A stretch of 64,000 bases of DNA from Acidobacteriota bacterium (GTDB lineage: Bacteria > Acidobacteriota > Vicinamibacteria > Vicinamibacterales > UBA2999): NCBI GenBank assembly GCA_003222635.1, contig QHWQ01000313.1, positions 873-64,872 of the forward strand, in the 5' to 3' direction. A program made the position numbers and the translations under genes. Under the pieces are notes generated by a model, which saw only the letters and a list, made by a program, of their open reading frames with translations, did not search any database and had not been told where the DNA came from. Of the stretch, positions 1-64,000 are shown piece after piece (position 1 is the stretch's first letter; every line of letters starts with the position of its first letter).

Positions 1-730
1 CGACGACGAGCGTGTTCCCCTCCCAATGCCCCACCGAGTCGCCCTTCCACTGGCGGATGTTCGACGGGAGGTGCGGGCGGCCGTCGGTCGGGATGACGCG
101 CGTGTTGTGGTCGATCTCGTGAAGCAGCGTGACGTATCCCGGTCCCTGCACAATCTGGAGGAGGTTGCCTTCATTGGCTGCGGGGGTCATGGGAATGGCC
201 TCCTGGCCCATAAAAAGGCACTGCTCGCTCAACGTGCGTTGCTCGTAGCTGTCGAACTCGTGCCCCTTGAGCTTTGCCGCGCGTTCAGCGATTCTTGCTC
301 TCGCCTGCGGCAGCATCGGAGGGACAACGCCTTCCGGTCCCACGATGAGCGACGTCCGAGTGGACGTGTATCGAAGCTTGTTCCGGTCAAAACCGTACAG
401 TTCGAGGTCGTACCGCACGGCCTGCGGATTGGCGGCTCCAAGTTCGGCGCCTTCGATGCGCTCTCCCTGGTCCGCTTCGTGAACACGCTTCGTCAGGTCG
501 GCCAGTTCCTGGTCGGTGTAGAACTCTTTGCTGCCAAGATTTTTCGGCCTCTCGAAGGGCGTTAACGTGTTGTCGGTCCAGATGCCCTGGAGATCCGGCT
601 TGCCATCGGCGGTGCGCGGCGGCGTCCACGTTTTTCCTGCCGTCTGCCCGGCGACAGGCGTCTGCGTCGCCAGAACGATCGCGACCACAACCGCAAGCGC
701 CGCAAGGGAAGCAAGTGAGCGACGGCCCAT
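1..730 (-). CDS. Secreted conserved hypothetical protein, paralog 1 of a 5-member family (C-terminus runs off the window)
   Basis: Absent from the ORF track because it is open at the window edge. My reverse translation from ATG at 730-728 reads MGRRSLASLAALAVVVAIVLATQTPVAGQTAGKTWTPPRTADGK..., and at the window edge ...DSVGHWEGNTLVV. These are the same DGKP-xx-GIW and WEG-x-TLVVD motifs seen in the neighbouring paralogs. Confidence 0.75.
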   Translation of the reverse strand, partial: MGRRSLASLAALAVVVAIVLATQTPVAGQTAGKTWTPPRTADGKPDLQGIWTDNTLTPFERPKNLGSKEFYTDQELADLTKRVHEADQGERIEGAELGAANPQAVRYDLELYGFDRNKLRYTSTRTSLIVGPEGVVPPMLPQARARIAERAAKLKGHEFDSYEQRTLSEQCLFMGQEAIPMTPAANEGNLLQIVQGPGYVTLLHEIDHNTRVIPTDGRPHLPSNIRQWKGDSVGHWEGNTLVV

Positions 731-745
731 GGGGCCTCCTTTCAG

Positions 746-1561
746 CTAGTTGCTGGATTTCTTGCGAAGAGATCCGTACATCAACTCTTCGGCGAACTCG
801 ACGCACTTGTATTCCAGCAGCCTGGCATCCTTTTCGACGCGACGATACAACGGCATGCTGATCTTCCAGGGGCGCGAGAAGACCTTCGGATCTTCAATCG
901 TGGCTTCGTACGTCAGGGTGTCCGCGCTGCGCGGCGTGTAGCGCTCCACAACGTGCAGCGCATCGCTGTGGAAGTTGCCGGCGCGATCGAACCAGGTGTT
1001 CTCCATCAGGCTCGTCACGTCGACGACCAGCGTCTCGCCTTCCCAGCGTCCGTTGGACCATCCCATCCAGCTGTCGCCGGGAGCCTTCGTCGGCGCACCC
1101 ATGTTGATCGTGCGCACGGCCCCTGCGTACTCGTAGGCAATCAGGACGTTCTGCGGGGACTGCACGATCTGAAACGGATAGGGAAGGTAGGTCGCGCGCG
1201 GCACGCCCGGCAGATAGCACTTCGCTTCCGGATCGAGCGCCGTCCAGTTCGCCTGGTTCTGCTTCTTCTGTGCGGCGGCCGCGGGCAGATACGGGATCTC
1301 ATCGCCCTCGACCACGCTCAGCCCCGGCGGCACGGCAAACACGGCTCCGAGCGAGGCGACCGGGCCTTTGGCGGCGGCGTGGCCCTGCAGATCCCAATCG
1401 GCCGTATTGAGCGCCTGCCAGATGCCGTTCAGATTCGGTTTTCCGTCGGGGGCTCGAGGCGCACGATAAGCGGGCGCCTGAGCGGCGATGTGTGTCGCGG
1501 CAAGCAGGAGCGCTGCTACGGCAACGCCTGCGATGACCGAATCGCTAAGCCGGTTACGCAT
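746..1561 (-). CDS. Secreted conserved hypothetical protein, paralog 2
   Basis: ORF 746..1654. The likely true start is the internal Met (MRNRLSDSVIAGVAVAALLLAATHIAAQA, a signal-peptide-like sequence) at 1561. Motifs: DGKPNLNGIWQ, CYLPGVPR, PYPFQIVQSP, GRWEGETLVVDV, HVVERYT, IEDPKVFSRPW. Confidence 0.8.
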   Translation of the reverse strand: MRNRLSDSVIAGVAVAALLLAATHIAAQAPAYRAPRAPDGKPNLNGIWQALNTADWDLQGHAAAKGPVASLGAVFAVPPGLSVVEGDEIPYLPAAAAQKKQNQANWTALDPEAKCYLPGVPRATYLPYPFQIVQSPQNVLIAYEYAGAVRTINMGAPTKAPGDSWMGWSNGRWEGETLVVDVTSLMENTWFDRAGNFHSDALHVVERYTPRSADTLTYEATIEDPKVFSRPWKISMPLYRRVEKDARLLEYKCVEFAEELMYGSLRKKSSN

Positions 1562-1658
1562 TAGGACCGATCCGCGGTTATGACGGCGGCCAATCGTAGC
1601 CGCGAATCCGCGGCACGTCAATTCGAGGGGCCGGGATGCGAAGGGGACAGGCATCGAA

Positions 1659-2624
1659 TTACCGGCGGTACCAGTCGTTCAGCTTGTCGCCGGGCGGGAC
1701 TTTGCGCGTGATGTCGACGATGAGCGTGTCGCCTTCCCACCGCTTCACCAGCTGCTGCTTGCGGAGATTTCCAAACAGGAACTCTTCGACGAACTCGATG
1801 CAGCGGTACTCCATGAGCTGCGCGTTCGGTTCCAGGCGTCGATAGAGCGGCATCGCGATTTTCCACGGGCGTGTGAAGACTTTCGGATCCTCGATCGTGA
1901 CCTCGTAGTTGATGGCGTCAGGCGTGATCGGCGTGAAGCGCTCGACCAGATGCAGCGCGTCGCTGTGGAAGTTGCCAGCCCTGTCGAACCAGTTCTTGCC
2001 GTTGAAGCCGGTCACGTCCACGACGAGCGTGTCGCCCTCCCAGTGGCCGACCGAATGGCCCATGTAGGTATCGTCCGGCGGCGGCTCAACTGTGTCGAGA
2101 TGGATCGTGCGAGCGGTGCTCGAGAACTCGTACACCATCTGAATCTTGTTCGTGCTCTGGACGATCTCGAAGGGGTAGGGCATGTACATCGCGCGTGGAA
2201 TACCCGGCAGGTAGCATTTGAGCTCCGGGTCGCGATCGATCCAGTGCTCGGCATTCTCCTGCTTGATCTTCGCGGCTTCCTGCGTGTACGGAATCTGACC
2301 GTCGCCGGCAACGACGCCGACCGATCCCGGAACGCCGCCGGCCGCGCCGAGCGCGAGCACCGGCGCCGCGGGCACGCGCGCGTATGCATAGGGATAGACG
2401 CCCTGCTGCGTCACGGCGCCTGACCGCGCTTCGTGCGCCTGCAGATCCCAGTTCGCTTCGTTGAGCGCCTGCCAGATGCCGCTGAAGTTCGGCTTGCCAT
2501 CCGACGTGCGTGCGGGCCGCGCCGCCTGGCCGGCCGTACGCGTGACCGATACGGAGATGACGGCGCTCACAACCGCCGACGCGAGAGCGACGGTGACGAT
2601 CGAGCTTCTGAACCAGCGTCGCAT
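1659..2624 (-). CDS. Secreted conserved hypothetical protein, paralog 3
   Basis: ORF 1659..2624 with an N-terminal signal-like segment (MRRWFRSSIVTVALASAVVSAVISVS). Motifs: DGKPNFSGIWQ, CYLPGIPR, PYPFEIVQST, GHWEGDTLVVDV, IEDPKVFTRPW. Confidence 0.85.
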   Translation of the reverse strand: MRRWFRSSIVTVALASAVVSAVISVSVTRTAGQAARPARTSDGKPNFSGIWQALNEANWDLQAHEARSGAVTQQGVYPYAYARVPAAPVLALGAAGGVPGSVGVVAGDGQIPYTQEAAKIKQENAEHWIDRDPELKCYLPGIPRAMYMPYPFEIVQSTNKIQMVYEFSSTARTIHLDTVEPPPDDTYMGHSVGHWEGDTLVVDVTGFNGKNWFDRAGNFHSDALHLVERFTPITPDAINYEVTIEDPKVFTRPWKIAMPLYRRLEPNAQLMEYRCIEFVEEFLFGNLRKQQLVKRWEGDTLIVDITRKVPPGDKLNDWYRR

Positions 2625-2673
2625 GACGGTCTCCTTCTCGAGTGGTCCGGCTGAAGCCGGACACTACCGGGAT

Positions 2674-3912
2674 CTATCTCGCCAACGGATTGCTGTCTTC
2701 GCCGGTGTCCGCAAAGCCCAGCGCGAATCCTCCACATCCCGCGGTACACTGCGTCGCCGGATCGGGACCGCGCTTCTCGGCGAACGCGCGTTCCTCGATG
2801 CGGGCGCCCTCGAGCAGTGCCACCATCCCGTAGTTGCCCTCGTGACAGCGGGGCTCCTTGTAGATCCGGTTTGTCGCGTCGCTCTGCTTGCTGTAGTCCT
2901 GCTTGACGGTCCAGGGCCGCGTCCACGTCGACGGATCCTCGATCGTGACGGCATACTCGATCGTGTTGGCGTCGAGACGCGTCCAGCGTTCGACCAGATG
3001 CAGGTTCTCCTGCGAGCCCTGGAAGTAGGACTTGGGACTGAAATTCGTCACGTCGACCACGAGTGTCCGGCCCTCCCAGCGGCCGCGCGAATCGCCCCAC
3101 CACTGGCGGACCTGCGAGGGCAGATGCGGATTGCTGGTCACGGGGATGATGCGCTGCCATCCCTGTCCCTGGCCGGTGTCATAGAAAATCGCCACGCGCT
3201 CCGGCGACTGCACGATCTGGAGGTAGAAGCCCGTGTTGCCGCCGAAGTCGGGCAGCGCCGCCGCCATGCACCGCTCGCCGAGGCCGCGATCTTCCGGACC
3301 ATCCGCTCGATTGATCGCGCCGCCTCCAGCGCCGCCCCCGCCGGCCGCGCCGACCGTCACGTAGTAGGGAGCAACCTCGTTTCGTCTCGGCGACGGCGGC
3401 CCGTACTTCCCGCCCTCGCAGCCCGGCAGCTTGTTCTTGCACAGATCGGTGGCCTGGATAAGCGCAAGGAAGAATTCGCGCATCGCCGCCCGCTTCTTCT
3501 GCGCCTCGGGCGTGAGTGCGGGAATTCTGCCGTCCGGCGGATCCACGATCAACGACGTCCGGCGGCCCATGCGCTTATGCGTCGTGAAGACCGCGGCGTT
3601 ATAGGCGCCGCCAACATCCTGTTCGGTCCCGCGGTTGCGGCGGCTCTCGTCGGCTTCCCGCCCGATGGCGGTCGCACGCTCCTTATCGAGCTCCGCTCGT
3701 TCCTCGTCGGTGAAAAACTCCCGGTTGGCGTACTTGGCTGGCCGCTGCAGCGGCGTCTCACTGTCGCTGGTCCAGATGCCCTGGATGTCGGGCTCGCCCC
3801 ACGGCGTGGTCTGCGCCTGCGAGGCTTCGCCGGGCCGCAGCCTCGGTAGCGCGATGAGAGCCGCGACAACCACCACCACGGTGCCGATCAACACGAGAAA
3901 TCGTCTGTTCAT
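2674..3912 (-). CDS. Secreted conserved hypothetical protein, paralog 4 (longer, with an insertion)
   Basis: ORF 2674..3912. Signal/TM segment MNRRFLVLIGTVVVVVAALIAL. Motifs: EPDIQGIWT, YLQIVQSP, GRWEGRTLVVDVT, HLVERWT, IEDPSTWTRPW. It carries an extra central region of about 100 aa with a Gly-rich stretch. Confidence 0.85.
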   Translation of the reverse strand: MNRRFLVLIGTVVVVVAALIALPRLRPGEASQAQTTPWGEPDIQGIWTSDSETPLQRPAKYANREFFTDEERAELDKERATAIGREADESRRNRGTEQDVGGAYNAAVFTTHKRMGRRTSLIVDPPDGRIPALTPEAQKKRAAMREFFLALIQATDLCKNKLPGCEGGKYGPPSPRRNEVAPYYVTVGAAGGGGAGGGAINRADGPEDRGLGERCMAAALPDFGGNTGFYLQIVQSPERVAIFYDTGQGQGWQRIIPVTSNPHLPSQVRQWWGDSRGRWEGRTLVVDVTNFSPKSYFQGSQENLHLVERWTRLDANTIEYAVTIEDPSTWTRPWTVKQDYSKQSDATNRIYKEPRCHEGNYGMVALLEGARIEERAFAEKRGPDPATQCTAGCGGFALGFADTGEDSNPLAR

Positions 3913-4199
3913 CGGGGCCTCCTGAAGCGGCCCGATCCTACACCTGTCGTCCTCGAAAAGACCGTGCAGTTCGCGTTCCCCGCGAGGAGGGCGGTTTCGG
4001 CCGGTACACGCCCGCTGCCACGAGGACGATCGCTGTCACGGTGACGACGACGACGACTGAAAATCCGATTCGTGACCGGTGACATAAACCTGTTTACGCG
4101 CCCGTGTGCCTGCTGTAGGATGTGCCCGCGATAGGAAGTCTCTCCCGTTTTGTTCCTGATGGCGGGCCGCGGCGGGTTTCCTCGACGAGGTGAACGCGT

Positions 4200-4835
4200 A
4201 TGACTTTCCAGGAGCAAATCCCACTCGAACCCGGCAACAAGTCACGCCGGACGTTCATCAAGATGGTGATTGCGAGCGGCGCGGCGGTCTCCGCGTCCGC
4301 CTATCTATTCCGCGGATCCACGCTCATCGGCCAGGGTTCGCTGCCCGGCGCGGTGGAGCGCCTCATGTCGCTCAACGTCAACGGCCAGATGCGGCGCGTG
4401 GACGTGATGAAGCAGGAAACGCTCGCCATGACGCTGCGCTACAAGCTTGGCCTCACCGGCACCAAGCTCGGGTGCGACCGATCGGAGTGCGGCGCGTGCA
4501 CCGTTCTCATCGACGATGTGCCGCATTACTCCTGCTCGGTGCTCACGCACACCGTGCGCGGCAAGAGCATTCAGACCATCGAAGGTCTGGAGCGGCCGGA
4601 TGGCACCCTCCACCCGGTGCAGCAGGCGATCATTGACGAGCAGGGCTTCCAGTGCGCGTTCTGCATGTCGGGCTTCGTCATGTCCGCGGTCGGGTTCCTG
4701 AAGACCAATCCCAACCCGACGCGTGAAGAGCTCGCGCACGGCATCTCCGGCAACCTGTGCCGCTGCGCCGACTACGACAAGATCCTGCGCTCGATGATGC
4801 GCGGCGCCGCATACATGCAGAAGACGACGACGTAG
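4200..4835 (+). CDS. (2Fe-2S)-binding small subunit of a xanthine dehydrogenase/aldehyde oxidoreductase-family molybdoenzyme, with a twin-arginine signal (PaoA-like)
   Basis: Twin-arginine motif KSRRTFIKM followed by a hydrophobic stretch. Plant-type cluster motif CDRSECGAC...C and second cluster motifs QCAFCMSG and NLCRCADY. Confidence 0.9.
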   Translation: MTFQEQIPLEPGNKSRRTFIKMVIASGAAVSASAYLFRGSTLIGQGSLPGAVERLMSLNVNGQMRRVDVMKQETLAMTLRYKLGLTGTKLGCDRSECGACTVLIDDVPHYSCSVLTHTVRGKSIQTIEGLERPDGTLHPVQQAIIDEQGFQCAFCMSGFVMSAVGFLKTNPNPTREELAHGISGNLCRCADYDKILRSMMRGAAYMQKTTT

Positions 4836-4837
4836 TT

Positions 4838-4905
4838 GATTTACGAAATTACGAATTTACGAAATTACGAATTGCAATTCGTCAATTCGTAGATTCGTCA
4901 ATCGT
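4838..4905. repeat. AT-rich imperfect palindrome built from about 8-nt tandem repeats (TTACGAAW x4, then the complement AATTCGT-type x4)
   Basis: The sequence gatttacgaaattacgaatttacgaaattacgaattgcaattcgtcaattcgtagattcgtcaatcg contains a perfect 16-nt palindrome, acgaattgcaattcgt, at 4867-4882. The arms extend to about 30 bp with a few mismatches. It lies between two co-directional operon genes. Confidence 0.8.
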
Positions 4906-4918
4906 GGAGAGATGGGAC

Positions 4919-5926
4919 ATGGCCATAGTGCACGACGTAATGCCCGTCTTCGAGCTCTTTCAGCCGACGACCGTCGAAGACACGCTCGCGCTGCTCGACA
5001 CCTACGGCACCGATGCGTGGGTGCTGGCCGGCGGCCTCGACACCTTCGACTGGTTCAAGGATCGCAACAAGCGTCGCAAGGTCGTCGTCGATCTCAGCGG
5101 CGTGGACTCGCTGCGCGGCGTGAAGAAGAGCGCGGATGGCGGCCTGGAGATCGGCGCCTCCACCACGCTGACGGCCGTCGCCAGCGATCCGCTCGTCAAG
5201 CAGAACTACCGCCTGCTGTCGCAGGCCGCCGCGCTCGTCGCCTCACCTCAGATTCGCAACCAGGGCACGCTTGGCGGCAATGTCTCGCAGGACACGCGCT
5301 GCTGGTACTACCGCTCGGGGTGGACCTGCTATCGCGCGGGCGGCAACATCTGCTACGCGGACACGCCGACGGCCATCAATCGCGAGCACGCCATCTTCGA
5401 TGCGAACCGCTGCGTCGCGGTCAACCCGTCGGATACGGCGCCGGCGCTCATCGCGCTCGATGCGCAGATGGTGATTCGCTCGTCCGATGGCGAGCGCGTC
5501 GTCAACGCGCAGGATTACTTCATCGGACCGTCGACCGACATCACGCGGATGACGGTGCTGCAACCCGGCGATCTGCTGACGGCCATCCGCATTCCGGCGG
5601 CGTGGGCGAACGCGGAGTTCTACTTCGAGAAGATACGCGAGCGCCAGGTGTGGGACTTCCCGCTGGTGAATATCGCCGCGGCGCTCAAGGTGGAAGGCGG
5701 CACCATCCGCAGCTCGCGCTTCGTCGTCAATGCCGTCGCCGCGCACCCGATGCGGCTCACGGCGGTGGAAGAGGCGGTGGCCGGCAAGCCGCGCAATGAA
5801 GAGACGGCGTCGATGGCGGGAGCGCTCGCGGTGCAGGGCGCGCGGCCGCTCCAGCACAACGGCTACAAGATTCCGCTCGTCAGAAACCTGGTGAAACGAG
5901 CCATCAGGGGAGAGGCACAGGTATGA
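4919..5926 (+). CDS. FAD-binding medium subunit of the molybdo-hydroxylase (CoxM/XdhB/PaoB-like)
   Basis: ORF 4757..5926. The upstream part of that ORF lies over the repeat element, so the likely start is MAIVHDVMP at 4919. Motifs: VLAGGLDTFDWFKDR and RNQGTLGGNVSQ. The stop overlaps the next start (ATGA at 5923-5926). Confidence 0.85.
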   Translation: MAIVHDVMPVFELFQPTTVEDTLALLDTYGTDAWVLAGGLDTFDWFKDRNKRRKVVVDLSGVDSLRGVKKSADGGLEIGASTTLTAVASDPLVKQNYRLLSQAAALVASPQIRNQGTLGGNVSQDTRCWYYRSGWTCYRAGGNICYADTPTAINREHAIFDANRCVAVNPSDTAPALIALDAQMVIRSSDGERVVNAQDYFIGPSTDITRMTVLQPGDLLTAIRIPAAWANAEFYFEKIRERQVWDFPLVNIAAALKVEGGTIRSSRFVVNAVAAHPMRLTAVEEAVAGKPRNEETASMAGALAVQGARPLQHNGYKIPLVRNLVKRAIRGEAQV

Positions 5927-6651
5927 CGAACTTCCTTGTGCAGTGGGGCATCAACCCCTGGGGCGAGGACACGCCGATCCACGCGCACGCCGCGGCGGCG
6001 CGCGTGCCCGCGCGCGTGGCGCGGCACTCGCTGGCGGCGCGCACGTTCCACTGGATCATGGCGGCGTCGATGCTGACGCTGCTCGGCACGGCATCCGCGC
6101 CCGTGCTGGGATTCAGGTTCAACTGGGTGGAGATCCACTGGATCGCCGGCCTCCTGCTCACGGTATCGATCGTCTACCACATCATCCACGCGAGCTTCTG
6201 GCTGGACTTCTGGTCGATCTGGTTGAACAGGGAAGACGCACGCGAGGCGATCACGCGCTTCAAGCGCGCGCTCGGGCAGCACGCGCCGGCGCCGCGCAAG
6301 GCGGCGAAATATCCGTGGGACAACAAGATGTATCACACGGCGATCGTGCTGTCGGCGCTCGCCACGGTGCCGACCGGGTTGCTGATGATGAGCCGCGTGC
6401 AGACACCATTCTTCACGCGCAACCCGTACCTCTTCGGCGACGCGACGTGGGGCGTCATGTACGTGCTCCACGGACTGTCGGGCATCGGGCTGGTGGGGCT
6501 GACCATGGCGCACATCTACTTCGCGATCCGGCCCGAGAAGCAGTGGATTACCAAAGGCATGATCTTCGGCGACATTAGCCGTCAGGATTTTCTCCAACAC
6601 CACGATCCGCAGCGCTGGATCGTGGACAGCCACGAGGTGGAGCATGGCTGA
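5923..6651 (+). CDS. Membrane cytochrome b (cytochrome b561 / Ni-Fe hydrogenase b-type cytochrome-like) subunit
   Basis: About four hydrophobic helices with conserved His residues (HWIMAASMLTLL, HWIAGLLLTVSIVYHIIH, YVLHGLSGIGLVGLTMAHIYF). It overlaps both flanking genes, which suggests translational coupling. Confidence 0.7.
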   Translation: MTNFLVQWGINPWGEDTPIHAHAAAARVPARVARHSLAARTFHWIMAASMLTLLGTASAPVLGFRFNWVEIHWIAGLLLTVSIVYHIIHASFWLDFWSIWLNREDAREAITRFKRALGQHAPAPRKAAKYPWDNKMYHTAIVLSALATVPTGLLMMSRVQTPFFTRNPYLFGDATWGVMYVLHGLSGIGLVGLTMAHIYFAIRPEKQWITKGMIFGDISRQDFLQHHDPQRWIVDSHEVEHG

Positions 6652-9030
6652 CAGCAAACTCGTCGGACAGGACTACACGACGCCGGATCTGAGGGCGAAG
6701 GTGACCGGCCGCTCGAAGTACGCGGAAGACTTCCGCGCCGAGGGGATGCTGTTCACGAAGCTCCTCCTCAGCCCGTTCCCGCACGCGCGCGTGAAGAGCG
6801 TCGATGCGAGCGCCGCGCTCGCGATGCCCGGCGTACGGGCCATCCTCACGGCCGACGAGGTGCCCGGCCCGAGGGATCAGGTGAGCGATGCCGGCGCGTT
6901 GATCAAGGCCAACCCTCGAAGCGAGAAGGCACTGACCAACGAACCGATGTATCAGGGCGAGCCGGTGCTGGCCGTCGCCGCCGTCGACGAGCTCACCGCC
7001 GCCGAAGCGATCGAACGGATCAAGATCAGGTGGGAACGTCTGCCCCACAGCGTCGATCCAGTTGCGTCGCTGCTGCCGGGCGCGTCGAATGCGCGCGTCG
7101 AAGGCAACGTCTGGATTCGGCCGACGGCGCCGCCGGGACAGCCGGTGCCGATCCCCGAAGTGATGGATTTGAAGTGGACGCAGGCGGAAGTCGAGGAATA
7201 CCGCGCGGGCCGTCTGCCGATGGGCAAGGATACCGACCCGAGCTGGTCGTACGGTGATCTCGAAGCGGGCTTCAAGAAAGCCGATCTCGTCCTCGACGAG
7301 ACGTTCGTCACGCCGAACACGAGCCATCAGTGCCTCGAGAGCCGCACGTCGATGGCGTACTGGCAGAACGGGAAGCTGTTCATCCACTTGTCGACGCAGA
7401 GCACCATTCAGACGGTGATGTCGGTGGTGCGCTGGCTGGATATGAAGCCGGAAGACGTCGTGCTGATCAGCGAGTACTGCGGCGGCGGCTACGGCAGCAA
7501 GGGCACCGGGTCCGTCACCGACATCATTCCCGCGCTGCTCGCGAAGAAGACGGGGCAGCCCGTGCAGATGCGCGTCAGCCGCGAGGAAGAACACGGCATC
7601 GGCGGCGCGCGCCCCGCGGTGCACGGCCGGATGAAGATCGGTCTCACCAAGGACGGGCGCATCACCGCGCTCGATATGTACACCGTGGTCGAAGGCGGAC
7701 CGTACGGACCGGGCAATGACGGCAACACCGCGAGCCGTTTTGCCTCTCTGCTGTTTCAACCCGAATCGATGGGTTGGCGCGGCATGACCGCCATCACCAA
7801 CACGCCGCCTCGCCGCGCGCAGAGCCAGCCGGGTGGCATGCAGGGCATCGTGCTGATGGAACCGCTGATTGCCAGGTGCGCGCGGAAGCTTGGCGTCGAT
7901 CAGGTCCAGATCCGCAAAATCAACGCGCCGTCCGGCAAGGCGAAGTTCGGTCCGGCCGACGCACGCGGCAACCGCACCTACTCGACGAGCTGTTTCGTCA
8001 AGGAAGCGCTCGACAAAGGCGCGGCGCTCTTCAAGTGGGATGAACGCAAGGCGCGCAGCGGCGTGCGCGCGGGGAACAAGGTCCGCGGCAGCGGCGTCGC
8101 CATCAGCGCGTACAACGCGGGGTCGGTCGGCTTCGACGGTCTCTTCATCATCAAGCCGGACGGGAAGATGTACATCCAGACCGGCATCGGCAACCTCGGC
8201 ACGGAGTCGTTCTCCGACTGCCAGCGCGTCGCCGCCGAGATGATGGGCGTGCCGTGGGAGAAGGTCGTTCTCACGTGGGGCGACACGTCGAGGAACCTGC
8301 CGTGGAGCTGCGTGTCAGGCGGCAGCCAGACGACGCATGCGATGACGCGCGCGGCGCACGCGGTTGCGACGGACGGGATCAAGAAGTTGCAGCAGATCGC
8401 GGCCAAAGATCTCGGTGGCCAGCCTGGGGACTACGTCGTCGCCAACGAGCGCGTTGCGCGGCGCGGTGGTGGTGCGGGGATGACGCTTGCGCATGCAGCG
8501 CAGCGCGCCATCGAGCTCGGAGGCACCTACGACGGTCATGAAGTGCCCGACGACTCGTCGCGGCGTTCGCGGAAGTCGAGGCGGACGTCGAGACGGGCGT
8601 CTATCGCATCCTGGACTACTTGTGCGTCGCCGACGTCGGCACCGTCATTCATCCGGCGTCGCTCGGCGGACAGGTGCTCGGCCGCTCGATTCTCGGCATC
8701 GGCCACGCGCTCGGCCAGCGGTGGGTGTACGACCAGGAGTACGGCGTGGCGCTGGCGCGCAGGTTCTATCAGAACAAGCCGCCGACCATTCTCGACGTGC
8801 CGGCGCACATGGCGTGGGCGGCAGTGGAGCTTCCGGATCCTGAAACCCCGGTCGGCGCGCGCGGCATCGGCGAGCCTCCGGTTGCGGCCGGCTGCTGCGC
8901 GGTGCTGAACGCGATTTCCGCCGCGGTGGGTGACGAAGTGTTCGTACGCGCGCCCGTGACGCTCGATCACATCGTCACCGCGCTCGAAACGGGAAGGGTC
9001 ACGCAGGACCGATTGACGGCGAACGTCTAA
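6644..9030 (+). pseudogene. Molybdopterin-binding large subunit (xanthine dehydrogenase family, PaoC-like), reading frame broken near 8540-8560
   Basis: ORF 6644..8908 is family-typical (KVTGRSKYAEDF, EYCGGGYGSKG, RAQSQPGGMQG) up to ...GGTYDGHEVPDD, then becomes Arg/Ser-rich nonsense. The authentic C-terminus (AAFAEVEVDVETGVYRILDYLCVADVGTVIHP...GIGEPPV...) continues in another frame, open from 8542 (track ORF 8620..9030). Confidence 0.8.
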
Positions 9031-9058
9031 CCAACACGACCACCACGAGGAGGCCTCG

Positions 9059-12037
9059 ATGCGCACACGGATCATTGCGCACGTCGCTGCGATACTGTTC
9101 GTTCTTCCTCTGCACGCCTTTGCACAACAAGGAACCGCCGAAATCGCCGGACGGATCACGGATGAACAGGGCGGCGCCCTGCCGGGCGTGACCATCACGT
9201 TCACCGACGAGGAGACCGGCGCGTTCCGCGAGGTCCTGACCGGCGCGGATGGGAGCTTCTCGGCGCCGCAGATGCGCCCCGGCCGATACCACATGGTCGC
9301 GAAGCTCCAGAGCTTCGCGACGTTCGAACGCAACGGCCTGATCCTGCAAATCGGGCAGACGATGATCGTCAACGGGACGATGCGCGTCGGAGCGCTCACG
9401 GAATCGGTGGAAGTCACCGCCGAGTCGCCGCTCGTCGACACGACGAGCGCGAAGGTCGGCGGCAACATCGGCACCGACGAATTGAGCGAGCTGCCGACGA
9501 TGAACCGCAACTACTTCGCGACCGTCGCCCTGGTGCCCGGCGTTCAGTTCGCGCCGTCGAACCAGATGGGCAACGACACCATCATCGCCTCGGGGCAGAC
9601 GAGCCAGAACAACCTCGTGACGATCGACGGCGGCTACGATTCCGACGATGCGCTCGGCACGAGCGCGGGCGCGCAGGTGCGGACCCCGCTCGAAGCGATC
9701 CAGGAATTCCAGGTCGTGACGAGCATGTACGACGCGGAATTCGGACGGGCGAGCGGCGCGGTCGTCAACGCCATCACCAAGTCGGGCACGAACCAGTTCA
9801 AGGGCGTGCTCTTCGGGTACTCGGCGCCGAACACGCTGACGTCGACGGATTTCTTCGCCAAGCAGAGCGGCCTGCCGAAGGCGACGACCACCAAACGTGA
9901 GTGGGGCGGCGTGATCGGCGGACCGATCGTGAAGAACAAGGCCCATTTCTTCTTCAGCCTCGAGCGCCAGGTCGACAATCCGAACCGTTCGAAGGTGTTT
10001 CCGACGCGCCCCGGGCTCAACTTTTCGATCGCGGAGGATCGCACCGACTGGAACACGCTCGTTCGCGTCGATCACCAGATCAACTCCAATCACACGTGGG
10101 CCGTGCGCTGGCTGCGCGAGTGGGCGCCGCAGTGGTACACGATCGGCGCGGCCAAGCAGACGCTCGAATCGTACCAGGATGAGACCGACCTCGATCAGAC
10201 CGCCATCGGCACGCTCACGAGCGTGCTGAGCAGCCAGCGCGTCAACACCTTCCGCGTCGCGCGCACGTGGGAGCACTGGTGGCACGGCAACGAGTGCTTC
10301 CGGAAGCAGGGCTCCTCGGGCGGCCGTGAAGGCTTCGCCTTCGGCCAGGAGGCGCAAGGCAACCAGGCGCTCTGCCCGCCGCAGCTGAATTATCAGAGCT
10401 TCTTCGCGCAGGCGAGCACCGAGTCGCAGGGGCCGTGGGACTCGAACTACATGGTCGAGGACGACTACTCGTGGTTCGTGCCGAACAAGCACGGCGCCCA
10501 CGATCTCAAGTTCGGGTTCCGCTACAACTTCACCGAGCTGCGCCGCGTGTCGCAGATCAACGAGAACGGCACGTTCACGTTCAACACCGACCTGCCGTTC
10601 GATGCGGCGAACCCGCGGACCTACGCGGAGCGCTTCTCGATCCGCACCGGCGCGTACAACGAGTACATCAAGAACCACACGAACGAAGCGTTTGCGCAGG
10701 ATACGTGGCGGGTGACGCCGCGGACGACGCTGAGCCTCGGCGTCCGCTACGACCTCGAGATCATCCCGATGGACGAGACCGGCAACCCGCTGTTCAAGGA
10801 TCCGAAGGCGTATCCCGTCGACAGGAACAACATCAGTCCGCGCGTCGGCCTGACGCATGCGCTCGACGCCGAAGGCAAATCGCTCGTGCGCGCCGGCTAT
10901 GGCATCTTCTACAACCGCTCGATCCTCGGCGCGGTAGACGATGCGATCGAATTCGCCAAGTCCACGACCTCCGCGGTCGTGATGTTCCCGACCAACGCGG
11001 CCGATCCGGGTCCGAGCGCCGGACGGCTTCCCACCGACCCGTTCCTGGCGAACGGTCCCGTCGTCAACCGCACGCTGCTCAACCAGCTCTATCCTCCGGG
11101 CGTGCCGCTGAAGAACGACGGGACGGTGATCTTCGATTCGCCCAATCGGCAGCAGCCGTACGCGCATCAATTCACGGCGGGCTACGTTCGGCAGATCGCG
11201 TCGCAGCTGGCGCTGCACGCCGACTACGTCATGATGAGGAACCGCGACATGTTCCTCTCGCGGAATCTCAATCCGGCGGTGCGCGTGGACACGAGCCGCA
11301 CCGGCGCGCTGACGCGGGTTGATGCGTTCGGCGTTCTCGGTGAAGCGTACAAGCAGCAGGTGTATCTCTTCGAGAACACCGGCTGGTCGAATTACGACGC
11401 GCTGAACCTGGCGCTCGAAAAGCGCTACTCGCGCAACTGGTCGGCGCGCGTCTCGTATTCGCTCTCGAAGTCGCGGGGCATCGCGGAAAACCAGGCGGAC
11501 CGGGACACCTATTCGTTCCTCACCGATCAGAATTACGATCTGTGGACCGGACCGAGCAGCGTCGACCGCACGCATGTCCTGTCGATCGGCGCGCGCACCG
11601 AGATCCCGAAGACGCGCGGCGCGAACCTCTCGACGACAATCCGGTACATGAGCGGTGCGCCGTTCACCATCTACAACAGCGCGGTCGACGTGAACCGCAA
11701 TGGCGAGCTGGAGGATCCGGTTCCGGTGGGCACCTACAGCGGGACGGCGTTGAACGGCATGCAGAACGTGAAGTTCGACGGAAAGCGCAACGGCGCGCGC
11801 GGTCCCGACTACTTCCAGGCCGACGTGCGGGCCGGCTGGCATCTTCCGCTGCAGCAGCGGAGGACGCTCGAGCTGTTCCTGGACATCTACAACATCACCA
11901 ACCGCGCGAACTTCGATATCCCGATCCTCGCCAACCGCGACCAGCGCGTGCCGTCGACGTTCCTGGTCCTCACGCAGCTGTATGGCGGCGGCGGGTTTCC
12001 CCGGCAGGCGCAGGCGGGCGTGCGGTTCGCTTTCTAA
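9059..12037 (+). CDS. TonB-dependent outer-membrane receptor with an N-terminal carboxypeptidase-regulatory-like domain
   Basis: Signal peptide MRTRIIAHVAAILFVLPLHAFAQQ. CarboxypepD_reg-like segment GRITDEQGGALPGVTITF...GRYHMVAKLQSF. Plug-like region, 992 aa long, with a terminal aromatic residue (...GVRFAF). Confidence 0.85.
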   Translation: MRTRIIAHVAAILFVLPLHAFAQQGTAEIAGRITDEQGGALPGVTITFTDEETGAFREVLTGADGSFSAPQMRPGRYHMVAKLQSFATFERNGLILQIGQTMIVNGTMRVGALTESVEVTAESPLVDTTSAKVGGNIGTDELSELPTMNRNYFATVALVPGVQFAPSNQMGNDTIIASGQTSQNNLVTIDGGYDSDDALGTSAGAQVRTPLEAIQEFQVVTSMYDAEFGRASGAVVNAITKSGTNQFKGVLFGYSAPNTLTSTDFFAKQSGLPKATTTKREWGGVIGGPIVKNKAHFFFSLERQVDNPNRSKVFPTRPGLNFSIAEDRTDWNTLVRVDHQINSNHTWAVRWLREWAPQWYTIGAAKQTLESYQDETDLDQTAIGTLTSVLSSQRVNTFRVARTWEHWWHGNECFRKQGSSGGREGFAFGQEAQGNQALCPPQLNYQSFFAQASTESQGPWDSNYMVEDDYSWFVPNKHGAHDLKFGFRYNFTELRRVSQINENGTFTFNTDLPFDAANPRTYAERFSIRTGAYNEYIKNHTNEAFAQDTWRVTPRTTLSLGVRYDLEIIPMDETGNPLFKDPKAYPVDRNNISPRVGLTHALDAEGKSLVRAGYGIFYNRSILGAVDDAIEFAKSTTSAVVMFPTNAADPGPSAGRLPTDPFLANGPVVNRTLLNQLYPPGVPLKNDGTVIFDSPNRQQPYAHQFTAGYVRQIASQLALHADYVMMRNRDMFLSRNLNPAVRVDTSRTGALTRVDAFGVLGEAYKQQVYLFENTGWSNYDALNLALEKRYSRNWSARVSYSLSKSRGIAENQADRDTYSFLTDQNYDLWTGPSSVDRTHVLSIGARTEIPKTRGANLSTTIRYMSGAPFTIYNSAVDVNRNGELEDPVPVGTYSGTALNGMQNVKFDGKRNGARGPDYFQADVRAGWHLPLQQRRTLELFLDIYNITNRANFDIPILANRDQRVPSTFLVLTQLYGGGGFPRQAQAGVRFAF

Positions 12038-12067
12038 ACGTTCGATGTCTGGTCCTGTTGAAGGGGC

Positions 12068-12823
12068 ATGCCGATGCGACTCGTGATTCTGCTCACCGTG
12101 CTGTCGGCAGCGCTCGCCGCGCCACAACCGGCCTCTGCCCAGAGGGCGGGCGGTGCGCAACCGCCCGCGCCCACGAACCTCAAAGTACTGGCGCCGAACA
12201 CCGACATGCCGTTCACCATGCAGCTGTTCGACGAAGCGCTCGGCGTACAGTGCACGTATTGCCACGTGCAGGGTGACTTGGCGAGCGACGCGAATCCCAA
12301 GAAAGACATCGCGCGAAAAATGATCGGGATCGTGCGACAGATCGACGGCAGCTTCCCCAGCAGTACCGGCGTGTTCCCGGCCGGCTACCACGAAGTGGAC
12401 TGCACGACGTGCCACCGCGGCAGCGTCAAGCCGGAGACCGAGGCAGCCAGGGAGTTCTACAACCGCGGCGAGTCGCTCGGCGGACCTGCCCCGCAGGTGA
12501 CGGCCGCCGTGAATTTGAAAGTGCTGCCACCCGGCACGCAGGTCCATGGCGGGGGAGTCATGCACGAGTTCCGCAACGCACTCCACGTCGACTGCTCGTT
12601 CTGCCACGGTGGCGGCCGGCCGTTCGAGGCGGAGGCGAACCCGCGGAAGGACATCGCCCGCAACATGATTCTGCTGGTTCGGCAGATCAACACGAATTTC
12701 CCTGGCATGGGTGTGTTCCCGAACGGGCCGCAGGCCGTCACCTGCTGGACGTGCCATCGCGGGGATCCGCATCCGACGGGCATCAACAACAAGGACTACG
12801 GTCCGCCGAAGGGAGCCCAGTAG
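12068..12823 (+). CDS. Tetrahaem c-type cytochrome, an internal duplication of a photosynthetic-reaction-centre cytochrome c subunit-like module
   Basis: Signal peptide plus four CxxCH motifs (CTYCH, CTTCH, CSFCH, CWTCH). The two halves align to each other (NLKVLAPN...PKKDIARKMIGIVRQI...CTTCHRG versus NLKVLPPG...PRKDIARNMILLVRQI...CWTCHRG). Confidence 0.8.
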   Translation: MPMRLVILLTVLSAALAAPQPASAQRAGGAQPPAPTNLKVLAPNTDMPFTMQLFDEALGVQCTYCHVQGDLASDANPKKDIARKMIGIVRQIDGSFPSSTGVFPAGYHEVDCTTCHRGSVKPETEAAREFYNRGESLGGPAPQVTAAVNLKVLPPGTQVHGGGVMHEFRNALHVDCSFCHGGGRPFEAEANPRKDIARNMILLVRQINTNFPGMGVFPNGPQAVTCWTCHRGDPHPTGINNKDYGPPKGAQ

Positions 12824-12905
12824 ATCGTTCGAATCGTTCGAGTCGTTCTGCCGTTCGAGAACGGAACGATCCGAACTCTCCGAACGCCCCGAACGGTTCG
12901 AACGT
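12824..12905. repeat. Imperfect palindrome built from about 9-nt periodic repeats (CGTTCG units, then complementary CGAAC units) between convergent genes
   Basis: The left arm gatcgttcgaatcgttcgagtcgttctgccgttcgag is followed by aacggaacgatccgaactctccgaacgccccgaacggttcgaacgttc. The central ccgtt/aacgg stem is extendable with bulges. The element fills the whole gap between the stop codons at 12823 and 12906. Confidence 0.7.
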
Positions 12906-15900
12906 TCAGAATTCGATCTGTCCGCTGAACTTCAGCAGACGGCCGCCCATGATCTCGTAGGGCACGAGCCAGTTGCTGCCGTAGCCCGCGTTCATCGACA
13001 GAATCGACGCGCCGTTGAGCACGTTGTAGACGTCGAAGTTGCCTCGCAGCGTCGTCCTGCCGACCCGCACGCGTCTGGTGACGCGCAGGTCCAGTTGATT
13101 GAGCCGGGATTCATAGTTGGCGATCGGATCGAGCAGCTCCACGTTGATGTTGGCGTTGCAGGTGGCCGCCCCGCGGCACTGCGCCAGATCGCGGCCCAGC
13201 GACGTTCGCACGACCGCGTTGCTCGTCGGGTTGGTGGCGGTGACCGGAATGCCGGGAATGTTCTGGAACGTCGCGCTCGTTTGCAGATCCCACGGCAGCG
13301 GATACACCACCAGGAACTTGATCTGCGTGCCGGCGGACCATGGCCGCACGTTACGGCAGTTCTGGCCGGAGGTCCACGAGCTGATGCCGCCCGCCGCCTG
13401 CGTGATCGTGTCGGTCCCCTGCAGCGCCTCGGGAACTTTCGCGGTCACTCCACACGCGTCGTACACCGTGCGGCCGACGCTCAGGCCTCCGGAGAACTGA
13501 CCGCGCTGCGCGAATCGCGTGTTCAGCGTGACATCGATCCCGTTGAAGACCTCGCTCCGCTTGCCGTAGTTCGAGGCCTGCGTGCGGAGGTTCTGCGTCA
13601 CGCCGAAGAGCGCTGGCTTGACGTCGTACAGGCCGCAGAGCTGCTGTCCGCTGTTCGGAAGCCGGACATCCGTCGGGGCGGCCATGCAGAACGAATCGTA
13701 GTCCGCCGCGCTGGTGGCGAGATTGTCGGTGACGAGGAAGTTGTCATACCACGTGCGGAAGTACCCGACGTTGAGCGCCATGCCCGGGCGCAGCTCCTGC
13801 TGGATCGAGACCGCAGCCTGCCAGTTGGAGAACTGCTTGTTGAAGCCTTTCAACGCATCGTCGGCAAATGTGGTGTTGCCCGCGCGCACCTGGCCGAATG
13901 TCGCATCCGACAGCGCGCCGCACTCGCCGTTGGCGCCCGGGACGCTCGCGTCGAGGACACAGTCGGGAATGTAGTTGCCGTTGGCGTCATTCCACGTTCG
14001 CGTCGCGTTGGTGGCCTGGTTCGATGCCGGGTTATTCGACGCGGCAGTCGTGTACGGCACGAATCGTCCGAGGGACGCCTTCAGCGCGCTCTTGCCGGTG
14101 CCGAACAGGTCGTACGAGATGCCGAGGCGCGGGTCCACGTTCCTCCAGTCGGGCACTCCCTTGGCGGCGGGGAAATCGCGCGCGGGCACGAAGATTCCGG
14201 CTGGCAGGTGATGCTCCGGCACGACTCCGTACAGGCCGTCGTACCGCACGCCCAGGTTGAGCGTCGCTTTCTTCACGACCCACTGGTCCTGCGCGTAGAT
14301 GCCGAGGCTGTTGGTATGTTCCACGACTTCGAACGGCGTCGCCCAGATCGTCACCGACTGCGGCACGCGGTTCCTGAAGGTGTACGAGCGCGCGCCGGTG
14401 ATCTGGTTCAGGTCGTTATAGGCCCCTTCGCGCCCGAGGTAGTACTGCTGCAGGAAGTACCCGACCTTGAGGCTGTGCGTCCCCGTGATGTAGGAGGCGG
14501 AGAAACGGCTGTTGTACTTGTTGACGAAGCGGCGAGTGTAGCTGCCGGACCAGAGGTTGTTGTTCGCGTCGGAACCGTAGACGACATTCAGCGCGAGATC
14601 CGTGACGCGAATGTCGTTCGCGCCGACGAGCGTGCCATCCCGTTTCAGGTCATCCTGCCGTCGCGAGTCTTCGTCCAGCACGTTTTCCGAAAAGCCCGCT
14701 TCGAGGAGCAGCCTGTTCGTCACGGGATAACTCCAGCTGACGAGCGGCAGATACTGCGGGTTGTACACGTGCAGACCGCGAGACTCGGGCGTCGGCTTCA
14801 CCGCGTTGACGCCGCCAACGCCGGTGAGGCCGAACGGACAGCTGCAGTTGTTCTGCAGTGAGAAGGACGCGACGAGCTTCTGTTTCTGCGTCGCCTGCCA
14901 CGTCAACCGCGCACTGTGGTCCTCGAAGTACTCGTTGTTGCGCGCGACGCGCGTCAGATCCGGCTCGTAGAACAACGTGCCCTGCAGCTTGTTGAAGTAA
15001 CTGCCCTGGATGTACCGCGAGGCGCCCCACCACCGCTGGGCCGTGAAGAACCAGAGCTTGTCGCGAACGATCGGACCGCCGAGCGCGCCGCCGTTGTCGT
15101 ACGAATGCCGGATGGAGATGTCGGTATTCAGCCCGCGCGCGCGCAGGTCGTCATTCAGGTTGCCGCTCTGCAGCTTCGGCCCCGCATACGCCATGCTCAG
15201 GCTTCCGGAGAACTGATTGCCGCCATCCTTCTGGATGATGTTGACCTGAATGCCGCCGCTCATCGCCTCGGCGGACATGCCGCCCGTCTCGACGACGACC
15301 TCCTGGAACGACTGCGAATTGAAGCTGAAGACGCCGAGCGCCTGCTGGTTCTGGTTCATGCCGTCGACGTTCGTGCTGAGGTCCGCGCCCCGCTGGCCGT
15401 GCACGCCGAACTGGCCGCCTTCACCCTGGTTGCCGCCGACGTCCTGGAACGTCGGGTTGGTGTAGGTCGCGCCGGGAATGATCGACGCGTACTGGCCGAT
15501 GCGCTTCGTGGTCGGAATCGCATCGAGCGTCTCGCGCGCGATGGTCGTCTGCTGCCGCACGTTCTGGATATCGACCACCGATGCTTCGCCTGAGACCGTG
15601 ATCGTCTCGGCGACCGTGCCGACCTTCATCTCGGCGTTGACCTGCGCGGTGAACGCGGTCGTCAGCTCGATGCCGTCTCGCTTGAACGTCGCGAAGCCGG
15701 GCAGCGTGAAGCTGACCTCGTACGTGCCGGGCCGCAGGTCGACGATCCGGTACAGACCCTGGCTGTCGGTGGTGACGGACCGAACCTTCTCGATCAGCGC
15801 AGGGCTGCTGGCTTCCACGGTGACGCCGGGCATCACGGCACCGGAGGTGTCGCGCGCGATTCCCGCGATCGTGCCGCTGGTTGTCTGGGCCTGGCTGGGG

Positions 15901-15959
15901 AGTGCGCATACTGAGAGAATCGACAGCATCAGAAACGATGCAATTCGGCAGGGCTTCAT
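12906..15959 (-). CDS. TonB-dependent outer-membrane receptor with an N-terminal carboxypeptidase-regulatory-like domain
   Basis: This is part of track ORF 12906..17333, which is an artefactual read-through. The real start is MKPCRIASFLMLSILSVCALPSQAQ at 15959. It has a GIARDTSGAVMPGVTVEA...GTYEVSFTLPGF domain and ends ...KFSGQIEF. Confidence 0.85.
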   Translation of the reverse strand: MKPCRIASFLMLSILSVCALPSQAQTTSGTIAGIARDTSGAVMPGVTVEASSPALIEKVRSVTTDSQGLYRIVDLRPGTYEVSFTLPGFATFKRDGIELTTAFTAQVNAEMKVGTVAETITVSGEASVVDIQNVRQQTTIARETLDAIPTTKRIGQYASIIPGATYTNPTFQDVGGNQGEGGQFGVHGQRGADLSTNVDGMNQNQQALGVFSFNSQSFQEVVVETGGMSAEAMSGGIQVNIIQKDGGNQFSGSLSMAYAGPKLQSGNLNDDLRARGLNTDISIRHSYDNGGALGGPIVRDKLWFFTAQRWWGASRYIQGSYFNKLQGTLFYEPDLTRVARNNEYFEDHSARLTWQATQKQKLVASFSLQNNCSCPFGLTGVGGVNAVKPTPESRGLHVYNPQYLPLVSWSYPVTNRLLLEAGFSENVLDEDSRRQDDLKRDGTLVGANDIRVTDLALNVVYGSDANNNLWSGSYTRRFVNKYNSRFSASYITGTHSLKVGYFLQQYYLGREGAYNDLNQITGARSYTFRNRVPQSVTIWATPFEVVEHTNSLGIYAQDQWVVKKATLNLGVRYDGLYGVVPEHHLPAGIFVPARDFPAAKGVPDWRNVDPRLGISYDLFGTGKSALKASLGRFVPYTTAASNNPASNQATNATRTWNDANGNYIPDCVLDASVPGANGECGALSDATFGQVRAGNTTFADDALKGFNKQFSNWQAAVSIQQELRPGMALNVGYFRTWYDNFLVTDNLATSAADYDSFCMAAPTDVRLPNSGQQLCGLYDVKPALFGVTQNLRTQASNYGKRSEVFNGIDVTLNTRFAQRGQFSGGLSVGRTVYDACGVTAKVPEALQGTDTITQAAGGISSWTSGQNCRNVRPWSAGTQIKFLVVYPLPWDLQTSATFQNIPGIPVTATNPTSNAVVRTSLGRDLAQCRGAATCNANINVELLDPIANYESRLNQLDLRVTRRVRVGRTTLRGNFDVYNVLNGASILSMNAGYGSNWLVPYEIMGGRLLKFSGQIEF

Positions 15960-16027
15960 CGCCTTCTCCTTTGCCTGACGGGCAGGTCTCCAGCGCAAAA
16001 AGGTTTTACCGAAGAGGGGACCGACTG

Positions 16028-17686
16028 TTACGGACGAAGCACGTACGCCGGCGAGGTCGTATTCTGCCCCTTGTCGCAGCAGCTTGCGAGGAAATTCGGT
16101 CGATAGGGACCCGTGAAACTGTTGTTGCCGCGTGGAAGCTGCCCAGACTTTGCGTGGCCGTTGATGCGAGTCAGCACGCGATCGCGCGCCTGTTCGATCT
16201 GCCCGAGCAGCTTGTCGACGTCCCACCCGACGTGCTTCCCCTTCCAGTAGACGACCTTCCCCGCGATCACCACGTCCCGCACGTGCCGCGGATTCATCAT
16301 CGTCACGATCGTGCCCGGCACGTTGTTCATCGGCCACGTGTTGATGCTGTGCGCGTCGAGGACGACGATGTCGGCTTCCTTGCCGGGCGTAAGTGTGCCG
16401 ACATTGTCGAGCACGCGGTTCGACGCGGCGCCGGCGATGGTGGCCATCTCGATGACCTGCCGGCACGTCAGCGCCTGCGGGACGGGAAGCTGACCGGGGT
16501 TGGTCTCGGGGAACGCGAGATCGTTGGCGAGCGCGCGCTGCAGGCAGAAGGCGCCGCGCATCAGCGAGAAGGGATCCGTCGTCATGTTGGTGTCCACGTC
16601 GGGACTGAGGCTCGGCAGAATGCCGTGGTCGAGTGCCTGTTGCAACGGCGGCATCCCATGGCGCATCTGCATCTCGATGAGAACGGCGATTGAGACGTGC
16701 GCGCCTCTGTCTCGCCAGATCTCCCACGCGGGCTTCTGCCACCGCGTGCAGTGGATGAAGGTGACGTCGGACCAGTCGGTTCCGTTTCTCGGATCCGCCG
16801 CGGCGCTCATGACGATGTTCTGGCCGCCGACGTTGTGGTTGTGAATGGATGCGCCGAACGCGCGCGCCAGCTGCCAGCCGGTGAAGTCCGCGCCGGGTGC
16901 GGCAGGTCCCGGGCCACCGCCGAACCCGAGCGTGACGAGTTGATCTCGGGACGAGAAGTACTTCTTCGCGATGCGGCCGATCCCCTTCGTGGTGTCGTGC
17001 ATCGCGCCGGGGAATTCGTAGGCCTGACCATCGGCCGAGCGGTCGATCCCGGCGGAGTACGCGTAGACCATGCGCCGTCCCGAATCCATCAGCCCTTTGA
17101 TCATCGCGTCGGTGTGTTCGGGCGTATGCGACGACTGTGACGTATCGGTGCCGGTCGTGATGCCCTCGCTGATTTCGCTGAGGCAGGCGACGAGCTCCGA
17201 GATGTAGCAGTCCTCGGGGTCGTACGGAGGGCGGCCGAGATCCCAGACGATCTTGTTTGGGTCCGCTGCATCGGCGATGCGTCCGGCGGTCCAGATGTTC
17301 TGCACGACCGAGCCGTAGCTTTCCTCCGGCCACGCGCCCGTCAGCAGACCATCAGGGATCATGCTGCGCTGCAGCGTTTCGTACTGGTGATGATGGGTCG
17401 TGATGAACCCGGGCATGACGATGGTGCCCGAGCAGTCGACGACCTCGGCGTCGCCGGCCGAAATGGTTGGCGCAATCCGGGCGATCCGCGGACCGTCGAT
17501 CAGCACGTCCGCCTTTTCGAAATCGCCCACCCGCGGATCGAGCGTGAGGACGACGCCGCCGTGCAGCAGGATGCGGCGCTTGCGGCCGTCGCCGACGAGA
17601 TCGGAGGACGTTCCACAGCCGACGGTTGAAATGGTGGAGGCGGCAAGACCCGCCGCACTTGCCTTGATGAATTCGCGTCGTCTCAT
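16028..17686 (-). CDS. TAT-exported amidohydrolase-superfamily protein (metal-dependent hydrolase/deaminase-like)
   Basis: Twin-arginine signal MRRREFIKASAAGLAAS. Amidohydrolase signatures ILLHGGVVLTLDP and PGFITTHHHQYE (HxH). 552 aa. Confidence 0.8.
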   Translation of the reverse strand: MRRREFIKASAAGLAASTISTVGCGTSSDLVGDGRKRRILLHGGVVLTLDPRVGDFEKADVLIDGPRIARIAPTISAGDAEVVDCSGTIVMPGFITTHHHQYETLQRSMIPDGLLTGAWPEESYGSVVQNIWTAGRIADAADPNKIVWDLGRPPYDPEDCYISELVACLSEISEGITTGTDTSQSSHTPEHTDAMIKGLMDSGRRMVYAYSAGIDRSADGQAYEFPGAMHDTTKGIGRIAKKYFSSRDQLVTLGFGGGPGPAAPGADFTGWQLARAFGASIHNHNVGGQNIVMSAAADPRNGTDWSDVTFIHCTRWQKPAWEIWRDRGAHVSIAVLIEMQMRHGMPPLQQALDHGILPSLSPDVDTNMTTDPFSLMRGAFCLQRALANDLAFPETNPGQLPVPQALTCRQVIEMATIAGAASNRVLDNVGTLTPGKEADIVVLDAHSINTWPMNNVPGTIVTMMNPRHVRDVVIAGKVVYWKGKHVGWDVDKLLGQIEQARDRVLTRINGHAKSGQLPRGNNSFTGPYRPNFLASCCDKGQNTTSPAYVLRP

Positions 17687-17706
17687 CGCAACCTCCCGCG
17701 GTGCGC

Positions 17707-17735
17707 TAGTATTGACGACCCTGTTGCCGTGTCAA
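17707..17735 (-). promoter_or_regulatory. Candidate sigma70-type promoter for the amidohydrolase gene
   Basis: On the minus strand a perfect TTGACA (17735-17730) is followed after 16-17 nt by AATACT/ATACTA. GGGAGG lies 6 nt upstream of the ATG at 17686. The same DNA forms the inverted repeat ATTGAC-N14-GTCAAT (17711-17736). The leader would be very short, so this call is weak. Confidence 0.25.
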
Positions 17736-17931
17736 TGAGATTTGCAGTGGCGCAATTACAAGCTTGATCGACATCCATGGGTGTGTGTTCATTCTGGGTC
17801 AGTCATCGGGCGGAGTGTGTCGATCTGAAGCCACGGGCCTTGTCCTCCGCAGGTTCGAGGCGTTCGGGGACTCGAATCGTCCACACCTTTCCTTCTGGCG
17901 TGCGACTTGCTGCGCTTCCTCCCGGGTACCT

Positions 17932-18795
17932 ATGGGAAGACGGCATGCTTCGTCCGCGGTTGCGCCACGTATCGGGCTGGCACTTGGCGGAGGGTTCGCG
18001 CGTGGCATCGCCCACGCCGGCGTCCTGAAAGTCTTCGAACGTCACGGCATTCATCTTCACTGCATCACGGGTGTCAGCGCCGGGGCGATTGTTGCGGCCG
18101 CGTACGCCAGCGGCACCGATGCAGAGGAAATCGCCCGCGTCGGCTGTTCGATGCGATTTCGTGACGTGGCGCGATGGCGGATTTGCCGCATGGGAGTCAT
18201 GGGAAGCGATCGGATGAAGCAGTTCCTTTCCGGAGTGCTCAAGGCGCACTCCTTCGAAGACATGCCGATTCCGCTGGGAGTCCTCGCGACCGATCTCTGT
18301 ACTGGCGAACCAGTGTCGTTCCGCGACACCGGCGATGTATTTCTCCCGGTTCGCGCGAGCTGCTCGTATCCGGGTCTGTTTCAGCCGGTGGACGTGGGCG
18401 GTCGACTTCTCGTTGACGGTGCGATGAGCATCGAGATACCCGCGGCCCTCGCGCGCGAGCTCGGGGCGACGCACGTCATCTCGGTTGCGGTTCCGGCGCC
18501 GCCGTTGTGCCGGCCGCCGGCGGATGTTTTTCAGGTCGTGCGGCGATGCTTCCAGATCATGCAGCGGCACAGCGAAGCCGCGTGGCGGAGTGCCAGCGAT
18601 CTGGTGCTCACACCGGATCTCAAGAGCATCGAATGGAATTCGTTCGACGCGGGCAGGGAGCTCGTCACCGCGGGAGAAGCGGCCGCGATGGCGGCATTGC
18701 CCGTGATCCAATCGTGGTTCCCTGACAATAACCTCGCCAGAGAACACGCCATCTTGACAGCAGCGTCAGCCGTGCTGCCGCTTTGCTCTGGCTGA
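17932..18795 (+). CDS. Patatin-like phospholipase
   Basis: ORF 17764..18795, with the likely start at MGRRHASS (17932). Motifs: oxyanion GLALGGGFARG, nucleophile GVSAG, and the DGA dyad motif (LVDGAM). Confidence 0.85.
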   Translation: MGRRHASSAVAPRIGLALGGGFARGIAHAGVLKVFERHGIHLHCITGVSAGAIVAAAYASGTDAEEIARVGCSMRFRDVARWRICRMGVMGSDRMKQFLSGVLKAHSFEDMPIPLGVLATDLCTGEPVSFRDTGDVFLPVRASCSYPGLFQPVDVGGRLLVDGAMSIEIPAALARELGATHVISVAVPAPPLCRPPADVFQVVRRCFQIMQRHSEAAWRSASDLVLTPDLKSIEWNSFDAGRELVTAGEAAAMAALPVIQSWFPDNNLAREHAILTAASAVLPLCSG

Positions 18796-18811
18796 AGCCT
18801 CGCGACTCTCT

Positions 18812-21169
18812 CTATTTCGGTGACAGCGTCAGCCTGTGCGCCGCCTGCTTCTCGACCGCCGCGCGCGTGAACGGCAGGTTGAAGTAGACACCGTCGGCGA
18901 GCTTCTCGCGCGTATTCGCGTAGTACGGGCTTCCCGGTTGTCCCGATTCTCCCGGCGCGTTGGTCGCCACGTCTTTGTCCACATCCGAGAAATCGATGAT
19001 GCGCCGGAAGTTCGCGCCGGTGGCGTTGACGGAGTTGAACCCGCCCGGCCGCTCCACCGGCTTCAGACTGAACTGGTCGATGAACATGTGCTGCAGCGGG
19101 CTCTCGTTGATACGGCCGTATCGCCACTGCGACCAGTCGGCGCCCCAGTCCTTCGTCAACCGCGCCAGCGCCTGTGACAAGCCGTCCTCGACGAGCGCCT
19201 GCTGCGCGGCGCCGGTCTTCGCTTCGACGGCCTTGCGACCCGCGTCCGTTGTCGTCCACCGGACGTAGATCGCGCCCGGCGTCGTGTCTTTCGTGAGGAT
19301 CCGATCCCACCGCTCGATCATGGCGCGGGCTTTCTCGGCGTCGGGATCCCTGGCCGTCCAGCCCTTGAAGAGCGGCGCGTCGCGCTCGGCGTGCAGCGAG
19401 TAGTCGTCCTGCTGGATCCGCTCCATATCCTCGATGGTGAACGGCTTGTGCTCGGCAATCTGCTGGTCGAGCAGTTGACGAATTCGCGTGATGCGCGCGA
19501 TATCGACGTTCCTCGTCGTGTTGTAGAAGACCGGCCGCCCTTTGTAGTCCCTGGGGTGGGTGTTGTCGTTGGCGGTCGCAATGTAGCCGCGCGCCGGGTT
19601 GTACTCGCGCGGCAGGTCGCTCCGGAATCCCTTCCACTCATACGTTCCGGTTCCGGGGACGGGCAACCGTCCGGTCCATCCGTCGCGGTCGGGCGCCAGA
19701 CCCGATACCTGCAGCGCGATGTTCCCCTTCTTGTCACCGCAGATGAGATTGTGCGCCGGCAGTTTCCACGACATGGCGCGATCGAAGAAGTCCTCACAGC
19801 TGGTCGCTTGCGCAAGCTTGAGGCTGCCCTTATACGGCGCGGTACCCGGCTCCTGGTCCGAGGACCTGACGGCGAACGCGAGATGTCGCGCCTGGTCCTC
19901 GTAGAAGACCGGGCCGTGCTTCGAGAACTTCAGCTCCACAATCCGAGGCTTGTCTTCACCCCTGACCGCGATCTCCTCGCGGATGATCTTCATCGGCACC
20001 CAGGCGTCGTTGTACTTCGTCTCGTTCGGATTGGCCGGATTGGTCTGCTCGACGTAGGTATCCACCTCGTCGATGCCGGCGAAGGTGACACCCCACGCCA
20101 TGTTCTCGTTGTTGCCGAGGTCGACGCCGACAAACGGCGGCTCGCCGCCGCCGATCACGTGCCACCCGGGCGCATCCAGGTGCACGAAGTACCGCAGCGC
20201 CGGCATCTCGATCGCGCGATGCGGATCGTTCGAGACGATGGGAATGCCGCTCGCCGTGAGCCTGCCGCTGACCACCCAGTTGTTGCTGCCGTCCATGTCC
20301 TGCAACTCGGGCAGCAGCCGCGCCGCCTGGGTCTTCGGCACGAGAGAACGGTACGGTTCCACGATATCGGGCGACGGCAGTTTCCCGGGCGAGAACGGGT
20401 TGTCATCCCCCTTGCGTGCTGCCGCCAGAACATCTTCGGTGAACCAGTTCAGGTCGAGACCCTCGGGCACCTTCAAGTCGTCATACGGATCCGGCGCCGC
20501 GCGCCGGTTGGCTTCCTCGACCCCGAGCTTGCTCACGTCGAGCGCGAGCTGAATCTCGGAGATCGCATGTCCGCTCGTGCTGTCGATGCCGAGCTGCGCC
20601 CAGCGCAGCGTCACGGTCTTCGCGGTCCACGGTTCGGGCTTGATGCCTGTCAGCGTGAATTCGACCGGAAGGTTGCCGGCGTGCGTGGCGACGTATGCGT
20701 TGAGACCGTTCGCCCACGCCGTGAACAGCCTCTCGGCGTCGGGGTGATAGCTCGTCCACTCCTTCTGGTCCCACGGGCCGCGGAACATCGTCAGGCGTGT
20801 GCGCGCGTCGTAGTCGAAGGCCTTCGGGCCGAACACTTCGGCAAGCCGCCCCTCGCGCCAGCGGCGCCACATCTCCAGCTGCCAGAGGCGATCCTGCGCC
20901 ATCACATACCCTTCGGCGAAGAACAGGTCGTCGTCGTTCTGCGCGTAAATATGCGGGATGCCTTGCTGGTCGCGGATGATCTCCACCGGCTGCTTCAGGC
21001 CGGGGACCTTCAGGCTTCCGTCGATCGTCGCCAGCGACTGACGCGCCAGTTCGTCGACCGATGCGGGCGCCGATGCGCCCTGCAGCGCGGTCTCTGAACC
21101 CGCGGCGCTAAACGAGACGAGGGCAGCCAAACACAGGACGCACGCACGAGAACGGGCCAGAGTCATCAT
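18812..21169 (-). CDS. Penicillin acylase-family Ntn hydrolase (penicillin/cephalosporin/acyl-homoserine-lactone acylase type)
   Basis: Signal peptide present. Motifs: DQQGIPHIYAQNDDDLFFAEGYVMAQDRLWQLEMWRR and the autoprocessing site GSNNWVVSG. 785 aa. Confidence 0.85.
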   Translation of the reverse strand: MMTLARSRACVLCLAALVSFSAAGSETALQGASAPASVDELARQSLATIDGSLKVPGLKQPVEIIRDQQGIPHIYAQNDDDLFFAEGYVMAQDRLWQLEMWRRWREGRLAEVFGPKAFDYDARTRLTMFRGPWDQKEWTSYHPDAERLFTAWANGLNAYVATHAGNLPVEFTLTGIKPEPWTAKTVTLRWAQLGIDSTSGHAISEIQLALDVSKLGVEEANRRAAPDPYDDLKVPEGLDLNWFTEDVLAAARKGDDNPFSPGKLPSPDIVEPYRSLVPKTQAARLLPELQDMDGSNNWVVSGRLTASGIPIVSNDPHRAIEMPALRYFVHLDAPGWHVIGGGEPPFVGVDLGNNENMAWGVTFAGIDEVDTYVEQTNPANPNETKYNDAWVPMKIIREEIAVRGEDKPRIVELKFSKHGPVFYEDQARHLAFAVRSSDQEPGTAPYKGSLKLAQATSCEDFFDRAMSWKLPAHNLICGDKKGNIALQVSGLAPDRDGWTGRLPVPGTGTYEWKGFRSDLPREYNPARGYIATANDNTHPRDYKGRPVFYNTTRNVDIARITRIRQLLDQQIAEHKPFTIEDMERIQQDDYSLHAERDAPLFKGWTARDPDAEKARAMIERWDRILTKDTTPGAIYVRWTTTDAGRKAVEAKTGAAQQALVEDGLSQALARLTKDWGADWSQWRYGRINESPLQHMFIDQFSLKPVERPGGFNSVNATGANFRRIIDFSDVDKDVATNAPGESGQPGSPYYANTREKLADGVYFNLPFTRAAVEKQAAHRLTLSPK

Positions 21170-21996
21170 CGCACCCCGCTGGCAAAGCCGTACTGGTTGT
21201 TCTCCTGGCAGACGTATTCCATCAGCTCGTCGCCCGGTTGAACCAGCGTCGCCTGAAAGGTCACCGTAAACGGCCGCGAGTAGGCACCCGGATCATCGAT
21301 GGTCACCTCGCGCACGAGATGACCGGCATCCACCCGCGTCCACCGCTCGATCGTGTGCAGTTGCGTGGTGTGTGGCGTCGCTCGTCTATCGAACCAGAAC
21401 TTGTCGTTGAACCCGACGGTGTCGATGACGAGGGTGTCGTTCTCGTACCAGCCGATGGAATGACCGAACCAGGTTGGCTCGAGGTCGGAGGGATGCTTGC
21501 GGCCGTCCAGAAAGATCTGACGGAAGGAGCCCATCCACTCGGACATGATGTACATGTGCGTTGGCTTCTTGTGCGTGTAGTTCTGGATGAACCGGAACGG
21601 ATACGGACTGGTGCGCAGTAGACCGAGCGGCAGGCACCAGTTGACAGGATCATCCGTCAGCTTGGTGGATGCCATGAGCGCCTTCGCGGCAGGCAGCAAT
21701 GGCAGTTCTCCGCCGCCGCTCAATCGCCCCGCGATGCTGTCGCCCCCGCCCGGCGCGGTGACCCAGGCGCCGTCCCCCAGATCGATCGTCCCGTCCGGCA
21801 GGCGAGGCGCTGGCCCGGTCGGCGCAGGCGGTCGCTTGAGCTCCTGGCCCAGCGCGTTGACCGGACCGAGGACACCGATAGGATTTCCTGTTGCGTCCCG
21901 CTGAACTTGCGGCTGCTCCTGCGCGGCGGCCGGCGACCCTGCCAGCAGCGGAAGGACCACAACCACAACCCCTGCGACCACCAGCAGCTTGCGCAT
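21166..21996 (-). CDS. Secreted conserved hypothetical protein, paralog 5 of the family at 1-3912
   Basis: Signal MRKLLVVAGVVVVVLPLLAGSPAAAQ. Motifs: PYPFRFIQN, GWYENDTLVIDTV, FWFDRR, HTIERWT, IDDPGAYSRPF. Its stop overlaps the start of the acylase gene (21166-21169). Confidence 0.8.
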   Translation of the reverse strand: MRKLLVVAGVVVVVLPLLAGSPAAAQEQPQVQRDATGNPIGVLGPVNALGQELKRPPAPTGPAPRLPDGTIDLGDGAWVTAPGGGDSIAGRLSGGGELPLLPAAKALMASTKLTDDPVNWCLPLGLLRTSPYPFRFIQNYTHKKPTHMYIMSEWMGSFRQIFLDGRKHPSDLEPTWFGHSIGWYENDTLVIDTVGFNDKFWFDRRATPHTTQLHTIERWTRVDAGHLVREVTIDDPGAYSRPFTVTFQATLVQPGDELMEYVCQENNQYGFASGVR

Positions 21997-22110
21997 AGTG
22001 ACCTCCTATCGATCGGGGCGCGAGCCTAGCGCCCGGTGCCCCGAATGTCAACGGAGAACGCGAATTCCCGACCTGTTTGTGCTAGCCTCGCGGGCACCGG
22101 AGGCCTCACG

Positions 22111-23071
22111 ATGCAGCGCTTTCTTTCCGCCGCCGCCATTGCCGTGTTCACGCTGACGGCAGGTGCAGCCGTCACCGCCCAATCGGGCGATCTGAAAATC
22201 ACCTGGATCGACGTCGAAGGCGGCGCCTCCACCTTGTTCGTCTCACCGGCCGGGGAATCGCTGCTCTTTGACACCGGCTTTCCGGGTAATGGCGACCGCG
22301 ATGCCAAGCGTATCCTGGCCGCCGCGCGGAAGGCGGGTCGAGCAAGTTGACAAGGAGCGGCACGACCAGTATGTCGCCATCGCCGGCGCCAACCGCACGA
22401 TCCTGAAGGCCGGCGACACGATCCCGCTCAGGGGTGTGCAGGTGCGCGTGCTGGTGTCGGAAGGCCCGGTGATCGCGAACCCGGTGAATGGCGGCGGGCC
22501 GAATCCGCTCTGCGCCAATGCCCCGCGGCAAGCCGCGGCCGCGCCGGAGAATATCCGCATGGTCGCGCTCTCGATCACCTACAACAATTTCAAATTCGCG
22601 AGCCTAGCCGATTCGGACTGGTCGCGCGAGATGGATCTTGCCTGCCCGATCAACAAGCTCGGGCATGTCAACCTGTACACCATCAACCGCCATGGCGGGC
22701 TCGACAACTCGGGGGCGCCGGCCCTTCTCGGCGCGATCAGGCCGCAGGTGATCGTGCTGAACAACGGGCCGCGCAAAGGCCTCGGCCAGAAGGTCGAGGA
22801 CTTGAAGATCATCAACGCCAATTACACGCCATACGAGACGCATTCGTACTTGCGCCTGGCGAAGCTGCCGGGCATCGAAGGGATCTGGCAGCTCCATAAG
22901 TCGCTGATCGATCCGGACCCGGCGCACAACACCGCGCCCGACATGATCGCAAATCTGGAAGAAAACGCGGGCGATGCCGGCAATCCGATCACGGCCACCG
23001 TTGCCGCCAACGGCAGGTTCACGATCACGAACGCGCGCACCAATTTCAGCAGGACCTACACGGCGAAATAG
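22111..23071 (+). pseudogene. MBL-fold (beta-lactamase-like) hydrolase, disrupted and lacking the HxHxDH region
   Basis: The N-terminal piece (MQRFLSAAAIAVFTLTAGAAVTAQSGDLKITWIDVEGGASTLFVSPAGESLLFDTGFPG...DAKRILAAARKAG) stops at 22350. The remainder continues in another frame (track ORF 22268..23071: ...YVAIAGANRTILKAGDTIPLRGVQVRVLVSEG...INRHGG...). I found no HxHxDH motif in any frame at the junction. Confidence 0.7.
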
Positions 23072-23098
23072 CCGGCCTGCGTGACGGCGTCGCGAGGT

Positions 23099-23758
23099 TC
23101 ACTTCGTCGCGTTGGTGTTCTCGGCAGCCACACCAATCACGATCAGGACTGCGTAGTCTTGCTTGTTGCAGCCTTCGACGGGAGGCATCGGGCGCCCTGG
23201 CGCCACGCGAAATTCCGATCTGGGAGCGTTCGCGGGTGAGCACGCATTCGGGCTCGTCGCCGGCGTGTAGCGCGCCGACCGACAGGCCAGGTGCGTCACG
23301 TCATAAAGCTTCGCTCCCTCACCGAGCTCCCAACGTTGATTGCCGTCCTTGTCCGGGCGATGGACGGTCAATACCGTGGTCACTTCGCGATCGCCGGTGA
23401 CCAGATATTTTCCGGGAGCAAGCGGGAACTTCGGCTTCTCCATGATGAGGCCGTGCTCTTCCAGCCACCAGTCCTTGCTGTCGAACTCCCACCTGGCCGG
23501 CGCGACCCCGCCGATTTCGATCAATCGTTTGTAGCTGCTCAAGGGCACGCCTCTGGGACCCGGATCGACACGCCAGAGTCCCCAGGTTTGTGCATTGTTC
23601 CCGGACTTCGCGGCTGGATCGCCCAACGCCGCGATGTACTGTGGGGCGACCGGCGTGAACTTCGTGTCGTTTGTACCGGCGGCGTGAGTCGGCGCTGCGA
23701 AGGTCATGACCATCCCGGCCACTGCTACCGCATGGAGTAGGTTGCGCATGAGGCTCAC
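23099..23758 (-). CDS. Secreted hypothetical protein
   Basis: ORF with a signal peptide (MSLMRNLLHAVAVAGMVMTFAAPTHAAG). I recognise no family motif. Confidence 0.6.
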   Translation of the reverse strand: MSLMRNLLHAVAVAGMVMTFAAPTHAAGTNDTKFTPVAPQYIAALGDPAAKSGNNAQTWGLWRVDPGPRGVPLSSYKRLIEIGGVAPARWEFDSKDWWLEEHGLIMEKPKFPLAPGKYLVTGDREVTTVLTVHRPDKDGNQRWELGEGAKLYDVTHLACRSARYTPATSPNACSPANAPRSEFRVAPGRPMPPVEGCNKQDYAVLIVIGVAAENTNATK

Positions 23759-23802
23759 CTTTCTGCACGAGTATACCCCCCGGGCCTCCGCGGCGGAGTA
23801 GT

Positions 23803-25191
23803 TTGGCGGAGAATCGATCGATGGCGTCTCACGAGGTGTCCATCGTGATTCCGGTGCTCAACGACACCGAACCGCTGCGGCGGCTGCTGGCGACTCTCCC
23901 TGCCGATCCGCGGGTCGACATCGTCGTCGTCAACGGCGGCGCGGCGGACGATCGGCTGACCGCGATCTGTCGTCGGCCGGACGTCAAGTTGCGGACGTCG
24001 GCTGCGGGCCGCGGGCGTCAGATGAACGCCGGAGCGTCGGCTGCGGCGGGGCGGTGGATCGTGTTTGTGCATGCCGACACACACCTGCCACCGAAGTGGC
24101 TCGACGAAATTCGCCTGGCGAGTGCCGATCCAGACGCGGTTGGGGGCAGCTTTCGATTCCGGCTCGACTCCGGCGCGTGGCAGGCCCGGCTCATCGAGCG
24201 CGCCGTCGAATGGCGTGTCCGCTGGCTGGATCTCGCGTACGGGGATCAGGCGTTGTTCGTCCGCCGCGACGTATTCGATGCGATGGGCGGCTATCGCGAG
24301 TGGCTTTTGATGGAGGACGTCGACTTCGTGCGCCGGCTTCGCCAGGCTGGCAAGCTGTATCACTCGGCGCAACCGGTGCTCACGTCGGCGCGACGGTGGG
24401 AGCGCGGCGGCTGGTGGCGGACGAGCGCGAGCAACGTGATGCTCCAGGCCTTGTTCTTTGCCGGAGTGGCGCCTGAACGGCTGGCAGGTTGGTATGCGCA
24501 TCCATCGCGGCGATCCACACCGGAGGCGCTGGTGGTGCTGGCACGCGTTCCCTCTGGCGGCCGCGGTAAGTCTCGACTCACGCGCGCTCTCGGCGGTGAC
24601 CATCTCGAGCTCAGACGAGCGCTTCTGCTGGACACGCTCGACGCTGCCCGCAGCGTCGCGGACGCGGATCTGTTCGTCGCGTGTGAGCCCGCCGACTCGA
24701 TCGGCGACATGCGCGCACTCGTCGGCGACGGAGCCCGGTTGTTTCCGCAGCAGGGCGACACTCTCGGCGATCGGATGCGCAACGCATTTGCACACCTGTT
24801 CGCGGCCGGCTACGCGACGGTCGTGATGATCGGATCAGATCTCCCGTCGCTGCCGTCCTCCCATCTCGCAGAAGCGTTCCGATTCCTGCGCGAGCGGCCG
24901 GATGCTCTCGTGATTGGACCCGCGAGCGACGGCGGGTATTACCTGATCGGATTGCGCCGCGTCTGTCCCGCGTTGTTCACGTCGATTCCATGGAGTACAC
25001 CCGATGTGCTGACGACCACGACGAGCATTGCGGAGACGTGCGGTCTGATCGTGTCGTTGGTCTCCCCGTGGCACGACGTCGACACCGTAGACGACCTTCG
25101 GCGCGTGCTGCGCGATGCGCACGGCGCGGCACGAACGCGCGCGTGGGTGACCGCGCACGGCGATGTCACGCAACTCGTCAGTGATTGCTGA
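23803..25191 (+). CDS. Fusion of two GT-A-like transferases: family-2 glycosyltransferase (TIGR04283-like) plus a DUF2064 / TIGR04282-like domain
   Basis: N-terminal half: VSIVIPVLNDTEPL, FVHADTHLP, YGDQALFVRR, LMEDVDF. C-terminal half: LVVLARVPSGGRGKSRL, VMIGSDLPSLP, GPASDGGYYLIGL, IPWSTPDVL. Family names are recalled from memory. Confidence 0.75.
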   Translation: MAENRSMASHEVSIVIPVLNDTEPLRRLLATLPADPRVDIVVVNGGAADDRLTAICRRPDVKLRTSAAGRGRQMNAGASAAAGRWIVFVHADTHLPPKWLDEIRLASADPDAVGGSFRFRLDSGAWQARLIERAVEWRVRWLDLAYGDQALFVRRDVFDAMGGYREWLLMEDVDFVRRLRQAGKLYHSAQPVLTSARRWERGGWWRTSASNVMLQALFFAGVAPERLAGWYAHPSRRSTPEALVVLARVPSGGRGKSRLTRALGGDHLELRRALLLDTLDAARSVADADLFVACEPADSIGDMRALVGDGARLFPQQGDTLGDRMRNAFAHLFAAGYATVVMIGSDLPSLPSSHLAEAFRFLRERPDALVIGPASDGGYYLIGLRRVCPALFTSIPWSTPDVLTTTTSIAETCGLIVSLVSPWHDVDTVDDLRRVLRDAHGAARTRAWVTAHGDVTQLVSDC

Positions 25192-26014
25192 GGTCGTCCG
25201 GAAACACCTGCCACGGCCGCTGCGCACCGAAGGGCAGCGCGAAGCTGTTGGCGAGCGTCACGTCCTCGGGCGCCGGGTAGGCGGGAACGCCAATCGTAAT
25301 GGCCTGCTGCGGTACGTCGAGCCGCAGCGTGCCGTGAAGGTAATCCCACAGGGTCAACCCGCTGGACCAGTTCGAATTCGTCTCCGCGGGAACGATGGAA
25401 TGGTGGATGCCGTGCAGACGCGGCGTGACGACGAGGTGAGCCACGAGCCGCTCCACGTCAACCGGCAGTTCGACATTCGAGTGGTGAAAGAGAATCGAGA
25501 GGAGGAGCATGTTCTGCCAGAGGAGGAGCGCGTCGAGCGGGACGCCGATTGCCGCAATCTGGAGCGCGCGCCATGGGATTGACAGCGCGAGCTCGCCGGC
25601 ATGGAACCGGAGTGCGGTCGACGCGTCCAGATCGCGATCGACATGATGAACCAGATGAAACCGCCACAACCAGGAAACGCGGTGCGTGAGCACGTGCCAC
25701 ACGTAGAGCGTGTAGTCGAGGAGGACGATCGCCAGGGCGACGTGGACTGGTCGCGGCAGCCGACAGAGATACAGCAGTCCGCACCGGCGCCGCTCGACCA
25801 CGTTCGCGAGCGGCTCGACGACGGGTCGTTCGAGCAGATTGACCGTCGCGGCCGCGGCGCCCGCGAACACGATGTTGCGCGAGACGTGACGCCATTTCGC
25901 TTCGCGAACACGGCGCAACGGACGACGCCGTTCGAGTGCGGTCAACGCCAGAAACGCGCCGCCCACGGCGACCGGCGCCAGCACGCGCCACCAGGACGTG
26001 CGGCTCATTAACAT
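25178..26014 (-). CDS. Fatty acid hydroxylase / sterol desaturase-family membrane di-iron protein
   Basis: ORF 25178..26104, likely start MLMSRTSWW at 26014. Histidine boxes: HVLTH, FHLVHHVD, LFHHSN, LHGIHHS. Several hydrophobic helices. Confidence 0.8.
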   Translation of the reverse strand: MLMSRTSWWRVLAPVAVGGAFLALTALERRRPLRRVREAKWRHVSRNIVFAGAAAATVNLLERPVVEPLANVVERRRCGLLYLCRLPRPVHVALAIVLLDYTLYVWHVLTHRVSWLWRFHLVHHVDRDLDASTALRFHAGELALSIPWRALQIAAIGVPLDALLLWQNMLLLSILFHHSNVELPVDVERLVAHLVVTPRLHGIHHSIVPAETNSNWSSGLTLWDYLHGTLRLDVPQQAITIGVPAYPAPEDVTLANSFALPFGAQRPWQVFPDDLSNH

Positions 26015-26037
26015 AGAAGACAAGATTACGTGAGGAC

Positions 26038-27494
26038 GTGGTTGGAATGATTGCCGTGCCGGCCGCGCGGGATAGCGTGGGGACCGAGGGGTTGCTTGTC
26101 CCATTCGATGAAGCGAATCGGCAGCTCATCGCGGCGGTGCGTCCGCACGGCTGGGTCAACCCGCAATCGCGCGGTGTGTACGATCTCGTCGTCATCGGCG
26201 GCGGCACGGCCGGCCTCGTCAGCGCGGTTGGCGCCGCGCGCCTCGGCGCGCGCGTGGCGTTGATCGAACGCGGGTTTCTGGGTGGAGACTGCCTGCTGAC
26301 CGGCTGCGTGCCTTCGAAAGCGCTGCTCCGCTCCGCGCGTGCGATTGGCGAGGTGCGGCGCGCCGGCGGCATGGGCATTCGGGTCGGCGACTTCGAAGCC
26401 GATTTCGAATCGATCATGCGCCGTATGCGCGAGCGGCGCGCGGAAATCAGCGCGCACGACTCGGTTCAGCGCGTGCAGCAGGCCGGTGTTGCCGTGTTGT
26501 TCGGTCACGGACGTTTCACCGCCGATCGGGCAATTGAGGTCGACGGCCAGCGGCTCACGTTCAATCGCGCCATTATCGCGACCGGCTCCCGGCCCGCGAC
26601 GCCGCCGGTACGCGGCCTCGATCAGCTGCCGTACCTCACGAGCGAAACCGTCTTCTCGCTGACCGAGTTGCCGCGCCGGCTCCTCGTCATCGGCGGCGGT
26701 CCGATTGGATGCGAGCTGGCGCAGGCGTTCGCCCGCTTCGGATCGGCGGTCACGGTCTTCGACGTCGCGCCGCGCGTGCTGCCGAACGACGATGCGGATG
26801 CTGCCTCCATCGTGCACCGGCGACTCGCCAGCGACGGGGTGACGTTCCATCTCGGCGTGAAGCTGACCGAAGTCATACAAGAAGACGGGACGTTGGTCGT
26901 TCGGTACGAGCATCCGACGGGCGTCAGTCAGGCGACAGGAGACCGGCTGCTCGTTGCCGCCGGACGCGCGCCGAACGTTGACGGGCTCGACCTCGACATC
27001 GCGGGCGTCGCCGTCTCGAATGACGGTATGCGCTGGCGCGCGTCGCCATTCAGAATGCGCTGTTCCTGGGACGGCGCCGCGCCTCGTCGCTCGTCATTCC
27101 CTGGTGCACCTATACGGATCCCGAAGTGGCGCACGTCGGCGCGGACGGCAGCGACGCCCGGCAGCGGGGCCGGCGCGTCGAGACCATCACGATCCCGCTC
27201 AGCGACGTCGATCGCGCGATCGTCGACGACGAAGTTGAGGGCTTCGTGCGCGTCCACCACGATCGCGGCCGCTTGCTGGGCTCCACGATTGTCGCCCCGC
27301 ATGCCGGCGATCTGATCGCGGAGCCGACGTTCGCGCTGACGCATGGCCATACGCTCGCGGACCTGTCGCGAACGGTTCACCCGTATCCGACGCAGTCGGA
27401 ATCGCTCCGGATCGCCGCCGATGCGTACCGGCGGTCGCGACTCACGCCGCGCGTGCGGACGTGGCTCGAACGGTACTTCAGGTGGACACGGTGA
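26038..27494 (+). pseudogene. Pyridine nucleotide-disulfide oxidoreductase (mercuric reductase / dihydrolipoamide dehydrogenase-like), internally broken near 27030
   Basis: N-terminal part is intact (DLVVIGGGTAGL, redox-active GGDCLLTGCVPSK, NAD motif LLVIGGGPIGCE). After ...LDLDIAGVAVSNDG the frame becomes nonsense. The authentic sequence resumes in another frame (ALARVAIQNALFLGRRRASSLVIPWCTYTDPEVAHVG...VHPYPTQSE, track ORF 27126..27494). The expected segment with the second FAD motif (xAxGD) is absent. Confidence 0.75.
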
Positions 27495-28405
27495 CGAGTG
27501 CGGCGGCCGTCGCGTTGGGACACCTCGACAACCTGTGGATCCAGGTCAGCGGGACCCAGTGCAACATCGAGTGCCGTCACTGTTTCAACAACAGCGGGCC
27601 GCGCGCAACGACCTTCGGCCACATGACGTTGGAGGCGGTGAACGGCGCGATCGCGGCAGCATCGGCGCGGGGCGTGCGCGACATCTATTTCACGGGCGGA
27701 GAGCCGTTCCTCAATGTGGAGCTGCTCGAGATGATCGCGTGCGCGTTGGCCGTCGCGCCGACGACGGTGCTGACCAATGGCATGCTCATCAGCGATCGGA
27801 TTGCCGATCGGCTTGCGGGGCTCGCCAACGACGCGCGCTACTCGCTGGAGGTGCGAGTCAGTCTCGACGGGTACACGGAGGAGATGAATGACGCGATTCG
27901 CGGACGTGGCGTGTTCCGCGTCGCGCTCGCCGGCGCGGTGAGGCTTGCGCGGCGCAACCTCCTGCCGCTCATCACCATCGTTCGAACGTGGGATGACGCG
28001 GACGAGCTCGCGACGCTCGCCGGGTTCGCGCGCGTGCTGAAGGAGGCGGGCTGCGATCGTCCGCGCATCAAAGTCCTTCCTCCGCTGCCGCTCGGACGCG
28101 AGCTGACTCGCATCGCAGGCCTGCAGCGGGATGAGTGTGTGACGACCGCCATGCTCGACGGCTTCGATCGTGATCTGCTGATGTGCTCGAATTCGCGTCT
28201 GGTCACGGACCGCGGCGTATGGGTGTGCCCATTGCTCGTCGAGCAGCCGGATGCGCGGCTCGGAACAACGCTGGACGATGCCGCGAGCTCGTACGAGCTG
28301 CGGCACCAGGCGTGCGTCACATGCTGGCGGTACGGGACGATCTGCGGAAATGTGAGCGGACACATCGAAGGTCCTGACCTGGCTGGCGCGCCGGAGGCGC
28401 GGTGA
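27461..28405 (+). CDS. Radical SAM protein with a C-terminal Cys-rich tail (TIGR04167-like, the rSAM/selenodomain or ArsS-related family)
   Basis: CxxxCxxC motif (QCNIECRHC), then GGEPFLN. C-terminal cysteines: VWVCPLL...ACVTCWRYGTICGN. An alternative GTG start at 27491 overlaps the upstream stop (GTGA). Family assignment is from memory and from gene context. Confidence 0.7.
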   Translation: MARTVLQVDTVTSAAAVALGHLDNLWIQVSGTQCNIECRHCFNNSGPRATTFGHMTLEAVNGAIAAASARGVRDIYFTGGEPFLNVELLEMIACALAVAPTTVLTNGMLISDRIADRLAGLANDARYSLEVRVSLDGYTEEMNDAIRGRGVFRVALAGAVRLARRNLLPLITIVRTWDDADELATLAGFARVLKEAGCDRPRIKVLPPLPLGRELTRIAGLQRDECVTTAMLDGFDRDLLMCSNSRLVTDRGVWVCPLLVEQPDARLGTTLDDAASSYELRHQACVTCWRYGTICGNVSGHIEGPDLAGAPEAR

Positions 28406-29181
28406 AGCGGTTCGCGCTGATCGGCGGCATCTACAGCAACTGGCGCGCCCTGGAGACGGCGCTCTCGGACATCGCGCGGCGGCAGGTAGACGCCACATTC
28501 TGCCTCGGCGACCTCGGCGCTTTCGGACCGTATCCGGACCGGGTGTTTCCAGTCCTGCAGCAGGCGGGCGTGCTGTGCCTGCAGGGAAATTATGACCATT
28601 CACTGGCTTGCGGACTCGCCGATTGCCAGTGCGGCTATACCGACCCGCGCGACAACCACTTCGCGGATCTGAGCTACGACTACACGTTCCGCCACACGTC
28701 GCCCGCACACAAGGCGTGGCTCGGCACGTTACCGATGTCGCGGCGGCTCGATGTCAACGGGACGCGGCTGCTGCTGTGTCACGGGTCTCCGCGCAAGATC
28801 AACGAGTTCCTGTGGGAATCGACAAGCCCGGACGGGTTTCTCGCGTATCTGCTCGACGAGGCTGGTGTGGACGTGCTGTGCGTCACGCACACTGGCATCA
28901 AGTGGCATCGCGATCTTGGCGGCGGGCGCCACGTGGTCAATGTCGGAGCGCTCGGTCGACCGGAAAACGACGGCACGCCGCGGGTGTGGTACGCGCTGCT
29001 GACGATCGGTGCCACGTCCGGCGTGGAATTCATTCCGATCGAGTACGACCACGAGGCGCTCGCGGCGGATATGCACGCCGAGCGGCTGCCCGCCGAGTTC
29101 ATCGAGACGATCCTCTCCGGCTGGTGGACGACGTGTCTCGAGGTGCTGCCGCAGAAGGAGCGCGCACGGGGACGATTCTGA
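28402..29181 (+). CDS. Metallophosphoesterase (calcineurin-like, YfcE/MJ0936-type)
   Basis: Motifs: LIGGIYSN, CLGDLGAFGP, LQGNYDH, LCHGSP, VTHTG, VNVGALGRP. The GTG start overlaps the rSAM stop. Confidence 0.8.
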   Translation: MKRFALIGGIYSNWRALETALSDIARRQVDATFCLGDLGAFGPYPDRVFPVLQQAGVLCLQGNYDHSLACGLADCQCGYTDPRDNHFADLSYDYTFRHTSPAHKAWLGTLPMSRRLDVNGTRLLLCHGSPRKINEFLWESTSPDGFLAYLLDEAGVDVLCVTHTGIKWHRDLGGGRHVVNVGALGRPENDGTPRVWYALLTIGATSGVEFIPIEYDHEALAADMHAERLPAEFIETILSGWWTTCLEVLPQKERARGRF

Positions 29182-29240
29182 ACACGCAGTGCGATAGACC
29201 AGTGCTGTTGCCTGCTGGACTCGCGTAACATCGGACAGTT

Positions 29241-32200
29241 GTGCCGACGCGTCCGTCACGAGAGGCTGAGCTTCCGTCCCCGTTCCAGGGCGGCGAGCTC
29301 CTTGGAATCGAGGCGCTCGAGGAGCGCGCCAGACGGCTGGCGGCCGCGCTCACCGTCGACGATCGAGCCAGTGCTTCGCGCGCACATCTCCGGCGGCTGA
29401 AAGCGCACATGGCCGCGCTCCGCGACGTCTATCTCTCCGTCGCGGAAGACGCCCGCGCCGGCGAACCACCGTCGCCGGCAGCCGAATGGTTCCTCGACAA
29501 CTTCTTCGTCATCTCGACCACGGCGCGGGACGTGCGGCGCGACCTCCCGGGGCCTTTCTTCAGGCGTCTGCCTCGAATCGCGGCCGATGAGTACGAGGGG
29601 TCGCCGAGAATCGTCGCGCTGGCGATCGAGTTGGTCCGGTGGAGTGCCGGCCGTCTCGACGCGCAACGGCTGCATCGGTTCGTGACGGCGTACCAATCGA
29701 TTACGCCGCTCACGATCGGAGAGCTCTGGGCGTGGCCCAGCGCCCTCAAGCTGGCCCTGATCGAACAGCTGCGCGCGCGCGCCGAGGTGCTGGCCCTCAG
29801 CCGGTCGCATCGCCGGCACGCCGATGCGGTCGCTGCCGCGCTCGAATCGAGGACGACCCACAGGCGCGCATGGCCGACGGAGCTGCACCCCGCCTTCGTC
29901 ATCCGGCTGCTTCAGCGCGCGCAGGAGTACGAGAACGCCGCCGCCCTGCGGCAGGAGCTCGACGCGTCTCTCGCGGTGACGGGCCAGTCGATCGAGCAGG
30001 CCATCGCCTCCGAGGGACGCCATCAGGCGCTTGCGCAGGCGGCGATGGCCGGCCTCATCGGGAGCCTGCGGCTGATCGCCTCGTTCGACTGGAGCGAATT
30101 CTTCGAGAGCGTCAACCTCGTCGAGCAGGTGTTGCAGCGCGATCCGGCGGGCGTGTACGGCCGCATGGATTTTCGCAGCCGCGATCGCTATCGCCACGCC
30201 GTCGAAGAGCTCGCGGCGCCGACGGGCGAGGCCCAGCTGCGCGTCGCGCTGAAGGCGGTCGAATACGCGAGGCGCACCGGCGAGGACTCGCCCGCGGCGC
30301 GCGGGGCGCACATCGGCTACCACCTGATTGGCGGCGGACGCGCAGCGTTCGAGCGGAGCATCGCGTGGCTGCCGAAGCTGCCGCAGCGGGTACGCCGAAT
30401 TCTCTTCCGTTGCGCAACGCTCGGCTACCTGGGCGCGATCACCGCCGGCACCGCCGCAGTCGTGGCAGTGGCGGTCGCCTATGCGTACGCATACGGGTGG
30501 CGCGACGTATCGCTGCTGGCCGTGGCGCTCCTGGTCGCCGTTCCCGCCAGCGAGCTCACAATCCAGCTGGTGCAGCGCGCGCTCAGCAGTCTGGTGCCGC
30601 CGCGGCGGCTGCCTCGATTGGAGCTCAGTCGTCTTCCGTCCGACGCGCGCACGATGGCCATCGTCCCGACCATCCTCGGCAGCGTGGACGGTGTGCGCGC
30701 GCTCGCCGAGCATCTCGAGGTGCAGGCTGCGGGCAATCTCGATCCCTATATTCATTTCGCCATTCTCAGCGACCTGCGCGACGCGGCGACCGAGCACGAG
30801 CCGCACGACGCCGAGATCGTCGCCGCCGCGCGCGCGGCGATTGACGATCTCAACGCGCGGTACCCCGGAGAAGCCGGCGGCCGGTTCTTCCTCTTTCATC
30901 GGGAACGCCGGTGGAACGAAGGCGAAGGACTGTGGATGGGATGGGAGCGCAAACGCGGAAAAATCGAGGAGTTCAACCATCTTCTGCGCGGCGCGCGCGA
31001 TACCACCTTCACCGTGCAGGTCGGCGATCTGTCAATCCTTCCTCAGGTCCGCTACTGTCTCACGCTCGATACGGATACGCGGCTGCCGCGCGACGCGGCG
31101 CGCGAGCTGGTCGGCATCATCACGCACCCGCTCAATCGGCCGGGATTCGATCCACAGGCCTGCCGCGTGACGGAGGGCTACGGCATCCTCCAGCCGCGCG
31201 TGAGTGTCACGTTTGCGAGCGCGGCCGGATCGCTCTTCGCGCGGCTGTATTCCGGACACACGGGAGTTGATCCGTACACGAGCGCGGTCTCCGACACGTA
31301 CCAGGATCTGTTCGGCGAGGGCATCTTCACCGGCAAGGGTCTGTTCGACGTGGACGCGTTCATCGCCGCACTCGACGATTGCGTGCCGGAGAACGCGCTG
31401 CTCTCCCACGATTTGTTCGAGGGGCTGCACGCGCGCGCGGCGCTCGTCTCCGACGTCGAGCTCGTGGACGAGTACCCGTCCAGCGTGCTCGCCCATGCGC
31501 GCCGGCAGCACCGCTGGATTCGCGGCGACTGGCAGATCCTTCTGTGGCTGCTGCCGTGGGTCCCCTCCCGGCGGGGCCTCAAACGCAACACGCTCTCGGT
31601 GATCGCCCGGTGGAAGATCTTCGACAATCTGCGCCGCAGCCTGGTCGCCCCGATGCTGCTCGCGCTGCTCGTCGCCGGCTGGACGATCCTGCCCGGTTCG
31701 TCCGCCGCATGGACGATGGGCGTGCTGGCGGTCGTCGCGTCGCAGCTGCTGCCGCTCGCGGCGCGCCTGCTGACCGGTCCGCGCCGGCCGCAATCGCTGC
31801 CGGTGTTCCTGCGCAACCTGCGCAACGATGCCGCGACGGCGTTCGCGCAGATTCTGCTCGGCATCGTGCTGCTTCCGTATCACGCCGTCGCGTCGGCGCA
31901 CGCCATCGTGGTGACGCTGATACGGCTCGCGTTCACGAGGAGCCGGCTGCTCGAATGGGAAACGGCGGCGGCGACCGCGGCCAGGGCGAGGGGACTCACC
32001 GGACGCCGCGCGCTCGCGCTGTTCGTGATGGAGATGAGGGCGAGTCCGCTCGTCGCCGTACTCTCCGTCGTGATCATCGTTGCGACAGGTGCGGGGACGC
32101 TGGGCATCGCGGCTCCGTTCGTCCTGTCATGGGCGCTCGCGCCTGTCGTGGCGTACTGGCTCAGCATCCCCGTGGGCGCCCGCGCCCGTCCGCTCGGCGA

Positions 32201-35200
32201 CCGACAGCGGTTCCTTCTTCGACGGACCGCGTGCAAGACGTGGCGCTACTTCGACACGTTCGTCACCGAGGCCGACAGCTGGCTGCCCCCCGACAACTAC
32301 CAGGAAGGCGCCGATGAGGGACGAGTGGCGCGCCGCACCTCACCGACGAACGTCGCGATGGGGTTGCTCTCGACGCTGGCCGCGCACGATCTGGGTTATC
32401 TCACGACGGACGCGCTCGCCACCCGCGTCGATCGAACGTTGACGACGCTCGAAGGCCTCGAACGCCATGAGGGACATTTCCTGAACTGGTACGACACGGC
32501 GACACTTGCGCCGTTGCGCCCGCGTTACGTGTCCACGGTGGACAGCGGGAACCTGGCGGGCGCGCTCATCGCCCTCGGCCAGGGGCTGCGAGGACTCGTC
32601 GACACACCGCAGACGCTCGCGCAGCGGCTCGACGGGCTCGCCGATACGGCGGACACGCTTGCACTCGCTGCCGCGCCGACTGGCGCGGCCGGTGCCGCGC
32701 ACGAGGGCATTGCCCGGCTTGCGCGGGCCATTGCCGACCAGGCGCGGCGCGCCGTACGCGAACAACGCGATGCGCAGTTCGACGCGCTCGCTGTGGATCT
32801 CGCGGCGAGTATCTCCGGAATGCAACAGCGACGAAGCGGTCTCGTGCCGCGTGATGTGGACTATTGGGGCGCCGCGACGCAAGATCGCATCCACGCACTG
32901 CATTCGACGCCAGGCGCACGGCTCGACCTCCTCGAATCCCTCGCGCGGCGCGCCGTCGCGCTCGCCGACGCGATGCGGTTCGATTTTCTCTACGACCGCC
33001 GGAGGCGGCTGTTTGCGATCGGCTATCGGCTCGCCGACGCGGAGGGAGCGGGCTGCCTCGACGGCTCGTACTACGACCTGCTCGCATCCGAAGCGCGGCT
33101 GGCGAGCTTCGTTGCCATTGCGAAGGGCGACGTACCGCAGCACCACTGGTTCCATCTCGGCCGGCTGGTCACCAACCTTCATGGCCACGCGACCCTCGTC
33201 TCCTGGGGCGGGACGCAGTTCGAATACCTGATGCCGCTCCTGCTGCTGCGCACCTTTGCCGGCACGCTGCTCGATCAGAGCTGCCGCGAAAGCGTGAAAC
33301 GTCAGATCGAGTACGGCGACCAACGCAGGGTGCCGTGGGGAGTGTCCGAGTCGGCGTACGCGGTGACGGATCGAGAGGGGAACTACCAGTATCGGGCGTT
33401 CGGCGTGCCTGGACTCGGCCTCAAGCGCGGCCTCTCGGAGGACCTCGTCGTCTCGCCGTACTCCACGGCACTGGCAGCGCTGGTCGATCCGGCCTCGGCG
33501 GCCGAGAACTTCGTACGGCTCGCGCGCGCGGGGCTCGACGGCCGGTTCGGGTTCTACGAAGCGCTCGACTACACCCCGAGGCAACCCGAAGGTTCCGGCG
33601 AGCCCGCGAAGCCAGAGGTTATCCGGGCCTTCTTCGCCCACCATCAGGGCATGTCGCTCGTCGCGCTCGCCAACGTGATCCGCAACGACGCCTTCGTCGC
33701 GCGCTTCCATGCGGACCCGCGCATCCAGGCGACCGAGCTCCTTCTCCAGGAACGGGTGCCGCGCGAAGCAATCCTGTCGGAGCCGAGGCCGGCCGAAAGC
33801 ACGAGCCCGACGCCCTCGGTTCCACCGCCAGCATCGCGGCGGTTCAAATCGCCGCACACGCGCAGCGCGCACTCGCTCGTGCTCTCGAACGGCCGCTACT
33901 CGACGCATGTCACCAACGCGGGCGGCGGGTACAGTACCTACAAGGACCTCGCCGTCACCCGTCAGCGCCACGACTGGACCTCCGATGCCAGCGCCCACTT
34001 CATCTACCTCCGCGATCCATGGTCGCGGCGCGTCTGGTCGGCGACCTATCTGCCGATGGCCACCGAACCGGACGATTACGAGGTGACGTTCGACCTCGAC
34101 AAAGCGACCTTCCGCCGGCGTGATGGCGACTTCGAGACAGTGCTGCAAATCGTCGTCTCACCGGAGGACGACGTGGAGGTGAGGCGGCTGTCGATCGCCA
34201 ATCGCAGCGACCGACCGCACGACCTCGAGGTGACCAGCTACGCGGAGATCGTGCTGGGTGGTCCGATGGACGACCTCGCGCATCCCGCGTTCGGGAAACT
34301 GTTCATCGAAAGCGAGTTCGATGGGCAGAGCGCGGGGCTGCTCTTCAGCCGGCGGCCGCGAGGCTCCGACGAGACGCCGATGTGGGCGTTTCATGTCCTC
34401 GGCGTCGAAGGCCGCACGCGCAGCGCCGTGGAATGGGAAACCGATCGCGCCCGTTTCCTGGGCCGGGGACGCACGCCCGCCAATCCCCTCGCGCTCGACG
34501 GCCGCGCGTTGTCGGGAACGACGGGCGCCGTGCTCGACCCCATCGCTGCGCTGCGCGAACGCGTGCACCTCGCGCCTGGCGCCTTCGTCCGCATCGCCTA
34601 CGCGACGGGGGTCGCACGGGATCGAGAGGCGGCGCTCGCGATGATCCGCAAGTATCGCGACGGGAATGCCGCGGCGCGCGCGCTGTCGATGGCATTCACC
34701 CACGTGCACACGACGCTGCAGTATCTGGGTCTCACCGACGATCAGGCGGTGCTGTTCGACCGGCTGGCATCGCGCGTGTTCGGCCCCGACCGCTCGTGCA
34801 TCAGCCCGGCCGACATTGCCGCGAATTCGCTGGGCCAGTCCAATCTGTGGGGCTATGGCATCTCCGGCGACCTGCCGATCGTGCTCGTGCGCGTCGGCGC
34901 CACCGACGCGGTGCCGCTGGTCCGGCAGGTGCTGCACGCACAGGATTACTGGCGGGTCAATGCGCTTCGCGCCGACGTCGTGATCCTCAACGAGCATCCG
35001 GCGGATTACCTCGATGAGACGCAGGACGCCCTGACCCATCTTGTCCACGAGGCGCGATGGGCGGGATGGCTCGACAAGCCGGGCGGAGTCTTTCTGCGCC
35101 GCACCGAAGGCATGCCGGAAACCGATCGGCGGCTGCTCGGGGCGGTCGCGCGTGTCGTGCTGCACGGCGACTTCGGCGAGATCGGCGCCCAGCTCCATCC

Positions 35201-37757
35201 GGCGGCGCCGTGGATCTACAACGAGCACCACGTCGACCGCGACGTCGACATCCGGCCGCCCGAGCCCGCCGCTGTCCCCGCCGCCGTCCCGCCGCTCGTC
35301 ATGGCCAACGGCATCGGCGGTTTCACACCGGACGGCCGGGAGTACGTGATCGTGCTGGAAGGCGACCGCGAGACGCCGCTGCCCTGGTCCAACGTGCTGG
35401 CCAACAGGGAATTCGGCACGATCGTGACGGCGTCGGGGGCCGCGTTCACGTGGAACGAGAACAGCCGCGAGAACAGGTTGACACCGTTCGCCAACGATCC
35501 GATCACGGACCCGACCAGTGAAGTCATCTTCATCCGCGACGAGGAGTCGGGTGCCGCATGGACCGCGACGCCGGGGCCGTTGCCCCGGAGTCCGAACAGC
35601 GGCCGCTGGGTCATCCGTCATGCGACGGGCGTCACGCGGTACCAGCGCGCGTTGGCGGGGCTCGAACAGGAGCTCACCGTGTGTGTCGCGCCCGACGATC
35701 CCGTCAAGGTGGCGACGCTTGCGTTCCGCAACACCTCCGACACGACGCGGCGCCTCAGCGTGTTCGGCTACGTCGAATGGTCTCTCGGTGCGCCGGGGCC
35801 GGACGAACGCCGGTTCGTCGTGACCGAGGTAGACGAGGCCACGGGCGCCATCCTCGCGCGGAACGACTACAACACGGAGTTCCGCGGACGGACGGCCGTC
35901 TGGCACGTCGCCGACCGCGTGCGTTCGTACACCTGCGACCGCGGTGAGTTCGTGGGACGAAATCGTTTGCTCAGCCGGCCGGCAGCACTGCAACGGCCGC
36001 AGCTTGGCGGCCGGTACGGGGCCGGACTCGATCCGTGTGGCGCGCTGCACGTCGAGGTGACGCTCGCGCCTGGTGAAACGCGGCAGCTGGCGTTCGTGCT
36101 CGGCCAGGGAAAGGACCGCGCGCACGCGCTCGATCTCGCGCGACGGTACGGCTCGCTCCATCTCGCGTCGGCGACGTTCGATCGCGCCGAGCGCGCGTGG
36201 GACGACACGCTGAATGCGATCCAGGTCCGCACGCCAGACGATTCCTTCGATCTGATTGTCAACAGATGGCTCCTCTACCAGTCACTGAGCTGCCGGATCT
36301 GGGCGCGAAGCGGTCCGTATCAGCCGGGCGGCGCATTCGGCTTCCGCGATCAGCTCCAGGACGTCCTCGCGCTGCTCCACACGCGGCCCGAACTGTGCCG
36401 CGCGCATCTGCTGCACGCGGCCTCGCGCCAGTTCGTCGAGGGCGACGTGCAGCACTGGTGGCATCCGCCGAGCGGGCGCGGGACACGGACGCGGTGTTCC
36501 GACGATCTGTTGTGGCTGCCCTACGCGATCTCCGCTTATGTCTCGAGCACCGGCGACGAGGCGGTGCTCGACGAAGAGGTGCCGTTCCTCGACGCGCCGG
36601 AACTCGATCCGACCGAATCGGAGGCGTACATCGTGCCGCGGGTGTCGGCGGAGCGCGCGTCGCTGTTCGAGCACGCGGCGCGCGCGATTCGCCGCGCGGG
36701 CCGCGTCGGCATGCACGGACTGCCGCTCATCGGATCGGGAGACTGGAACGACGGCATGAACCGCGTCGGCCACAACGGCCGCGGCGAGAGCGTCTGGCTC
36801 GGCTGGTTCCTCATCGTCGTCCTGCACGGGTTCGCGCCGATCTGCGAGCGGCGGGGACGCCGCGACCTCGCCCAGCAGTATCGGAGCGAGGCCGAGTCGC
36901 TGGCAGGCATGCTCGAACTCGCGTGGGATGGCGACTGGTATCGCCGGGCGTACTTCGACGACGGGACGCCGCTCGGGTCGGCACAGAACTCGGAGTGCAA
37001 GGTTGATTCGTTGACCCAGTCGTGGGCGGTGCTGGCGAAGGTCGCACACCCTCGCCGCGTCGAACGCGCGATGGACGCCGTGCACGCGCATCTCGTTCGG
37101 CGCGACGCGGAGCTCGTACTGCTGCTCACGCCGCCGTTCGATCGGATGGCGCACGATCCCGGATACATCAAGGGGTACCTGCCCGGGGTTCGCGAAAACG
37201 GCGGCCAGTACACGCATGCGGCGCTCTGGGCCGTCATCGCGCTGGCGCGGCTCGGACGTGGCGACGCGGCGATGGAGCTGTTCCACATGATGAACCCGAT
37301 CAATCACACGCGCACGCCGGAGGCGGTCGAACGGTATCGCGTGGAACCGTACGTGGTTGCGGCGGACGTCTACGCGCACCCGATGCACGTCGGTCGCGGC
37401 GGGTGGACGTGGTACACGGGTTCGGCGGGGTGGATGTACCGGGCTGCGGTCGAGGCGTGTCTCGGCCTGCGTGTCGAGGGTTCGACGTTCGCGATCGATC
37501 CGTGCATCCCCTCGGTCTGGCCGGAGTATTCGCTCGTCTGGCGGAGAGGCCGGACGCAGTATCGCATCCGCGTCGAGAATCCCAATCACGCCTGCCGCGG
37601 CATCGCGATCGCGGAGATGGATGGCGAAGGCGTCGATCCGATGGCCATTCCGCTCGCTGACGACGGCAACACTCACGTCATCGCGATCGTGCTGGCGAAG
37701 CCAGGAGCACCGAACGCGGGCGGCTGGCCGGCTGCCGCGGAACAGGCGATCCGCTAG
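29241..37757 (+). CDS. cgs: Cyclic beta-1,2-glucan synthase (NdvB/ChvB/Cgs-type: glycosyltransferase plus GH94 phosphorylase-like domains)
   Basis: Single 2838-aa ORF. Central membrane-embedded GT domain ([10 protein letters not shown] and [12 protein letters not shown], i.e. QxxRW). C-terminal GH94-like region ([14 protein letters not shown]). Size and architecture match Cgs/ChvB. Confidence 0.85.
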
Positions 37758-37771
37758 CGTTTCTCCGTCGG

Positions 37772-38086
37772 TTACTCCACGGTGCCCGGCACGCCGGAAT
37801 TCCCGTCGCGATCCACCGCGACGATGCGGTGGCCCTTCACGAGCGCCGGTCGCACGGGCGCGGAAAACGTTCCATCGGCGGCGAGCGTGTTCGCCTGTCC
37901 AATCTTCGTTTTCTCCTGAAACGACAGATCGTAAACGGAGATCGGCGCCGTGCCCGGCGCCGCCGTTCCGGCGACCACGCCGGCGCCGTCCACGAGCATG
38001 CCGAGTGTCGGGCCGCTGCTCTGGGCAGCGACATACGAAACGCCGAGCGCGAGGGCGATGAGCAGGCGTGTCACGAGCGTCTCCAT
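37772..38086 (-). CDS. Small secreted hypothetical protein
   Basis: ORF 37772..38134, likely start METLVTRLLIALALGVSYVAAQ at 38086. It is the last gene of the long minus-strand operon. Confidence 0.5.
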   Translation of the reverse strand: METLVTRLLIALALGVSYVAAQSSGPTLGMLVDGAGVVAGTAAPGTAPISVYDLSFQEKTKIGQANTLAADGTFSAPVRPALVKGHRIVAVDRDGNSGVPGTVE

Positions 38087-38099
38087 CCGTGTTGACAGG

Positions 38100-41000
38100 T
38101 TACTTGCCTCTGATTTTGACCGCATCGATGGCAACGGCCGACTCCACCGAGTTGTCGATCGCGTTGCCGGACGTAAATTTCAACGTGACCTGCGTGCCGA
38201 GCACCTGGGCCGGAAGAGTGAACGACGCGCACACGCGATTCGTCATCGTACTCGACGGAATGAAATACAGACCCGAACCCAGGATATTGACGCCCGACGA
38301 AAACGCCGGTGCTGACGGTGGTGTCAGAACGGCGCCGGGACTGAGTCCAGGCGGGGGCGGCGGAGCGCCTCCGCCGGCAGGCGACCCGCCACTGTTATCA
38401 GCCGACGCGAGCGTGAACGTGCCGGCGCTGCTCACGAGCTGGGCCAGGAAGAAGTCTTCAAACCCGCCCGAGTCGTTGCTCACGAACTGGTAGCAGAAAT
38501 CGATCTCCGATGGAACCGCCGGCGCGGCGAACGTCTGGGTGATGACGCTTCCCGACGTCCCCGGCGGCGTCGCGGCGCTGGCCGCATTGGACAGCACCGC
38601 CATGAACTGTCCTTCCGCGGGAACGATCGGCGTGAACGCACCCTGCGGGCCGAGGCTGCTCATGACATGCACGTTGCTGCCCGGCGCGACCGTCCAGCCG
38701 GCGAGCGTGCCCGATTCGAAGCCGCCGTTATTCAGCAGCGTCACCACGACGTTGCCGACGTCGGTGGTGCCGCCGACAACGGGCGCGAAGCTGCCGGAGA
38801 GGCCGGTCTGCAGCGTGCCGTTGATAGTCGCCGACGCCGTCACGACGATGTTGCCGAGAACGGTCGCGACGCCCGGGATCGAGAACGTCCCGTCGTTCGC
38901 CGTTGTGGACGTCCGTGAGAACGTCGACACGATGGCGCCCCCGACGCCGGCGCCGTTCATGTCAATCACTCGACCCGTCACCGTCGTGCCCGGATCGGGA
39001 ATGACGTTCACCACGACGTTGGGAGCCGTGCCGATGTTGCCGCCAAGGTCCACGGCGGTCGCTCCAAGCGTGAGCGAGCTGATGCCGACGGGAATCTTCA
39101 GGTTGTACTGATACGGCGATGACGTGGCCGTGAATGCCACCGCGCCGTTGACGAGGAAATTCACGCCAGCGACCGCCACGTCGTCGCGGGCGTCGACGAT
39201 CACCGGCAAAGTCGATCCCTCGACAACGCTGCTGCCGTTGGCGGGAGACGTAATCGATGCGGTCGGCGCCACGCCCTTCGTATCAACCAGCGCGAGGTAC
39301 TGACCGATGTAGAGACGGCCGTCGCCAAACGCCTGGAACTTGCCGAGCGCGCCGTGGTCCGTGGTCAGATAGACGAAGTTCCCATCAACGGCAATCCCGG
39401 TCCCGTTGTCGTCGCGCTGCGGGAAGTTGAGAATCGCTCTGGCCTGCAGTTGCGTCGGATCCGTGATGTCTGTAATCGGGACGCCGTTGACGAACTTCAC
39501 GTCCGCGCCGAGCGCGAAGTTGCCCGAGACCGCAATGTCCTGCAGAAATCCGCCCAGGTTCGAATCGAGGATGTGCGAACGCACGACGGGGTTCGATGGG
39601 TTCGTCAGGTCGACGGACGTCGTGCTGTTCGAGTAGTCCGCGACGAACGCGAAGGTGTCGCGAAGCCCGACGGCGCGCGCGTCTCCAGTGGACGCGCTTC
39701 CGAGCAGCAGCGGCATGTCGGGGTTCGAAACGTCGATCACGTGAACGCCGCCGAAGCCGGCCGCCGTGACCGCGAGGCCACGCTGCGCGTCCACGTCGAT
39801 GCCCTGGATCGTGCCCGCGAGGGGCAGCGTGGCGATCGGCACGATCGACGCCGGGTTCGACACGTTGACGAGCAGCAGGCTCGAACCGTTCGCCACGTAC
39901 GCAACCGTGCCCCGCACGGCGACCGCGAGGGCGTTACTGGTGGCGAGCGAGCCCCGCAGCACGGGCATCAGCGGGTTGGCCACATCGACGACGTGCAGGG
40001 CAGTGCCGGCCGCCACGTAGGCGAGAGTGCCCAGCAGCTTGATCCCGTTCGCATTGCCAGGCAGCGACAGCGATGCGGCGATCAGCGGATGGCTCCGATC
40101 GGTCACGTCGACAACCTGCAGCCCGGACGATCCGGCCGCGACGTACGCGAAGTTGCCGTTCACCGCGACGCCATTGGCAAAGCCAGGGAGAGGGATGAAG
40201 GACAGCGCCGTTGGCGTGAACGTCTGAACCACGCCGACGGCCTGCGCGGTAAAGCCGCTGTTGGTGATGGTGATGGTGCACGAGCCGTTGTTGCCGGCGA
40301 AGACGTTGCCGTCCGGCACGCCGAAATTACAGATCGTCAGGTCGCTCGACACGTAATTCGTGCCCTTCGACGTCGACGTGAGGTCGAGCGTCGTCTTGTT
40401 GTCGATCAGCGTCCCCTTCACGGCGAGCTGCTGCGACGCGACGCCGACGATCGTGTTGAAATCCAGCACGAAGGACGCGGGTGTCACCGTGAAGGTGGCC
40501 AGCGCTGTCGACAGATCGAAGCTCGCCGGATCCAGCGGGTTGGTCGCCGTCTGTATCTCGACGCCGTCCGGAATGCCGTCGCCGTCGGTGTCGGCAAGCA
40601 GTGGACTGGTGTGATGGATGTGGACCTCGTCGCCGTCCTTGAGGCCGTCGCCGTCCACGTCGGGATTGTGCGGATCGGTTCCGTTCTGGAATTCTTCCAG
40701 GTTCGTCAGACCGTCCCGGTCGGGATCCTCGAACGGCATGACGGGATCGTTCGGATTGAGGCCGTTGGCGATGGCCCACGAATCGGGAATGCCGCCATGC
40801 GGTGCGCCGCTGAGCGCGGCCTGCACCGACAGCAGGCCCGATGCGCCCTCGTGCGTGGCCTGAATCAGCACGGTGCCGCTTGTGCCGCCTGCGGCCGCCT
40901 GCACGATCCCTCCCGCCGACACGGTGGCAATCGCGGCATTGCTGGTCGTGTACTGCGTGCCACTGCTCGCCGCGGTAACATCCGTGGCCGTTCCGTTCGG

Positions 41001-41387
41001 ATAATGCGCCTGCACCTCGAGCTGCGCCATCGCGCCGGATTCGGTGAGCGTGGTGACGGGGGCCGAAACGGTCAGCGAGACCGGAATCGGCGTGGTGTTG
41101 CCGAAGATGATCGGCTTGTGGTTGACGACTCCGTTGGCGGGTACGGCAAACAGATCCGACTCGCCGGAAACCGTCTTGCCGTTGACGATACACGTCGCGC
41201 GTGCGCGTACGATTCCGAAATTGGCCGGGACGTTCGGCAGCACCCACGATCCGTCGGCGTTCACGCGAACGGTTCGGTTGAGCACGCTCACCGTGCAGTT
41301 CTCGTTGAGGTGCTGGGCGCGCGCGTCGTGTGCGAGGCCCACGCCGAGCGCAGCGATGGCGCAGATGCGCAGAAGCAGCCGGGTCAC
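38100..41387 (-). CDS. Large secreted multi-domain protein: Ig-like domain, thrombospondin-type-3-like Asp-rich repeats, LVIVD-repeat beta-propeller, CarboxypepD_reg-like domain, C-terminal jelly-roll-like domain
   Basis: Signal MTRLLLRICAIAALGVGLAHDARA. DPDRDGLTNLEEF..DVDGDGLKDGDE..DTDGDGIPDG. Repeated AYVAAGSSGLQVVDVTD / AYVAAGTALHVVDVANP / AYVANGSSLLLVNVSNP / GGVHVIDVSNP units. VTGRVIDMNGAGVGGAIV. NGGFESGTLAGW. Confidence 0.75.
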   Translation of the reverse strand: MTRLLLRICAIAALGVGLAHDARAQHLNENCTVSVLNRTVRVNADGSWVLPNVPANFGIVRARATCIVNGKTVSGESDLFAVPANGVVNHKPIIFGNTTPIPVSLTVSAPVTTLTESGAMAQLEVQAHYPNGTATDVTAASSGTQYTTSNAAIATVSAGGIVQAAAGGTSGTVLIQATHEGASGLLSVQAALSGAPHGGIPDSWAIANGLNPNDPVMPFEDPDRDGLTNLEEFQNGTDPHNPDVDGDGLKDGDEVHIHHTSPLLADTDGDGIPDGVEIQTATNPLDPASFDLSTALATFTVTPASFVLDFNTIVGVASQQLAVKGTLIDNKTTLDLTSTSKGTNYVSSDLTICNFGVPDGNVFAGNNGSCTITITNSGFTAQAVGVVQTFTPTALSFIPLPGFANGVAVNGNFAYVAAGSSGLQVVDVTDRSHPLIAASLSLPGNANGIKLLGTLAYVAAGTALHVVDVANPLMPVLRGSLATSNALAVAVRGTVAYVANGSSLLLVNVSNPASIVPIATLPLAGTIQGIDVDAQRGLAVTAAGFGGVHVIDVSNPDMPLLLGSASTGDARAVGLRDTFAFVADYSNSTTSVDLTNPSNPVVRSHILDSNLGGFLQDIAVSGNFALGADVKFVNGVPITDITDPTQLQARAILNFPQRDDNGTGIAVDGNFVYLTTDHGALGKFQAFGDGRLYIGQYLALVDTKGVAPTASITSPANGSSVVEGSTLPVIVDARDDVAVAGVNFLVNGAVAFTATSSPYQYNLKIPVGISSLTLGATAVDLGGNIGTAPNVVVNVIPDPGTTVTGRVIDMNGAGVGGAIVSTFSRTSTTANDGTFSIPGVATVLGNIVVTASATINGTLQTGLSGSFAPVVGGTTDVGNVVVTLLNNGGFESGTLAGWTVAPGSNVHVMSSLGPQGAFTPIVPAEGQFMAVLSNAASAATPPGTSGSVITQTFAAPAVPSEIDFCYQFVSNDSGGFEDFFLAQLVSSAGTFTLASADNSGGSPAGGGAPPPPPGLSPGAVLTPPSAPAFSSGVNILGSGLYFIPSSTMTNRVCASFTLPAQVLGTQVTLKFTSGNAIDNSVESAVAIDAVKIRGK

Positions 41388-42457
41388 CGGGACACCTTGA
41401 CCGAAGCCTCGACGTATTCGACCAGCGTCCGCAGCGCCGGCACGCCGTCGATGCGCGCACCGTTGACGAACATCACCGGGCTTCCTTTGATGCCGCGGCT
41501 CAGGCCGGCCTGCAGGTCGGCGTCAACCCGCGCCGCGTCGCGGTGCCGCCGGATGCTGTCGGCGAACTTCTCCTGATCGAGTCCGAGCTCGCCGGCGTAG
41601 GCGATCAGGTCCTGCTCGCGCAGCGAGTTCTGATGGCGCAGCGCAAAGGCCGCGAATTCCCAGAAGCGCCCGTCGCGTGCGCCCGTCATGGCGGCCTCGT
41701 GCGCCAGACGGGCCTGCGGGTGAAACGCGAGCGGGAAATTGCGGAATTGCACGTGCACCGCCGCGGGGTATCGCGCGAGCAGCTGGTTGACGATGTCAAA
41801 GGCCGGCGTGCTGACCGGGCTCTGAAGGTCCATGAAAACCTCCAGCGTGACCGGCGCGGCAGATGGACCGCGGGCCATCAGGTCGTCCGCAATTTCCGCG
41901 GCGGCGCGCGCCTGTGCCTGGTCCTTGACGGCCAGCTCCCTCAGCTCGACGAACGATCGCGTGCCCGAGTAGACGCGGCCGTTGATCGTGTACGTCGGAG
42001 TCCCGCTGACGCCAAGCCGGGTGCCTTCCGCAACGTCGGCGGCAATCATCTGCTTGACGGCGTCGCTGTCGAGATCCTTCTCGAAGCGTGCGGCGTCGAG
42101 CCCCAGGCGCTTCGCATAGCCGATCAGATCGGCGCGCTGCACGTTCTCCTGCCGCGCGAACAGCAGGTCGTGCATCTCCCAGAACCGCCCCTGCAGCCGC
42201 GCCGCCATCGCCGCCTGATGCGCCAGCTGCGCCGCCGGATGGATGCTCAGCGGAAAGTTTCTGAACTCGATCGCCGGCGCGATCCCGTCAATCGATTCCG
42301 TCTGCAGCCGCCGGAGCGACGGCGCCAGCTGCGCGCAATACGGGCACTGGAAATCGGAGTAGACGACGATCGCGATGCCCGCCGGCGCCTCCACGGACGG
42401 CGTCGTGCCGTTCGGTATCAGCGCGGCGAGGAGCGATATGGCAAGAAAGACGGGCAT
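41384..42457 (-). CDS. Tandem DsbA-like thioredoxin-fold protein (first domain CPYC, second domain without cysteines)
   Basis: Domain 1: VVYSDFQCPYCAQL...GRFWEMHD...GVSGTPT. Domain 2 aligns to domain 1 but reads VFMDLQSPVSTPA...GRFWEFAA...GIKGSPV. Confidence 0.8.
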   Translation of the reverse strand: MPVFLAISLLAALIPNGTTPSVEAPAGIAIVVYSDFQCPYCAQLAPSLRRLQTESIDGIAPAIEFRNFPLSIHPAAQLAHQAAMAARLQGRFWEMHDLLFARQENVQRADLIGYAKRLGLDAARFEKDLDSDAVKQMIAADVAEGTRLGVSGTPTYTINGRVYSGTRSFVELRELAVKDQAQARAAAEIADDLMARGPSAAPVTLEVFMDLQSPVSTPAFDIVNQLLARYPAAVHVQFRNFPLAFHPQARLAHEAAMTGARDGRFWEFAAFALRHQNSLREQDLIAYAGELGLDQEKFADSIRRHRDAARVDADLQAGLSRGIKGSPVMFVNGARIDGVPALRTLVEYVEASVKVSR

Positions 42458-42474
42458 CGTGGATGCTCCGATCG

Positions 42475-43900
42475 CTAATGGGTCTGGCCCGCGGCATCAG
42501 GTGCCGCGGCCCAGCTCCTGGGCTGAAATCGTTCGTCGACGACGAGGTCCTTCGTTCCCGGTGGAAGGACCTGCAGCGTCTTCAGGAATTCGACGACGGC
42601 ATCGCGTTCGGCGGCAGGCAGCGCCTGGAAGGCCACACGTGACGATTTCGCTTCGCCGGAATGCGCCAGGATCGCCTGCCGCAGCGTCGTGAAGAGGCCG
42701 TGATGGAAGTACGGCTTCTCGTTCGCGGCGCCCCAGAGGCGCTTGGTGAGGAAACGGCAGTTCCCCTGGCGCAGCGTGTCCGACCACTGCGGCTGATTCA
42801 TGTCCAGCGGTTCGCGATCCGCCGCATCGCAGATGTCGTGAAGCTTGAAATCCGTGTAGGCATCGACCCACACGGCGCCGGACGAGTCGGGATGGAGCCG
42901 CGGCTGCGGCAGCGCGTCGCTCGACAGATCGAACCGCCCGCTCGATCGCCGGATCGCGCGGAATCACGCGCCCGGGCACCTGCAGCGTCGCCTGCCACAC
43001 GCTCACCGCGGTGACGTCGGCGACCGTCAGTTCATTCCTGACGCCGTCACCATCGGGATCGGTGCCGCGGCCAAACCGCTCCGTCGACTGGATGCCGTGA
43101 TGCTGGTTGAACGCGGTGTTGGTGAATTCGCGAATGGAGACGATGTTGCTCGCCTGGTGCCAGGGACGGATAACCAGCGACGGTGGATGCGTCGAGTCGC
43201 CGGCGATCAGGCTCAACCGCCCGAGCCCCTGCACCTTCGATGTGTCCCACACTCCCTGCTTCGTCAGCGTCAGCGTCCCGAAGCTGACCCCTTTGGCCAC
43301 CAGCGGTTTGCTTTCGCCGACCTTGATCGTCACGCGGATTCGCTGCAGCTCCTCGGTCATCTGCCGCGCGAGCATCTCCAGGTAGCCCGCGCCGAACATG
43401 CCTGTGGTGCGCCGTGAATCAGCGACGGTCTGCAGGAGCGCCGGCCGGCCCGTTTCGTCCACCGTGCCGCGCGTCGGCAGCCGGTCCGCCGGATCGAAGG
43501 TGACGAAATCGAATCGCTGCCCGAGCAGCGACACGTTCGTGACGAACTCACCGTGACCGCCGGAGATGCCGTACGGGGCGTTGTGACAGCCGGCGCACGA
43601 GTTCGCGTCCGGTCCCGAGATGCGATTGAAGGCGCGCGCCCCGTTCAGCGGCCGAGAGGTATCGGTGAGCGGACGGCCGGTGCCTTTCGTCAGCGGACGG
43701 CCCCCACCGTCCTCCTCGGTCCAGATGGCCTCGAACAGACGTCGGCCGTGCGCCAGCAATTGCTCGAGCGGCAGTGAAAACTCCCGGCCATCCTGCAGGT
43801 GCGACGGCACCGCGAGCTCCTGGCCGATCGAGGAGGCCGGCTCCTGCGCCGCGACGCGGCCGAGCGCGACGACCAACAGCGCGCTCAGCGCGGTCCACAT
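42475..43900 (-). pseudogene. Di-haem oxidoreductase / putative peroxidase (DUF1111-like), frame broken near 42925 with the second haem motif missing
   Basis: N-terminal part lies inside track ORF 42497..44488 (start MWTALSALLVVALGRVAAQ, first haem motif CAGCHN, ...VIPRDPAIERAV), followed by nonsense. The C-terminal part is in another frame (FDLSSDALPQPRLHPDSSGAVWVDAYTDFKLHDI...AILAHSGEA..., track ORF 42475..42873). Only one CxxCH motif is left. Confidence 0.7.
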
Positions 43901-44196
43901 CAGCGGGGCCGCCGGAGCAGCGCGCCCGCGACGAACGCCGCCGCGATCAGGAGCGGAGGTGCGACGAAGACGAGAAAGCGGCCGAGTGCGTCGAGGCGGT
44001 ACACATTCAGCGACCGAAGCAGCGGATCGATCCTGACGACCTGGAAGAAGAGCAGCCCCCACCAGATCACCCACGCGGCGACACCAATGAGCAGCGTCGC
44101 CGCCATGAGGCCCGCCGTTCGCAGCGCCGGAAGAACCCATCCACCACATATCGCTCCCACGCACGCAAGAAGAATCAGTACGCCGGCGGTCACCAC
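43900..44196 (-). CDS. Small integral membrane protein (three predicted helices), hypothetical
   Basis: ORF of 98 aa, very hydrophobic (VLILLACVGAICGGWVL, LMAATLLIGVAAWVIWWGLLFF, FLVFVAPPLLIAAAFVAGALL). It is tightly packed between neighbouring genes. Confidence 0.55.
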   Translation of the reverse strand: MVTAGVLILLACVGAICGGWVLPALRTAGLMAATLLIGVAAWVIWWGLLFFQVVRIDPLLRSLNVYRLDALGRFLVFVAPPLLIAAAFVAGALLRRPR

Positions 44197-44198
44197 GT

Positions 44199-44882
44199 TC
44201 AGCGGAACTCGCGCTGATCGAAAAAGGCCGATTCAAAAAACACCTGGATCGGGTTCGGCGCTGGCGATTCCAGGTCGCCGTTCCACGTCCCCCGCTCGTG
44301 CGACGCATACGCGCACGCGACCTCGAAATCGCCCACCAGGTTTTCCATGTACATGCGCTCGAACGTCGCGACCGCCGTCGCGTGGTCCTGCGCCAGCCGC
44401 TGGAACACCTCGCCTTTGCCGGCGGCCGTGCTCTCCCGGCCGAGCCGTTCGAGAAAGCGCTCGATGTTTGCCCGGCGCGTCGCGGCATCGATCGGGATCT
44501 CGAGAGAGACGTCGAGCGATTGCCGGTTCGTTTCCGTTGCCTGCGCGATCACAATCGGGCGGGTGGCGACCATGGGCCGCCCGGCCGCTATCCGCCGCAC
44601 GATCACCGCGAGGTTGCCGTCCTGCGGTGGGGCGCCGGGCGGCCGAAGCCGCAGGGGATCGACGGTGGCCGGTGGCGCGATGAGCGCGGCACGCACCAGC
44701 ACGCGTTTGAGATTGCTGATGCGTATCGGTTCCCGCTCGCGCGGTGTCTCGTTCAGCACGCTGCACGTCAGCGTCGGAGCTGCCGCGGGCTGCGGCTGCG
44801 TCTGGCCCGACGCCGCGGCCGTGATCGCGAGCGCGATCGCCCACGACACCAGCACCCGAATCGCCCTGGACCCTATCTGCAT
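44199..44882 (-). CDS. Secreted hypothetical protein
   Basis: ORF 44199..45044. The upstream part overlaps the preceding gene, so the likely start is MQIGSRAIRVLVSWAIALAITAAASGQ at 44882. Confidence 0.55.
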   Translation of the reverse strand: MQIGSRAIRVLVSWAIALAITAAASGQTQPQPAAAPTLTCSVLNETPREREPIRISNLKRVLVRAALIAPPATVDPLRLRPPGAPPQDGNLAVIVRRIAAGRPMVATRPIVIAQATETNRQSLDVSLEIPIDAATRRANIERFLERLGRESTAAGKGEVFQRLAQDHATAVATFERMYMENLVGDFEVACAYASHERGTWNGDLESPAPNPIQVFFESAFFDQREFR

Positions 44883-44889
44883 GCAGTGC

Positions 44890-47800
44890 TCACCGGATGA
44901 ACGGGGCCGGCCCCGGCGGATACGGCGTCGTGCTGAAGTTGCCGATCGGCGCGGGCGCCTGCGGGATCGTCTGTTTCTTCGTGAGGTTTCCGAAGACAAA
45001 GTAGGTCGGGTAGACCTGCGTGAAGATCTGGTAGTTCGATCCAAGCGCCGCGCCCAGCTCGATGCGGCTGCCGATGTTGCTCCACTTCAGCGGATCCGCC
45101 AGCGTGTTGAATGCGGAGACCGCGATGCTGGTCGGCGTGCCGTCGTTGATCAGGAACGCCGTGTCGCCGTTCGCCGTTGCGTACTTGCCGTTATTCGGAC
45201 CGGCGGCGCCGGACTCCTCGATATCCCACACGGGATTGTTCGTCACGCCGATCTCCGTCGCCTGGCGGACGACCGTCGGCGAGCCCTTGAACATCCCGCC
45301 CTCGGCCAGGTACTTGATCTGGAAGCGGTTGAACAGCTTGTAGCTGGTACGCTTCGAAGTCCGGAAGTTATCGAGCTCGGAATTGCTCGCGAACGAGTTT
45401 GGCGGACATCTGCCGCTCGCGCAGAAGTTCGCTCCGAACTTGAACATCCAGTTCAGGACGTACGTCCGTTCGGCGGCTGTCATCGATCGGACGTAGAACG
45501 GATGGATGGTGCTCCCCGCCGCCAGCAGCCCAAGGTGCAGCGTCGTCAGTCCCTTCTGCACGACGCTCATCGACGCGGCGCCGCCGGGCGGATAGAAGTC
45601 GGTCATCCACGAATCCATGCCGGCGGTTGACAACGGCACAGCGGCAGGATCGATCCAGCCGATCGACGCGATGTCGTCCGTTCGCACACCGATCTCGATC
45701 TCTTTGGTTTGCTCCTTGGTCAGTCCGCCTTCGAACGTCACCTTGACCTTGAACGTCACCTTGCCCGGCGCGGCCGCGAGGTCGCCGAGATCCCACGTCT
45801 GATCGGATCCAGGCGCGAAGCTGCCGGGGCCTTCGAACGACCACTCGTAGCTCGTGACCGCAATGGACGCCGGCGACGTCTTCGCTTTCAGCCGGAGGTT
45901 GTCGGCGGTTCTCGCCGCCGAGCCGCCATACACCGGTCCGCTGGTGCCGGCGTACGACGTGTTGTCGGGATCATCCTGATCGATGGCCTCGGCGTCGATT
46001 GAGACCGTCGGGACAACGCACGATCCCATCTTGCACAGACCGTCGTCGCCAGACGAGGCCGGGCAGATGTGCGTTTCCTGCGCCGGATCCGGAACGCAGC
46101 TGCTGCCCTGACACCACTTGCACACCGGACAGTCGGCCACCGATCCGCTGGCGTTCGGATCGCCGCCGCAATGCCAGCCGGCTTTCAACACGCCGACACC
46201 GGGCGACGAACGAATCACCTGGCCATCGTCGCTGACGACGCCGGTGCCGATCGCGACAAACGATCCGATGTCGTGGTCGAACGAGTACATCTCGGTGACC
46301 GCCCTCGGCTTCAGTCCGTCGACGTTCGGCAGCGTGATGGCCGCCGGCGGGTTGAAGACCGCGCCCGACGGTTGGATGGTCACGATGAAGCGCGGCTGCT
46401 GACCGAAGCCTGGCGCCATCGGCACCTTCTCGCGGTTCACCACCGTGACGCTGACGCAGCCATCCTTCGAGCCGCCGGGGAAGGTCACCTGGTTCGGCGC
46501 AAACGTCAGGGAGAAGCCGGGCGCTTCGGGAATCGTCAGCGTTCCGCCGCCCGACGTCGCGGTGACGCAGAGCTGATTCGCCGTGTTGAGCGGCAGCAGA
46601 AAGATCGGCTGCCCCACGGTGTTGTCCTGGCCGGCGACCGTGACCACGTCGTACTCGAGCGATGGGTATGGGCCAGGCAGCAGCGCGGTCGAGCCGTCAG
46701 CCAGCAGCTTCACCAGGCCAACAGGCGCATGCGGAATGGTGAACTGCCCCTCCGCGTTTGTTTTGATCTCGGGGATGGATTGAACGGCGTTGGCGTTCGC
46801 GTTCAGCACATTCGTGAGAACCGCGCGCATGGCGACGCCGGGAATCGGGTTGTTGCTGTTGTCGAGGACGACGCCGGAAATCGTGGTCTGCACGGGATCT
46901 CCGGGAGCGCGTCCCGACGCGGTGAACACCGCTGGCAGACCCGACGCCGCCGCAACCGCGGCTTCGACGACGTTGTTCGCGTTGCCTTCCTGAACACCGA
47001 GCGTCAAAGTAGTCGCCACGCGGCCGTCCGAGTCGCTGTTCACCGTGGTCGTCGAACTGCCGTCGAACGAGCCTCCACCTTCCTTGACGGTGAAGGTCAC
47101 CGGCACCTGCGCGCGCCTGTTGTTTCCGCCGTCGACGACAACCGCGATGAACGGCTTCGGCAGCGGCTGCCCGATGGCGCCGATCTGATCGTTGCCGGTG
47201 TCGACGACGATCTTTGCCGGATCGCCGAGCACGCCGGTGGCGGTGAAGACGGCGGTGCCGGCAAAACCAACCGCGTACGCTTCGACAATGTTTCCACCCG
47301 CGCCGGCCCGCATGCCGAGAGTCCATTGCGCGTCGGCATGCCCCTGAGCGTCGGTGGTCGCCAGGGCGGTCGCACCCGGGTCACCGGTGTCGCTGACGAG
47401 ACCGTCGTTCTGCGTGACCTTGAAGATCACCGGCTTGCCGGCGACGGGATTCCCAGCCGGGTCGATGAGGGATATGACCAGCGGCGCCGCGAGCATGGTG
47501 CCGATCGTCCCGGACTGATTGTTCCCGGAGATCAGCTGAATCTTCGATTGCGCCTGCGGCGCAATCCGGAAGACCTTAATCGACGTCGTCGCTGCGTTGC
47601 CGACGCGATCGATCCCCACGGCCTGGATGACGTTCTGCCCCAGGTTGAGGGGGACCGCGCCAGCGAGGAAAAGCCGATTGGCGACGGCCGCGGTATCGCC
47701 GTTCACGGTCACCTGCGCCTGTTCCTCGTTTACCGTCCCCACGACGATGTCGTTCACGTTGCCGGCGACCGCAATGGAGGGATCTTCGGTCACGAAGCCG

Positions 47801-49440
47801 TCGATCGGCGACGTGATCGTCACGTGCGGCGGCGTCGTGTCGAGCGTCACCTCGATGCTCGACGTGCCGACGGCAGCCGCCGTCGTCGCGACGACGGTGA
47901 TGATGTTCGGGCCCTCGGCGAGCGGAAGCGCCAGCGTGAAGGCGCCGCCGGTAACCGGCGCGGGGAGCGAATTAATCGTGACGGTGGCGTCGGGGTCGTC
48001 CACCGTTCCGGTGACCGTCGTCGGGGTGAGATTGAGATAGCTCAGGTTGGCCAGCGATGTGATGGTCACCTTCGGGACGCGCGCGTATATCAGGGAAACG
48101 GCGTCGGCGCTCGTGTTGCCAGCCATGTCCGTCGATTCGAGGCTGATGGAGTTGGCGCCTGGTGTGAGCGTCGCGCTGCACTCGACATTCCCTGCGGCCG
48201 TTGTCGCGGGCGCGTTGTTGCACGTGACGCTGACAATCCCGGAACCATCTTCGGTAACGGTCCCCTGGACGAGGACCGAAGGCGTGAACAGCGTCGTGCC
48301 CGCGGCCGGCGATGTCAGGTGAACGACGGGCGGAAGGCTGTCGATGCTGAGGCTCGCGGCGGCGGTCGCCATGTTGCCGGCGTTGTCGATCGCGGTGCCG
48401 CTGACCGTCTGATGCGCCCCGTCGCCAGAGACGGTCTGCGCGCTGGGGCACGCCGCAACGCCCGACGCTCCATCGGCGCACGTGAAATGGACGGTGACCT
48501 GGGTGCGGTTCCATCCATTCGGATTTGGCGCCGGGTCGAGCGACGCCGTGACGACAGGTTTGACCTGGTCGATCCGGATTCCGCCGCGCGTGATCGACCC
48601 GGTGTTACCGGCCAGATCGGTGGCCTGACCAGTTGCCGACAGGTTCGTCCCATCGGCCGTCAGGATCACCGGCAGGCTCAGGCTTGTGGGCACTACGCCC
48701 GACAACGCATCCGTCGCGGCAAACGTGACTGCCACCGGCGTGTTGTTCCAGCCGCTCGCGTTGGCATCCGGTGAGGCCGTCGAGACGAGGAGCGGAGCCG
48801 TCTTGTCGATATTCAGCGTCACCTGTAACGAGACCGTGTTGCCCGCTTTGTCGACTGCCGTCGCGGACACGATCTGATTGGCGCCTTCTGCGGTCACGGA
48901 AACGGGCTGCGGGCAGACCGCAATCCCCGATGTCGGATCGGTGCAGGTGAACGCCACCGAGACGTTGGTGTTGTTCCAACCGTAGATGTTGGGTCCCGGG
49001 GTGATGAGCGGCTGAATGACCGGAGCGTCCGTATCCTGGCCGACGATCCTGATCGTGAGCGTGCTGCCCGGAGCGCTTCGCAGTTCGACCGACAGCACGT
49101 TGGAGGCGGCCAGCGAGACGGCCTTCGTCAATCGCGTGACGTTGCGATTGAAATCGGAAGGGCCGAAGATCTCCTCGCCGTTCAGCGTGATGATGGCGCT
49201 GGCAATGCCGGCGTTGTCGATCTCGATCGCGTACGGCGCCGATGGATTGAGAACCGTGAAGGTCGCCTGGCGGACAACCGGCGCGCCGGTGTTTCGCACG
49301 AATGTCTGCGGGCCGAACGCGACGAATGACGCCGCGGAGGCCGGCAGAATGGCGACCAGATTGAACAGAGCTACGAGCAGAGCGAGGCGACCGATCGCCG
49401 AAGCGAGCGTTCTCCGCTCGAGTGAGACACGGCAAGTCAT
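44890..49440 (-). CDS. Giant secreted/surface protein with many Ig-like repeats (HYR/Big-type), Big_1-like domains, a Cys-rich module and a C-terminal domain of about 400 aa with unknown function
   Basis: 1516-aa ORF. Signal/anchor LALLVALFNLVAILPASAASF. Repeated units of about 90 aa (GWNNT.V.V.F.C.D..SG...C..) and Big_1-like AGKPVIFKVTQNDG / VPVTFTVKEGGGSF. Cys-rich CPVCKWCQGSSCVPDPAQETHICP...GLCKMGSCV. Confidence 0.8.
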   Translation of the reverse strand: MTCRVSLERRTLASAIGRLALLVALFNLVAILPASAASFVAFGPQTFVRNTGAPVVRQATFTVLNPSAPYAIEIDNAGIASAIITLNGEEIFGPSDFNRNVTRLTKAVSLAASNVLSVELRSAPGSTLTIRIVGQDTDAPVIQPLITPGPNIYGWNNTNVSVAFTCTDPTSGIAVCPQPVSVTAEGANQIVSATAVDKAGNTVSLQVTLNIDKTAPLLVSTASPDANASGWNNTPVAVTFAATDALSGVVPTSLSLPVILTADGTNLSATGQATDLAGNTGSITRGGIRIDQVKPVVTASLDPAPNPNGWNRTQVTVHFTCADGASGVAACPSAQTVSGDGAHQTVSGTAIDNAGNMATAAASLSIDSLPPVVHLTSPAAGTTLFTPSVLVQGTVTEDGSGIVSVTCNNAPATTAAGNVECSATLTPGANSISLESTDMAGNTSADAVSLIYARVPKVTITSLANLSYLNLTPTTVTGTVDDPDATVTINSLPAPVTGGAFTLALPLAEGPNIITVVATTAAAVGTSSIEVTLDTTPPHVTITSPIDGFVTEDPSIAVAGNVNDIVVGTVNEEQAQVTVNGDTAAVANRLFLAGAVPLNLGQNVIQAVGIDRVGNAATTSIKVFRIAPQAQSKIQLISGNNQSGTIGTMLAAPLVISLIDPAGNPVAGKPVIFKVTQNDGLVSDTGDPGATALATTDAQGHADAQWTLGMRAGAGGNIVEAYAVGFAGTAVFTATGVLGDPAKIVVDTGNDQIGAIGQPLPKPFIAVVVDGGNNRRAQVPVTFTVKEGGGSFDGSSTTTVNSDSDGRVATTLTLGVQEGNANNVVEAAVAAASGLPAVFTASGRAPGDPVQTTISGVVLDNSNNPIPGVAMRAVLTNVLNANANAVQSIPEIKTNAEGQFTIPHAPVGLVKLLADGSTALLPGPYPSLEYDVVTVAGQDNTVGQPIFLLPLNTANQLCVTATSGGGTLTIPEAPGFSLTFAPNQVTFPGGSKDGCVSVTVVNREKVPMAPGFGQQPRFIVTIQPSGAVFNPPAAITLPNVDGLKPRAVTEMYSFDHDIGSFVAIGTGVVSDDGQVIRSSPGVGVLKAGWHCGGDPNASGSVADCPVCKWCQGSSCVPDPAQETHICPASSGDDGLCKMGSCVVPTVSIDAEAIDQDDPDNTSYAGTSGPVYGGSAARTADNLRLKAKTSPASIAVTSYEWSFEGPGSFAPGSDQTWDLGDLAAAPGKVTFKVKVTFEGGLTKEQTKEIEIGVRTDDIASIGWIDPAAVPLSTAGMDSWMTDFYPPGGAASMSVVQKGLTTLHLGLLAAGSTIHPFYVRSMTAAERTYVLNWMFKFGANFCASGRCPPNSFASNSELDNFRTSKRTSYKLFNRFQIKYLAEGGMFKGSPTVVRQATEIGVTNNPVWDIEESGAAGPNNGKYATANGDTAFLINDGTPTSIAVSAFNTLADPLKWSNIGSRIELGAALGSNYQIFTQVYPTYFVFGNLTKKQTIPQAPAPIGNFSTTPYPPGPAPFIR

Positions 49441-49555
49441 CGACCCTCCCTACGGGCGGAGACGAGTGTCTGAGTTGAATTGAGGGGACGAGCCGGCGCA
49501 GACGTTAATCTGCGGCTGCAGGTGCGTCAAGCATTTATTGCTTCTTCGGCGAAAC

Positions 49556-49654
49556 GTCATGCAGATGTTATGCATCACGACGACGATAGCGCCACGCCTC
49601 TATTCGATAGATCGTCCGCTCGATCGCCAACAGCCGCCGCCTCGCAGCGCGTAA
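49556..49654 (+). pseudogene. Remnant 3' end of a paralog of gene 58754..59875
   Basis: My translation gives ...NVMQMLCITTTIAPRLYSIDRPLDRQQPPPRSA-stop (taa at 49652-49654). The end of gene 58754 reads ...YLCVFHRFSRPIAPRLYSIDRALDCEV.... DNA 49584-49626 is nearly identical to 59778-59820. Confidence 0.6.
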
Positions 49655-49720
49655 GCGGCGCACGCTGGCAGCGGACTTGCTGCCCGCGGGTACCAACCTC
49701 ACACAGAGGAGACCACGCGC

Positions 49721-50029
49721 GTGCGTGATGATCGCGAACAGCAATTGCTGAAGGCCGTACTGAAACGGGCGACCGTCGACCGGCCGTTTCGAGAGGCGCT
49801 CCTGACGGATCCACACACGGCCATCGAACAGACGTTCGGGATCAAGATTCCCGTGCACTATCGCGTGCGCTTCGTCGAACGCGAGGCCGGTGTGGACGCG
49901 CTGATCGTGTTGCCCGACTTCAACCCTGGTGCGGGCGGAGGCAGCGACAACGGTTCCGAGGACCTCGCAGGCGGCAGGAACACCGGGGAAATGACGTGGT
50001 TTACAGAAGGTCGAGCCACCGATGAATAG
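49721..50029 (+). CDS. NHLP (nitrile hydratase-like leader peptide) RiPP precursor A1
   Basis: GTG start with AGAGGAG about 9 nt upstream. Leader QQLLKAVLKRATVDRPFREALLTDPHTAIEQTFGIKIPVHYRVRFVEREAGVDALIVLP is typical of the NHLP family. Double-Gly ...SEDLAGG, then the 17-aa tail RNTGEMTWFTEGRATDE. Confidence 0.8.
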   Translation: MRDDREQQLLKAVLKRATVDRPFREALLTDPHTAIEQTFGIKIPVHYRVRFVEREAGVDALIVLPDFNPGAGGGSDNGSEDLAGGRNTGEMTWFTEGRATDE

Positions 50030-50963
50030 CCCCATCTTTCGGCTGAGCGACTGCCCGCAGCACCTGACGTTCATCGACTGGGTCAAATCCGAGACGGATT
50101 GGCACGACGCCGAGTCGCGCGCGAAACCGCGTGGAAAGTATCCAACGCTCATCGAGCTCGAAGGCCCCGACTTCGACATGAGCGCCATCGGTGGCGCGGT
50201 CGTCGAGGCGATGGGACTCTACGGTGTCTACGGCTGGGCGACCAACGACGGCGCGCGATCGAATGGTTACGTCGGTTTCAGCCTCACCTACAACCCCGAT
50301 CACGAGGAGGGGATCGACGTCCACGCATCGCTGCTCGGCTCGGGCCGGTTGTCGAAGGACGAGTACTTCGCCCGTTTCACCTACCAGGACGCCAACGCCC
50401 GGACCCGCGGCAAGAACAGCTACGACGATACGTACGCCTTCAGGAAACGCACGCCGGCCAGCCGGCACAAGGCGCTCGGCGCGTTCATCGATCGGTTTTC
50501 GCGGCCGCTGCTGCGCAGCCGCGTGTCGGCGATGCGCGGCTCGCTCGGAGGGCAGCAGGCGATTGTCGGCGTCAAACATACGGATCCCAAACGCTGCGAC
50601 GCAGGCTGGCACAGGGACGAGCCGGTCTTCCTTCACCTCAGAGTGAACCTGCCGGTCATCACGCACCCGTCGTTCCGCACGCAGATTGAAGACACGGTGG
50701 ATGCGTTCCTCGAGCCCGGCAGACTCTACAGCTGGGACACCGATCTGCCACATCGGCCGATCGCCACGGAGCGAATCGACAAGGTTCGCATCCATCTGGT
50801 CCTGGGCTTCTCGCCGTGGCTCGATTATCTCGAAGAGGAGCAGGCCTACGTGCTCAACGAGTACTACGGGCGGCTCCATCCGTTCGACATGCTCAACGAA
50901 GGTCTGATCTTCCCGGGCACCCGCATCGCGACGAAGAACTCGATGGAGGTGTCGCTCACATGA
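50022..50963 (+). CDS. Putative Fe(II)/2-oxoglutarate-type cupin oxygenase (Asp/Asn beta-hydroxylase-like), low-confidence family call
   Basis: 313-aa ORF overlapping the A1 stop by 8 nt. Candidate facial triad in GWHRDEPVFLHLRVNLPV...YSWDTDLPHRP (HxD...H), laid out like AspH-family cupins. Assignment rests on motif resemblance only. Confidence 0.45.
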   Translation: MNSPIFRLSDCPQHLTFIDWVKSETDWHDAESRAKPRGKYPTLIELEGPDFDMSAIGGAVVEAMGLYGVYGWATNDGARSNGYVGFSLTYNPDHEEGIDVHASLLGSGRLSKDEYFARFTYQDANARTRGKNSYDDTYAFRKRTPASRHKALGAFIDRFSRPLLRSRVSAMRGSLGGQQAIVGVKHTDPKRCDAGWHRDEPVFLHLRVNLPVITHPSFRTQIEDTVDAFLEPGRLYSWDTDLPHRPIATERIDKVRIHLVLGFSPWLDYLEEEQAYVLNEYYGRLHPFDMLNEGLIFPGTRIATKNSMEVSLT

Positions 50964-51108
50964 ATAGAACCCGGTCTCTACTCGCGACGGAGACCGTCGA
51001 CCGGGACGCCGATGGACGGCGAATCCGGCGATCGATCCTGCTGGTATGGATTCTGCGGACCGCAGCACCACGCGTGTCGTACACGTGATCGCGCGAAGGA
51101 GAAAAAGC

Positions 51109-51435
51109 ATGGCAAATCGGTCAAAGCCGACGACTCGGAGAGAGCTGGAGACGGCGATTGTCGTCAAGGCGATCAAGGACGGCGAGTTCCGTCAGAGGCT
51201 GCTGAGCAATCCACGCGAAGGCGTTGTGGCGGCGGTCAAGGAGATCGATCCGGACTTCGAGATTCCACAGGGCATCGACGTCAAGGTGTTCGAGGAGCCG
51301 AAGAAGGCGTTCTACCTGGTGCTCCCCCAGACCCCGACGGACAACATCGAGATCTCGGACGAAGACCTCGAAAAGGTGGCGGGTGGCATCTTCACCGACC
51401 AGTGGGGGGATGCCACGGTCATCATCGGCTACTAG
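51109..51435 (+). CDS. NHLP RiPP precursor A2 (divergent leader class)
   Basis: ORF 51046..51435. Likely start MANRSKP at 51109, preceded by AAGGAG. Leader ELETAIVVKAIKDGEFRQRLLSNPREGVVAAVKEIDPDFEIPQGIDVKVFEEPKKAFYLVLPQTP. Double-Gly ...DEDLEKVAGG, then the 15-aa core IFTDQWGDATVIIGY. Confidence 0.85.
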   Translation: MANRSKPTTRRELETAIVVKAIKDGEFRQRLLSNPREGVVAAVKEIDPDFEIPQGIDVKVFEEPKKAFYLVLPQTPTDNIEISDEDLEKVAGGIFTDQWGDATVIIGY

Positions 51436-51464
51436 GCACCGGACAGCGAACCGATGGGTTGCCG

Positions 51465-51508
51465 GGGTCCTACGTCTGGAGAGCCGTACGACCCCGCGTT
51501 TCCTTTTA
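51465..51508 (+). terminator. Candidate intrinsic terminator/attenuator just downstream of precursor A2
   Basis: GGGGTCCTACG (51465-51475) pairs with CGTACGACCCC (51486-51496): 11 bp with one mismatch and a 10-nt loop. It is followed by the T-rich GCGTTTCCTTTT. Confidence 0.4.
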
Positions 51509-51543
51509 CCTCGACCCGTCAGAAGCCAGGCACGAGCTCGCGA

Positions 51544-53646
51544 ATGACTGACGTCTGCCTCGTACAGATGCCGTACGCGCTGGTGAACCGCCCCTCGCTG
51601 GGGTTGAGCCTGCTGAAGTCCTATCTCGAGACCGCGGGGCTGAGCACGCGCATTCTGTACGCGAACATCCTGTTCGCCGAGGAGATCGGGCTCGACGTGT
51701 ATCGCGCGGTGGAGGAATCGCCGCCGCACGATCTGCTGGGCGAGTGGACCTTCTCGGAGGCGGCGTTCGGCGCTGGCTGGGGCGATCCCGACGCCTACTT
51801 CCGGCTCATCGCCCGCAGCTTCGGCGATGCGCACATGAAAGTCCTGCGGCGCTTCCACCCCGGCGTCGATCTCAAGCAGCTCTTTCTGCTGCTGCGGCAA
51901 CGCGCCGTCGACTTCGTCGATCGCTGCGCCCGCGACGTCATCGATCGCTCGCCGCGCATCGTCGGCTGCACCTCGATGTTCCACCAGCAGGTCGCATCGC
52001 TGGCCCTGTTGCGGCGCGTGCGGCAGCTCGATCCGAACGTCATCACCATGCTCGGCGGCGCCAACTGCGAAGGACCCATGGGGAGGAAGACGGCCGAGCT
52101 GTTCCCATGGGTGGACTTCGTCAACTCCGGCGAAGCGGACGCGTACATTGGCTCCTTCTGCCGCCGCCTGGTGGACACCGGCCTTCCGGCCGGCGTCGAG
52201 GAGCTCCCCGAGGGACTGTTCGGGCGGGCGCGCCGCCGCGCCTCCGATGCGCCGCCGCGAAATGGCCCGCGGCGGCTCCCTCTCGCCGGAGAGGCGGCGG
52301 AAGGCCGGACCGCGCCCCGGGCCGTCGTCCACAATCTCGACGCCACCGCCGTGCCGTCGTTCGACGAGTACTTCGAGGCGTTCGCGAAATCCTCGTTCAT
52401 CGATTACGTCACGCCGACGCTGCCGATCGAAACGTCCCGCGGCTGCTGGTGGGGACAGGTGAGCCACTGCACGTTCTGCGGTCTCAACAGCTCGGGCATC
52501 GTCTTTCGATCGAAGTCGCCGGACCGGGTGCTCTTCGAGATGCGCTATCTCTCCGACCGCCACGGCGTCCGTCGCTTCGAGACGGCCGACGAAATTCTCG
52601 ACATGGCGTTCCTGAAGACCGTGCTGCCGCGGCTGGCCGACGAGACGCCGTACACGATTTTCTACGAGGTGAAATCGAACCTCAAACGCGATCAACTGGA
52701 AGTGCTGGCGAAGGCGGGCGTGCGCGAGGTGCAGCCCGGGATCGAGAACCTGCACGACGAGATGCTGAAGCTGATCGCCAAGGGCAACACCGGCCTGATG
52801 AACATCCAGTTCCTGAAATGGGCCGCGGAGCTGGGCATGCGAGTCGGCTGGAACTTCCTGTTCGGCGCGCCCGGCGAGTGCGATCACTGGTACCAGGAGA
52901 TCGCCGAACGCGTTCCGCTCCTGCTTCATCTGCAGCCGCCAGGGTGCGTCTCGCGAATCGGCTACCACCGGTTCAGCCCCTATCACGACGATCCCGCGCG
53001 CTTCGGCATCAGCCTCGATCCGCGCCGCGCGTACGGCCACGTGTATCCCGTGGCCGCCGAGAATCTCCGCGACCTCGCCTACTACTTCGAGGACTACGGC
53101 GACCGCTCCCGCGGCGAGATCGAGCCCGCGTTGCCGGGCCACGACAGGCCGGGTCTCAGAGCAGCGGCGGCGGCAATCCGACGCTGGCGGCATGCGTTCT
53201 ACAGCTCCACGCGCGAGCGCCCGGTCCTGGTGGCCGAGCCCTCCAGTGCCGGACTGCTCGTGCGCGACACCCGGCTCGTGGCGACGGCGCGCGAACATCG
53301 TCTCGAGCCGATGCCGGCCACGGTGCTGAGACTGTGCCGTACGGCGGCCACGGAAGCCTCGCTGCGCAGCAGCCTGGACGCGACGGCAGGCCGGACGATC
53401 TCGTCTGCCGAATTGCACGACACGTTGAGCGACCTGCAGAACCGAAAGCTGATCCTGCAGGATCGCGGACGCTTCCTCAGTGTGGTCCTCGACACGATGC
53501 GGCCGCTGCCGACGCATGCGGAATCCGCCGCGGGAGAAATCCGCACCGTCGATTTCGCGCGGCACTTCGCCGCGCGCAGTCTGGCGCGAGAGTGCATCCG
53601 TCTCCCCCAGGACGTCCCCGTCCCGGAGCTGTTCTCGGTCTCGTAG
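51544..53646 (+). CDS. Cobalamin-binding-domain (class B) radical SAM RiPP maturase, paralog 1 (TIGR03975-like)
   Basis: ORF 51454..53646, likely start MTDVCLVQMPY at 51544. B12-like N-domain (VGCTSMFHQQVASLALLRRVRQLDPNVITMLGGANCEG) and cluster motif ETSRGCWWGQVSHCTFCGLN. Followed by EVKSNLKRDQLEVLAKAGVREVQPGIENL. Confidence 0.8.
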   Translation: MTDVCLVQMPYALVNRPSLGLSLLKSYLETAGLSTRILYANILFAEEIGLDVYRAVEESPPHDLLGEWTFSEAAFGAGWGDPDAYFRLIARSFGDAHMKVLRRFHPGVDLKQLFLLLRQRAVDFVDRCARDVIDRSPRIVGCTSMFHQQVASLALLRRVRQLDPNVITMLGGANCEGPMGRKTAELFPWVDFVNSGEADAYIGSFCRRLVDTGLPAGVEELPEGLFGRARRRASDAPPRNGPRRLPLAGEAAEGRTAPRAVVHNLDATAVPSFDEYFEAFAKSSFIDYVTPTLPIETSRGCWWGQVSHCTFCGLNSSGIVFRSKSPDRVLFEMRYLSDRHGVRRFETADEILDMAFLKTVLPRLADETPYTIFYEVKSNLKRDQLEVLAKAGVREVQPGIENLHDEMLKLIAKGNTGLMNIQFLKWAAELGMRVGWNFLFGAPGECDHWYQEIAERVPLLLHLQPPGCVSRIGYHRFSPYHDDPARFGISLDPRRAYGHVYPVAAENLRDLAYYFEDYGDRSRGEIEPALPGHDRPGLRAAAAAIRRWRHAFYSSTRERPVLVAEPSSAGLLVRDTRLVATAREHRLEPMPATVLRLCRTAATEASLRSSLDATAGRTISSAELHDTLSDLQNRKLILQDRGRFLSVVLDTMRPLPTHAESAAGEIRTVDFARHFAARSLARECIRLPQDVPVPELFSVS

Positions 53647-53649
53647 CCA

Positions 53650-55167
53650 GTGGGGAAGCACGCGATGACTGCGCCGATTGCGGAGCGAACACGGGCCGAT
53701 GCGCAATGGAGCCCGGCGCGCTATAGCGTGCTGTGCCGGATGAAGCGGTTCTTCGAGCGCTACGACGGCGACGCGGAGTTTCGCGTCCGCTACGAGCAGA
53801 ACCCGCGGCGGGCGCTCGCATCCGTCGCTCCCGATCTCGCCCTCGAGGACATCCGGGCCGTTCGCAGCGTACCGCGCCATCCGCCCGCGAGCATCGTCGA
53901 CGACGTCTCGCTGCCGCCGCTCGCCCGCGACTACTGCCGCTTCGTGCTCGAGCGAGCGCTGCGCTTCAATCGGCTGCGCGCGGAAGCGGGGCCGCTCGAT
54001 CCGCGTTTTCGCGGCTGGCGCCGCCGCCGCATGCTGCAGGCCGAGGACGAGCTCGGTTCCGAGTTCTCACAGATGTTGCTGTTCTCGACGGCCGCGTTCG
54101 AGCTGTCGAAGGGTTGCAGCGTCGGTTGCTGGTTCTGCGGAGTCTCGGCGCCGCGCCTCGAGGATCACTTTCGATATACCTCCGTGAACCGGCGCCTCTG
54201 GCGTGAGGTGCTCGAGGCCATGATCGACCTCGGCGGTCTCGAGGCGATGCACATCAACTTCTGCTTCTGGGCCACCGACCCGCTCGACAACCCCGACTAC
54301 GAAGCGTTCGCTGACGACTACCGCGCGATCGCCGGCGCGTACCCGCCGCTGACGACGGCGCTGGCGCTGCGCGACCCGGAGCGGACGCGCCGGATGCTCG
54401 ATCGGTTCGATGCCGATGTGTGCCGGTTCTCGATCCTGACGGTTCCGATGCTCGACCGGCTGCATCGCGAGTTCACTCCGGAGGAACTGGGAGGCGTGGA
54501 CCTGGCGCTGGTCACTCCAGGATCCAGGATGATCAAGGCGAACGCGGGCCGCTTCCGCGAGCGCGCGGCCGCGCACCCCGAGCTGCTGCAGGTTGAGCGC
54601 GGCAAGCGAAGCGCGCGCCGTGAATTCTTTCAAGGTCCCGCCGATCGCGGCGAGGACGTGCCGGGCACCATCGCCTGCGTCGCCGGATTCCTGATCAACA
54701 TGGTCGAACGGCGGGTCCGTCTCATCAGCCCCTGCGCGGCGTCGGAGAGGTGGCCTCTCGGCTTTGTCCTCTACGGCGATCGCCGCTTTGAGGACGGCCG
54801 CGACTTCCGGCGCGTCTGCGAAGAGCTGGTGTGCGAGCACATGTTCACGCGCTGGCCAGCCGGCCGTGCGGTACGCTTCCGGCCCTCGCTTCACTTTCAC
54901 CCGCTCGGGTCGGGTTTCGAGCTGCGCTCCACGCACCATCGCTGGTCGATCGAGGCCGCCTGGCAGGGCGCCGCCTGCCACGATCTTGGCGCCTGGATCA
55001 ACGACGGATGTCACCAGCCGGGCGAGCTCACGGAGCTGCTCCTCGAGCGCCACTTCGTGTCCGCCTTTGAAACGGAGAAGCAAATCAGTCAACTGCTCCG
55101 CGAGGGCCTGCTCGACGAAGAGCCGCCGCCGCGCGCCGCCACATCTCCATCTCAGGGAGCGCCATGA
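53650..55167 (+). CDS. Radical SAM enzyme with an N-terminal extension of about 150 aa (possible peptide-modifying maturase)
   Basis: Canonical CX3CX2C in FELSKGCSVGCWFCGVSA at about residue 155. No B12 domain and no obvious SPASM Cys cluster. 505 aa (alternative start at 53665). Confidence 0.65.
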   Translation: MGKHAMTAPIAERTRADAQWSPARYSVLCRMKRFFERYDGDAEFRVRYEQNPRRALASVAPDLALEDIRAVRSVPRHPPASIVDDVSLPPLARDYCRFVLERALRFNRLRAEAGPLDPRFRGWRRRRMLQAEDELGSEFSQMLLFSTAAFELSKGCSVGCWFCGVSAPRLEDHFRYTSVNRRLWREVLEAMIDLGGLEAMHINFCFWATDPLDNPDYEAFADDYRAIAGAYPPLTTALALRDPERTRRMLDRFDADVCRFSILTVPMLDRLHREFTPEELGGVDLALVTPGSRMIKANAGRFRERAAAHPELLQVERGKRSARREFFQGPADRGEDVPGTIACVAGFLINMVERRVRLISPCAASERWPLGFVLYGDRRFEDGRDFRRVCEELVCEHMFTRWPAGRAVRFRPSLHFHPLGSGFELRSTHHRWSIEAAWQGAACHDLGAWINDGCHQPGELTELLLERHFVSAFETEKQISQLLREGLLDEEPPPRAATSPSQGAP

Positions 55168-57278
55168 TGAGCGATGTCGTTCTGGTACAGATGCCGTACG
55201 CGTCGGTGCAGCGTCCTTCGATCGCGCTCGGGCTGCTCAAGAGGTATCTCGTCGACGCGGGCATCACCACCACGGTTCTCTACTCGAACATCGCGTGGGC
55301 CGAGGAGGTCGGACTCGACATGTACCGGCTCTCGGATGGGACGCTCACGCCGCACCTGGTTGGCGAATGGACGTTCGCGGGCGCCGCGTTTCCCGGCTTC
55401 GAGCCCGATCACGACGCGTTCTTCCGCCTCATCAGAGATAACGCGACGATGCCGTACTTCCTCAAGATTCGCGCGCTGCATCCGGGCGCGACGATGGCGG
55501 CGGTGCTCGAGGAAGTGCGGCGTCGCGCCGACGGGTTCATCGACAGGCTCGCGCGGAGCATCGCCGCGCGCCGTCCGCGGATTGTCGGCTGCACGTCGAT
55601 GTTCCAGCAGCACTGCGCCTCGCTTGCGCTGCTGCGCCGTATCCGCGAGCTCGATCCCGGCGTCGTGACCATGATGGGCGGAGCCAACTGCGAGGGACGC
55701 ATGGGCGACGCGACGCACGCCGCGTTCGACTGGGTCGACTTCGTCGTCTCGGGCGAGGCCGACGGCTTCTTCGCGGCGCTGTGCGGAGAGATCCTCGAGC
55801 ACGGGCGCGAGGTGCCAGCGGCGATCCTTCCCGAGGGCGTGGCCGGACCCGTGCACCGGCGGCAGGCCAGCGGCGCGCGGGGTGCCGCCACGCAGGCCCC
55901 GCGAGCGAATGCGTTCATCGCGCTCGGCGCCCCGCCGCAACCGATCGGACGACCCGTGGTCCACAATCTCGACGACACGAGCATTCCCGACTACGACGAG
56001 TTCTTCGATGCGCTCAATGGTTCGCCGGTGCGCGACTACGTCGAACCGGGTCTGCTCGTCGAGACCTCGCGCGGCTGCTGGTGGGGCGCCAAGCATCACT
56101 GCACGTTCTGCGGGCTCAACGGCTCGGGCATCGTCTATCGCTCGAAGTCGCCGCAGCGCACGCTGACGGAGATCGAGCAGCTGACGGAACGCTACGGCGT
56201 CCGGCAAATCGAGTTCGTGGACAACATCCTCGACATGGGATACGTCGACACCGTCCTGCCGACGCTCGCCGCGCGCGACGAACCGTTGTCGATGTTCTTC
56301 GAGGTGAAGGCCAACCTGAAACGGAAGCACGTCGAGGCCTTTGCCAGAGCCGGCATTCGAGCCGTGCAACCGGGCATCGAAAACATGCACGCCGAGGCGC
56401 TCAAGCTGATCGACAAGGGCAACAGCGCCGTCATCAACGTGCAGCTGATGAAATGGGCGAGGGAGCTCGGCGTCGACGTCCACTGGAACTTCCTCGTCCT
56501 CATACCCGGCGAGTGCGACGAGTGGTACGAAGAGATGGCCAGCTGGCTTCCGCTCGTCCAGCATCTGGCGCCGCCGATGAACGTCGTCAGGCTGCGGTTC
56601 GATCGCTTCAGCATGTACCACGAACGGCCGGAGCACTGGGGACTGACGCTGGCTCCGTACCGGACCTACTCGTATGTCTATCCGCTGCCCGTCCAGGCGC
56701 TCTCGGACCTGGCTTACTTCTTCGAGTCGAAAGAGGATCTGGCGCGAGATGACCTGACGCCGGAGATGATGGCCGCGCTGCGTCCCGGCCTGGAGGCAGT
56801 CCGGACATGGGTGTTCGACTGGATGCGATTGAACAGGCGTCCGAGCGACCAGCGTCCGGTCCTCACGATGGCCGATGACGGTGACGCGATCCGTATCAGG
56901 GACACGCGCTCAATCGCGACGCGCAGCGATCACGTACTGCGCGGGCTGTCACGTCTGGTCTATCTCACCTGCGATGACGCCATTGCCGCCGACGGTCTGG
57001 TCGGCGCGCTGAATCGGCGCTTCGATTGCTCGGCGACGTGGACTGACGTCGCACCAGTCGTCAACGATCTGGTGGCGAACAAACTGATGCTCGCGGTCGA
57101 GTCGCGATACCTGAGTCTGGCGACGGTCGAAGGCCGGGATGCGGCCGCGAGTCTGATCTCGCCGTTCGGCGGACTCGATTTCGAACGCGCGGCCCAGGAC
57201 CTGGGTTCGCGGAGCCTGGCCGAAGCCTGTCGCTACTTGCCGGAGTCCGTCACCGTGCAGGAGCTCTTTGCCGTATGA
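55164..57278 (+). CDS. Cobalamin-binding-domain (class B) radical SAM RiPP maturase, paralog 2 (TIGR03975-like)
   Basis: MMSDVVLVQMPYASVQRPSIALGLLKRYL, VGCTSMFQQHCASLALLRRIRELDPGVVTMMGGANCEG, ETSRGCWWGAKHHCTFCGLN. Collinear with 51544..53646. The start overlaps the upstream stop. Confidence 0.8.
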   Translation: MMSDVVLVQMPYASVQRPSIALGLLKRYLVDAGITTTVLYSNIAWAEEVGLDMYRLSDGTLTPHLVGEWTFAGAAFPGFEPDHDAFFRLIRDNATMPYFLKIRALHPGATMAAVLEEVRRRADGFIDRLARSIAARRPRIVGCTSMFQQHCASLALLRRIRELDPGVVTMMGGANCEGRMGDATHAAFDWVDFVVSGEADGFFAALCGEILEHGREVPAAILPEGVAGPVHRRQASGARGAATQAPRANAFIALGAPPQPIGRPVVHNLDDTSIPDYDEFFDALNGSPVRDYVEPGLLVETSRGCWWGAKHHCTFCGLNGSGIVYRSKSPQRTLTEIEQLTERYGVRQIEFVDNILDMGYVDTVLPTLAARDEPLSMFFEVKANLKRKHVEAFARAGIRAVQPGIENMHAEALKLIDKGNSAVINVQLMKWARELGVDVHWNFLVLIPGECDEWYEEMASWLPLVQHLAPPMNVVRLRFDRFSMYHERPEHWGLTLAPYRTYSYVYPLPVQALSDLAYFFESKEDLARDDLTPEMMAALRPGLEAVRTWVFDWMRLNRRPSDQRPVLTMADDGDAIRIRDTRSIATRSDHVLRGLSRLVYLTCDDAIAADGLVGALNRRFDCSATWTDVAPVVNDLVANKLMLAVESRYLSLATVEGRDAAASLISPFGGLDFERAAQDLGSRSLAEACRYLPESVTVQELFAV

Positions 57279-58516
57279 CAGTGGACCTGCTGACACTCCT
57301 CGGTCCCGTTTCTCTCGAGGAGTTCTTCAATCGGTACTGGGAGAGCCGGCCGCTGGTGCTTCAGCTCGACAGGGCGGCGTTGTGCCAATCGCTCCTGCAG
57401 GTGCCGGACGTCGAGTTCCTGACGGCTTCGCTGGGGAGCCTCGACGCGAAATGGATTCGTCTCGTCAACAACCGGCCGGGCGGACCCATGAGGGAATTTC
57501 AGCGGCCCGGCCAGGGTGTGTCGATGGACCGCATCCTCGATGCGTATCGTGAAGGGACGACCGTCGTCCTCAACGATCTGCAGCGGCGATGGCCACCCAT
57601 CCGCGATCTAGCGAGCCGCCTGTGGCACGATTTCAACGACGCGGCGGAGCTGCCGCTGCGCGCGGTGGGCGTCAACGCCTACCTCTCACCGCCAAACGCC
57701 GAAGGACTGGCGGCCCATTTCGATTCGCACTGCGTCTTCATCCTCCAGATCAGCGGCCGCAAGACGTGGACGTTGTACGACGAGCGCGAAGAGCTGCCGT
57801 CACCGGACGGTCTCGATCCGTCGGCGTCGCGCGCCACGCGTGCCGATGCGCCGGGCACGCGCGTGCACGAGGTGACGCTTGCGTCCGGCGACTTCGTGTA
57901 CATCCCGCGCGGGCTGGTGCACAAGGCGCAGACGGCCGACAGCCACTCGCTGCACCTGGCGGTTGGCCTTTATCCCTGCACCTGGGGTGAGGTGCTGGCG
58001 GATGCGATCCGATCGGTCCCCGCGTGCCGCCGGTCGCTGCCGCGCGGCAGCCTGTCGGGGACGCACCTGTCTCCGGAGACACAGCGCGCGTTCGCCAGCG
58101 TGATGCAATCGGTCGTCGATCGGACGAGCGCGGCAACAGCAATCGGCCTGGCGCGCACCGAGATCGAACGGCTGCGCGAGCGCCTGCAATCCCGCGGGTT
58201 CGAGCGCTGCCACGCTGTCGAAGCGATCGACAGGCACACGCGCGTCGTCCGGCGCGGTGACGTCCGGCTCAGCCTGACGCGGCAGGGCGAAAAGGTCGTC
58301 ATGGAGATCGGCAGCGGCAACTCGTTTCAGGCACCCGCGGCGGCCGAGCCGGCGTTACGCTACATCGTCGAGAACAGATCCTTTACGCTGTCGTTCATGC
58401 CGGGAATGTTGAGCGAAGGGTCGAAGCGGGTGCTGGTGAAGCGGCTCCTGAAGGAGGGCGTCCTCGAGCTGGCGCCGACGGAGGAGACATGTCAGACCGT
58501 GGCGAGAACAATGTGA
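57275..58516 (+). CDS. JmjC/cupin-4 (ribosomal-oxygenase YcfD/ROX-like) Fe(II)/2OG oxygenase
   Basis: N-terminal LEEFFNRYWESRPLVL, NAYLSPPNAEGLAAHFDSHCVFILQISGRKTW (HxD), FVYIPRGLVHKAQTADSHSLHLAVG (distal His). C-terminal winged-helix-like tail. The start overlaps the upstream stop. Confidence 0.7.
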   Translation: MTVDLLTLLGPVSLEEFFNRYWESRPLVLQLDRAALCQSLLQVPDVEFLTASLGSLDAKWIRLVNNRPGGPMREFQRPGQGVSMDRILDAYREGTTVVLNDLQRRWPPIRDLASRLWHDFNDAAELPLRAVGVNAYLSPPNAEGLAAHFDSHCVFILQISGRKTWTLYDEREELPSPDGLDPSASRATRADAPGTRVHEVTLASGDFVYIPRGLVHKAQTADSHSLHLAVGLYPCTWGEVLADAIRSVPACRRSLPRGSLSGTHLSPETQRAFASVMQSVVDRTSAATAIGLARTEIERLRERLQSRGFERCHAVEAIDRHTRVVRRGDVRLSLTRQGEKVVMEIGSGNSFQAPAAAEPALRYIVENRSFTLSFMPGMLSEGSKRVLVKRLLKEGVLELAPTEETCQTVARTM

Positions 58517-58728
58517 TCGCAGTCCTGCTTCCGCTGGGACTGGCGATCTTCGGGTTCTGGATCTGGATGTTCGTTGACGCGTTGCGGAACAAGAGGTTGA
58601 CCCCACACGACCGGAAGTGGTGGGCGATCGTGCTCGTGGTGCTGCGACCGGTAGGAGCACTGCTCTATTACTTCAAGCAGTACCGCGGGCGACGGTTGTC
58701 CAATGTGAGCCGCCCGAAAACGTCGTAA
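58489..58728 (+). CDS. Small membrane protein with a PLD-nuclease N-terminal (PLDc_N) domain
   Basis: 79 aa with two helices: VIAVLLPLGLAIFGFWIWMFVDAL...KWWAIVLVVLRPVGALLYYF, matching the PLDc_N pattern. The ORF overlaps the end of the JmjC gene by 28 nt. Confidence 0.6.
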   Translation: MSDRGENNVIAVLLPLGLAIFGFWIWMFVDALRNKRLTPHDRKWWAIVLVVLRPVGALLYYFKQYRGRRLSNVSRPKTS

Positions 58729-58753
58729 CGCGAGCGGGCCTGCAGAGGGAACC

Positions 58754-59875
58754 ATGCGCTGGTCATTGGCCCACGTCCTCGACGCGGCCGCGCCGCACCT
58801 CGACGTGTGGCTCGCCGCTCCGCGGGAGCTGACGCGCGCCCGCTCGCTGCTCGCCTCGCTGCCCGCCGCGATCTCGGATTGGATCTACCTCGAGTTCCGG
58901 CTCTCTCCACGCGATGCCCGAATAGATGTCATTGTCCGAGTGGACGAGGCACACCGGCATCGACTCGCCTGCGGATCGCCGTGGCGGCGCGCCAACGCGT
59001 TTGCACGGATGTGGGCGGATCCTGAAGTGGGCTGGAATCGCGCGATCGAAAACCTCTGGCTCGAGTTCGATTTGGAGGGCGCCGCGAGTGACGAGTCTCC
59101 GCATCTGCACGAGCCGCGGTTCTTCGTCGACTTCACATCGTCGATTCGGAACGACCCATCACCCGACATTCGGTGGCGCGTGGCGTGCGATGCCATCGCG
59201 CCGTTATGTCCGGAGGCGCTGCCCTCTGAGGTCACGCAATCGCTGAGGCGCACGCTGCATGCGCTGCCATGCGGCGCGTCGCTGCTCTCGGTAGGACTGC
59301 CTCACGGTGCGGCGATGCCGGGCCTGCGTGTCTGCCTGACCGGTGTCGCGACGAGCGACCTCTCTTCATTCCTCCGCGCGGCCGGCTGGGCATGTGACGG
59401 CGGTGGCGTGTCGGAGGTCCTCCATCAGCTGTTCGACGCGCCGGGCGGAGCAGGCGTGATTGACCTCGTCGATCTCGATCTCACATCCGACGGTCGCGGC
59501 GCACTGAGCATCGAGCTCGGCTTCGCGCGCAAGCCGCAGCTGCGCGGCGCGATCGAGGAGCGGCACCTGCTCGAACGTCTCGCGGCATGTCATGCGATCG
59601 ATGCGGCGTCGATCGACGCGCTTGGCGCCTGGCCGGGGTATGAGAGGGCGCGCCTGGCGCACGTGTTCTGGCCGGCGCTCCTCGTTCGCCGGATCAACCA
59701 CGTCAAGCTGATGTTCGAGGACGGTCGCATCAGCGGCGTGAAGGCCTATCTGTGCGTGTTCCACCGCTTCAGCCGGCCGATAGCGCCACGCCTCTATTCG
59801 ATAGATCGTGCGCTCGATTGCGAAGTCGATCGCTTCCTCCCTGACAGTGGAACCGCGCCCGCGCCGCTCGCGTAA
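58754..59875 (+). CDS. Hypothetical protein, no recognisable motif (cluster-specific)
   Basis: 373-aa ORF with consistent GC-rich third codon positions. No cofactor or nucleotide-binding motif seen. Repeated short beta-strand-like segments (IYLEFRL, IDVIVRV, LWLEFDL, FFVDF, LRVCLTG, LSIELGF, VKLMFE, VKAYLCVF). Confidence 0.6.
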   Translation: MRWSLAHVLDAAAPHLDVWLAAPRELTRARSLLASLPAAISDWIYLEFRLSPRDARIDVIVRVDEAHRHRLACGSPWRRANAFARMWADPEVGWNRAIENLWLEFDLEGAASDESPHLHEPRFFVDFTSSIRNDPSPDIRWRVACDAIAPLCPEALPSEVTQSLRRTLHALPCGASLLSVGLPHGAAMPGLRVCLTGVATSDLSSFLRAAGWACDGGGVSEVLHQLFDAPGGAGVIDLVDLDLTSDGRGALSIELGFARKPQLRGAIEERHLLERLAACHAIDAASIDALGAWPGYERARLAHVFWPALLVRRINHVKLMFEDGRISGVKAYLCVFHRFSRPIAPRLYSIDRALDCEVDRFLPDSGTAPAPLA

Positions 59876-59932
59876 TCGCGCGCACCCGCGTGGCAACAGG
59901 CTTGCTCCCGAAGGGCGCGAACTGTTCGCGAG

Positions 59933-60235
59933 ATGTGCGTGCCCAATGACCAACAAGATCAGTTGCTGAAGGCCGTCCTGAAACGGGCCACGGTCGACCG
60001 GCCCTTTCGTCAGGGGCTGCTGACGAATCCGCACACCGCCATCGAGCAGGCGTTCGGGATCACGGTGCCCGCCGAGTATCGCGTGCGTTTCGTCGAACGC
60101 GATGCCGACGTTGACGCGCTGATCGTGTTGCCCGGCTTCGACGCCCATGCCGCCGAACTGCAGAACGACGAACTATCGGACGACGAGCTCGAGCACGTGG
60201 CGGGCGGCAAGCACGCCCACAGGTGGGGTGACTAA
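59933..60235 (+). CDS. NHLP RiPP precursor A3 (same leader class as A1)
   Basis: Leader DQLLKAVLKRATVDRPFRQGLLTNPHTAIEQAFGITVPAEYRVRFVERDADVDALIVLP. Double-Gly ...DDELEHVAGG, then the 8-aa core KHAHRWGD. Confidence 0.8.
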   Translation: MCVPNDQQDQLLKAVLKRATVDRPFRQGLLTNPHTAIEQAFGITVPAEYRVRFVERDADVDALIVLPGFDAHAAELQNDELSDDELEHVAGGKHAHRWGD

Positions 60236-60256
60236 CGAGGCGGCTGCCTCGGGGAG

Positions 60257-61780
60257 ATGCCGATGACGACCGATGCGCTTCCGCTCCCGGCGGCATTCGA
60301 GCTTCAGCGCACGCGTGACGCTGATGATGCCCCGGAACTGACAGAGGACGACCTCGCGTGTGTCGTTGGCGGACTGGCGCGGGCCTGGTCGGCACCGCCG
60401 GATGAACACCGCGCGTCCGACCATGAGAGTCCAACGTATCAAGGCGTCCTCGTCGCCGCCGGTGAACCTTTCGATCCGCGCTTCAGCACCTCGGTCGGCG
60501 GATCGCGCGAGACCCAGTTCACGGGCGCGACGCCGGCCGGACGCACCGATGCGGTGGCCTACGGCGCCGGCGGCAGCTGGCGATTGCGCTCGGGCTTCCA
60601 GCTCCAACCGGAATTCAGCATGACCGGCGCCAGCTTGCTGACCGCCTCGCGACTCGCGCTCGGACAGTCGTCGATGAAGCTTGGCCTGCTGATTCCGTTG
60701 CAGAACGATCGCGGCGGCATCGTCACGGCGGGCCCGGAGCGCGCGGCACGCTACGAGGTGGACGCCAGCCGCTCGCGGCTGCGGCAGGCGATCACCGACG
60801 CGGCCTATTCCACGGCGGCGGCCTATTGGGATTACGTGGCAACACTCCAGCGCCAGGCGATCTACGCCGCATCAGAAGCACGCGCCGCGCGTCTGGTCGA
60901 TGAAACGCGTGTGCTCGTGCAGGCGGACGAGCGGACGGCCGCCGACCTCACGCAGCTGCTCGGCAACCTCGCCGCCAAGCGCGCCATCCGGCTCGGCGCC
61001 GATCTCGCGGTGACGCAGGGATGGGAACGCCTCGTCCTGGCGATGGGCGTAGAAGCGACGACAGTGCAGCGAGCGGCCGTGCCCGCAACGCCGTTTCCCC
61101 CCGTCGTTGCGGCGTGGACGCCGCCGCCGCTGGCCGCATTGATCGGTGACGCGAGGCTTCGCCGCGCCGATCTGACAGCGGCGACGCAGCAGGTCGAGGC
61201 GTCACGCGTGCTGGTCGACGCGGCGCGCAACAATCTGCAGGACTGGCTCGACCTGGTGCTGACGGGCGGCTACAAAGGGTGGCAGCTCGGCGGCGGGGCC
61301 GATCGGTTCTTCACACCGCTGTTCCGCGAGATCCCGGGCGTCGATGCGTCGGTCCAGATCCGCTACGAGTTTCTCGCGAGCAATGCTGGCAACCGCGGCC
61401 GCCTGCTGCAGCAGTCGGCGATCGACGACACACGCCATCTCGCGCTCGCCGACCTCGAACGCCACGTGGCAGCCGAAGTCGTGGTGGCCGTTGAGGTGCT
61501 GCGGCGCAGCACTGACTCCCTGGCCGCGTCTCAGGAGGCGGGGCGGCTCTTCGACGAGGGCGTACAGAACGAGGAACGCAAGTTTCGCCTCGGCCTGTCC
61601 ACGCTGTTCGACGTGATTCAGGCCGCAGACGGGCTCACCAACGCGCGGCTGACCGAAACGGCCGCGCAGCGCGACTATGCAGTGGCGATCGCCACGCTGC
61701 GGTATCAGTCCGGGACGCTGCTGCGCTTCGACGAGGAGCGTCCAGTGATCGACGCGGCCAACCTGCTCACGCCTCCCTGA
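60257..61780 (+). CDS. TolC-family outer-membrane efflux protein with an atypical N-terminus
   Basis: The C-terminal 350 aa or so has TolC-like coiled helices (AAYSTAAAYWDYVATLQRQAIYAASEARAARL..., RRADLTAATQQVEASRVLVDAARNN, FRLGLSTLFDVIQAADGLTNARLTETAAQRDYAVAIATLRYQSGTL). The first 60 aa or so lack a signal peptide and instead resemble a double-Gly leader. Confidence 0.7.
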   Translation: MPMTTDALPLPAAFELQRTRDADDAPELTEDDLACVVGGLARAWSAPPDEHRASDHESPTYQGVLVAAGEPFDPRFSTSVGGSRETQFTGATPAGRTDAVAYGAGGSWRLRSGFQLQPEFSMTGASLLTASRLALGQSSMKLGLLIPLQNDRGGIVTAGPERAARYEVDASRSRLRQAITDAAYSTAAAYWDYVATLQRQAIYAASEARAARLVDETRVLVQADERTAADLTQLLGNLAAKRAIRLGADLAVTQGWERLVLAMGVEATTVQRAAVPATPFPPVVAAWTPPPLAALIGDARLRRADLTAATQQVEASRVLVDAARNNLQDWLDLVLTGGYKGWQLGGGADRFFTPLFREIPGVDASVQIRYEFLASNAGNRGRLLQQSAIDDTRHLALADLERHVAAEVVVAVEVLRRSTDSLAASQEAGRLFDEGVQNEERKFRLGLSTLFDVIQAADGLTNARLTETAAQRDYAVAIATLRYQSGTLLRFDEERPVIDAANLLTPP

Positions 61781-61789
61781 CCCACAGCC

Positions 61790-63052
61790 ATGCCCTCGAA
61801 CGCGATCTTCAGAAAAGTTGCACTCGATCGTCTGGCCTCGCCCGAGCAGCTCGATCAGTTGATGCAGGTCACCGACCCGCGAGGATGGATCGCGCTGGTC
61901 GGCCTCAGCTTCGTGGTCGCGACGGCGGTCGCCTGGGGCGTGCTGGGCAGCGTGCATCAGAACGTCCATGGAGCGGGCATCCTGGTGCGCAGCGGCGGCG
62001 TTTTCGAAGTGGTCCCGCTCGCCGGAGGACGTGTCATCGACGTCTCGGTCGCCCCCGGCGCCGTCGTGAACGCGGGACAGGTCGTCGCGCGGTTGGACCA
62101 GCCCGACTTGCTCGAAGGCCTCGCGCGCGCGAAAGCCACGCTCGCGGCCCTGCGCGACGAGCACCAGCAGACGATTGAGTACGGCGACAAGGACATCGTG
62201 CTGCAGACCAGCTACCTGAAGGAGCAGCGCACGACGATCGAACATGCCATTGCGGCCGCCGAGCGGAACATGGCGTGGTACCAGGAAAAGATCGCCTCGC
62301 AGCAAGGGCTCGTCACGGACGGCCTGCTGCTGAAGCAGGCCCTGCTCACCACTCAGCAGCAGTACGACGCTGCGAACGAACGCCTGGCGGACGCGCGCAG
62401 CCAGCTCGCGCAGCTGGAAGTGCGCGAACTGGAGCTGCACAACAAGAAGGACGAGGCCATCGAGGACAGTGAGCTGAAGCTCGAAGAACACGAGCGCGCG
62501 CTGTCGGAGCTCGAACGCGAGCTCAAGGCGAAAAGCGAAGTCGTCGCTCCGCAGGGAGGACGCATCCTCGAGGTGATGACCGAAACGGGCGCCGTCGTCG
62601 CCGCCGGTCAGCCGGTGCTTTCGCTCGATCTGACGGGGCGCACTGTCAAGGACCTGGAAGCGGTGATGTACGTGCCCTCGATCCAGGGCAAACAGATTCG
62701 GGTCGGCATGCCGATGCTGGTCGCCCCGGCGACGGTGAAGCAGGAGGAATTCGGGATGATGCTCGGCCGCGTCACCTACGTCTCGGATTTCCCGGCGACG
62801 ATGAAAGGCATGCAGCGCATGTTGAAGAACGAGCGCCTCGTCGCCGGACTCGCGGGCAGCGACGCACCGTACGAAGTGCACGCGGACCTCGTCCTCGATC
62901 CCGCCACCGTGAGCCGCTACCGGTGGACCTCGTCGCAAGGGCCGCCTACGAAGATCGAGAGTGGCACCCTCGCGGCCGCGAGTATCACGGTCACGACGCG
63001 CCGCCCGATCGAGCTGGTGATTCCGTTGATTCGCGAGTACCTGGGACTGTAG
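61790..63052 (+). CDS. NHLM bacteriocin-system secretion protein (HlyD-family periplasmic adaptor, TIGR03794-like)
   Basis: FRKVALDRLASPEQLDQLMQVTDPRGWIALVGLSFVVATAVAWGVLGSV, followed by lipoyl-like and long coiled-coil segments. This is the typical N-terminus of this family. Confidence 0.85.
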   Translation: MPSNAIFRKVALDRLASPEQLDQLMQVTDPRGWIALVGLSFVVATAVAWGVLGSVHQNVHGAGILVRSGGVFEVVPLAGGRVIDVSVAPGAVVNAGQVVARLDQPDLLEGLARAKATLAALRDEHQQTIEYGDKDIVLQTSYLKEQRTTIEHAIAAAERNMAWYQEKIASQQGLVTDGLLLKQALLTTQQQYDAANERLADARSQLAQLEVRELELHNKKDEAIEDSELKLEEHERALSELERELKAKSEVVAPQGGRILEVMTETGAVVAAGQPVLSLDLTGRTVKDLEAVMYVPSIQGKQIRVGMPMLVAPATVKQEEFGMMLGRVTYVSDFPATMKGMQRMLKNERLVAGLAGSDAPYEVHADLVLDPATVSRYRWTSSQGPPTKIESGTLAAASITVTTRRPIELVIPLIREYLGL

Positions 63053-63068
63053 GCGACGGGACCTGCCC

Positions 63069-64000
63069 ATGACGACCGCTGCGGACACGACCGGCCGCTT
63101 CGCGACATTCTTCACGACTCCTCTCCATCTGTCGCGCTTCGTGGCGCGGCGCGGCCGCGCGACGAAGCGGGTGAAAACACCCACCGTGCTGCAGATGGAG
63201 GCCGTCGAGTGCGGCGCCGCGGCGCTGGCGATGGTCCTCGCCTACTTCGGCCGCTTCGTGCCACTGGAGGAGCTGCGCGTCGAATGCGGCGTGTCGCGTG
63301 ACGGCAGCAAGGCCAGCAACGTCCTGAAGGCTGCGCGCGCCTACGGTCTCGACGCCAAAGGGTTCAGGAAAGAGCCCGCGCAGCTGAGGACCCTTCCGGT
63401 GCCGATGATCCTGCACTGGAATTTCAACCACTTCGTCGTGTTCGAAGGCTTCCGTCGCGGCGGCGCCTACATCAACGACCCCGCGGCCGGCGCCATGCGC
63501 ATCTCCGAGGACGAGCTCGATCAGGCCTTCACCGGCGTCGCGCTGGTGTTCCAGCGCAGCGCCGCGTTCGTGCGAGGCGGGGAGCGGGCGAGCCTGTTGA
63601 GAGCGCTGCGCCGCCGCCTTGTCGGTTCGGGCGCGGCGCTGGCGTTCGTCGTCACGGCCGGGTTCGCCCTGCTGGTCCCTGGACTGGTGGCGCCGGCATT
63701 CAACAAGGTGTTCGTCGACGAGGTCCTCATCAAGGGACTGGCGACGTGGATCAAGCCGTTGCTGTGGCTGATGGGCGCCGGCGCGCTGGTCACCGCGGCG
63801 CTCACCTGGCTGCAGCAGACCTACCTGCTGCGGCTCGAAAGCACGATGTCGCTGACGATGTCGAGCCGTTTTCTCTGGCACGTGCTGCGGCTGCCCGTCG
63901 ACTTCTTCGCCCAGCGGTTCGCGGGAGACATCAGCTATCGCGTGGGCATCAACGACCGGGTCGCACGGCTGCTGTCGGGCGACCTTGCGACGACGGCGCT
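63069..64000 (+). CDS. NHLM-type bacteriocin export ABC transporter with an N-terminal C39 peptidase domain (partial, runs off the window)
   Basis: Absent from the ORF track because it is open-ended. My translation from ATG 63069 gives ...KTPTVLQMEAVECGAAALAMVLAYFGRFVPLEELRVECGVSRDGSKASNVLKAARAYGLDAKGF...HWNFNHFVVFEGF...INDPAAG, which is a C39 Cys/His peptidase, followed by transmembrane helices. Confidence 0.85.
   Translation, partial: MTTAADTTGRFATFFTTPLHLSRFVARRGRATKRVKTPTVLQMEAVECGAAALAMVLAYFGRFVPLEELRVECGVSRDGSKASNVLKAARAYGLDAKGFRKEPAQLRTLPVPMILHWNFNHFVVFEGFRRGGAYINDPAAGAMRISEDELDQAFTGVALVFQRSAAFVRGGERASLLRALRRRLVGSGAALAFVVTAGFALLVPGLVAPAFNKVFVDEVLIKGLATWIKPLLWLMGAGALVTAALTWLQQTYLLRLESTMSLTMSSRFLWHVLRLPVDFFAQRFAGDISYRVGINDRVARLLSGDLATTA

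What the first reader, a model, noticed from the sequence alone, without database searches (positions are those of the whole stretch)
23803..29181. Radical-SAM/Cys-rich protein neighbourhood with fused 'rSAM/selenodomain-associated' transferases, a flavoprotein reductase, a di-iron hydroxylase and a metallophosphoesterase
From memory, TIGR04282 and TIGR04283 were named 'rSAM/selenodomain-associated transferases 1 and 2' because they co-occur with the TIGR04167 rSAM/Cys-rich protein. That family now includes the arsenosugar enzyme ArsS. Here both transferases are fused into one 462-aa protein. The rSAM gene lies 2.3 kb away in an overlapping operon with a mercuric-reductase-like flavoprotein and a metallophosphoesterase, and a divergent fatty-acid-hydroxylase-family gene sits between them. 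The biochemical role of this conserved neighbourhood is, as far as I know, unresolved. The lipid-type enzymes hint at a modified lipid or glycolipid product. No arsM-like methyltransferase is present in the window.
Basis: partly seen in the sequence, partly recalled or inferred. Interest (0 to 1): 0.6.

Follow-up and report, generated by a model that had tools for sequence, protein, structure and literature searches.

The report
Arsenosugar-type cassette with swapped radical-SAM enzyme
A soil acidobacterium carries the partner genes that databases label "arsenosugar biosynthesis", but the known arsenic-carbon bond enzyme ArsS is replaced by an unnamed radical-SAM enzyme that always travels with an odd, cysteine-rich phosphatase-like protein, which points to an unstudied second version of this pathway.

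Summary
One 462-aa protein does fuse TIGR04283 and TIGR04282, and both halves score above the NCBIfam cut-offs. The radical SAM protein is not TIGR04167/ArsS: it scores 54.5 bits against a cut-off of 300, has no DUF3641 domain, and no ArsS exists anywhere in this genome. It belongs to an unnamed twitch-type rSAM family. In 96 of 99 loci from many phyla, that family lies next to a metallophosphoesterase-fold protein. That partner has lost three of its seven canonical metal ligands and carries four invariant cysteines.

True ArsS loci in other Acidobacteriota carry the same accessory set: TIGR04283, TIGR04282, the NF004991 MerA-like flavoprotein, the same FA_hydroxylase subfamily (56% identical), DUF547 and a VTT/DedA protein. 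So the rSAM+MPE pair occupies ArsS's slot. In four genomes an ArsM-type methyltransferase lies directly beside the new rSAM.

The flavoprotein here is a pseudogene (31 codons deleted plus a frameshift), and close relatives lack it. The conserved local core is four genes.

The chemistry is inferred, not shown. My best guess is SAM-derived alkylation of a (methyl)arsenical followed by nucleotide activation and glycosyl transfer. I found no paper on this family.

The parts
23803..25191 (+). Fused transferase, 462 aa. The N-terminal GT2 domain is TIGR04283 (residues 12-231). The C-terminal DUF2064/CofC-like domain is TIGR04282 (residues 243-432).
   Evidence: 227.8 bits (cut-off 182) and 179.4 bits (cut-off 134). 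PF00535 and PF09837. The same fusion occurs in L008, L009, L169 and L170. It is single-copy in the genome.
25178..26104 (-). Membrane di-iron FA_hydroxylase-family protein of the subfamily specific to this kind of cluster. The true start is probably Met31 or Met33, near 26014.
   Evidence: PF04116, 81.3 bits. It is not OlsE (70 bits against 475). It is 56% identical over 232 aa to the FA_hydroxylase that sits between TIGR04283 and ArsS in L159. A custom HMM hits only cluster-linked copies and only one ORF in the own genome.
26038..27494 (+). Pseudogene of an NF004991-type (MerA-like) pyridine-nucleotide disulfide oxidoreductase. About 31 codons, including the RIYAAGD FAD motif, are deleted, and the frame shifts near 27027. 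The original stop (TGA, 27492-27494) overlaps a GTG at 27491 of the rSAM gene.
   Evidence: the match stops at residue 330, and the score is 406 bits against a cut-off of 620; the N part aligns to residues 4-321 and the C part to 353-498 of the intact L027 orthologue. The gene is absent in L008, L009, L169 and L170.
27461..28405 (+). Radical SAM enzyme of an unnamed twitch/SPASM-type family. It has CX3CX2C at C34/C38/C41 and auxiliary Cys at C242, C256, C285, C288 and C295. The likely true start is the GTG at 27491, giving 304 aa.
   Evidence: best NCBIfam hit NF049973 at 96.5 bits (cut-off 380); TIGR04167 at 54.5 bits (cut-off 300); invariant Cys. AF2 pLDDT 89.8; nearest folds are SkfB, BlsE, anSME and MoaA; hhalign against ArsS gives 98.8% probability over the full length. 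P0001 is the 304-aa form.
28402..29181 (+). Metallophosphoesterase-fold partner protein, 259 aa, with a remodelled active site and four invariant Cys (C34, C75, C77, C245). It is translationally coupled to the rSAM gene by a GTGA overlap.
   Evidence: PF12850, 35.8 bits; motif I DxH becomes GGxYxN, motif III GNH[DE] becomes GNYD, and motif V GHxH becomes THxG; D37, N63, H127 and H163 are retained; pLDDT 90.3; best folds are SapH (TM 0.76), 3rqz and 1nnw, then Vps29; it is found with the new rSAM in 96/99 loci, and in 24 of 25 rSAM-positive genomes.

Best explanation
The window holds a compact variant of the gene cluster that NCBI labels 'arsenosugar biosynthesis'. That cluster normally comprises TIGR04283 GT2, TIGR04282 DUF2064/CofC-like, an NF004991 flavoprotein, a dedicated FA_hydroxylase-family protein, and sometimes DUF547, VTT/DedA and ArsM. 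Here the C-As bond-forming radical SAM enzyme ArsS (TIGR04167) is replaced by a two-gene module. One gene is a distinct, unnamed twitch-type radical SAM enzyme. The other is a cysteine-rich, half-degenerate metallophosphoesterase-fold protein.

Shown:
- The family assignments.
- The near-obligate rSAM-MPE pairing across phyla.
- The identity of the accessory set with that of true ArsS loci.
- Genome-level co-occurrence with TIGR04283.
- Occasional direct adjacency to ArsM-type methyltransferases.
- Loss of the M1 metal ligands in the MPE.
- Decay of the flavoprotein gene in this lineage.

Inferred mechanism:
1. The rSAM enzyme reductively cleaves SAM and attaches a SAM-derived group, most simply 5'-deoxyadenosyl as ArsS does, to a trivalent (methyl)arsenical or a similar soft metalloid.
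2. That substrate is bound or delivered by the Cys-rich MPE-like partner. Alternatively, the partner uses its remaining single metal site to hydrolyse a phosphate ester of the intermediate.
3. After loss of adenine, the modified ribose phosphate is nucleotide-activated by the DUF2064 domain.
4. The fused GT2 domain transfers it to an acceptor.
5. The membrane di-iron FA_hydroxylase-type enzyme acts on the acceptor or the product.

The classical ArsM encoded elsewhere in the genome could supply methylated arsenic.
For: - Family scores.
- No ArsS in the own genome.
- rSAM+MPE adjacent in 74/81 and 96/99 loci, spanning Acidobacteriota, Methylomirabilota, Eisenbacteria, Myxococcota, Entotheonella and others. 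Strong MPE matches occur essentially only in genomes that have the new rSAM.
- True ArsS loci carry the same partners. L159 reads flavoprotein | TIGR04282 | MerR | TIGR04283 | FA_hydroxylase | ArsS. L129 reads DUF547 | VTT | flavoprotein | ArsS | ArsM ... TIGR04283.
- New-rSAM loci in other phyla carry TIGR04283 (275.5, 223.9 and 194.6 bits, cut-off 182), TIGR04282 (161.9 bits, cut-off 134) and NF004991 (817.5 bits, cut-off 620), plus VTT and DUF547.
- Census within +-10 kb, new-rSAM loci versus ArsS loci: GT2 25/99 vs 8/27; DUF2064 15/99 vs 8/27; flavoprotein 17/99 vs 9/27; VTT 12/99 vs 7/27; DUF547 11/99 vs 4/27; FA_hydroxylase 4/99 vs 2/27; MPE 96/99 vs 1/27.
- In 251 Acidobacteriota genomes, 22 of 25 new-rSAM genomes have TIGR04283, against 64 of 226 others (odds ratio 18.6). 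ArsS and the new rSAM co-occur in only 3 genomes.
- An ArsM-type methyltransferase lies directly beside the new rSAM in G131, G119, G005 and G093. The same ArsM type lies beside true ArsS.
- hhalign of the new family against ArsS gives 98.8% probability, with all five C-terminal Cys in register.
- A classical ArsM is on contig C223 of the own genome.
- ArsS chemistry is taken from PMC13598754 and PMC12159101.
Against: - No experiment bears on this family or on TIGR04282/TIGR04283. The 'arsenosugar' label on those two rests on association only.
- Only about 4 of 25 new-rSAM genomes, and about 40% of ArsS genomes, have a dedicated ArsM at E <= 1e-40. Arsenic may therefore not be the usual substrate.
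- By HMM score the rSAM is no closer to ArsS than to several SPASM families.
- A tree does not resolve it as sister to ArsS.
- Three quarters of rSAM+MPE loci have none of the accessory genes within 10 kb.
- The co-occurrence statistics are not corrected for phylogeny.
- The role proposed for the MPE cysteines is untested. Their positions in 3D could not be measured with the tools available.
Confidence: 0.5

Rival explanations
1. Same cassette, but not about arsenic. The TIGR04282/TIGR04283/FA_hydroxylase/flavoprotein set would make a non-arsenical product, such as a modified ribosyl or glycosyl lipid or a solute. ArsS and the new rSAM+MPE pair would be alternative suppliers of a SAM- or nucleotide-derived building block. 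Arsenic would be a substrate only in the lineages that add ArsM.
For: - Most genomes with ArsS (about 60%) or with the new rSAM (about 80%) lack a dedicated ArsM at E <= 1e-40.
- Lipid-type neighbours recur: FA_hydroxylase, VTT/DedA, and an AMP-ligase-ACP-PlsC fusion in 17/81 loci.
- The MPE fold is closest to a nucleotide-polyphosphate hydrolase (SapH).
- The rSAM's nearest folds include nucleotide- and nucleoside-acting enzymes: BlsE, MoaA and viperin.
Against: - The only experimentally known activity in this neighbourhood is arsenic adenosylation by ArsS (PMC13598754).
- ArsM-type genes, when present, lie directly next to the rSAM.
- MerR-type metal regulators and a thiol-redox set (MerA-like flavoprotein, DUF547, PrdB-like protein) fit the handling of a metalloid.
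- A classical ArsM exists in this genome.
Confidence: 0.3
2. The rSAM+MPE pair is functionally unrelated to the neighbouring transferases and is juxtaposed with them by chance. It could be, for example, a peptide (RiPP) maturase or a viperin-like nucleotide-modifying or defence enzyme.
For: - SPASM/twitch RiPP maturases are the best structural neighbours.
- There are weak pVip hits in PADLOC (48.9 bits).
- 74 of 99 rSAM+MPE loci have no TIGR04283 within 10 kb.
Against: - Adjacency to TIGR04283, TIGR04282 and NF004991 recurs in at least four phyla, with varying gene order.
- 22 of 25 rSAM genomes carry TIGR04283.
- The old flavoprotein stop overlaps the rSAM start here.
- No precursor-peptide gene and no defence-island context was seen.
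- The family is single-copy and chromosomal in many phyla.
Confidence: 0.07
3. One reading: the rSAM is a TIGR04167 'rSAM/Cys-rich' (ArsS-family) protein, so this would be an ordinary ArsS neighbourhood.
For: It has a Cys-rich C-terminus. hhalign places its five Cys in register with those of ArsS.
Against: - 54.5 bits against a cut-off of 300, matching only the N-terminal core.
- No PF12345 hit.
- ArsS, the new family and a third clade are separate, well-supported clades (95-100% SH-aLRT).
- True ArsS proteins score 320-456 bits.
Confidence: 0.02

Closest known systems
ArsM-ArsS arsenosugar pathway (ArsS = TIGR04167, radical SAM (seleno)protein; partners TIGR04282 and TIGR04283 as named by NCBIfam)
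   Same: - The accessory genes are the same: TIGR04283 GT2, TIGR04282 DUF2064, NF004991 flavoprotein, the same FA_hydroxylase subfamily (56% identical), and DUF547 and VTT in relatives.
- The rSAM has the same overall plan: a CX3CX2C core plus a five-Cys C-terminal domain that aligns in register.
- An ArsM-type gene is adjacent in some relatives.
   Different: - The rSAM is a separate family (54.5 bits against 300, no DUF3641).
- It has an obligate MPE-fold partner that ArsS loci in Acidobacteriota lack (1/27).
- No ArsM is in the cluster here.
- The two transferases are fused.
- The flavoprotein is a pseudogene.
SapH / PF1291 branch of the metallophosphoesterase fold (PDB 3qfm, 3rqz, 1nnw, 2gju)
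   Same: The fold matches (TM 0.70-0.76). The M2-site ligands are retained: D37, N63, H127 and H163.
   Different: - The motif I Asp and His are replaced by Gly and Tyr.
- The motif III His is replaced by Tyr.
- The second His of motif V is replaced by Gly.
- There are four invariant Cys: a CLGD motif, a DCxCGYTDPxDN insert, and a C-terminal WWTTC.
Twitch/SPASM radical SAM enzymes (SkfB, BlsE, anSME, MoaA)
   Same: A partial TIM-barrel rSAM core with a C-terminal auxiliary Fe-S domain. Foldseek gives E 1e-15 to 1e-8.
   Different: TM is only 0.5-0.63 and identity 15-21%. No RiPP precursor or nucleoside-antibiotic context is present.

Membership tests
TIGR04283 (GT2, 'arsenosugar biosynthesis glycosyltransferase') | NCBIfam whole-protein score of at least 182 bits over the full 221-position model | tested here: met
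   227.8 bits, residues 12-231, model positions 1-221
TIGR04282 (DUF2064/CofC-like) | NCBIfam score of at least 134 bits over the full 189-position model | tested here: met
   179.4 bits, residues 243-432, model positions 1-189; PF09837 at 118.4 bits
TIGR04167 / ArsS | NCBIfam score of at least 300 bits over the full-length model | tested here: not met
   54.5 bits, model positions 6-143 only. No genome-wide match over the cut-off.
TIGR04167 / ArsS | C-terminal DUF3641 (PF12345) Cys/Sec-rich domain | tested here: not met
   No Pfam hit at E <= 0.001. A five-Cys domain aligns in register by hhalign, which shows distant homology only.
TIGR04167 / ArsS | Adenosylation of DMAs(III) to 5'-deoxy-5'-dimethylarsinoyl-adenosine | not testable with these tools
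   The activity is known for ArsS from the literature (PMC13598754). There are no data for this family.
NF004991 FAD-containing (MerA-like) oxidoreductase | Score of at least 620 bits, with an intact FAD motif and dimerisation domain in one frame | tested here: not met
   406.3 bits, with the match ending at residue 330. There is a deletion of about 31 codons plus a frameshift. It is a pseudogene of this family.
Pfam FA_hydroxylase (PF04116) | Gathering score of 31 bits and histidine boxes | tested here: met
   81.3 bits. HVLTH, HLVHH, FHH and HGIHH are visible in the sequence.
OlsE ornithine-lipid hydroxylase (NF052566) | Score of at least 475 bits | tested here: not met
   70.3 bits
Canonical metallophosphoesterase | Five motifs (DxH, GD, GNH[DE], H, GHxH) that supply seven ligands for a dinuclear metal site | tested here: not met
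   The fold and PF12850 are met (35.8 bits, cut-off 27). Motifs I, III and V read GGxYxN, GNYD and THxG, invariant in 91 orthologues.
Rv1681-family radical SAM (NF049973) | Score of at least 380 bits | tested here: not met
   96.5 bits, model positions 74-211 only
Prokaryotic viperin (pVip) | A full-length match to pVip models in a defence context | tested here: not met
   48.9 bits over residues 33-151 only. The neighbours are biosynthetic, not defence genes.

The most novel reading that the evidence does not exclude
The rSAM+MPE pair would be a second, mechanistically distinct carbon-metalloid bond-forming system. In this reading the MPE-fold protein is no longer a phosphatase. It is a metalloid chaperone that binds As(III) or methyl-As(III), or Sb or Se, through its invariant cysteines in the space of the lost M1 metal site, and presents the substrate to the radical SAM enzyme. 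The product would be a class of organoarsenical (or other organometalloid) glycoside or lipid not yet described, made by hundreds of uncultured soil species.
Probability: 0.2. Interest if true: 0.8.

Novelty: new variant of a known kind. Interest (0 to 1): 0.6.

Why it matters
Only the first two steps of bacterial arsenosugar synthesis, ArsM and ArsS, have been shown experimentally. The roles of TIGR04282, TIGR04283, the flavoprotein, the FA_hydroxylase, DUF547 and VTT are unknown.

A natural 'swap', in which ArsS is replaced by a different rSAM plus a Cys-rich MPE-like protein while the rest of the cluster stays, gives a clean comparative handle. Whatever the shared genes do must be compatible with both front ends.

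The new pair is also a concrete, small, expressible candidate for a second route of C-As (or other) bond formation. It is widespread: relatives occur in 366 stretches of species-representative genomes and in well over a thousand metagenomic proteins, mostly from soil Acidobacteriota, Methylomirabilota, Eisenbacteria and Myxococcota. It could therefore matter for arsenic cycling in soils.

The finding also warns that automatic 'arsenosugar biosynthesis' names on TIGR04282/TIGR04283 are being applied to genomes that have no ArsS.

Tried and rejected
1. Selenocysteine. One search reported in-frame TGA codons in eight orthologues. Alignment shows they are the natural stop codons just after the last Cys (CxN[FY]*), read through by the search. 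There is no evidence for Sec.
2. ArsS membership. Rejected on score and domain content.
3. Defence or viperin reading. Only weak N-terminal pVip hits and no defence context.
4. Function from fold. Foldseek returns generic twitch/SPASM enzymes and SapH/Vps29-type MPE folds. Neither assigns a substrate.
5. Phylogeny to test 'sister of ArsS'. Three clean clades appear, but the deep branches are unresolved and long-branch warnings apply. The result is inconclusive.
6. A first tblastn screen of 20 ArsS loci with the window's proteins looked almost empty. Profile searches and direct annotation showed that this was a sensitivity problem.
7. TIGR04168, a possible 'phosphoesterase partner', is absent from eight acidobacterial genomes. 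It matches only the Synechococcus control genome.
8. Literature. There is nothing on the function of TIGR04282, TIGR04283 or DUF547, and nothing on an rSAM+MPE pair.
10. The MFS transporter and the porin-like protein upstream in Terriglobia loci gave no substrate clue: Sugar_tr, and no Pfam hit.

Full report
**What is in the window.** The window comes from a Vicinamibacterales (Acidobacteriota) MAG. Its nearest genome records are Vicinamibacterales MAGs, and it lies at G000:C25. The region 23.8-29.2 kb contains the following genes.
- A 462-aa protein whose N-terminal half is TIGR04283 (227.8 bits, cut-off 182) and whose C-terminal half is TIGR04282 (179.4 bits, cut-off 134).
- On the other strand, an FA_hydroxylase-family membrane di-iron protein (PF04116, 81.3 bits). 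It is far below the OlsE cut-off.
- A MerA-like flavoprotein ORF.
- A radical SAM protein.
- A metallophosphoesterase-fold (MPE) protein whose GTG start overlaps the rSAM stop (GTGA at 28402-28405).

**The rSAM is not ArsS.** It scores 54.5 bits on TIGR04167 (cut-off 300), and only over the N-terminal core. It has no DUF3641 hit. Its best NCBIfam match, the Rv1681 family at 96.5 bits against 380, is also far below threshold. The whole genome (88% complete) has no TIGR04167 member. The protein does have CX3CX2C (C34/C38/C41) and five invariant C-terminal cysteines. Its AlphaFold model is confident (pLDDT 89.8). The nearest solved folds are twitch/SPASM enzymes: SkfB, BlsE, anSME, EpeE, SuiB and MoaA, at TM 0.5-0.63. 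This assigns a fold class but no substrate.

**The conserved unit is rSAM plus MPE.** A scan of species-representative genomes found 366 stretches that encode relatives. The 80 best loci span Acidobacteriota, Methylomirabilota/Rokubacteria, Eisenbacteria, Myxococcota, Entotheonella, Planctomycetota, Verrucomicrobiota and others.
- The MPE gene follows the rSAM gene in 74 of 81 loci by clustering and in 96 of 99 loci by profile search.
- In 251 Acidobacteriota genomes, strong MPE matches (over 370 bits) occur in 24 of the 25 genomes with a strong rSAM match. They also occur in four genomes with partial rSAM matches, and always next to the rSAM.
- The MPE is non-canonical. In 91 orthologues, motif I (DxH) reads GGxYxN, motif III (GNH[DE]) reads GNYD, and motif V (GHxH) reads THxG. 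The three ligands of the first metal site are therefore gone, while D37, N63, H127 and H163 remain.
- Four cysteines are invariant: C34, C75, C77 and C245.
- Its model (pLDDT 90.3) is closest to the Ap4A hydrolase SapH (TM 0.76), to two uncharacterised archaeal proteins, and then to the catalytically dead scaffold Vps29.

**The accessory genes are those of true ArsS clusters.** I located bona fide ArsS (320-456 bits) in 52 of 251 Acidobacteriota genomes and read its surroundings.
- Locus L159 reads flavoprotein (NF004991) | TIGR04282 | MerR | TIGR04283 | FA_hydroxylase | ArsS.
- Locus L129 reads DUF547 | VTT/DedA | flavoprotein | ArsS | arsenosugar-type ArsM ... TIGR04283.
- The FA_hydroxylase in L159 is 56% identical to the window's. 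A profile of this subfamily finds only one ORF in the own genome.
- Conversely, new-rSAM loci in other phyla read rSAM | MPE | PrdB-like | VTT | flavoprotein | GT2 (NC10 chromosome, L069). Another reads rSAM | MPE | VTT | flavoprotein | DUF2064 | GT2 (Ca. Angelobacter, L027).
- In those loci the GT2, the DUF2064 protein and the flavoprotein all pass the TIGR04283, TIGR04282 and NF004991 cut-offs.

| Gene within +-10 kb | New-rSAM loci | ArsS loci |
|---|---|---|
| GT2 | 25/99 | 8/27 |
| DUF2064 | 15/99 | 8/27 |
| Flavoprotein | 17/99 | 9/27 |
| VTT | 12/99 | 7/27 |
| DUF547 | 11/99 | 4/27 |
| FA_hydroxylase | 4/99 | 2/27 |
| MPE | 96/99 | 1/27 |
| ArsM-like | 4/99 | 9/27 |

At genome level, 22 of 25 new-rSAM genomes carry TIGR04283, against 64 of 226 others (odds ratio 18.6, not phylogenetically corrected). 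For ArsS genomes the figure is 35 of 52. ArsS and the new rSAM coexist in only three genomes. The simplest reading is that rSAM+MPE and ArsS are alternative front ends of one accessory pathway.

**Link to arsenic.**
- In four acidobacterial genomes (G131, G119, G005, G093) an ArsM-type methyltransferase lies directly beside the new rSAM. Its best models are NF040538 at about 350 bits and NF008823 at about 200 bits, both below cut-off. The same ArsM type flanks true ArsS in five loci.
- A third rSAM clade is equidistant from both families (about 180 bits on either profile). It is always next to this ArsM type and has no adjacent MPE.
- Profile-profile comparison aligns the new family with ArsS over the full length (98.8% probability). 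All five C-terminal Cys are in register, including the GxxC position that is selenocysteine in some ArsS proteins (motif from PMC13188914).
- However, a tree gives three clean clades with unresolved deep order. I therefore treat the new family as a functional counterpart of ArsS, not as a proven sister.
- The window has no ArsM, but the genome encodes a classical ArsM on contig C223.
- Against an obligatory arsenic role, dedicated ArsM genes are absent from most genomes with either rSAM.

**State of the cluster in this organism.**
- The flavoprotein gene is a pseudogene. Its N-terminal part aligns to residues 4-321 of an intact orthologue, and its C-terminal part, in another frame, to residues 353-498. 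About 31 codons, including the RIYAAGD motif, are missing.
- Its old stop overlaps a GTG of the rSAM gene at 27491. That position is also where gene callers start the identical protein P0001. The gene was therefore once translationally coupled to the rSAM gene.
- Five close relatives (80-89% rSAM identity) lack it completely. They have the four-gene cassette: fused transferase | FA_hydroxylase (divergent) | rSAM | MPE, with different flanks.
- DUF547 and the PrdB-like gene are absent from the genome. One VTT gene lies elsewhere.
- The downstream 2838-aa ORF has no counterpart next to the cassette in relatives.

**Mechanism (inferred).** ArsS adds the 5'-deoxyadenosyl radical of SAM to DMAs(III) (PMC13598754, PMC12159101). 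By analogy and context, the proposed steps are as follows.
1. The new rSAM alkylates a trivalent (methyl)arsenical or similar soft substrate.
2. The Cys-rich MPE-like partner either binds and presents that substrate or hydrolyses a phosphate ester with its single remaining metal site.
3. After loss of adenine, the CofC-like DUF2064 domain nucleotide-activates the ribose phosphate.
4. The fused GT2 domain transfers it to an acceptor.
5. The membrane di-iron enzyme modifies the acceptor or the product.

Only the gene associations are shown. Every chemical step is inference.

**Comparison with prior knowledge.** Literature searches found no study of TIGR04282, TIGR04283, DUF547 or this rSAM+MPE pair. 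Earlier notes of this scan, on other genomes, describe the same swap. I reached it independently before reading them, so they agree with my reading but are not independent evidence. Notes saying that a Cys-rich 'dead phosphatase' travels with true ArsS in other phyla were not borne out for Acidobacteriota (1 of 27 loci).

**Limits.**
- The census uses loci that partly overlap between sets.
- The statistics ignore phylogeny.
- The 3D positions of the MPE cysteines could not be measured.

Noticed in passing
window 27000-27130 (gene 26038-27494): The MerA-like flavoprotein is a pseudogene, with about 31 codons (including RIYAAGD) deleted and a frameshift. Its former stop overlaps the GTG at 27491 of the rSAM gene. 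Five close relatives have lost the gene entirely.
   Followed up: yes
L163-L168 (G130, G002, G175, G021, G069, G164): A third ArsS-like rSAM clade scores about 180 bits on both the ArsS profile and the new-family profile. In five of six loci it lies directly downstream of an ArsM-type methyltransferase, with no adjacent MPE. It may account for many TIGR04283-positive genomes that have neither ArsS nor the new rSAM.
   Followed up: partly
L138, L148, L149, L152; L132, L134, L157, L158, L162: Two ArsM types serve these clusters. One is NF038099 ('arsenosugar ArsM', 11/251 genomes). The other is about 390 aa, is closest to the arsinothricin-type model NF040538 (about 350 bits, below cut-off) and occurs in 23/251 genomes. 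The second type sits next to either ArsS or the new rSAM.
   Followed up: partly
L069:11715-12233 and 8 other Methylomirabilota loci: A small (about 172 aa) PrdB/GrdB-like protein (TIGR04483 115 bits, PF07355) is inserted between the MPE and VTT genes. It was seen only with the new rSAM (9/99 loci against 0/27).
   Followed up: no
L047, L050, L053, L055, L057, L065 and others (17 of 81 loci), about 2.8 kb upstream of the rSAM: An 890-aa AMP-ligase + ACP + PlsC-acyltransferase fusion protein lies upstream of rSAM+MPE in many Acidobacteriota and Entotheonella loci. This is a hint of a lipid link.
   Followed up: no
L010-L030 (Terriglobia and gp13 loci), directly upstream of the rSAM: A porin-like 454-aa protein (no Pfam hit) and an MFS 'Sugar_tr' transporter precede rSAM+MPE on the same strand in 11-14 loci. 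They may be an uptake or export module.
   Followed up: partly
window 29241-37757: A 2838-aa ORF lies directly downstream. It has no counterpart next to the cassette in any relative, so it is not part of the cassette.
   Followed up: partly
window 23099-23758 (-): A 219-aa secreted protein with no family match lies upstream of the fused transferase. It is conserved (81-83% identity) in L008 and L009. A 216-aa gene with no Pfam match sits at the same position in L170 and L171. It is absent from more distant loci.
   Followed up: no
own genome C223:17632-18420: A classical ArsM (arsenite methyltransferase), about 260 aa with the usual Cys pairs, is encoded on another contig. The organism can probably methylate arsenic.
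   Followed up: partly
control genomes of the genome search: TIGR04167, TIGR04283 and TIGR04168 each match only Synechococcus elongatus among the 14 control genomes. TIGR04168 is absent from the eight acidobacterial genomes tested, so the cyanobacterial cluster has a partner that Acidobacteriota lack.
   Followed up: no
window 18812-21169 (-): A penicillin-amidase-family (PF01804, 560 bits) Ntn hydrolase is translationally coupled to an upstream unknown ORF (21166-21996). It is unrelated to the cassette.
   Followed up: no

What the first reader, a model, noticed from the sequence alone, without database searches (positions are those of the whole stretch)
49556..64000. Proteusin/NHLP-type RiPP cluster with three short-core precursors, three radical SAM enzymes and two cupin oxygenases
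One strand carries, with overlapping or tightly spaced genes: precursor A1, AspH-like cupin, precursor A2, class-B rSAM, plain rSAM, class-B rSAM, JmjC/ROX-like oxygenase, PLDc_N membrane peptide, an unrecognisable 373-aa protein, precursor A3, TolC-like, HlyD (NHLM type) and a C39-peptidase ABC exporter. The export genes and the NHLP leaders place it in the NHLP/NHLM (proteusin) superfamily. The enzyme palette (B12-rSAMs, an rSAM of epimerase-like architecture, Fe/2OG oxygenases) recalls polytheonamide-type chemistry. The predicted cores, however, are only 8-17 residues long. The window contains no LanM, cyclodehydratase or N-methyltransferase. JmjC/ROX-type oxygenases are known to me only as ribosomal-protein and histone hydroxylases, not as RiPP tailoring enzymes. 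The product is therefore likely a small, heavily modified peptide of a class I cannot match to anything described. The cluster continues beyond the window end.
Basis: partly seen in the sequence, partly recalled or inferred. Interest (0 to 1): 0.9.

Follow-up and report, generated by a model that had tools for sequence, protein, structure and literature searches.

The report
Tryptophan-prenylating proteusin peptide gene cluster
A soil Acidobacteria operon for small, heavily modified ribosomal peptides is real, and its "unrecognisable" protein has the fold of a tryptophan prenyltransferase, so the product is probably a lipid-tagged peptide assembled from known enzyme types in a combination I found no report of.

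Summary
The + strand at 49.7-64.0 kb carries a tightly packed NHLP/proteusin cluster. HMMs confirm two of the three NHLP precursors, a PoyD-type rSAM epimerase, two PoyB/C-type B12-rSAM C-methyltransferases, an NHLM HlyD and a C39 exporter. A1 scores below the NHLP cut-off.

Four details need correcting. A1 starts at 49721, not 49556. The 313-aa protein has an Fe/2OG oxygenase fold with an HxD...H motif, but it gets no AspH or any other Pfam hit. The "TolC-like" ORF is a fusion: a 151-bp deletion, absent from five sister assemblies, joins a conserved 60-aa double-glycine peptide gene to an outer-membrane gene that has lost its signal peptide. The 373-aa "unrecognisable" protein folds as an ABBA (PT-barrel) aromatic prenyltransferase, and its 50 best structural matches are all aromatic prenyltransferases.

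Its family has about 3,500 representatives and no Pfam model. Members usually sit directly upstream of NHLP precursors (Nif11 in one locus). All 26 short cores examined contain Trp, and 15 end in it.

Precedents exist for leader-dependent Trp prenylation (MppC, NctPC, PalQ), for short Trp-terminal proteusin cores (SrpE) and for JmjC RiPP hydroxylases (CzlI, BipG). I rate this a new variant of a known kind, with no product known. Sigma-54-type promoter elements precede A1 and A3.

The parts
49666..49681 (+). Sigma-54-type -24/-12 promoter-like element (TGGCAGCGGACTTGCT), ending 40 nt upstream of the A1 start
   Evidence: It is one of only two matches in the 64-kb window with at most 1 mismatch to TGGCAC-N5-TTGCW. 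The same element precedes the Fe/2OG gene in L042 and the precursor in L038.
49721..50029 (+). Precursor A1 (102 aa); predicted core RNTGEMTWFTEGRATDE
   Evidence: TIGR03793 39.3 bits, E 4e-10, below the 50.9 cut-off. It is 59% identical to A3. Its locus is a 73%-identical DNA duplicate of the segment [3' end of the PT gene + promoter + A3].
50022..50963 (+). 313-aa Fe(II)/2OG-oxygenase-fold protein from a family with no Pfam model; its start overlaps the A1 stop by 8 nt
   Evidence: No Pfam, NCBIfam or PDB sequence hit. AF2 pLDDT 91. Foldseek matches hydroxylase 7v4f at 4e-9, plus proline hydroxylases, OkaE, SnoN and FtmOx1. H197-x-D199, H244 and R256 are invariant and H258 nearly so. Relatives L040 and L042 keep it in the cluster.
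51112..51435 (+). Precursor A2 (the ORF opens at 51046); predicted core IFTDQWGDATVIIGY
   Evidence: TIGR03793 76.4 bits. The core is identical in L042, where the neighbouring oxygenase is only 86% identical.
51454..53646 (+). B12-binding radical SAM C-methyltransferase, PoyB/C type (730 aa)
   Evidence: TIGR03975 674.5 bits against a cut-off of 281.85. CX7CX2C cluster motif at residue 331.
53650..55167 (+). PoyD-type radical SAM peptide epimerase (505 aa)
   Evidence: TIGR04517 432.2 bits against a cut-off of 325. CX3CX2C motif at residue 156.
55164..57278 (+). Second B12-binding radical SAM C-methyltransferase (704 aa)
   Evidence: TIGR03975 717.9 bits. An ortholog sits next to the JmjC ortholog in L040.
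57275..58516 (+). JmjC (ROX/MINA53/NO66-like) Fe/2OG oxygenase (413 aa)
   Evidence: PF08007 86 bits. Best PDB matches are MINA53 at 8e-23 and NO66 at 1e-20. H148-F-D150 and H216 are present.
58489..58728 (+). 79-aa PLDc_N-type small membrane protein
   Evidence: PF13396 23.4 bits against a cut-off of 23.3. It is conserved upstream of the PT gene or next to the oxygenases in the JGI contig carrying P0033 and in L040.
58754..59875 (+). 373-aa ABBA (PT-barrel) prenyltransferase-fold protein; predicted leader-dependent Trp prenyltransferase
   Evidence: The AF2 model shows 5 alpha-alpha-beta-beta units, pTM 0.79. The Foldseek top 50 are all aromatic prenyltransferases (6-DMATS at 1.4e-7, PriB, IptA, CymD, NphB, CloQ, FgaPT2), with TM-scores of about 0.5. 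Ten charged or Tyr residues are 99-100% conserved across 143 representatives. Genomic linkage to Trp-containing cores is shown.
59891..59906 (+). Sigma-54-type -24/-12 promoter-like element (TGGCAACAGGCTTGCT), ending 27 nt upstream of the A3 start
59933..60235 (+). Precursor A3 (100 aa); predicted core KHAHRWGD
   Evidence: TIGR03793 58.8 bits. It lies immediately downstream of the PT gene, as in most related loci examined (and later).
60257..60436 (+). 5' part of a conserved short double-glycine peptide gene (...LTEDDLACVVGG|LARAW...), fused here to the OEP gene
   Evidence: It is a separate 60-aa gene in L009, L043 and L038, and a 56-aa gene in L002. Homologous ORFs occur in L022, L044 and L045.
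60437..61780 (+). Outer-membrane efflux (TolC/OEP-like) protein body, 5'-truncated by a 151-bp deletion
   Evidence: TIGR01844 scores only 36 bits against a cut-off of 225. The intact gene, with a signal peptide, is present in L009.
61790..63052 (+). NHLM-type HlyD membrane fusion protein
   Evidence: TIGR03794 358.7 bits against a cut-off of 156.2.
63069..64000 (+). C39-peptidase/ABC exporter (PCAT), N-terminal 310 aa; the gene runs off the window end
   Evidence: TIGR03796 413.8 bits over profile positions 1-274. The catalytic Cys lies in an ECG motif at residue 48. The full-length protein is 746 aa in L009.

Best explanation
This is a RiPP operon from a soil Acidobacteria MAG that looks mosaic: it appears to combine two modules, and sigma-54-type promoter elements precede two of its precursor genes.

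Module 1 is a proteusin-type radical-SAM module: precursor A2, a B12-rSAM, a PoyD-type epimerase and a second B12-rSAM. Module 2 is a widespread "Trp-lipidation/export" module: PLDc_N, an ABBA-fold prenyltransferase (PT), an NHLP precursor with a short Trp-containing core, a short GG peptide, OEP, HlyD and a PCAT exporter. In sister contigs ABC2, a periplasmic binding protein and DUF7005 follow. Two Fe/2OG oxygenases are added: a ROX-type JmjC and a member of a family with no Pfam model.

Proposed mechanism. The only steps shown here are family or fold assignments and genomic linkage; every chemical step is inferred.
1. The enzymes bind the NHLP leaders of A1, A2 and A3.
2. The PoyD homolog inverts selected alpha-carbons to give D-residues.
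3. The two B12-rSAMs C-methylate unactivated side-chain carbons.
4. The two oxygenases hydroxylate side chains. Candidates are Asp/Asn, and the His/Arg of KHAHRWGD.
5. The 373-aa PT, guided by the leader, alkylates the single Trp indole of the core with a prenyl diphosphate of unknown length.
6. The C39 domain cuts after Gly-Gly, and PCAT/HlyD/OEP export the small lipidated peptide.

The three precursors give different products, with cores of 8-17 residues that each hold exactly one Trp.
For: Family membership above curated cut-offs is met for two precursors, the epimerase, both C-methyltransferases, JmjC and HlyD. The PCAT, cut by the window end, matches TIGR03796 strongly over its N-terminal third. 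Start and stop codons overlap by 4-28 nt through most of the enzyme block.

PT fold: the model has five alpha-alpha-beta-beta units, and only aromatic prenyltransferases appear among the 50 best PDB matches. E47, D58, E104, D106, R192, E254, R312, K318, K330 and Y332 are 99-100% conserved in 143 representatives. They fall on predicted beta-strands, often two residues apart, as expected for residues lining the barrel interior.

Linkage of the PT family to precursors: members lie immediately upstream of an NHLP precursor in L001, L002, L005, L015-L026, L034, L038 and L043-L048. In Anabaena locus L032 a Nif11 precursor lies about 4.4 kb upstream of the PT gene. Database entries exist in which the PT is fused to an NHLP-like precursor, to LanM or to DUF7005. 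All 26 distinct cores contain Trp, 25 contain exactly one and 15 end in Trp. The chance of this is about 3e-21 at a 1.5% Trp frequency, ignoring relatedness.

Similarity to a characterised substrate: the window A3 core ends RWGD and the L038 core ends TWSA. MppE (ACWRWSG) is geranylated at the Trp in the same position, third from the C-terminus, by a leader-dependent alpha-beta-beta-alpha PT (PMC12715784 and its SI).

Conservation of the tailoring set: L040 carries a B12b homolog, JmjC (59% identity), PLDc_N and the 313-aa oxygenase together. L042 carries the oxygenase, an A2 with an identical core, and B12a.

Sigma-54: the only two 1-mismatch -24/-12 matches in 64 kb lie in front of A1 and A3. 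The element recurs in L038 and L042. A sigma-54 activator gene closes the cluster in L009-L011 and is present in L001 and L040.
Against: - There is no biochemical evidence for any step.
- The PT assignment rests on a medium-confidence model (pLDDT 75, seven-sequence alignment) with TM-scores of about 0.5. No Pfam or PDB sequence hit appears even with a profile.
- I could not compare the protein with the MppC or NctPC sequences.
- In most relatives the PT is paired with LanM rather than rSAM enzymes. The PT may therefore act only on A1/A3, and the rSAM enzymes only on A2, giving two independent products rather than one heavily modified peptide.
- In the window the Trp is never C-terminal, whereas it is in 15 of the 26 related cores.
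- The OEP gene is disrupted in this assembly, so export may be impaired, or the contig may be misassembled.
- The number of sigma-54 matches in the window is no higher than chance; only their placement is informative. The A1 and A3 promoters are also paralogous copies, so they are not independent observations.
Confidence: 0.62

Rival explanations
1. There are two independent pathways sharing one exporter. A2 is a conventional small proteusin modified only by the epimerase and the two C-methyltransferases, possibly also by the 313-aa oxygenase. A1, A3 and perhaps the short GG peptide are substrates only of the prenyltransferase, possibly also of JmjC. No single peptide carries the whole set of modifications.
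For: The A2 leader is only 28-32% identical to A1 and A3, whereas A1 and A3 are 59% identical to each other. The unit PT + A3-type precursor + GG peptide + OEP/HlyD/PCAT occurs without PoyD in the other loci examined, usually with LanM. In L042 the unit oxygenase + A2 + B12a begins at its own sigma-54-type element, with no A1 upstream. A3 has its own promoter-like element.
Against: All the genes lie on one strand with overlapping stop and start codons from B12a through PLDc_N. L040 places B12b, JmjC, PLDc_N and the 313-aa oxygenase together. A2 also carries a single Trp in a WGD motif shared with A3. Leader-dependent proteusin enzymes are known to tolerate foreign NHLP leaders, for example SrpI (PMC10286304).
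Confidence: 0.25
2. The 373-aa protein is not a prenyltransferase. It is a PT-barrel-like scaffold that binds the leader or performs another reaction, so the cluster is an ordinary proteusin cluster with two hydroxylases.
For: There is no sequence-level link to any prenyltransferase family. TM-scores are only about 0.5, and parts of the model are below pLDDT 50 (residues 294-312 and 338-373). No dedicated prenyl-diphosphate synthase gene was seen in the cluster.
Against: The fold matches are exclusively prenyltransferases. Invariant Arg/Lys/Tyr and Asp/Glu residues lie on barrel strands. The adjacent cores always carry a Trp. Published leader-dependent alpha-beta-beta-alpha RiPP prenyltransferases share the same neighbours (LanM, Nif11/NHLP) and the same phyla (PMC12715784 SI). 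Such enzymes use DMAPP, GPP or FPP from primary metabolism.
Confidence: 0.1

Closest known systems
Proteusins of the polytheonamide/aeronamide type (poy, aer): NHLP precursor with a PoyD epimerase, PoyB/C B12-rSAM C-methyltransferases and an Fe/2OG hydroxylase
   Same: NHLP leaders, a TIGR04517 epimerase, two TIGR03975 C-methyltransferases, Fe/2OG oxygenases, a Gly-Gly cleavage site and NHLM-type export.
   Different: The cores are 8-17 residues rather than the much longer poy and aer cores. No N-methyltransferase or dehydratase is present. The oxygenases belong to the JmjC/ROX family and to a family with no Pfam model. A PT-fold enzyme, a PLDc_N peptide and sigma-54-type promoter elements are added. 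The host is a soil Acidobacterium.
Leader-dependent alpha-beta-beta-alpha RiPP prenyltransferases: MppC (Moorena; Trp C5 geranylation of lanthipeptide MppE; PMC12715784) and NctPC (geranylgeranyl-Trp plus cyclisation, as summarised in PMC13290415)
   Same: PT-barrel fold, no similarity to cyanobactin prenyltransferases, neighbourhood of NHLP/Nif11 precursors and LanM, the same phyla (Cyanobacteriota, Myxococcota), and a short core with the target Trp near the C-terminus (RWSG in MppE against RWGD here).
   Different: There is no LanM and no Cys in the window cores; the partners are radical-SAM enzymes and oxygenases. Sequence-level membership with MppC or NctPC could not be tested, and the prenyl donor is unknown. 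No cyclase domain is fused, although DUF7005 is fused to a family member (P0171) and is encoded downstream in L009.
srp proteusins (SrpE core LCCCW; leader-dependent Trp-6 brominase SrpI; PMC10286304)
   Same: An NHLP leader, a very short core and a single Trp at or near the C-terminus as the site of leader-guided indole modification. Relatives L040 and L032 carry Trp-halogenase-family genes next to the same enzyme families.
   Different: The window has no halogenase and no YcaO; the predicted indole chemistry is prenylation.
PalQ/PalX (Paenibacillus; NHLP precursor with a C-terminal Trp prenylated by a trans-IDS-like, ComQ-type enzyme; PMC10853753)
   Same: An NHLP precursor whose conserved Trp is prenylated. 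A regulatory gene lies next to the system.
   Different: PalQ has an entirely different enzyme fold (isoprenoid synthase rather than PT barrel), so the resemblance would be convergent. The Pal system has three genes, and the regulator is a histidine kinase rather than a sigma-54 activator.
JmjC RiPP hydroxylases CzlI (curacozole) and BipG/BpmG/PbsQ (biphenomycins)
   Same: A JmjC-family Fe/2OG oxygenase encoded in a RiPP cluster (PMC11575548, PMC12707348, PMC12257519).
   Different: The window enzyme is closest to the ribosomal oxygenases MINA53 and NO66, whereas CzlI is closest to YxbC. Its substrate residue is unknown, and no sequence comparison with CzlI or BipG was possible.

Membership tests
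Proteusin / NHLP-NHLM RiPP system | Precursor with a nitrile-hydratase-like leader (TIGR03793) ending in Gly-Gly | tested here: met
   A2 scores 76.4 bits and A3 58.8 bits, both above the 50.9 cut-off. A1 scores 39.3 bits, below the cut-off (E 4e-10), but is 59% identical to A3. All three end in AGG followed by the core.
Proteusin / NHLP-NHLM RiPP system | PoyD-type radical SAM epimerase (TIGR04517) | tested here: met
   432.2 bits against a cut-off of 325; CX3CX2C motif present.
Proteusin / NHLP-NHLM RiPP system | PoyB/C-type cobalamin rSAM C-methyltransferase (TIGR03975) | tested here: met
   674.5 and 717.9 bits against a cut-off of 281.85.
Proteusin / NHLP-NHLM RiPP system | NHLM export set: HlyD (TIGR03794) and C39-ABC (TIGR03796) | tested here: met
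   HlyD scores 358.7 bits against 156.2. The ABC scores 413.8 bits over its first 274 profile positions, because the gene is cut by the window end (full-length cut-off 853). The full 746-aa protein with Peptidase_C39, ABC_membrane and ABC_tran domains is in L009.
Proteusin / NHLP-NHLM RiPP system | D-amino acids and C-methyl groups in the mature peptide | not testable with these tools
   This needs heterologous expression, HR-MS/MS and Marfey analysis.
ABBA (PT-barrel) aromatic prenyltransferases, leader-dependent RiPP subgroup (MppC/NctPC-like) | Five alpha-alpha-beta-beta units forming a 10-stranded antiparallel barrel | tested here: met
   The AF2 secondary structure runs H-H-E-E five times, pTM 0.79. 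The Foldseek PDB top 50 are all ABBA prenyltransferases, best E 1.4e-7, probability 1.00, TM 0.45-0.55.
ABBA (PT-barrel) aromatic prenyltransferases, leader-dependent RiPP subgroup (MppC/NctPC-like) | Sequence membership in a described prenyltransferase family (a Pfam prenyltransferase model, or homology to MppC/NctPC) | tested here: not met
   No Pfam hit at E up to 10 for any of the 7 family members, and no PDB sequence hit with the profile.
ABBA (PT-barrel) aromatic prenyltransferases, leader-dependent RiPP subgroup (MppC/NctPC-like) | Conserved basic and Tyr residues for diphosphate binding and acidic residues inside the barrel | tested here: inconclusive
   E47, D58, E104, D106, R192, E254, R312, K318, K330 and Y332 are 99-100% conserved in 143 representatives and lie on predicted strands, often two residues apart. 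No coordinates were available to confirm that they face the lumen or superpose on known ligand-binding residues.
ABBA (PT-barrel) aromatic prenyltransferases, leader-dependent RiPP subgroup (MppC/NctPC-like) | Encoded next to an NHLP/Nif11 precursor whose short core carries the acceptor Trp; often next to LanM | tested here: met
   all 26 cores contain Trp. LanM is adjacent in L001, L005, L014, L016, L022, L044, L045 and L047, and a LanM-PT fusion exists (P0270).
ABBA (PT-barrel) aromatic prenyltransferases, leader-dependent RiPP subgroup (MppC/NctPC-like) | Prenyl transfer to peptide Trp, dependent on the leader | not testable with these tools
   This needs an enzyme assay.
JmjC / ribosomal-oxygenase (ROX) Fe/2OG oxygenases | JmjC_2 domain (PF08007) with an HxD...H iron triad | tested here: met
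   86 bits against a cut-off of 22. Best PDB matches are MINA53 at 8e-23 and NO66 at 1e-20. H148-x-D150 and H216 are present.
   No Pfam or NCBIfam hit at E up to 0.01. No AspH appears among the 50 best Foldseek matches listed, which are other Fe/2OG oxygenases. HxD...H and Arg are conserved.
TolC/OEP outer-membrane factor | Full-length OEP with an N-terminal signal peptide | tested here: not met
   TIGR01844 scores 36 bits against a cut-off of 225. The window copy lacks the signal peptide and its own start frame because of the 151-bp deletion. The sister copy in L009 is intact.

The most novel reading that the evidence does not exclude
The conserved module is a prenyl-Trp peptide signalling system of Gram-negative soil phyla, comparable to ComX/ComQ and PalX/PalQ but built from an unrelated PT-barrel enzyme. 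The module consists of a sigma-54-type promoter element, a PT-barrel prenyltransferase, an NHLP precursor with a single Trp, a short "LxRxW" GG peptide, a PCAT exporter, a periplasmic binding protein, DUF7005 and a receiver-less sigma-54 activator. On this reading the exported lipopeptide would be sensed through the binding protein and DUF7005, and would switch on the sigma-54 activator that drives the precursor promoters. In this Acidobacterium the signal would be further diversified by D-residues, C-methylation and hydroxylation, which would make it the first proteusin combining rSAM epimerisation and C-methylation with Trp prenylation.
Probability: 0.15. Interest if true: 0.8.

Novelty: new variant of a known kind. 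Interest (0 to 1): 0.58.

Why it matters
If the prediction holds, the cluster would make small peptides that combine D-amino acids, C-methyl groups, hydroxyl groups and a prenylated tryptophan. I found no report of this combination, which links two active research lines: proteusin radical-SAM chemistry and leader-dependent peptide lipidation.

It also assigns a fold and a likely job to a large protein family that has no Pfam model. An exhaustive search found about 3,500 representatives at 50% clustering, in Acidobacteriota, Gemmatimonadota, Myxococcota, Cyanobacteriota and Actinomycetota.

The analysis yields a simple genome-mining rule: a PT-barrel gene directly upstream of an NHLP precursor whose short core holds one Trp. 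It also points to four unstudied partners: the 313-aa Fe/2OG family, DUF7005, the PLDc_N peptide and the short "LxRxW" peptide. Leader-guided Trp prenyltransferases are wanted as tools for site-selective peptide lipidation.

Tried and rejected
- **AspH-like label for the 313-aa protein.** No Pfam, NCBIfam or PDB sequence hit. I kept only "Fe/2OG oxygenase fold". Members of its family at about 40% identity sit in non-RiPP contexts (L007, L008), so the family as a whole is not RiPP-specific.
- **The 373-aa family as very rare.** The word-indexed search found only 7 proteins. The exhaustive profile search found 3,480 representatives, so I rejected this.
- **Sequence-level link of the 373-aa family to known prenyltransferases.** A profile against PDB sequences and Pfam scans of all 7 members found nothing.
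- **DUF7005 as an MstE-like terpene cyclase.** I considered this because a DUF7005-PT fusion exists and NctPC is a PT-cyclase fusion. DUF7005 gave no significant PDB sequence hit (best E 0.41, to an unrelated steroid reductase) and no paper mentions it.
- **The rSAM in L002 as a PoyD homolog.** It is DarW/DarE-like instead, so PT plus PoyD is not a general pairing.
- **Cobalamin riboswitch or other structured RNA in the window.** No Rfam match at gathering thresholds.
- **Excess of sigma-54 matches in the window.** The count equals chance; only their placement and conservation are informative.
- **Reading Hubrich et al. 2024 (Chem; PMC11484575).** The paper is not held. What I say about NctPC and steromaze comes from PMC13290415 and PMC13647313.
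- **Upstream genes at 1-49.4 kb.** These include a GH94 glucan-synthase-like protein, an outer-membrane protein, a penicillin amidase and Ig-repeat surface proteins. They are unrelated to the cluster.

Full report
**Origin and observation**

The window matches a 65.8-kb contig of an Acidobacteria MAG. Exact protein matches are PYR74384, PYR74386, PYR74388 and neighbours, all annotated "hypothetical protein".

From about 49.7 kb to the window end, one strand carries a run of genes that overlap or are closely spaced:
- A1, 49721-50029
- a 313-aa protein, 50022-50963
- A2, 51112-51435
- a B12-rSAM, 51454-53646
- an rSAM, 53650-55167
- a second B12-rSAM, 55164-57278
- a JmjC protein, 57275-58516
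- a PLDc_N peptide, 58489-58728
- a 373-aa protein, 58754-59875
- A3, 59933-60235
- a 507-aa ORF, 60257-61780
- HlyD, 61790-63052
- a C39-ABC gene from 63069

The gene upstream (44890-49440, minus strand) encodes an Ig-repeat surface protein. The rest of the window is unrelated housekeeping.

**Family tests**

- A2 and A3 pass the NHLP leader model (76.4 and 58.8 bits, cut-off 50.9). A1 falls below it (39.3 bits, E 4e-10) but is 59% identical to A3.
- The middle rSAM is a PoyD-type epimerase (TIGR04517, 432 bits, cut-off 325).
- Both B12-rSAMs are PoyB/C-type RiPP C-methyltransferases (TIGR03975, 674 and 718 bits, cut-off 282).
- HlyD is the NHLM type (359 bits). The ABC gene matches TIGR03796 with 414 bits over the part that lies in the window.
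- The JmjC protein passes PF08007 (86 bits). It is closest to the ribosomal oxygenases MINA53 and NO66 (1e-20 to 8e-23) and has H148-x-D150 and H216.
- The cores after Gly-Gly are RNTGEMTWFTEGRATDE, IFTDQWGDATVIIGY and KHAHRWGD. Each contains exactly one Trp.

**Corrections**

That frame stops at 49646, and A1 begins at GTG 49721 behind an AGGAG.

The 313-aa protein gives no Pfam, NCBIfam or PDB sequence hit, so "AspH-like" is unsupported. With a 33-sequence alignment it models at pLDDT 91. It matches Fe/2OG oxygenases: the nucleoside-antibiotic hydroxylase 7v4f at 4e-9, proline hydroxylases, OkaE, SnoN and FtmOx1. H197-x-D199, H244 and R256 are invariant, and H258 is nearly so. Its family has at least 274 unannotated members. 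Those at about 40% identity are not in RiPP contexts.

The "TolC-like" ORF is a chimera. Sister assemblies that are 99.6-100% identical (L009, L010, L012, L013, L043) carry 151 extra bases at window position 60436/60437. With those bases there are two genes. One encodes a 60-aa peptide, MPMTTDALPLPAAFELQRTRDADDAPELTEDDLACVVGG|LARAWSAPPDEHRASDHESPTPR. The other encodes an OEP with its own start and signal peptide. In the window the deletion removes the signal peptide and puts the OEP body in frame with the small peptide. Several sister contigs end exactly at this spot, which suggests strain polymorphism or an assembly problem.

**The 373-aa protein**

The word-indexed search found only seven relatives. 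In every one whose neighbourhood could be read except L039, an NHLP precursor with a short Trp-containing core followed the gene directly.

An AF2 model built from that alignment (pLDDT 75, pTM 0.79) shows five alpha-alpha-beta-beta units. All 50 best Foldseek matches in the PDB are aromatic ABBA prenyltransferases: 6-DMATS at 1.4e-7, PriB, IptA, 5-DMATS, CymD, NphB/Orf2, CloQ, AnaPT and FgaPT2, with TM-scores of about 0.5. No sequence method sees this relationship.

An exhaustive profile search shows the family is large: 3,480 representatives at E up to 1e-3, and 874 at E up to 1e-30. Across 143 representatives, E47, D58, E104, D106, R192, E254, R312, K318, K330 and Y332 are 99-100% conserved. 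They sit on predicted strands, often two residues apart, which is the pattern expected for residues lining a barrel lumen.

Some database entries fuse the domain to an NHLP-like precursor (P0196, P0202, P0229, P0299). Others fuse it to LanM (P0270) or to DUF7005 (P0171).

**Genomic linkage**

Scans of reference genomes and metagenomes returned 36 more loci, from Acidobacteriota, Longimicrobium and other Gemmatimonadota, Cystobacter, Polyangiaceae, Streptomyces jumonjinensis, Lyngbya, Anabaena and others.

In L001, L002, L005, L015-L026, L034, L038 and L043-L048 the gene is directly followed by an A3-type NHLP precursor. LanM often lies upstream, and OEP, HlyD, PCAT and a periplasmic binding protein (with DUF7005 in some loci) often lie nearby.

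The 26 distinct cores all contain Trp. Twenty-five contain exactly one, and 15 end in it, for example GDTDVCGKW, TGTQGGW and TGCYSEGSTSW. In Anabaena locus L032 a Nif11 precursor about 4.4 kb upstream of the PT gene has the core FYYGNSRGSSCSQW, which was not counted among the 26. In the others the Trp is a few residues from the end (KYRDYTWSA, GGGELTWSD..., QQINWAEGLG). The chance of this at 1.5% Trp is about 3e-21, uncorrected for relatedness.

**Conservation of the other tailoring genes**

L040 has a JmjC protein 59% identical to the window's. It carries, in order, a B12b-like rSAM, a Trp-halogenase-family flavoenzyme, JmjC, a sigma-54 activator, PLDc_N and the 313-aa oxygenase.

L042 has an oxygenase 86% identical to the window's. 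It carries the oxygenase, an A2 ortholog whose core is identical although its leader has diverged, and B12a.

The PT + precursor + exporter unit and the A2 + rSAM unit also occur separately in other genomes. This marks the window cluster as a mosaic and motivates the two-pathway rival.

**Regulation**

Only two sites in the 64 kb match the sigma-54 consensus TGGCAC-N5-TTGCW with one mismatch. Both are on the + strand, ending 40 nt before A1 and 27 nt before A3. That count is what chance predicts, so only the placement is informative.

The element recurs before the precursor in L038 and before the oxygenase in L042, and in weaker form in L015, L016 and L018. Overall 7 of 23 upstream regions carry it, against 0.017 expected per region.

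A sigma-54 activator with no receiver domain closes the cluster in L009-L011, and activators are present in L001 and L040.

The A1 locus is a 73%-identical duplicate of the segment [3' end of the PT gene + promoter + A3]. L042 lacks A1.

**Comparison with the literature**

- Leader-dependent alpha-beta-beta-alpha prenyltransferases acting on Nif11/NHLP precursors were described recently. MppC geranylates C5 of Trp82 in the lanthipeptide core ACWRWSG and needs the whole leader. Its similarity network (258 UniProt sequences from Cyanobacteriota, Myxococcota and Pseudomonadota) co-localises with LanM, Nif11 and, in nine cases, NHLP genes (PMC12715784 and SI).
- NctPC is a PT-barrel/cyclase fusion that attaches and cyclises geranylgeranyl on Trp (PMC13290415). 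"Steromaze" is listed as a terpene-RiPP hybrid (PMC13647313).
- PalQ prenylates the C-terminal Trp of the NHLP precursor PalX, but has an isoprenoid-synthase fold (PMC10853753).
- SrpE is a proteusin with the 5-residue core LCCCW, whose C-terminal Trp is brominated in a leader-dependent way (PMC10286304).
- JmjC hydroxylases in RiPP pathways are known: CzlI (PMC11575548) and BipG/BpmG/PbsQ (PMC12707348, PMC12257519).

Each individual element thus has a precedent. I found no report of a PT-barrel enzyme combined with a PoyD epimerase, two B12 C-methyltransferases, a ROX-type JmjC and the unannotated oxygenase family. I also found no characterised product for this cluster or a near relative. I could not read Hubrich et al. 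2024.

**Verdict**

The finding is real and the proteusin assignment is right, but the stated reasons for high novelty are partly outdated. The likely products are small prenyl-Trp peptides that may also carry D-residues, C-methyl groups and hydroxyl groups. All the chemistry is inferred. I rate this a new variant of a known kind, of moderate to good interest.

Noticed in passing
window 60257-61780 (breakpoint 60436/60437); L009 8515-8665: A 151-bp deletion, relative to five sister assemblies, fuses a 60-aa GG-peptide gene to the OEP gene. It removes the OEP signal peptide and shifts the frame of its start codon. L010 begins exactly at the boundary of the 151-bp segment, and L012 and L013 begin 19 nt into it, which suggests strain polymorphism or a misassembly.
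   Followed up: yes
window 60257-60436; L009 8341-8523; L038 1547-1729; L002 7575-7745; L022 3051-3254; L044 9410-9613; L045 3400-3993: A short peptide lacking the NHLP domain is conserved between the NHLP precursor and the OEP gene. It has an L(X)4L...VVGG double-glycine motif, and its core begins L-x-R-x-W (LARAW, LARIW, LQRTW, LARVW; LERIY in L022). It could be an extra prenyltransferase substrate or a signal peptide, but its role is unknown.
   Followed up: partly
window 49666-49681 and 59891-59906; L038 1202; L042 about 2500; L009 19843-20937 (activator): Sigma-54-type -24/-12 elements lie directly upstream of precursors A1 and A3. They recur in relatives, and a sigma-54 activator without a receiver domain sits at the cluster end. 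This points to sigma-54-dependent expression of the precursors.
   Followed up: partly
L009 16473-19824 (downstream of the window end); L001, L019-L023; protein P0171: A periplasmic binding protein (Peripla_BP_6/ANF_receptor) and DUF7005 accompany the PT-precursor-exporter module in several phyla, and one database protein is a DUF7005-PT fusion. A class I O-methyltransferase follows in the sister contigs. DUF7005 has no PDB sequence relative and is not mentioned in the literature searched.
   Followed up: partly
window 49584-49924 versus 59777-60141: The A1 locus is a 73%-identical DNA duplicate of the segment [3' end of the PT gene + promoter + A3]. Relative L042 has the promoter directly in front of the oxygenase gene and lacks A1.
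   Followed up: yes
L002 1608-9332: A related cluster pairs the PT-family gene with a DarW/DarE-like rSAM/SPASM enzyme (419 and 353 bits, below the cut-offs), a B12-rSAM C-methyltransferase and a glycosyltransferase.
   Followed up: no
L032 5211-11047 (Anabaena sp. 4-3); L040 912-6334: Trp-halogenase-family genes sit beside PT-family or JmjC/313-aa-oxygenase homologs. L032 carries a Nif11 precursor (core FYYGNSRGSSCSQW), an rSAM/SPASM enzyme, a 2OG-FeII_Oxy_5 protein, a halogenase and the PT. This shows a recurring set of Trp-directed enzymes around these leaders.
   Followed up: partly
window 50022-50963; proteins P0038-P0156; L007, L008: The 313-aa Fe/2OG-fold protein belongs to a family of at least 274 proteins with no Pfam or NCBIfam model. 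Members at about 40% identity lie next to PKS, adenylating-enzyme and acyltransferase genes rather than RiPP genes.
   Followed up: partly
L042 3593-4009: The A2 ortholog in a relative whose neighbouring oxygenase is 86% identical has a core identical to the window's (IFTDQWGDATVIIGY), although its leader has diverged. This suggests purifying selection on the core.
   Followed up: yes

What the first reader, a model, noticed from the sequence alone, without database searches (positions are those of the whole stretch)
57275..58516. JmjC/ROX (YcfD-like) oxygenase embedded in a RiPP operon
The protein has the cupin-4 layout (N-terminal FFxxYWE, HxD in AAHFDSH, distal His in HSLHLAVG, C-terminal winged-helix-like domain). 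This layout characterises the ribosomal oxygenases that hydroxylate Arg or His in ribosomal proteins. Its start overlaps the stop of rSAM paralog 2, so it belongs to the operon. Cores A1 and A3 contain Arg and His next to the Trp (A3: KHAHRWGD; A1: GR), which are the residue types ROX enzymes hydroxylate. Recruitment of this family to peptide natural-product tailoring would be unusual.
Basis: partly seen in the sequence, partly recalled or inferred. Interest (0 to 1): 0.65.

Follow-up and report, generated by a model that had tools for sequence, protein, structure and literature searches.

The report
JmjC peptide hydroxylase in proteusin cluster
The gene really encodes an iron/2-oxoglutarate "ribosomal-oxygenase-like" enzyme built into an operon that makes a modified ribosomal peptide in an Acidobacteria genome, but enzymes of this family have already been shown to hydroxylate such peptides, so this is a new example of a known kind.

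Summary
Observation confirmed. Window 57275-58516 (+) encodes a 413-aa PF08007/JmjC_2 protein. It has the FFNRYWE motif, an invariant H148-x-D150...H227 iron triad and a 2OG-binding Lys163. The AlphaFold model aligns over its full length with NO66, MINA53 and YcfD. Its ATG overlaps the stop of the upstream B12-radical-SAM gene (ATGA).

The operon is a proteusin-type RiPP cluster:
- three NHLP precursors
- two PoyB/C-like C-methyltransferases
- a PoyD-like epimerase
- this JmjC
- a second, unannotated Fe/2OG oxygenase
- TolC/HlyD/C39-ABC export

The only orthologous cluster found (59% identity) keeps the JmjC and adds a Trp halogenase. About 11 of 16 distinct relatives' neighbourhoods look RiPP-like, and none is ribosomal.

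The claim that this recruitment is "unusual" does not hold. PhaI is a PF08007 enzyme in an NHLP proteusin. BipG/PbsQ, CzlI and TcaO are also published RiPP hydroxylases, and cupin-4+NHLP clusters were noted in 2022.

Cores next to the nearest relatives share Trp-Gly(-Asp), as do A2 and A3, which points to that patch instead.

Verdict: new member of a known kind, modest interest.

The parts
57275..58516 (+). JmjC_2 (PF08007) Fe(II)/2OG oxygenase, 413 aa, ROX-type three-domain architecture
   Evidence: Pfam 86 bits. PDB sequence hits to MINA53/NO66/YxbC/YcfD. AF2 pLDDT 88 with full-length Foldseek matches to NO66/MINA53/YcfD.
57323..57343 (+). N-terminal FFNRYWE motif (residues 17-23)
   Evidence: family consensus FFxxYWExxPL; F17 invariant.
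57716..57724 (+). H148-x-D150 iron ligands
   Evidence: Invariant in 37 sequences. Aligned to the HxD of MINA53/NO66.
57761..57763 (+). Lys163, predicted 2OG C5-carboxylate ligand
   Evidence: Invariant. Aligns with the Lys of MINA53 in GEKHW and with an Arg of E. coli RoxA in GRRRW.
57953..57955 (+). His227, distal iron ligand
   Evidence: Invariant, while H224 is not.
57983..58222 (+). Helical (dimerisation-type) middle domain, residues about 237-316
   Evidence: Helices 237-316 in the AF2 model. Covered by the full-length ROX structural alignments.
58226..58474 (+). C-terminal beta-beta-beta/alpha-alpha winged-helix (RRE-like) domain, residues about 318-400; inferred leader-binding module
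   Evidence: Secondary-structure order in the model. PF08007-fused RRE-like folds are described in PMC12710340. Leader binding is an inference.
49721..50029 (+). Precursor A1 (NHLP-like leader, ..LAGG | core RNTGEMTWFTEGRATDE at 49976-50026)
   Evidence: TIGR03793 39 bits, below the cutoff. NHLP HMM hit. Core coordinates.
50022..50963 (+). Second oxygenase 'Ox313': Fe(II)/2OG double-stranded beta-helix protein from a family with no Pfam or NCBIfam model
   Evidence: No Pfam/NCBIfam/PDB sequence hit. 274 homologs with invariant W196-H197-x-D199...H244...R256. AF2 pLDDT 91; Foldseek to Fe/2OG hydroxylases 7v4f at 1e-9 and to proline hydroxylases.
51046..51435 (+). Precursor A2 (NHLP leader, ..VAGG | core IFTDQWGDATVIIGY at 51388-51432)
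   Evidence: TIGR03793 76 bits.
51454..53646 (+). B12-binding radical SAM, PoyB/C-type RiPP C-methyltransferase family (likely true start 51544)
   Evidence: TIGR03975 674 bits.
53650..55167 (+). PoyD-type radical SAM peptide epimerase
   Evidence: TIGR04517 432 bits.
55164..57278 (+). Second B12-binding radical SAM (TIGR03975); its stop overlaps the JmjC start
   Evidence: TIGR03975 718 bits. ATGA overlap.
58489..58728 (+). 79-aa PLDc_N small membrane protein; overlaps the JmjC 3' end; conserved in the orthologous cluster
   Evidence: PF13396. 45% identity to the L001 homolog.
58754..59875 (+). 373-aa protein of unknown function
   Evidence: No hit in Pfam, NCBIfam or PDB. Not found in L001.
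59933..60235 (+). Precursor A3 (NHLP leader, ..VAGG | core KHAHRWGD at 60209-60232)
   Evidence: TIGR03793 59 bits.
60257..61780 (+). TolC-like outer-membrane efflux protein
   Evidence: PF02321.
61790..63052 (+). HlyD-type membrane-fusion / NHLP bacteriocin secretion protein
   Evidence: PF13437. 42% identity to the L014 homolog and 28% to the L019 'NHLP bacteriocin system secretion protein'.
63069..64000 (+). C39-peptidase ABC exporter (partial, runs off the window); expected to cut after the Gly-Gly
   Evidence: Open frame to the window end. 58% identity to the L014 Peptidase_C39/ABC gene and 53% to the L019 'NHLP family bacteriocin export ABC transporter peptidase/permease/ATPase'.

Best explanation
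The gene encodes a catalytically competent Fe(II)/2-oxoglutarate JmjC oxygenase. It has the ribosomal-oxygenase (ROX) architecture of a JmjC barrel, a helical domain and a C-terminal winged helix. It is co-transcribed and translationally coupled with the maturases of a proteusin-type RiPP cluster and works as a peptide tailoring hydroxylase.

Inferred mechanism:
- The enzyme binds an NHLP precursor (A1, A2 or A3) while the leader is still attached, probably through its C-terminal RRE-like winged-helix domain.
- It places one core side chain over the Fe(IV)=O formed from O2 and 2OG.
- It installs one hydroxyl group (+15.995 Da), before or after epimerisation and C-methylation.
- The C39-ABC/HlyD/TolC system then cuts after Gly-Gly and exports the peptide.

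Most likely target (inference, about 0.4): the conserved Trp-Gly-Asp patch of the cores, meaning the Trp itself or the neighbouring Asp, rather than Arg or His.

Shown here: family, fold, intact active site, operon membership, and the RiPP association of relatives. Inferred: leader dependence, timing, and the residue and carbon modified.
For: - Family, fold and active site.
- Operon coupling. The surrounding genes are NHLP precursors, TIGR03975 methyltransferases and a TIGR04517 epimerase.
- Orthologous cluster L001/L013 keeps rSAM2 (59%), JmjC (59%), Ox313 (70%) and PLDc_N (45%), and inserts a Trp halogenase directly upstream of the JmjC.
- Relatives at 29-37% identity sit in these contexts:
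  - an MNIO+NHLP cluster (L006)
  - a YcaO/ThcOx+NHLP cluster (L010)
  - LanM clusters (L019)
  - an rSAM+C39-ABC cluster (L014)
  - an MNIO cluster with two JmjC genes (L016)
  - an rSAM cluster (L020)
  - next to GG-leader or other small ORFs (L017, L018)
- Published precedents for PF08007/JmjC RiPP hydroxylases. RRE-like C-terminal domain.
- W-G(-D) motif: window A2 QWGD and A3 RWGD; L006 SEWG; L010 IWGD. The JmjCs of L006 and L010 fall in the clade sister to window+P0002 in an NJ tree. The chance of WG appearing in all three clusters is 5.5e-6 for random cores and 0.014 for within-core shuffles.
Against: - No biochemical data exist. The cluster carries a second Fe/2OG oxygenase (Ox313), so any +16 Da could come from either enzyme.
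- The W-G-D correlation rests on three clusters and may reflect shared ancestry of the precursors rather than JmjC specificity.
- Other relatives have cores without Trp (L014, L016, L017, L018).
- A1 has W-F, not W-G.
- Characterised family members hydroxylate very different residues (Orn, Phe, Ile, Arg, His), so specificity cannot be read from family membership.
- The NJ tree is rough and has no support values.
Confidence: 0.65

Rival explanations
1. One reading: the enzyme keeps ROX-type chemistry and C3-hydroxylates the Arg or His residues of cores A3 (KHAHRWGD) and A1 (..EGRATDE).
For: - The closest solved structures are His hydroxylases (MINA53, NO66) and Arg hydroxylases (YcfD).
- A3 is rich in His and Arg, and A1 has Arg.
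- L014 and L017 cores next to relatives also contain His/Arg.
Against: - A2 (IFTDQWGDATVIIGY) has no Arg or His.
- The cores of the nearest NHLP-linked relatives (ASEWG, IWGDVCGIC, GNDSSGEINC) have none either.
- The position before Trp varies (R, Q, I, E).
- Identity to RoxA is only 22%.
- Characterised RiPP members of the family act on Orn, Phe and Ile.
Confidence: 0.18
2. Biphenomycin-like logic: the JmjC (or Ox313) hydroxylates an aromatic ring (Trp, Phe or Tyr) to prime it. One of the B12-radical-SAM enzymes then forms a C-C or C-O cross-link instead of methylating.
For: - CzlI is a JmjC that hydroxylates a Phe ring.
- In biphenomycin a B12-rSAM cross-links hydroxylated aromatics, and a JmjC is in the same cluster.
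- All three window cores contain Trp, and A1/A2 also have Phe/Tyr.
Against: - Both rSAMs score 675-718 bits on TIGR03975, the PoyB/C C-methyltransferase family model.
- A3 has a single aromatic residue.
- In biphenomycin the JmjC hydroxylates Orn, not the aromatic ring.
Confidence: 0.1
3. The gene is a housekeeping ribosomal-protein oxygenase (a YcfD/RoxA analogue) that merely happens to lie in the operon.
For: The ROX architecture. Some sources annotate relatives as 'ribosomal protein L16 Arg81 hydroxylase'.
Against: - There is a 4-nt start/stop overlap with a RiPP maturase.
- It is retained in the orthologous cluster.
- None of the 16 distinct relatives' neighbourhoods is ribosomal, and about 11 look RiPP-like.
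- E. coli roxA sits between pepT and phoQ, in no such context, and is only 22% identical.
Confidence: 0.03
4. It is not a hydroxylase here. It acts as an N-methyl demethylase, a desaturase or halogenase-type variant, or a non-catalytic leader-binding scaffold.
For: JmjC enzymes include demethylases. EreI is needed for the activity of a partner methyltransferase in pythonamide.
Against: - The full HxD...H triad rules out a halogenase, which lacks the carboxylate ligand. Lys163 is invariant.
- No N-methyltransferase is present in the cluster.
- All characterised RiPP members of the family hydroxylate.
Confidence: 0.04

Closest known systems
PhaI (phaeornamide/selidamide pathway, Pseudophaeobacter arcticus; PMC8784127)
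   Same: A PF08007 Fe(II)/2OG hydroxylase encoded in a proteusin cluster. It acts on an NHLP-leader precursor with a Gly-Gly junction and peptidase-ABC export.
   Different: PhaI hydroxylates an ornithine made by an OspR-type arginase (PF12640), in a LanM/GNAT cluster. The window has no arginase, LanM or GNAT. It instead has PoyB/C-type rSAMs, a PoyD epimerase and very short Trp-containing cores. Sequence identity to PhaI could not be measured because the sequence is not held.
BipG/BpmG/PbsQ (biphenomycin) and CzlI (curacozole), TcaO (thiocupinamide)
   Same: JmjC/PF08007 or cupin-fold Fe/2OG enzymes that hydroxylate precursor peptides in RiPP pathways. The biphenomycin clusters also combine them with B12-rSAM enzymes.
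   Different: They belong to different RiPP classes with non-NHLP leaders. Their substrates are Orn, a Phe ring and Ile. CzlI is closest to YxbC, which lacks the ROX C-terminal layout.
Ribosomal oxygenases NO66, MINA53, YcfD/RoxA (Chowdhury et al. 2014 structures 4ccm, 4bxf, 4lit)
   Same: The same three-domain architecture, HxD...H triad and basic 2OG ligand. They are the best sequence and structure matches in the PDB.
   Different: Only 17-22% identity. Their substrates are ribosomal proteins uL2, uL15 and uL16, and their genes are not in biosynthetic operons. Here the context and the relatives point to small precursor peptides.
PoyI / EreI (polytheonamide, pythonamide proteusin hydroxylases)
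   Same: Fe/2OG hydroxylases working alongside PoyB/C-type methyltransferases and a PoyD epimerase on NHLP precursors.
   Different: EreI is described as an aspartyl/asparaginyl beta-hydroxylase-family protein and is 22% identical to PoyI. That makes it a different fold family from PF08007. They are functional analogues, not homologues at the family level.

Membership tests
Pfam PF08007 JmjC_2 (formerly Cupin_4) | Profile match above the gathering score | tested here: met
   86 bits against a cutoff of 22, E 2e-24.
Fe(II)/2OG JmjC oxygenases | HxD/E...H facial triad plus a basic residue for the 2OG C5 carboxylate | tested here: met
   H148, D150, H227 and K163 are invariant in 37 relatives and aligned to the MINA53/NO66/RoxA equivalents.
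Ribosomal oxygenase (ROX) subfamily | Three-domain architecture: JmjC barrel, helical dimerisation domain, C-terminal winged helix | tested here: met
   AF2 model with pLDDT 88. Foldseek aligns about 420-465 columns with NO66, MINA53, YcfD and RmYcfD at E 1e-17 to 1e-23.
Ribosomal oxygenase (ROX) subfamily | Substrate is a ribosomal protein (uL16 Arg, uL2 His or uL15 His) | not testable with these tools
   This needs biochemistry. Context argues against it: there are no ribosomal neighbours in any of the 16 distinct loci.
YcfD/RoxA orthologue | Close sequence similarity to E. coli RoxA and a stand-alone housekeeping context | tested here: not met
   22% identity over 228 aa. PDB E-value is 4e-4 against 8e-23 for MINA53. 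The gene is embedded in a RiPP operon. NCBIfam has no RoxA model, so it cannot be used as a test.
RiPP tailoring PF08007 hydroxylases (PhaI, TcaO type) | Encoded within a RiPP cluster next to precursor and maturase genes | tested here: met
   The orthologous cluster is L001.
RiPP tailoring PF08007 hydroxylases (PhaI, TcaO type) | Demonstrated +16 Da on the precursor | not testable with these tools
   Requires co-expression and MS.
PhaI/BipG-type ornithine hydroxylases | A partner peptide arginase (PF12640 or TPR-arginase) that creates the Orn substrate | tested here: not met
   No PF12640 hit in any cluster gene. The relative P0004 does have one nearby. An arginase encoded elsewhere in the genome cannot be excluded.
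Proteusin RiPP cluster | NHLP-leader precursors plus PoyB/C-type and/or PoyD-type radical SAM maturases | tested here: met
   TIGR03793 (A2 76 bits, A3 59 bits), TIGR03975 twice, and TIGR04517.

The most novel reading that the evidence does not exclude
The window JmjC and its sister clade (P0012, P0013 and untested neighbours) form a subfamily dedicated to a short aromatic-Gly-Asp (W-G-D) core motif on NHLP precursors. Enzyme plus motif would then be a portable module grafted onto unrelated RiPP chemistries (B12-rSAM/epimerase, MNIO, YcaO). It would install a modification not yet described in proteusins, such as a hydroxy-Trp or a beta-hydroxy-Asp next to Trp. In the orthologous cluster this would combine with Trp halogenation.
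Probability: 0.3. Interest if true: 0.55.

Novelty: new member of a known kind. Interest (0 to 1): 0.3.

Why it matters
The finding adds an uncultivated Acidobacteria proteusin pathway to the growing list of RiPP clusters that use ROX-like JmjC hydroxylases. It also shows that the roughly 400-aa bacterial PF08007 clade sits mostly next to precursor-like genes from several RiPP classes.

In practice the cluster is a compact target for heterologous expression. It has 8-17-residue cores, two C-methyltransferases, an epimerase and two oxygenases, one of them from a family with no Pfam model. The recurring W-G-D motif gives a concrete and cheap hypothesis about substrate specificity.

It does not change the current understanding of either ROX enzymes or RiPP biosynthesis.

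Tried and rejected
- **Public-collection scans.** The search for related loci with the 37- and 9-sequence alignments failed because no stretch was conserved enough. The 2-sequence alignment gave only 3 weak loci in genome contigs, and in metagenome contigs only a duplicate of L001. No further orthologous clusters or precursors could be recovered.
- **Word-indexed homolog search.** It found only 9-12 relatives. The exhaustive representative search was needed.
- **NCBIfam as a YcfD test.** Rejected, because E. coli RoxA itself matches no NCBIfam model.
- **PoyI as a homologue.** Rejected. EreI, which is 22% identical to PoyI, is an Asp/Asn beta-hydroxylase-family protein.
- **Sequences of PhaI, PbsQ and BipG.** These could not be obtained from the held supplements, so no direct identity or tree placement relative to characterised RiPP JmjCs was possible.
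- **One wasted literature search.** 'PoyI' alone matched surnames.
- **Promoter/terminator scan.** The scan of the operon gave nothing above the shuffled expectation.
- **Ornithine as substrate.** Considered and set aside, because no arginase is present in the cluster.
- **Search for extra precursors.** An NHLP-leader HMM scan of all fetched loci found none beyond the window, L006 and L010.
Full report
**1. The observation**

The ORF at 57275-58516 (+) encodes 413 aa. Its third-position GC is 0.83, the same as the neighbouring genes.
- FFNRYWE at residues 17-23
- AAHFDSH at residues 146-152
- HSLHLAVG at residues 224-231

The family assignment is well supported.
- Pfam assigns JmjC_2 (PF08007, the former Cupin_4) at 86 bits against a cutoff of 22.
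- A sequence search of the PDB finds MINA53 (8e-23), NO66 (1e-20), B. subtilis YxbC (4e-9) and E. coli/R. marinus YcfD (4e-4).
- An exhaustive search of 1.84 billion representative proteins returns 8950 relatives. Of these, 615 are below 1e-30, and most are about 400 aa and 30-39% identical over the full length.
- In a 37-sequence alignment H148, D150, H227 and K163 are invariant. The distal iron ligand is therefore H227, the second His of HSLH. The 2OG-binding basic residue is also in place; it aligns with a Lys of MINA53 and an Arg of RoxA.
- An AlphaFold2 model (pLDDT 88.3) aligns over 420-465 columns with NO66/MINA53 (E about 1e-23) and YcfD (about 1e-17). This confirms the JmjC barrel, the helical domain (residues about 237-316) and the C-terminal winged-helix-like domain (about 318-400).

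The start codon overlaps the stop of the upstream gene by 4 nt (GTATGACA).

**2. What surrounds it**

All genes from 49721 to the end of the window lie on the + strand, with short gaps or overlaps. In order they are:
- precursor A1
- a 313-aa protein (Ox313)
- precursor A2
- a B12-radical SAM (TIGR03975, 674 bits)
- a PoyD-type epimerase (TIGR04517, 432 bits)
- a second B12-radical SAM (TIGR03975, 718 bits)
- the JmjC
- a 79-aa PLDc_N membrane protein
- a 373-aa unknown protein
- precursor A3
- TolC-like, HlyD-like and C39-peptidase ABC exporter genes

A2 and A3 pass the NHLP-leader model. A1 is a weaker match, but its leader is nearly identical to that of A3. After the Gly-Gly junction the cores are RNTGEMTWFTEGRATDE, IFTDQWGDATVIIGY and KHAHRWGD. 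This is a proteusin-type cluster. A database name for the identical protein places it in an Acidobacteria MAG. The upstream genes, a GH94 glucan synthase-like giant and Ig-domain proteins, are unrelated.

**3. Is the JmjC part of the pathway?**

Yes. Besides the translational coupling, the only close homologue found (P0002, 59% identity) lies in an orthologous cluster, L001 (L013 is a duplicate). That cluster keeps the rSAM2 orthologue (59%), Ox313 (70%) and PLDc_N (45%). It also inserts a flavin Trp halogenase (PF04820, 416 bits) between the rSAM and the JmjC, again with overlapping stop and start.

I looked at 15 further neighbourhoods of relatives at 23-37% identity.

| Locus / protein | Neighbourhood |
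|---|---|
| L006 | MNIO + partner + two NHLP precursors |
| L010 | YcaO + ThcOx + two NHLP precursors + methyltransferase |
| P0004 locus | LanM + arginase + TauD + three JmjC genes |
| L019 | LanM + Nif11 precursors + NHLP export genes |
| L014 | rSAM + 48-aa GG-leader peptide + C39 ABC |
| L016 | MNIO + two Cys-rich peptides + two JmjC genes |
| L020 | rSAM + 101-aa ORF |
| L017 | 71-aa GG-leader ORF |
| L018 | 48-aa ORF + S9 peptidase + ABC |
| L009 | methyltransferase + Asp/Arg hydroxylase |
| L007, L008, L011 | Asp/Gly-rich small ORF + Suc_Fer-like gene |
| L002, L015 | unclear |

None is next to ribosomal genes. E. coli roxA, for comparison, sits between pepT and phoQ and is only 22% identical to the window protein.

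**4. How it most likely works**

The intact triad and Lys163 indicate ordinary Fe(II)/2OG chemistry: O2 and 2OG give succinate, CO2 and a ferryl species that hydroxylates a C-H bond. The carboxylate ligand D150 argues against halogenase-type chemistry. By analogy with characterised RiPP members, the substrate is a leader-bearing precursor.

The C-terminal domain has the beta-beta-beta/alpha-alpha order of an RRE-like winged helix. A 2025 survey reports legitimate RRE folds fused to PF08007 and notes bacterial homologues in RiPP contexts (PMC12710340). I therefore infer that this domain recognises the leader. These mechanistic steps are inferred, not shown.

**5. Which residue?**

The comparison points elsewhere.
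- Among relatives with identifiable NHLP precursors, the cores read ASEWG and GNDSSGEINC (L006) and IWGDVCGIC and YDGDHN (L010).
- MAFFT aligns W-G(-D) of A2, A3, L006a and L010a in one register. The residue before Trp is R, Q, E or I.
- In a rough NJ tree of 66 relatives, the JmjCs of L006 and L010 belong to the clade that is sister to window+P0002.
- WG occurring in all three clusters has probability about 5.5e-6 for random cores. That is about 2e-3 after allowing for any of 400 dipeptides. It is 0.014 if residues are only shuffled within cores.
- The orthologous cluster's Trp halogenase confirms that Trp is a focal residue of this peptide family.

Together this favours the W-G-D patch (the Trp, or the adjacent Asp) as the site. 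I put this at about 0.4, against about 0.18 for Arg/His.

Several caveats apply:
- The sample is three clusters.
- Precursor and enzyme may simply be co-inherited.
- A1 has W-F rather than W-G.
- Other family members accompany Trp-free cores.
- The cluster contains a second oxygenase.

**6. The second oxygenase**

Ox313 (50022-50963) has no Pfam, NCBIfam or PDB sequence match. It does have at least 274 homologues, all of which are unnamed or called 'hypothetical protein' by their sources. Invariant residues are W196-H197-x-D199, H244 and R256. Its AF2 model (pLDDT 91.4) matches Fe/2OG hydroxylases: 7v4f at 1e-9, proline 3- and 4-hydroxylases, and PHD2. It overlaps the A1 stop codon.

It may be the functional counterpart of PoyI/EreI, which belong to the Asp/Asn beta-hydroxylase family rather than PF08007. 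Any hydroxylation seen on the peptides must therefore be assigned by single-gene experiments.

**7. Comparison with what is known**

PF08007/JmjC enzymes are already established RiPP hydroxylases:
- PhaI hydroxylates ornithine on an NHLP precursor in the proteusin phaeornamide (PMC8784127).
- BipG/BpmG/PbsQ hydroxylate ornithine in biphenomycins, in clusters that also have B12-rSAMs (PMC12707348, PMC12257519).
- CzlI converts Phe to Tyr in curacozole (PMC11575548).
- TcaO (pfam08007) dihydroxylates Ile in a thioamitide (bioRxiv 10.64898/2026.01.07.698260).
- Four sponge-metagenome gene-cluster families with cupin-4 plus NHLP were noted in 2022 (PMC9426513).

No paper in the held library combines 'proteusin' and 'JmjC', but that reflects wording rather than absence. 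The window enzyme differs from PhaI and BipG in lacking a partner arginase and in its maturase set. It differs from ROX enzymes in context and presumably in substrate.

**8. Verdict**

The 'unusual recruitment' claim is out of date, and the target-residue proposal is not favoured by the comparative evidence. This is a new member of a known kind, with interest about 0.3.

The most novel reading still open is a portable W-G-D-specific JmjC/precursor module installing a new Trp- or Asp-centred modification (probability about 0.3; interest if true about 0.55).

Noticed in passing
window 50022-50963 (+): A 313-aa protein with no Pfam, NCBIfam or PDB sequence match. It has at least 274 homologues, all of which are unnamed or called 'hypothetical protein' by their sources. 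Invariant residues are WHxDE...H...R. A confident AF2 model matches Fe/2OG hydroxylases (7v4f, proline hydroxylases). It is a second oxygenase in the cluster, from an undescribed family, and is conserved at 70% identity in the orthologous cluster.
   Followed up: yes
window 51388-51432, 60209-60232; L006 9416-9682; L010 6553-7104: The short cores of NHLP precursors encoded next to the nearest JmjC relatives share Trp-Gly(-Asp): QWGD, RWGD, SEWG, IWGD. This holds although the other maturases differ (B12-rSAM, MNIO, YcaO).
   Followed up: partly
L001 912-2423 (duplicate L013 914-2425): The orthologous cluster carries a flavin-dependent Trp halogenase inserted between the rSAM and the JmjC with overlapping stop and start. 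A sigma-54 activator lies downstream. No precursor gene is on the 7.3-kb contig.
   Followed up: partly
L007 9211-9417, L008 9741-9929, L011 1-168: A JmjC_2 subgroup (Ilumatobacteraceae and others) is always preceded by a small, extremely Asp/Gly-rich ORF with a single Trp (for example ..DGDGGDGG.., DDDDDWDDDDD). It is always followed by a Suc_Fer-like gene. This may be a peptide substrate for Asp or Trp hydroxylation.
   Followed up: no
window 58754-59875 (+): A 373-aa protein inside the operon with no detectable similarity in Pfam, NCBIfam or PDB. It is absent from the available part of the orthologous cluster.
   Followed up: partly
window 58489-58728 (+): A 79-aa PLDc_N-type small membrane protein whose start lies 28 nt inside the JmjC gene. 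It is conserved (45%) in the orthologous cluster and may be an immunity or export accessory protein.
   Followed up: partly
L010 6553-7104 and 10733-11269: Both precursors of this YcaO cluster carry two tandem NHLP leader domains before a 6-9-residue core.
   Followed up: no
window 29241-37757 (+): A 2838-aa protein with GH94 supersandwich/catalytic, glucoamylase and GT2 domains (cyclic beta-1,2-glucan synthase-like). It is unrelated to the RiPP cluster.
   Followed up: no
window 51454-51544: The first radical-SAM ORF probably starts at the ATG at 51544 (MTDVCLVQMPY..., matching the start of the paralogue and of TIGR03975) rather than at 51454.
   Followed up: partly
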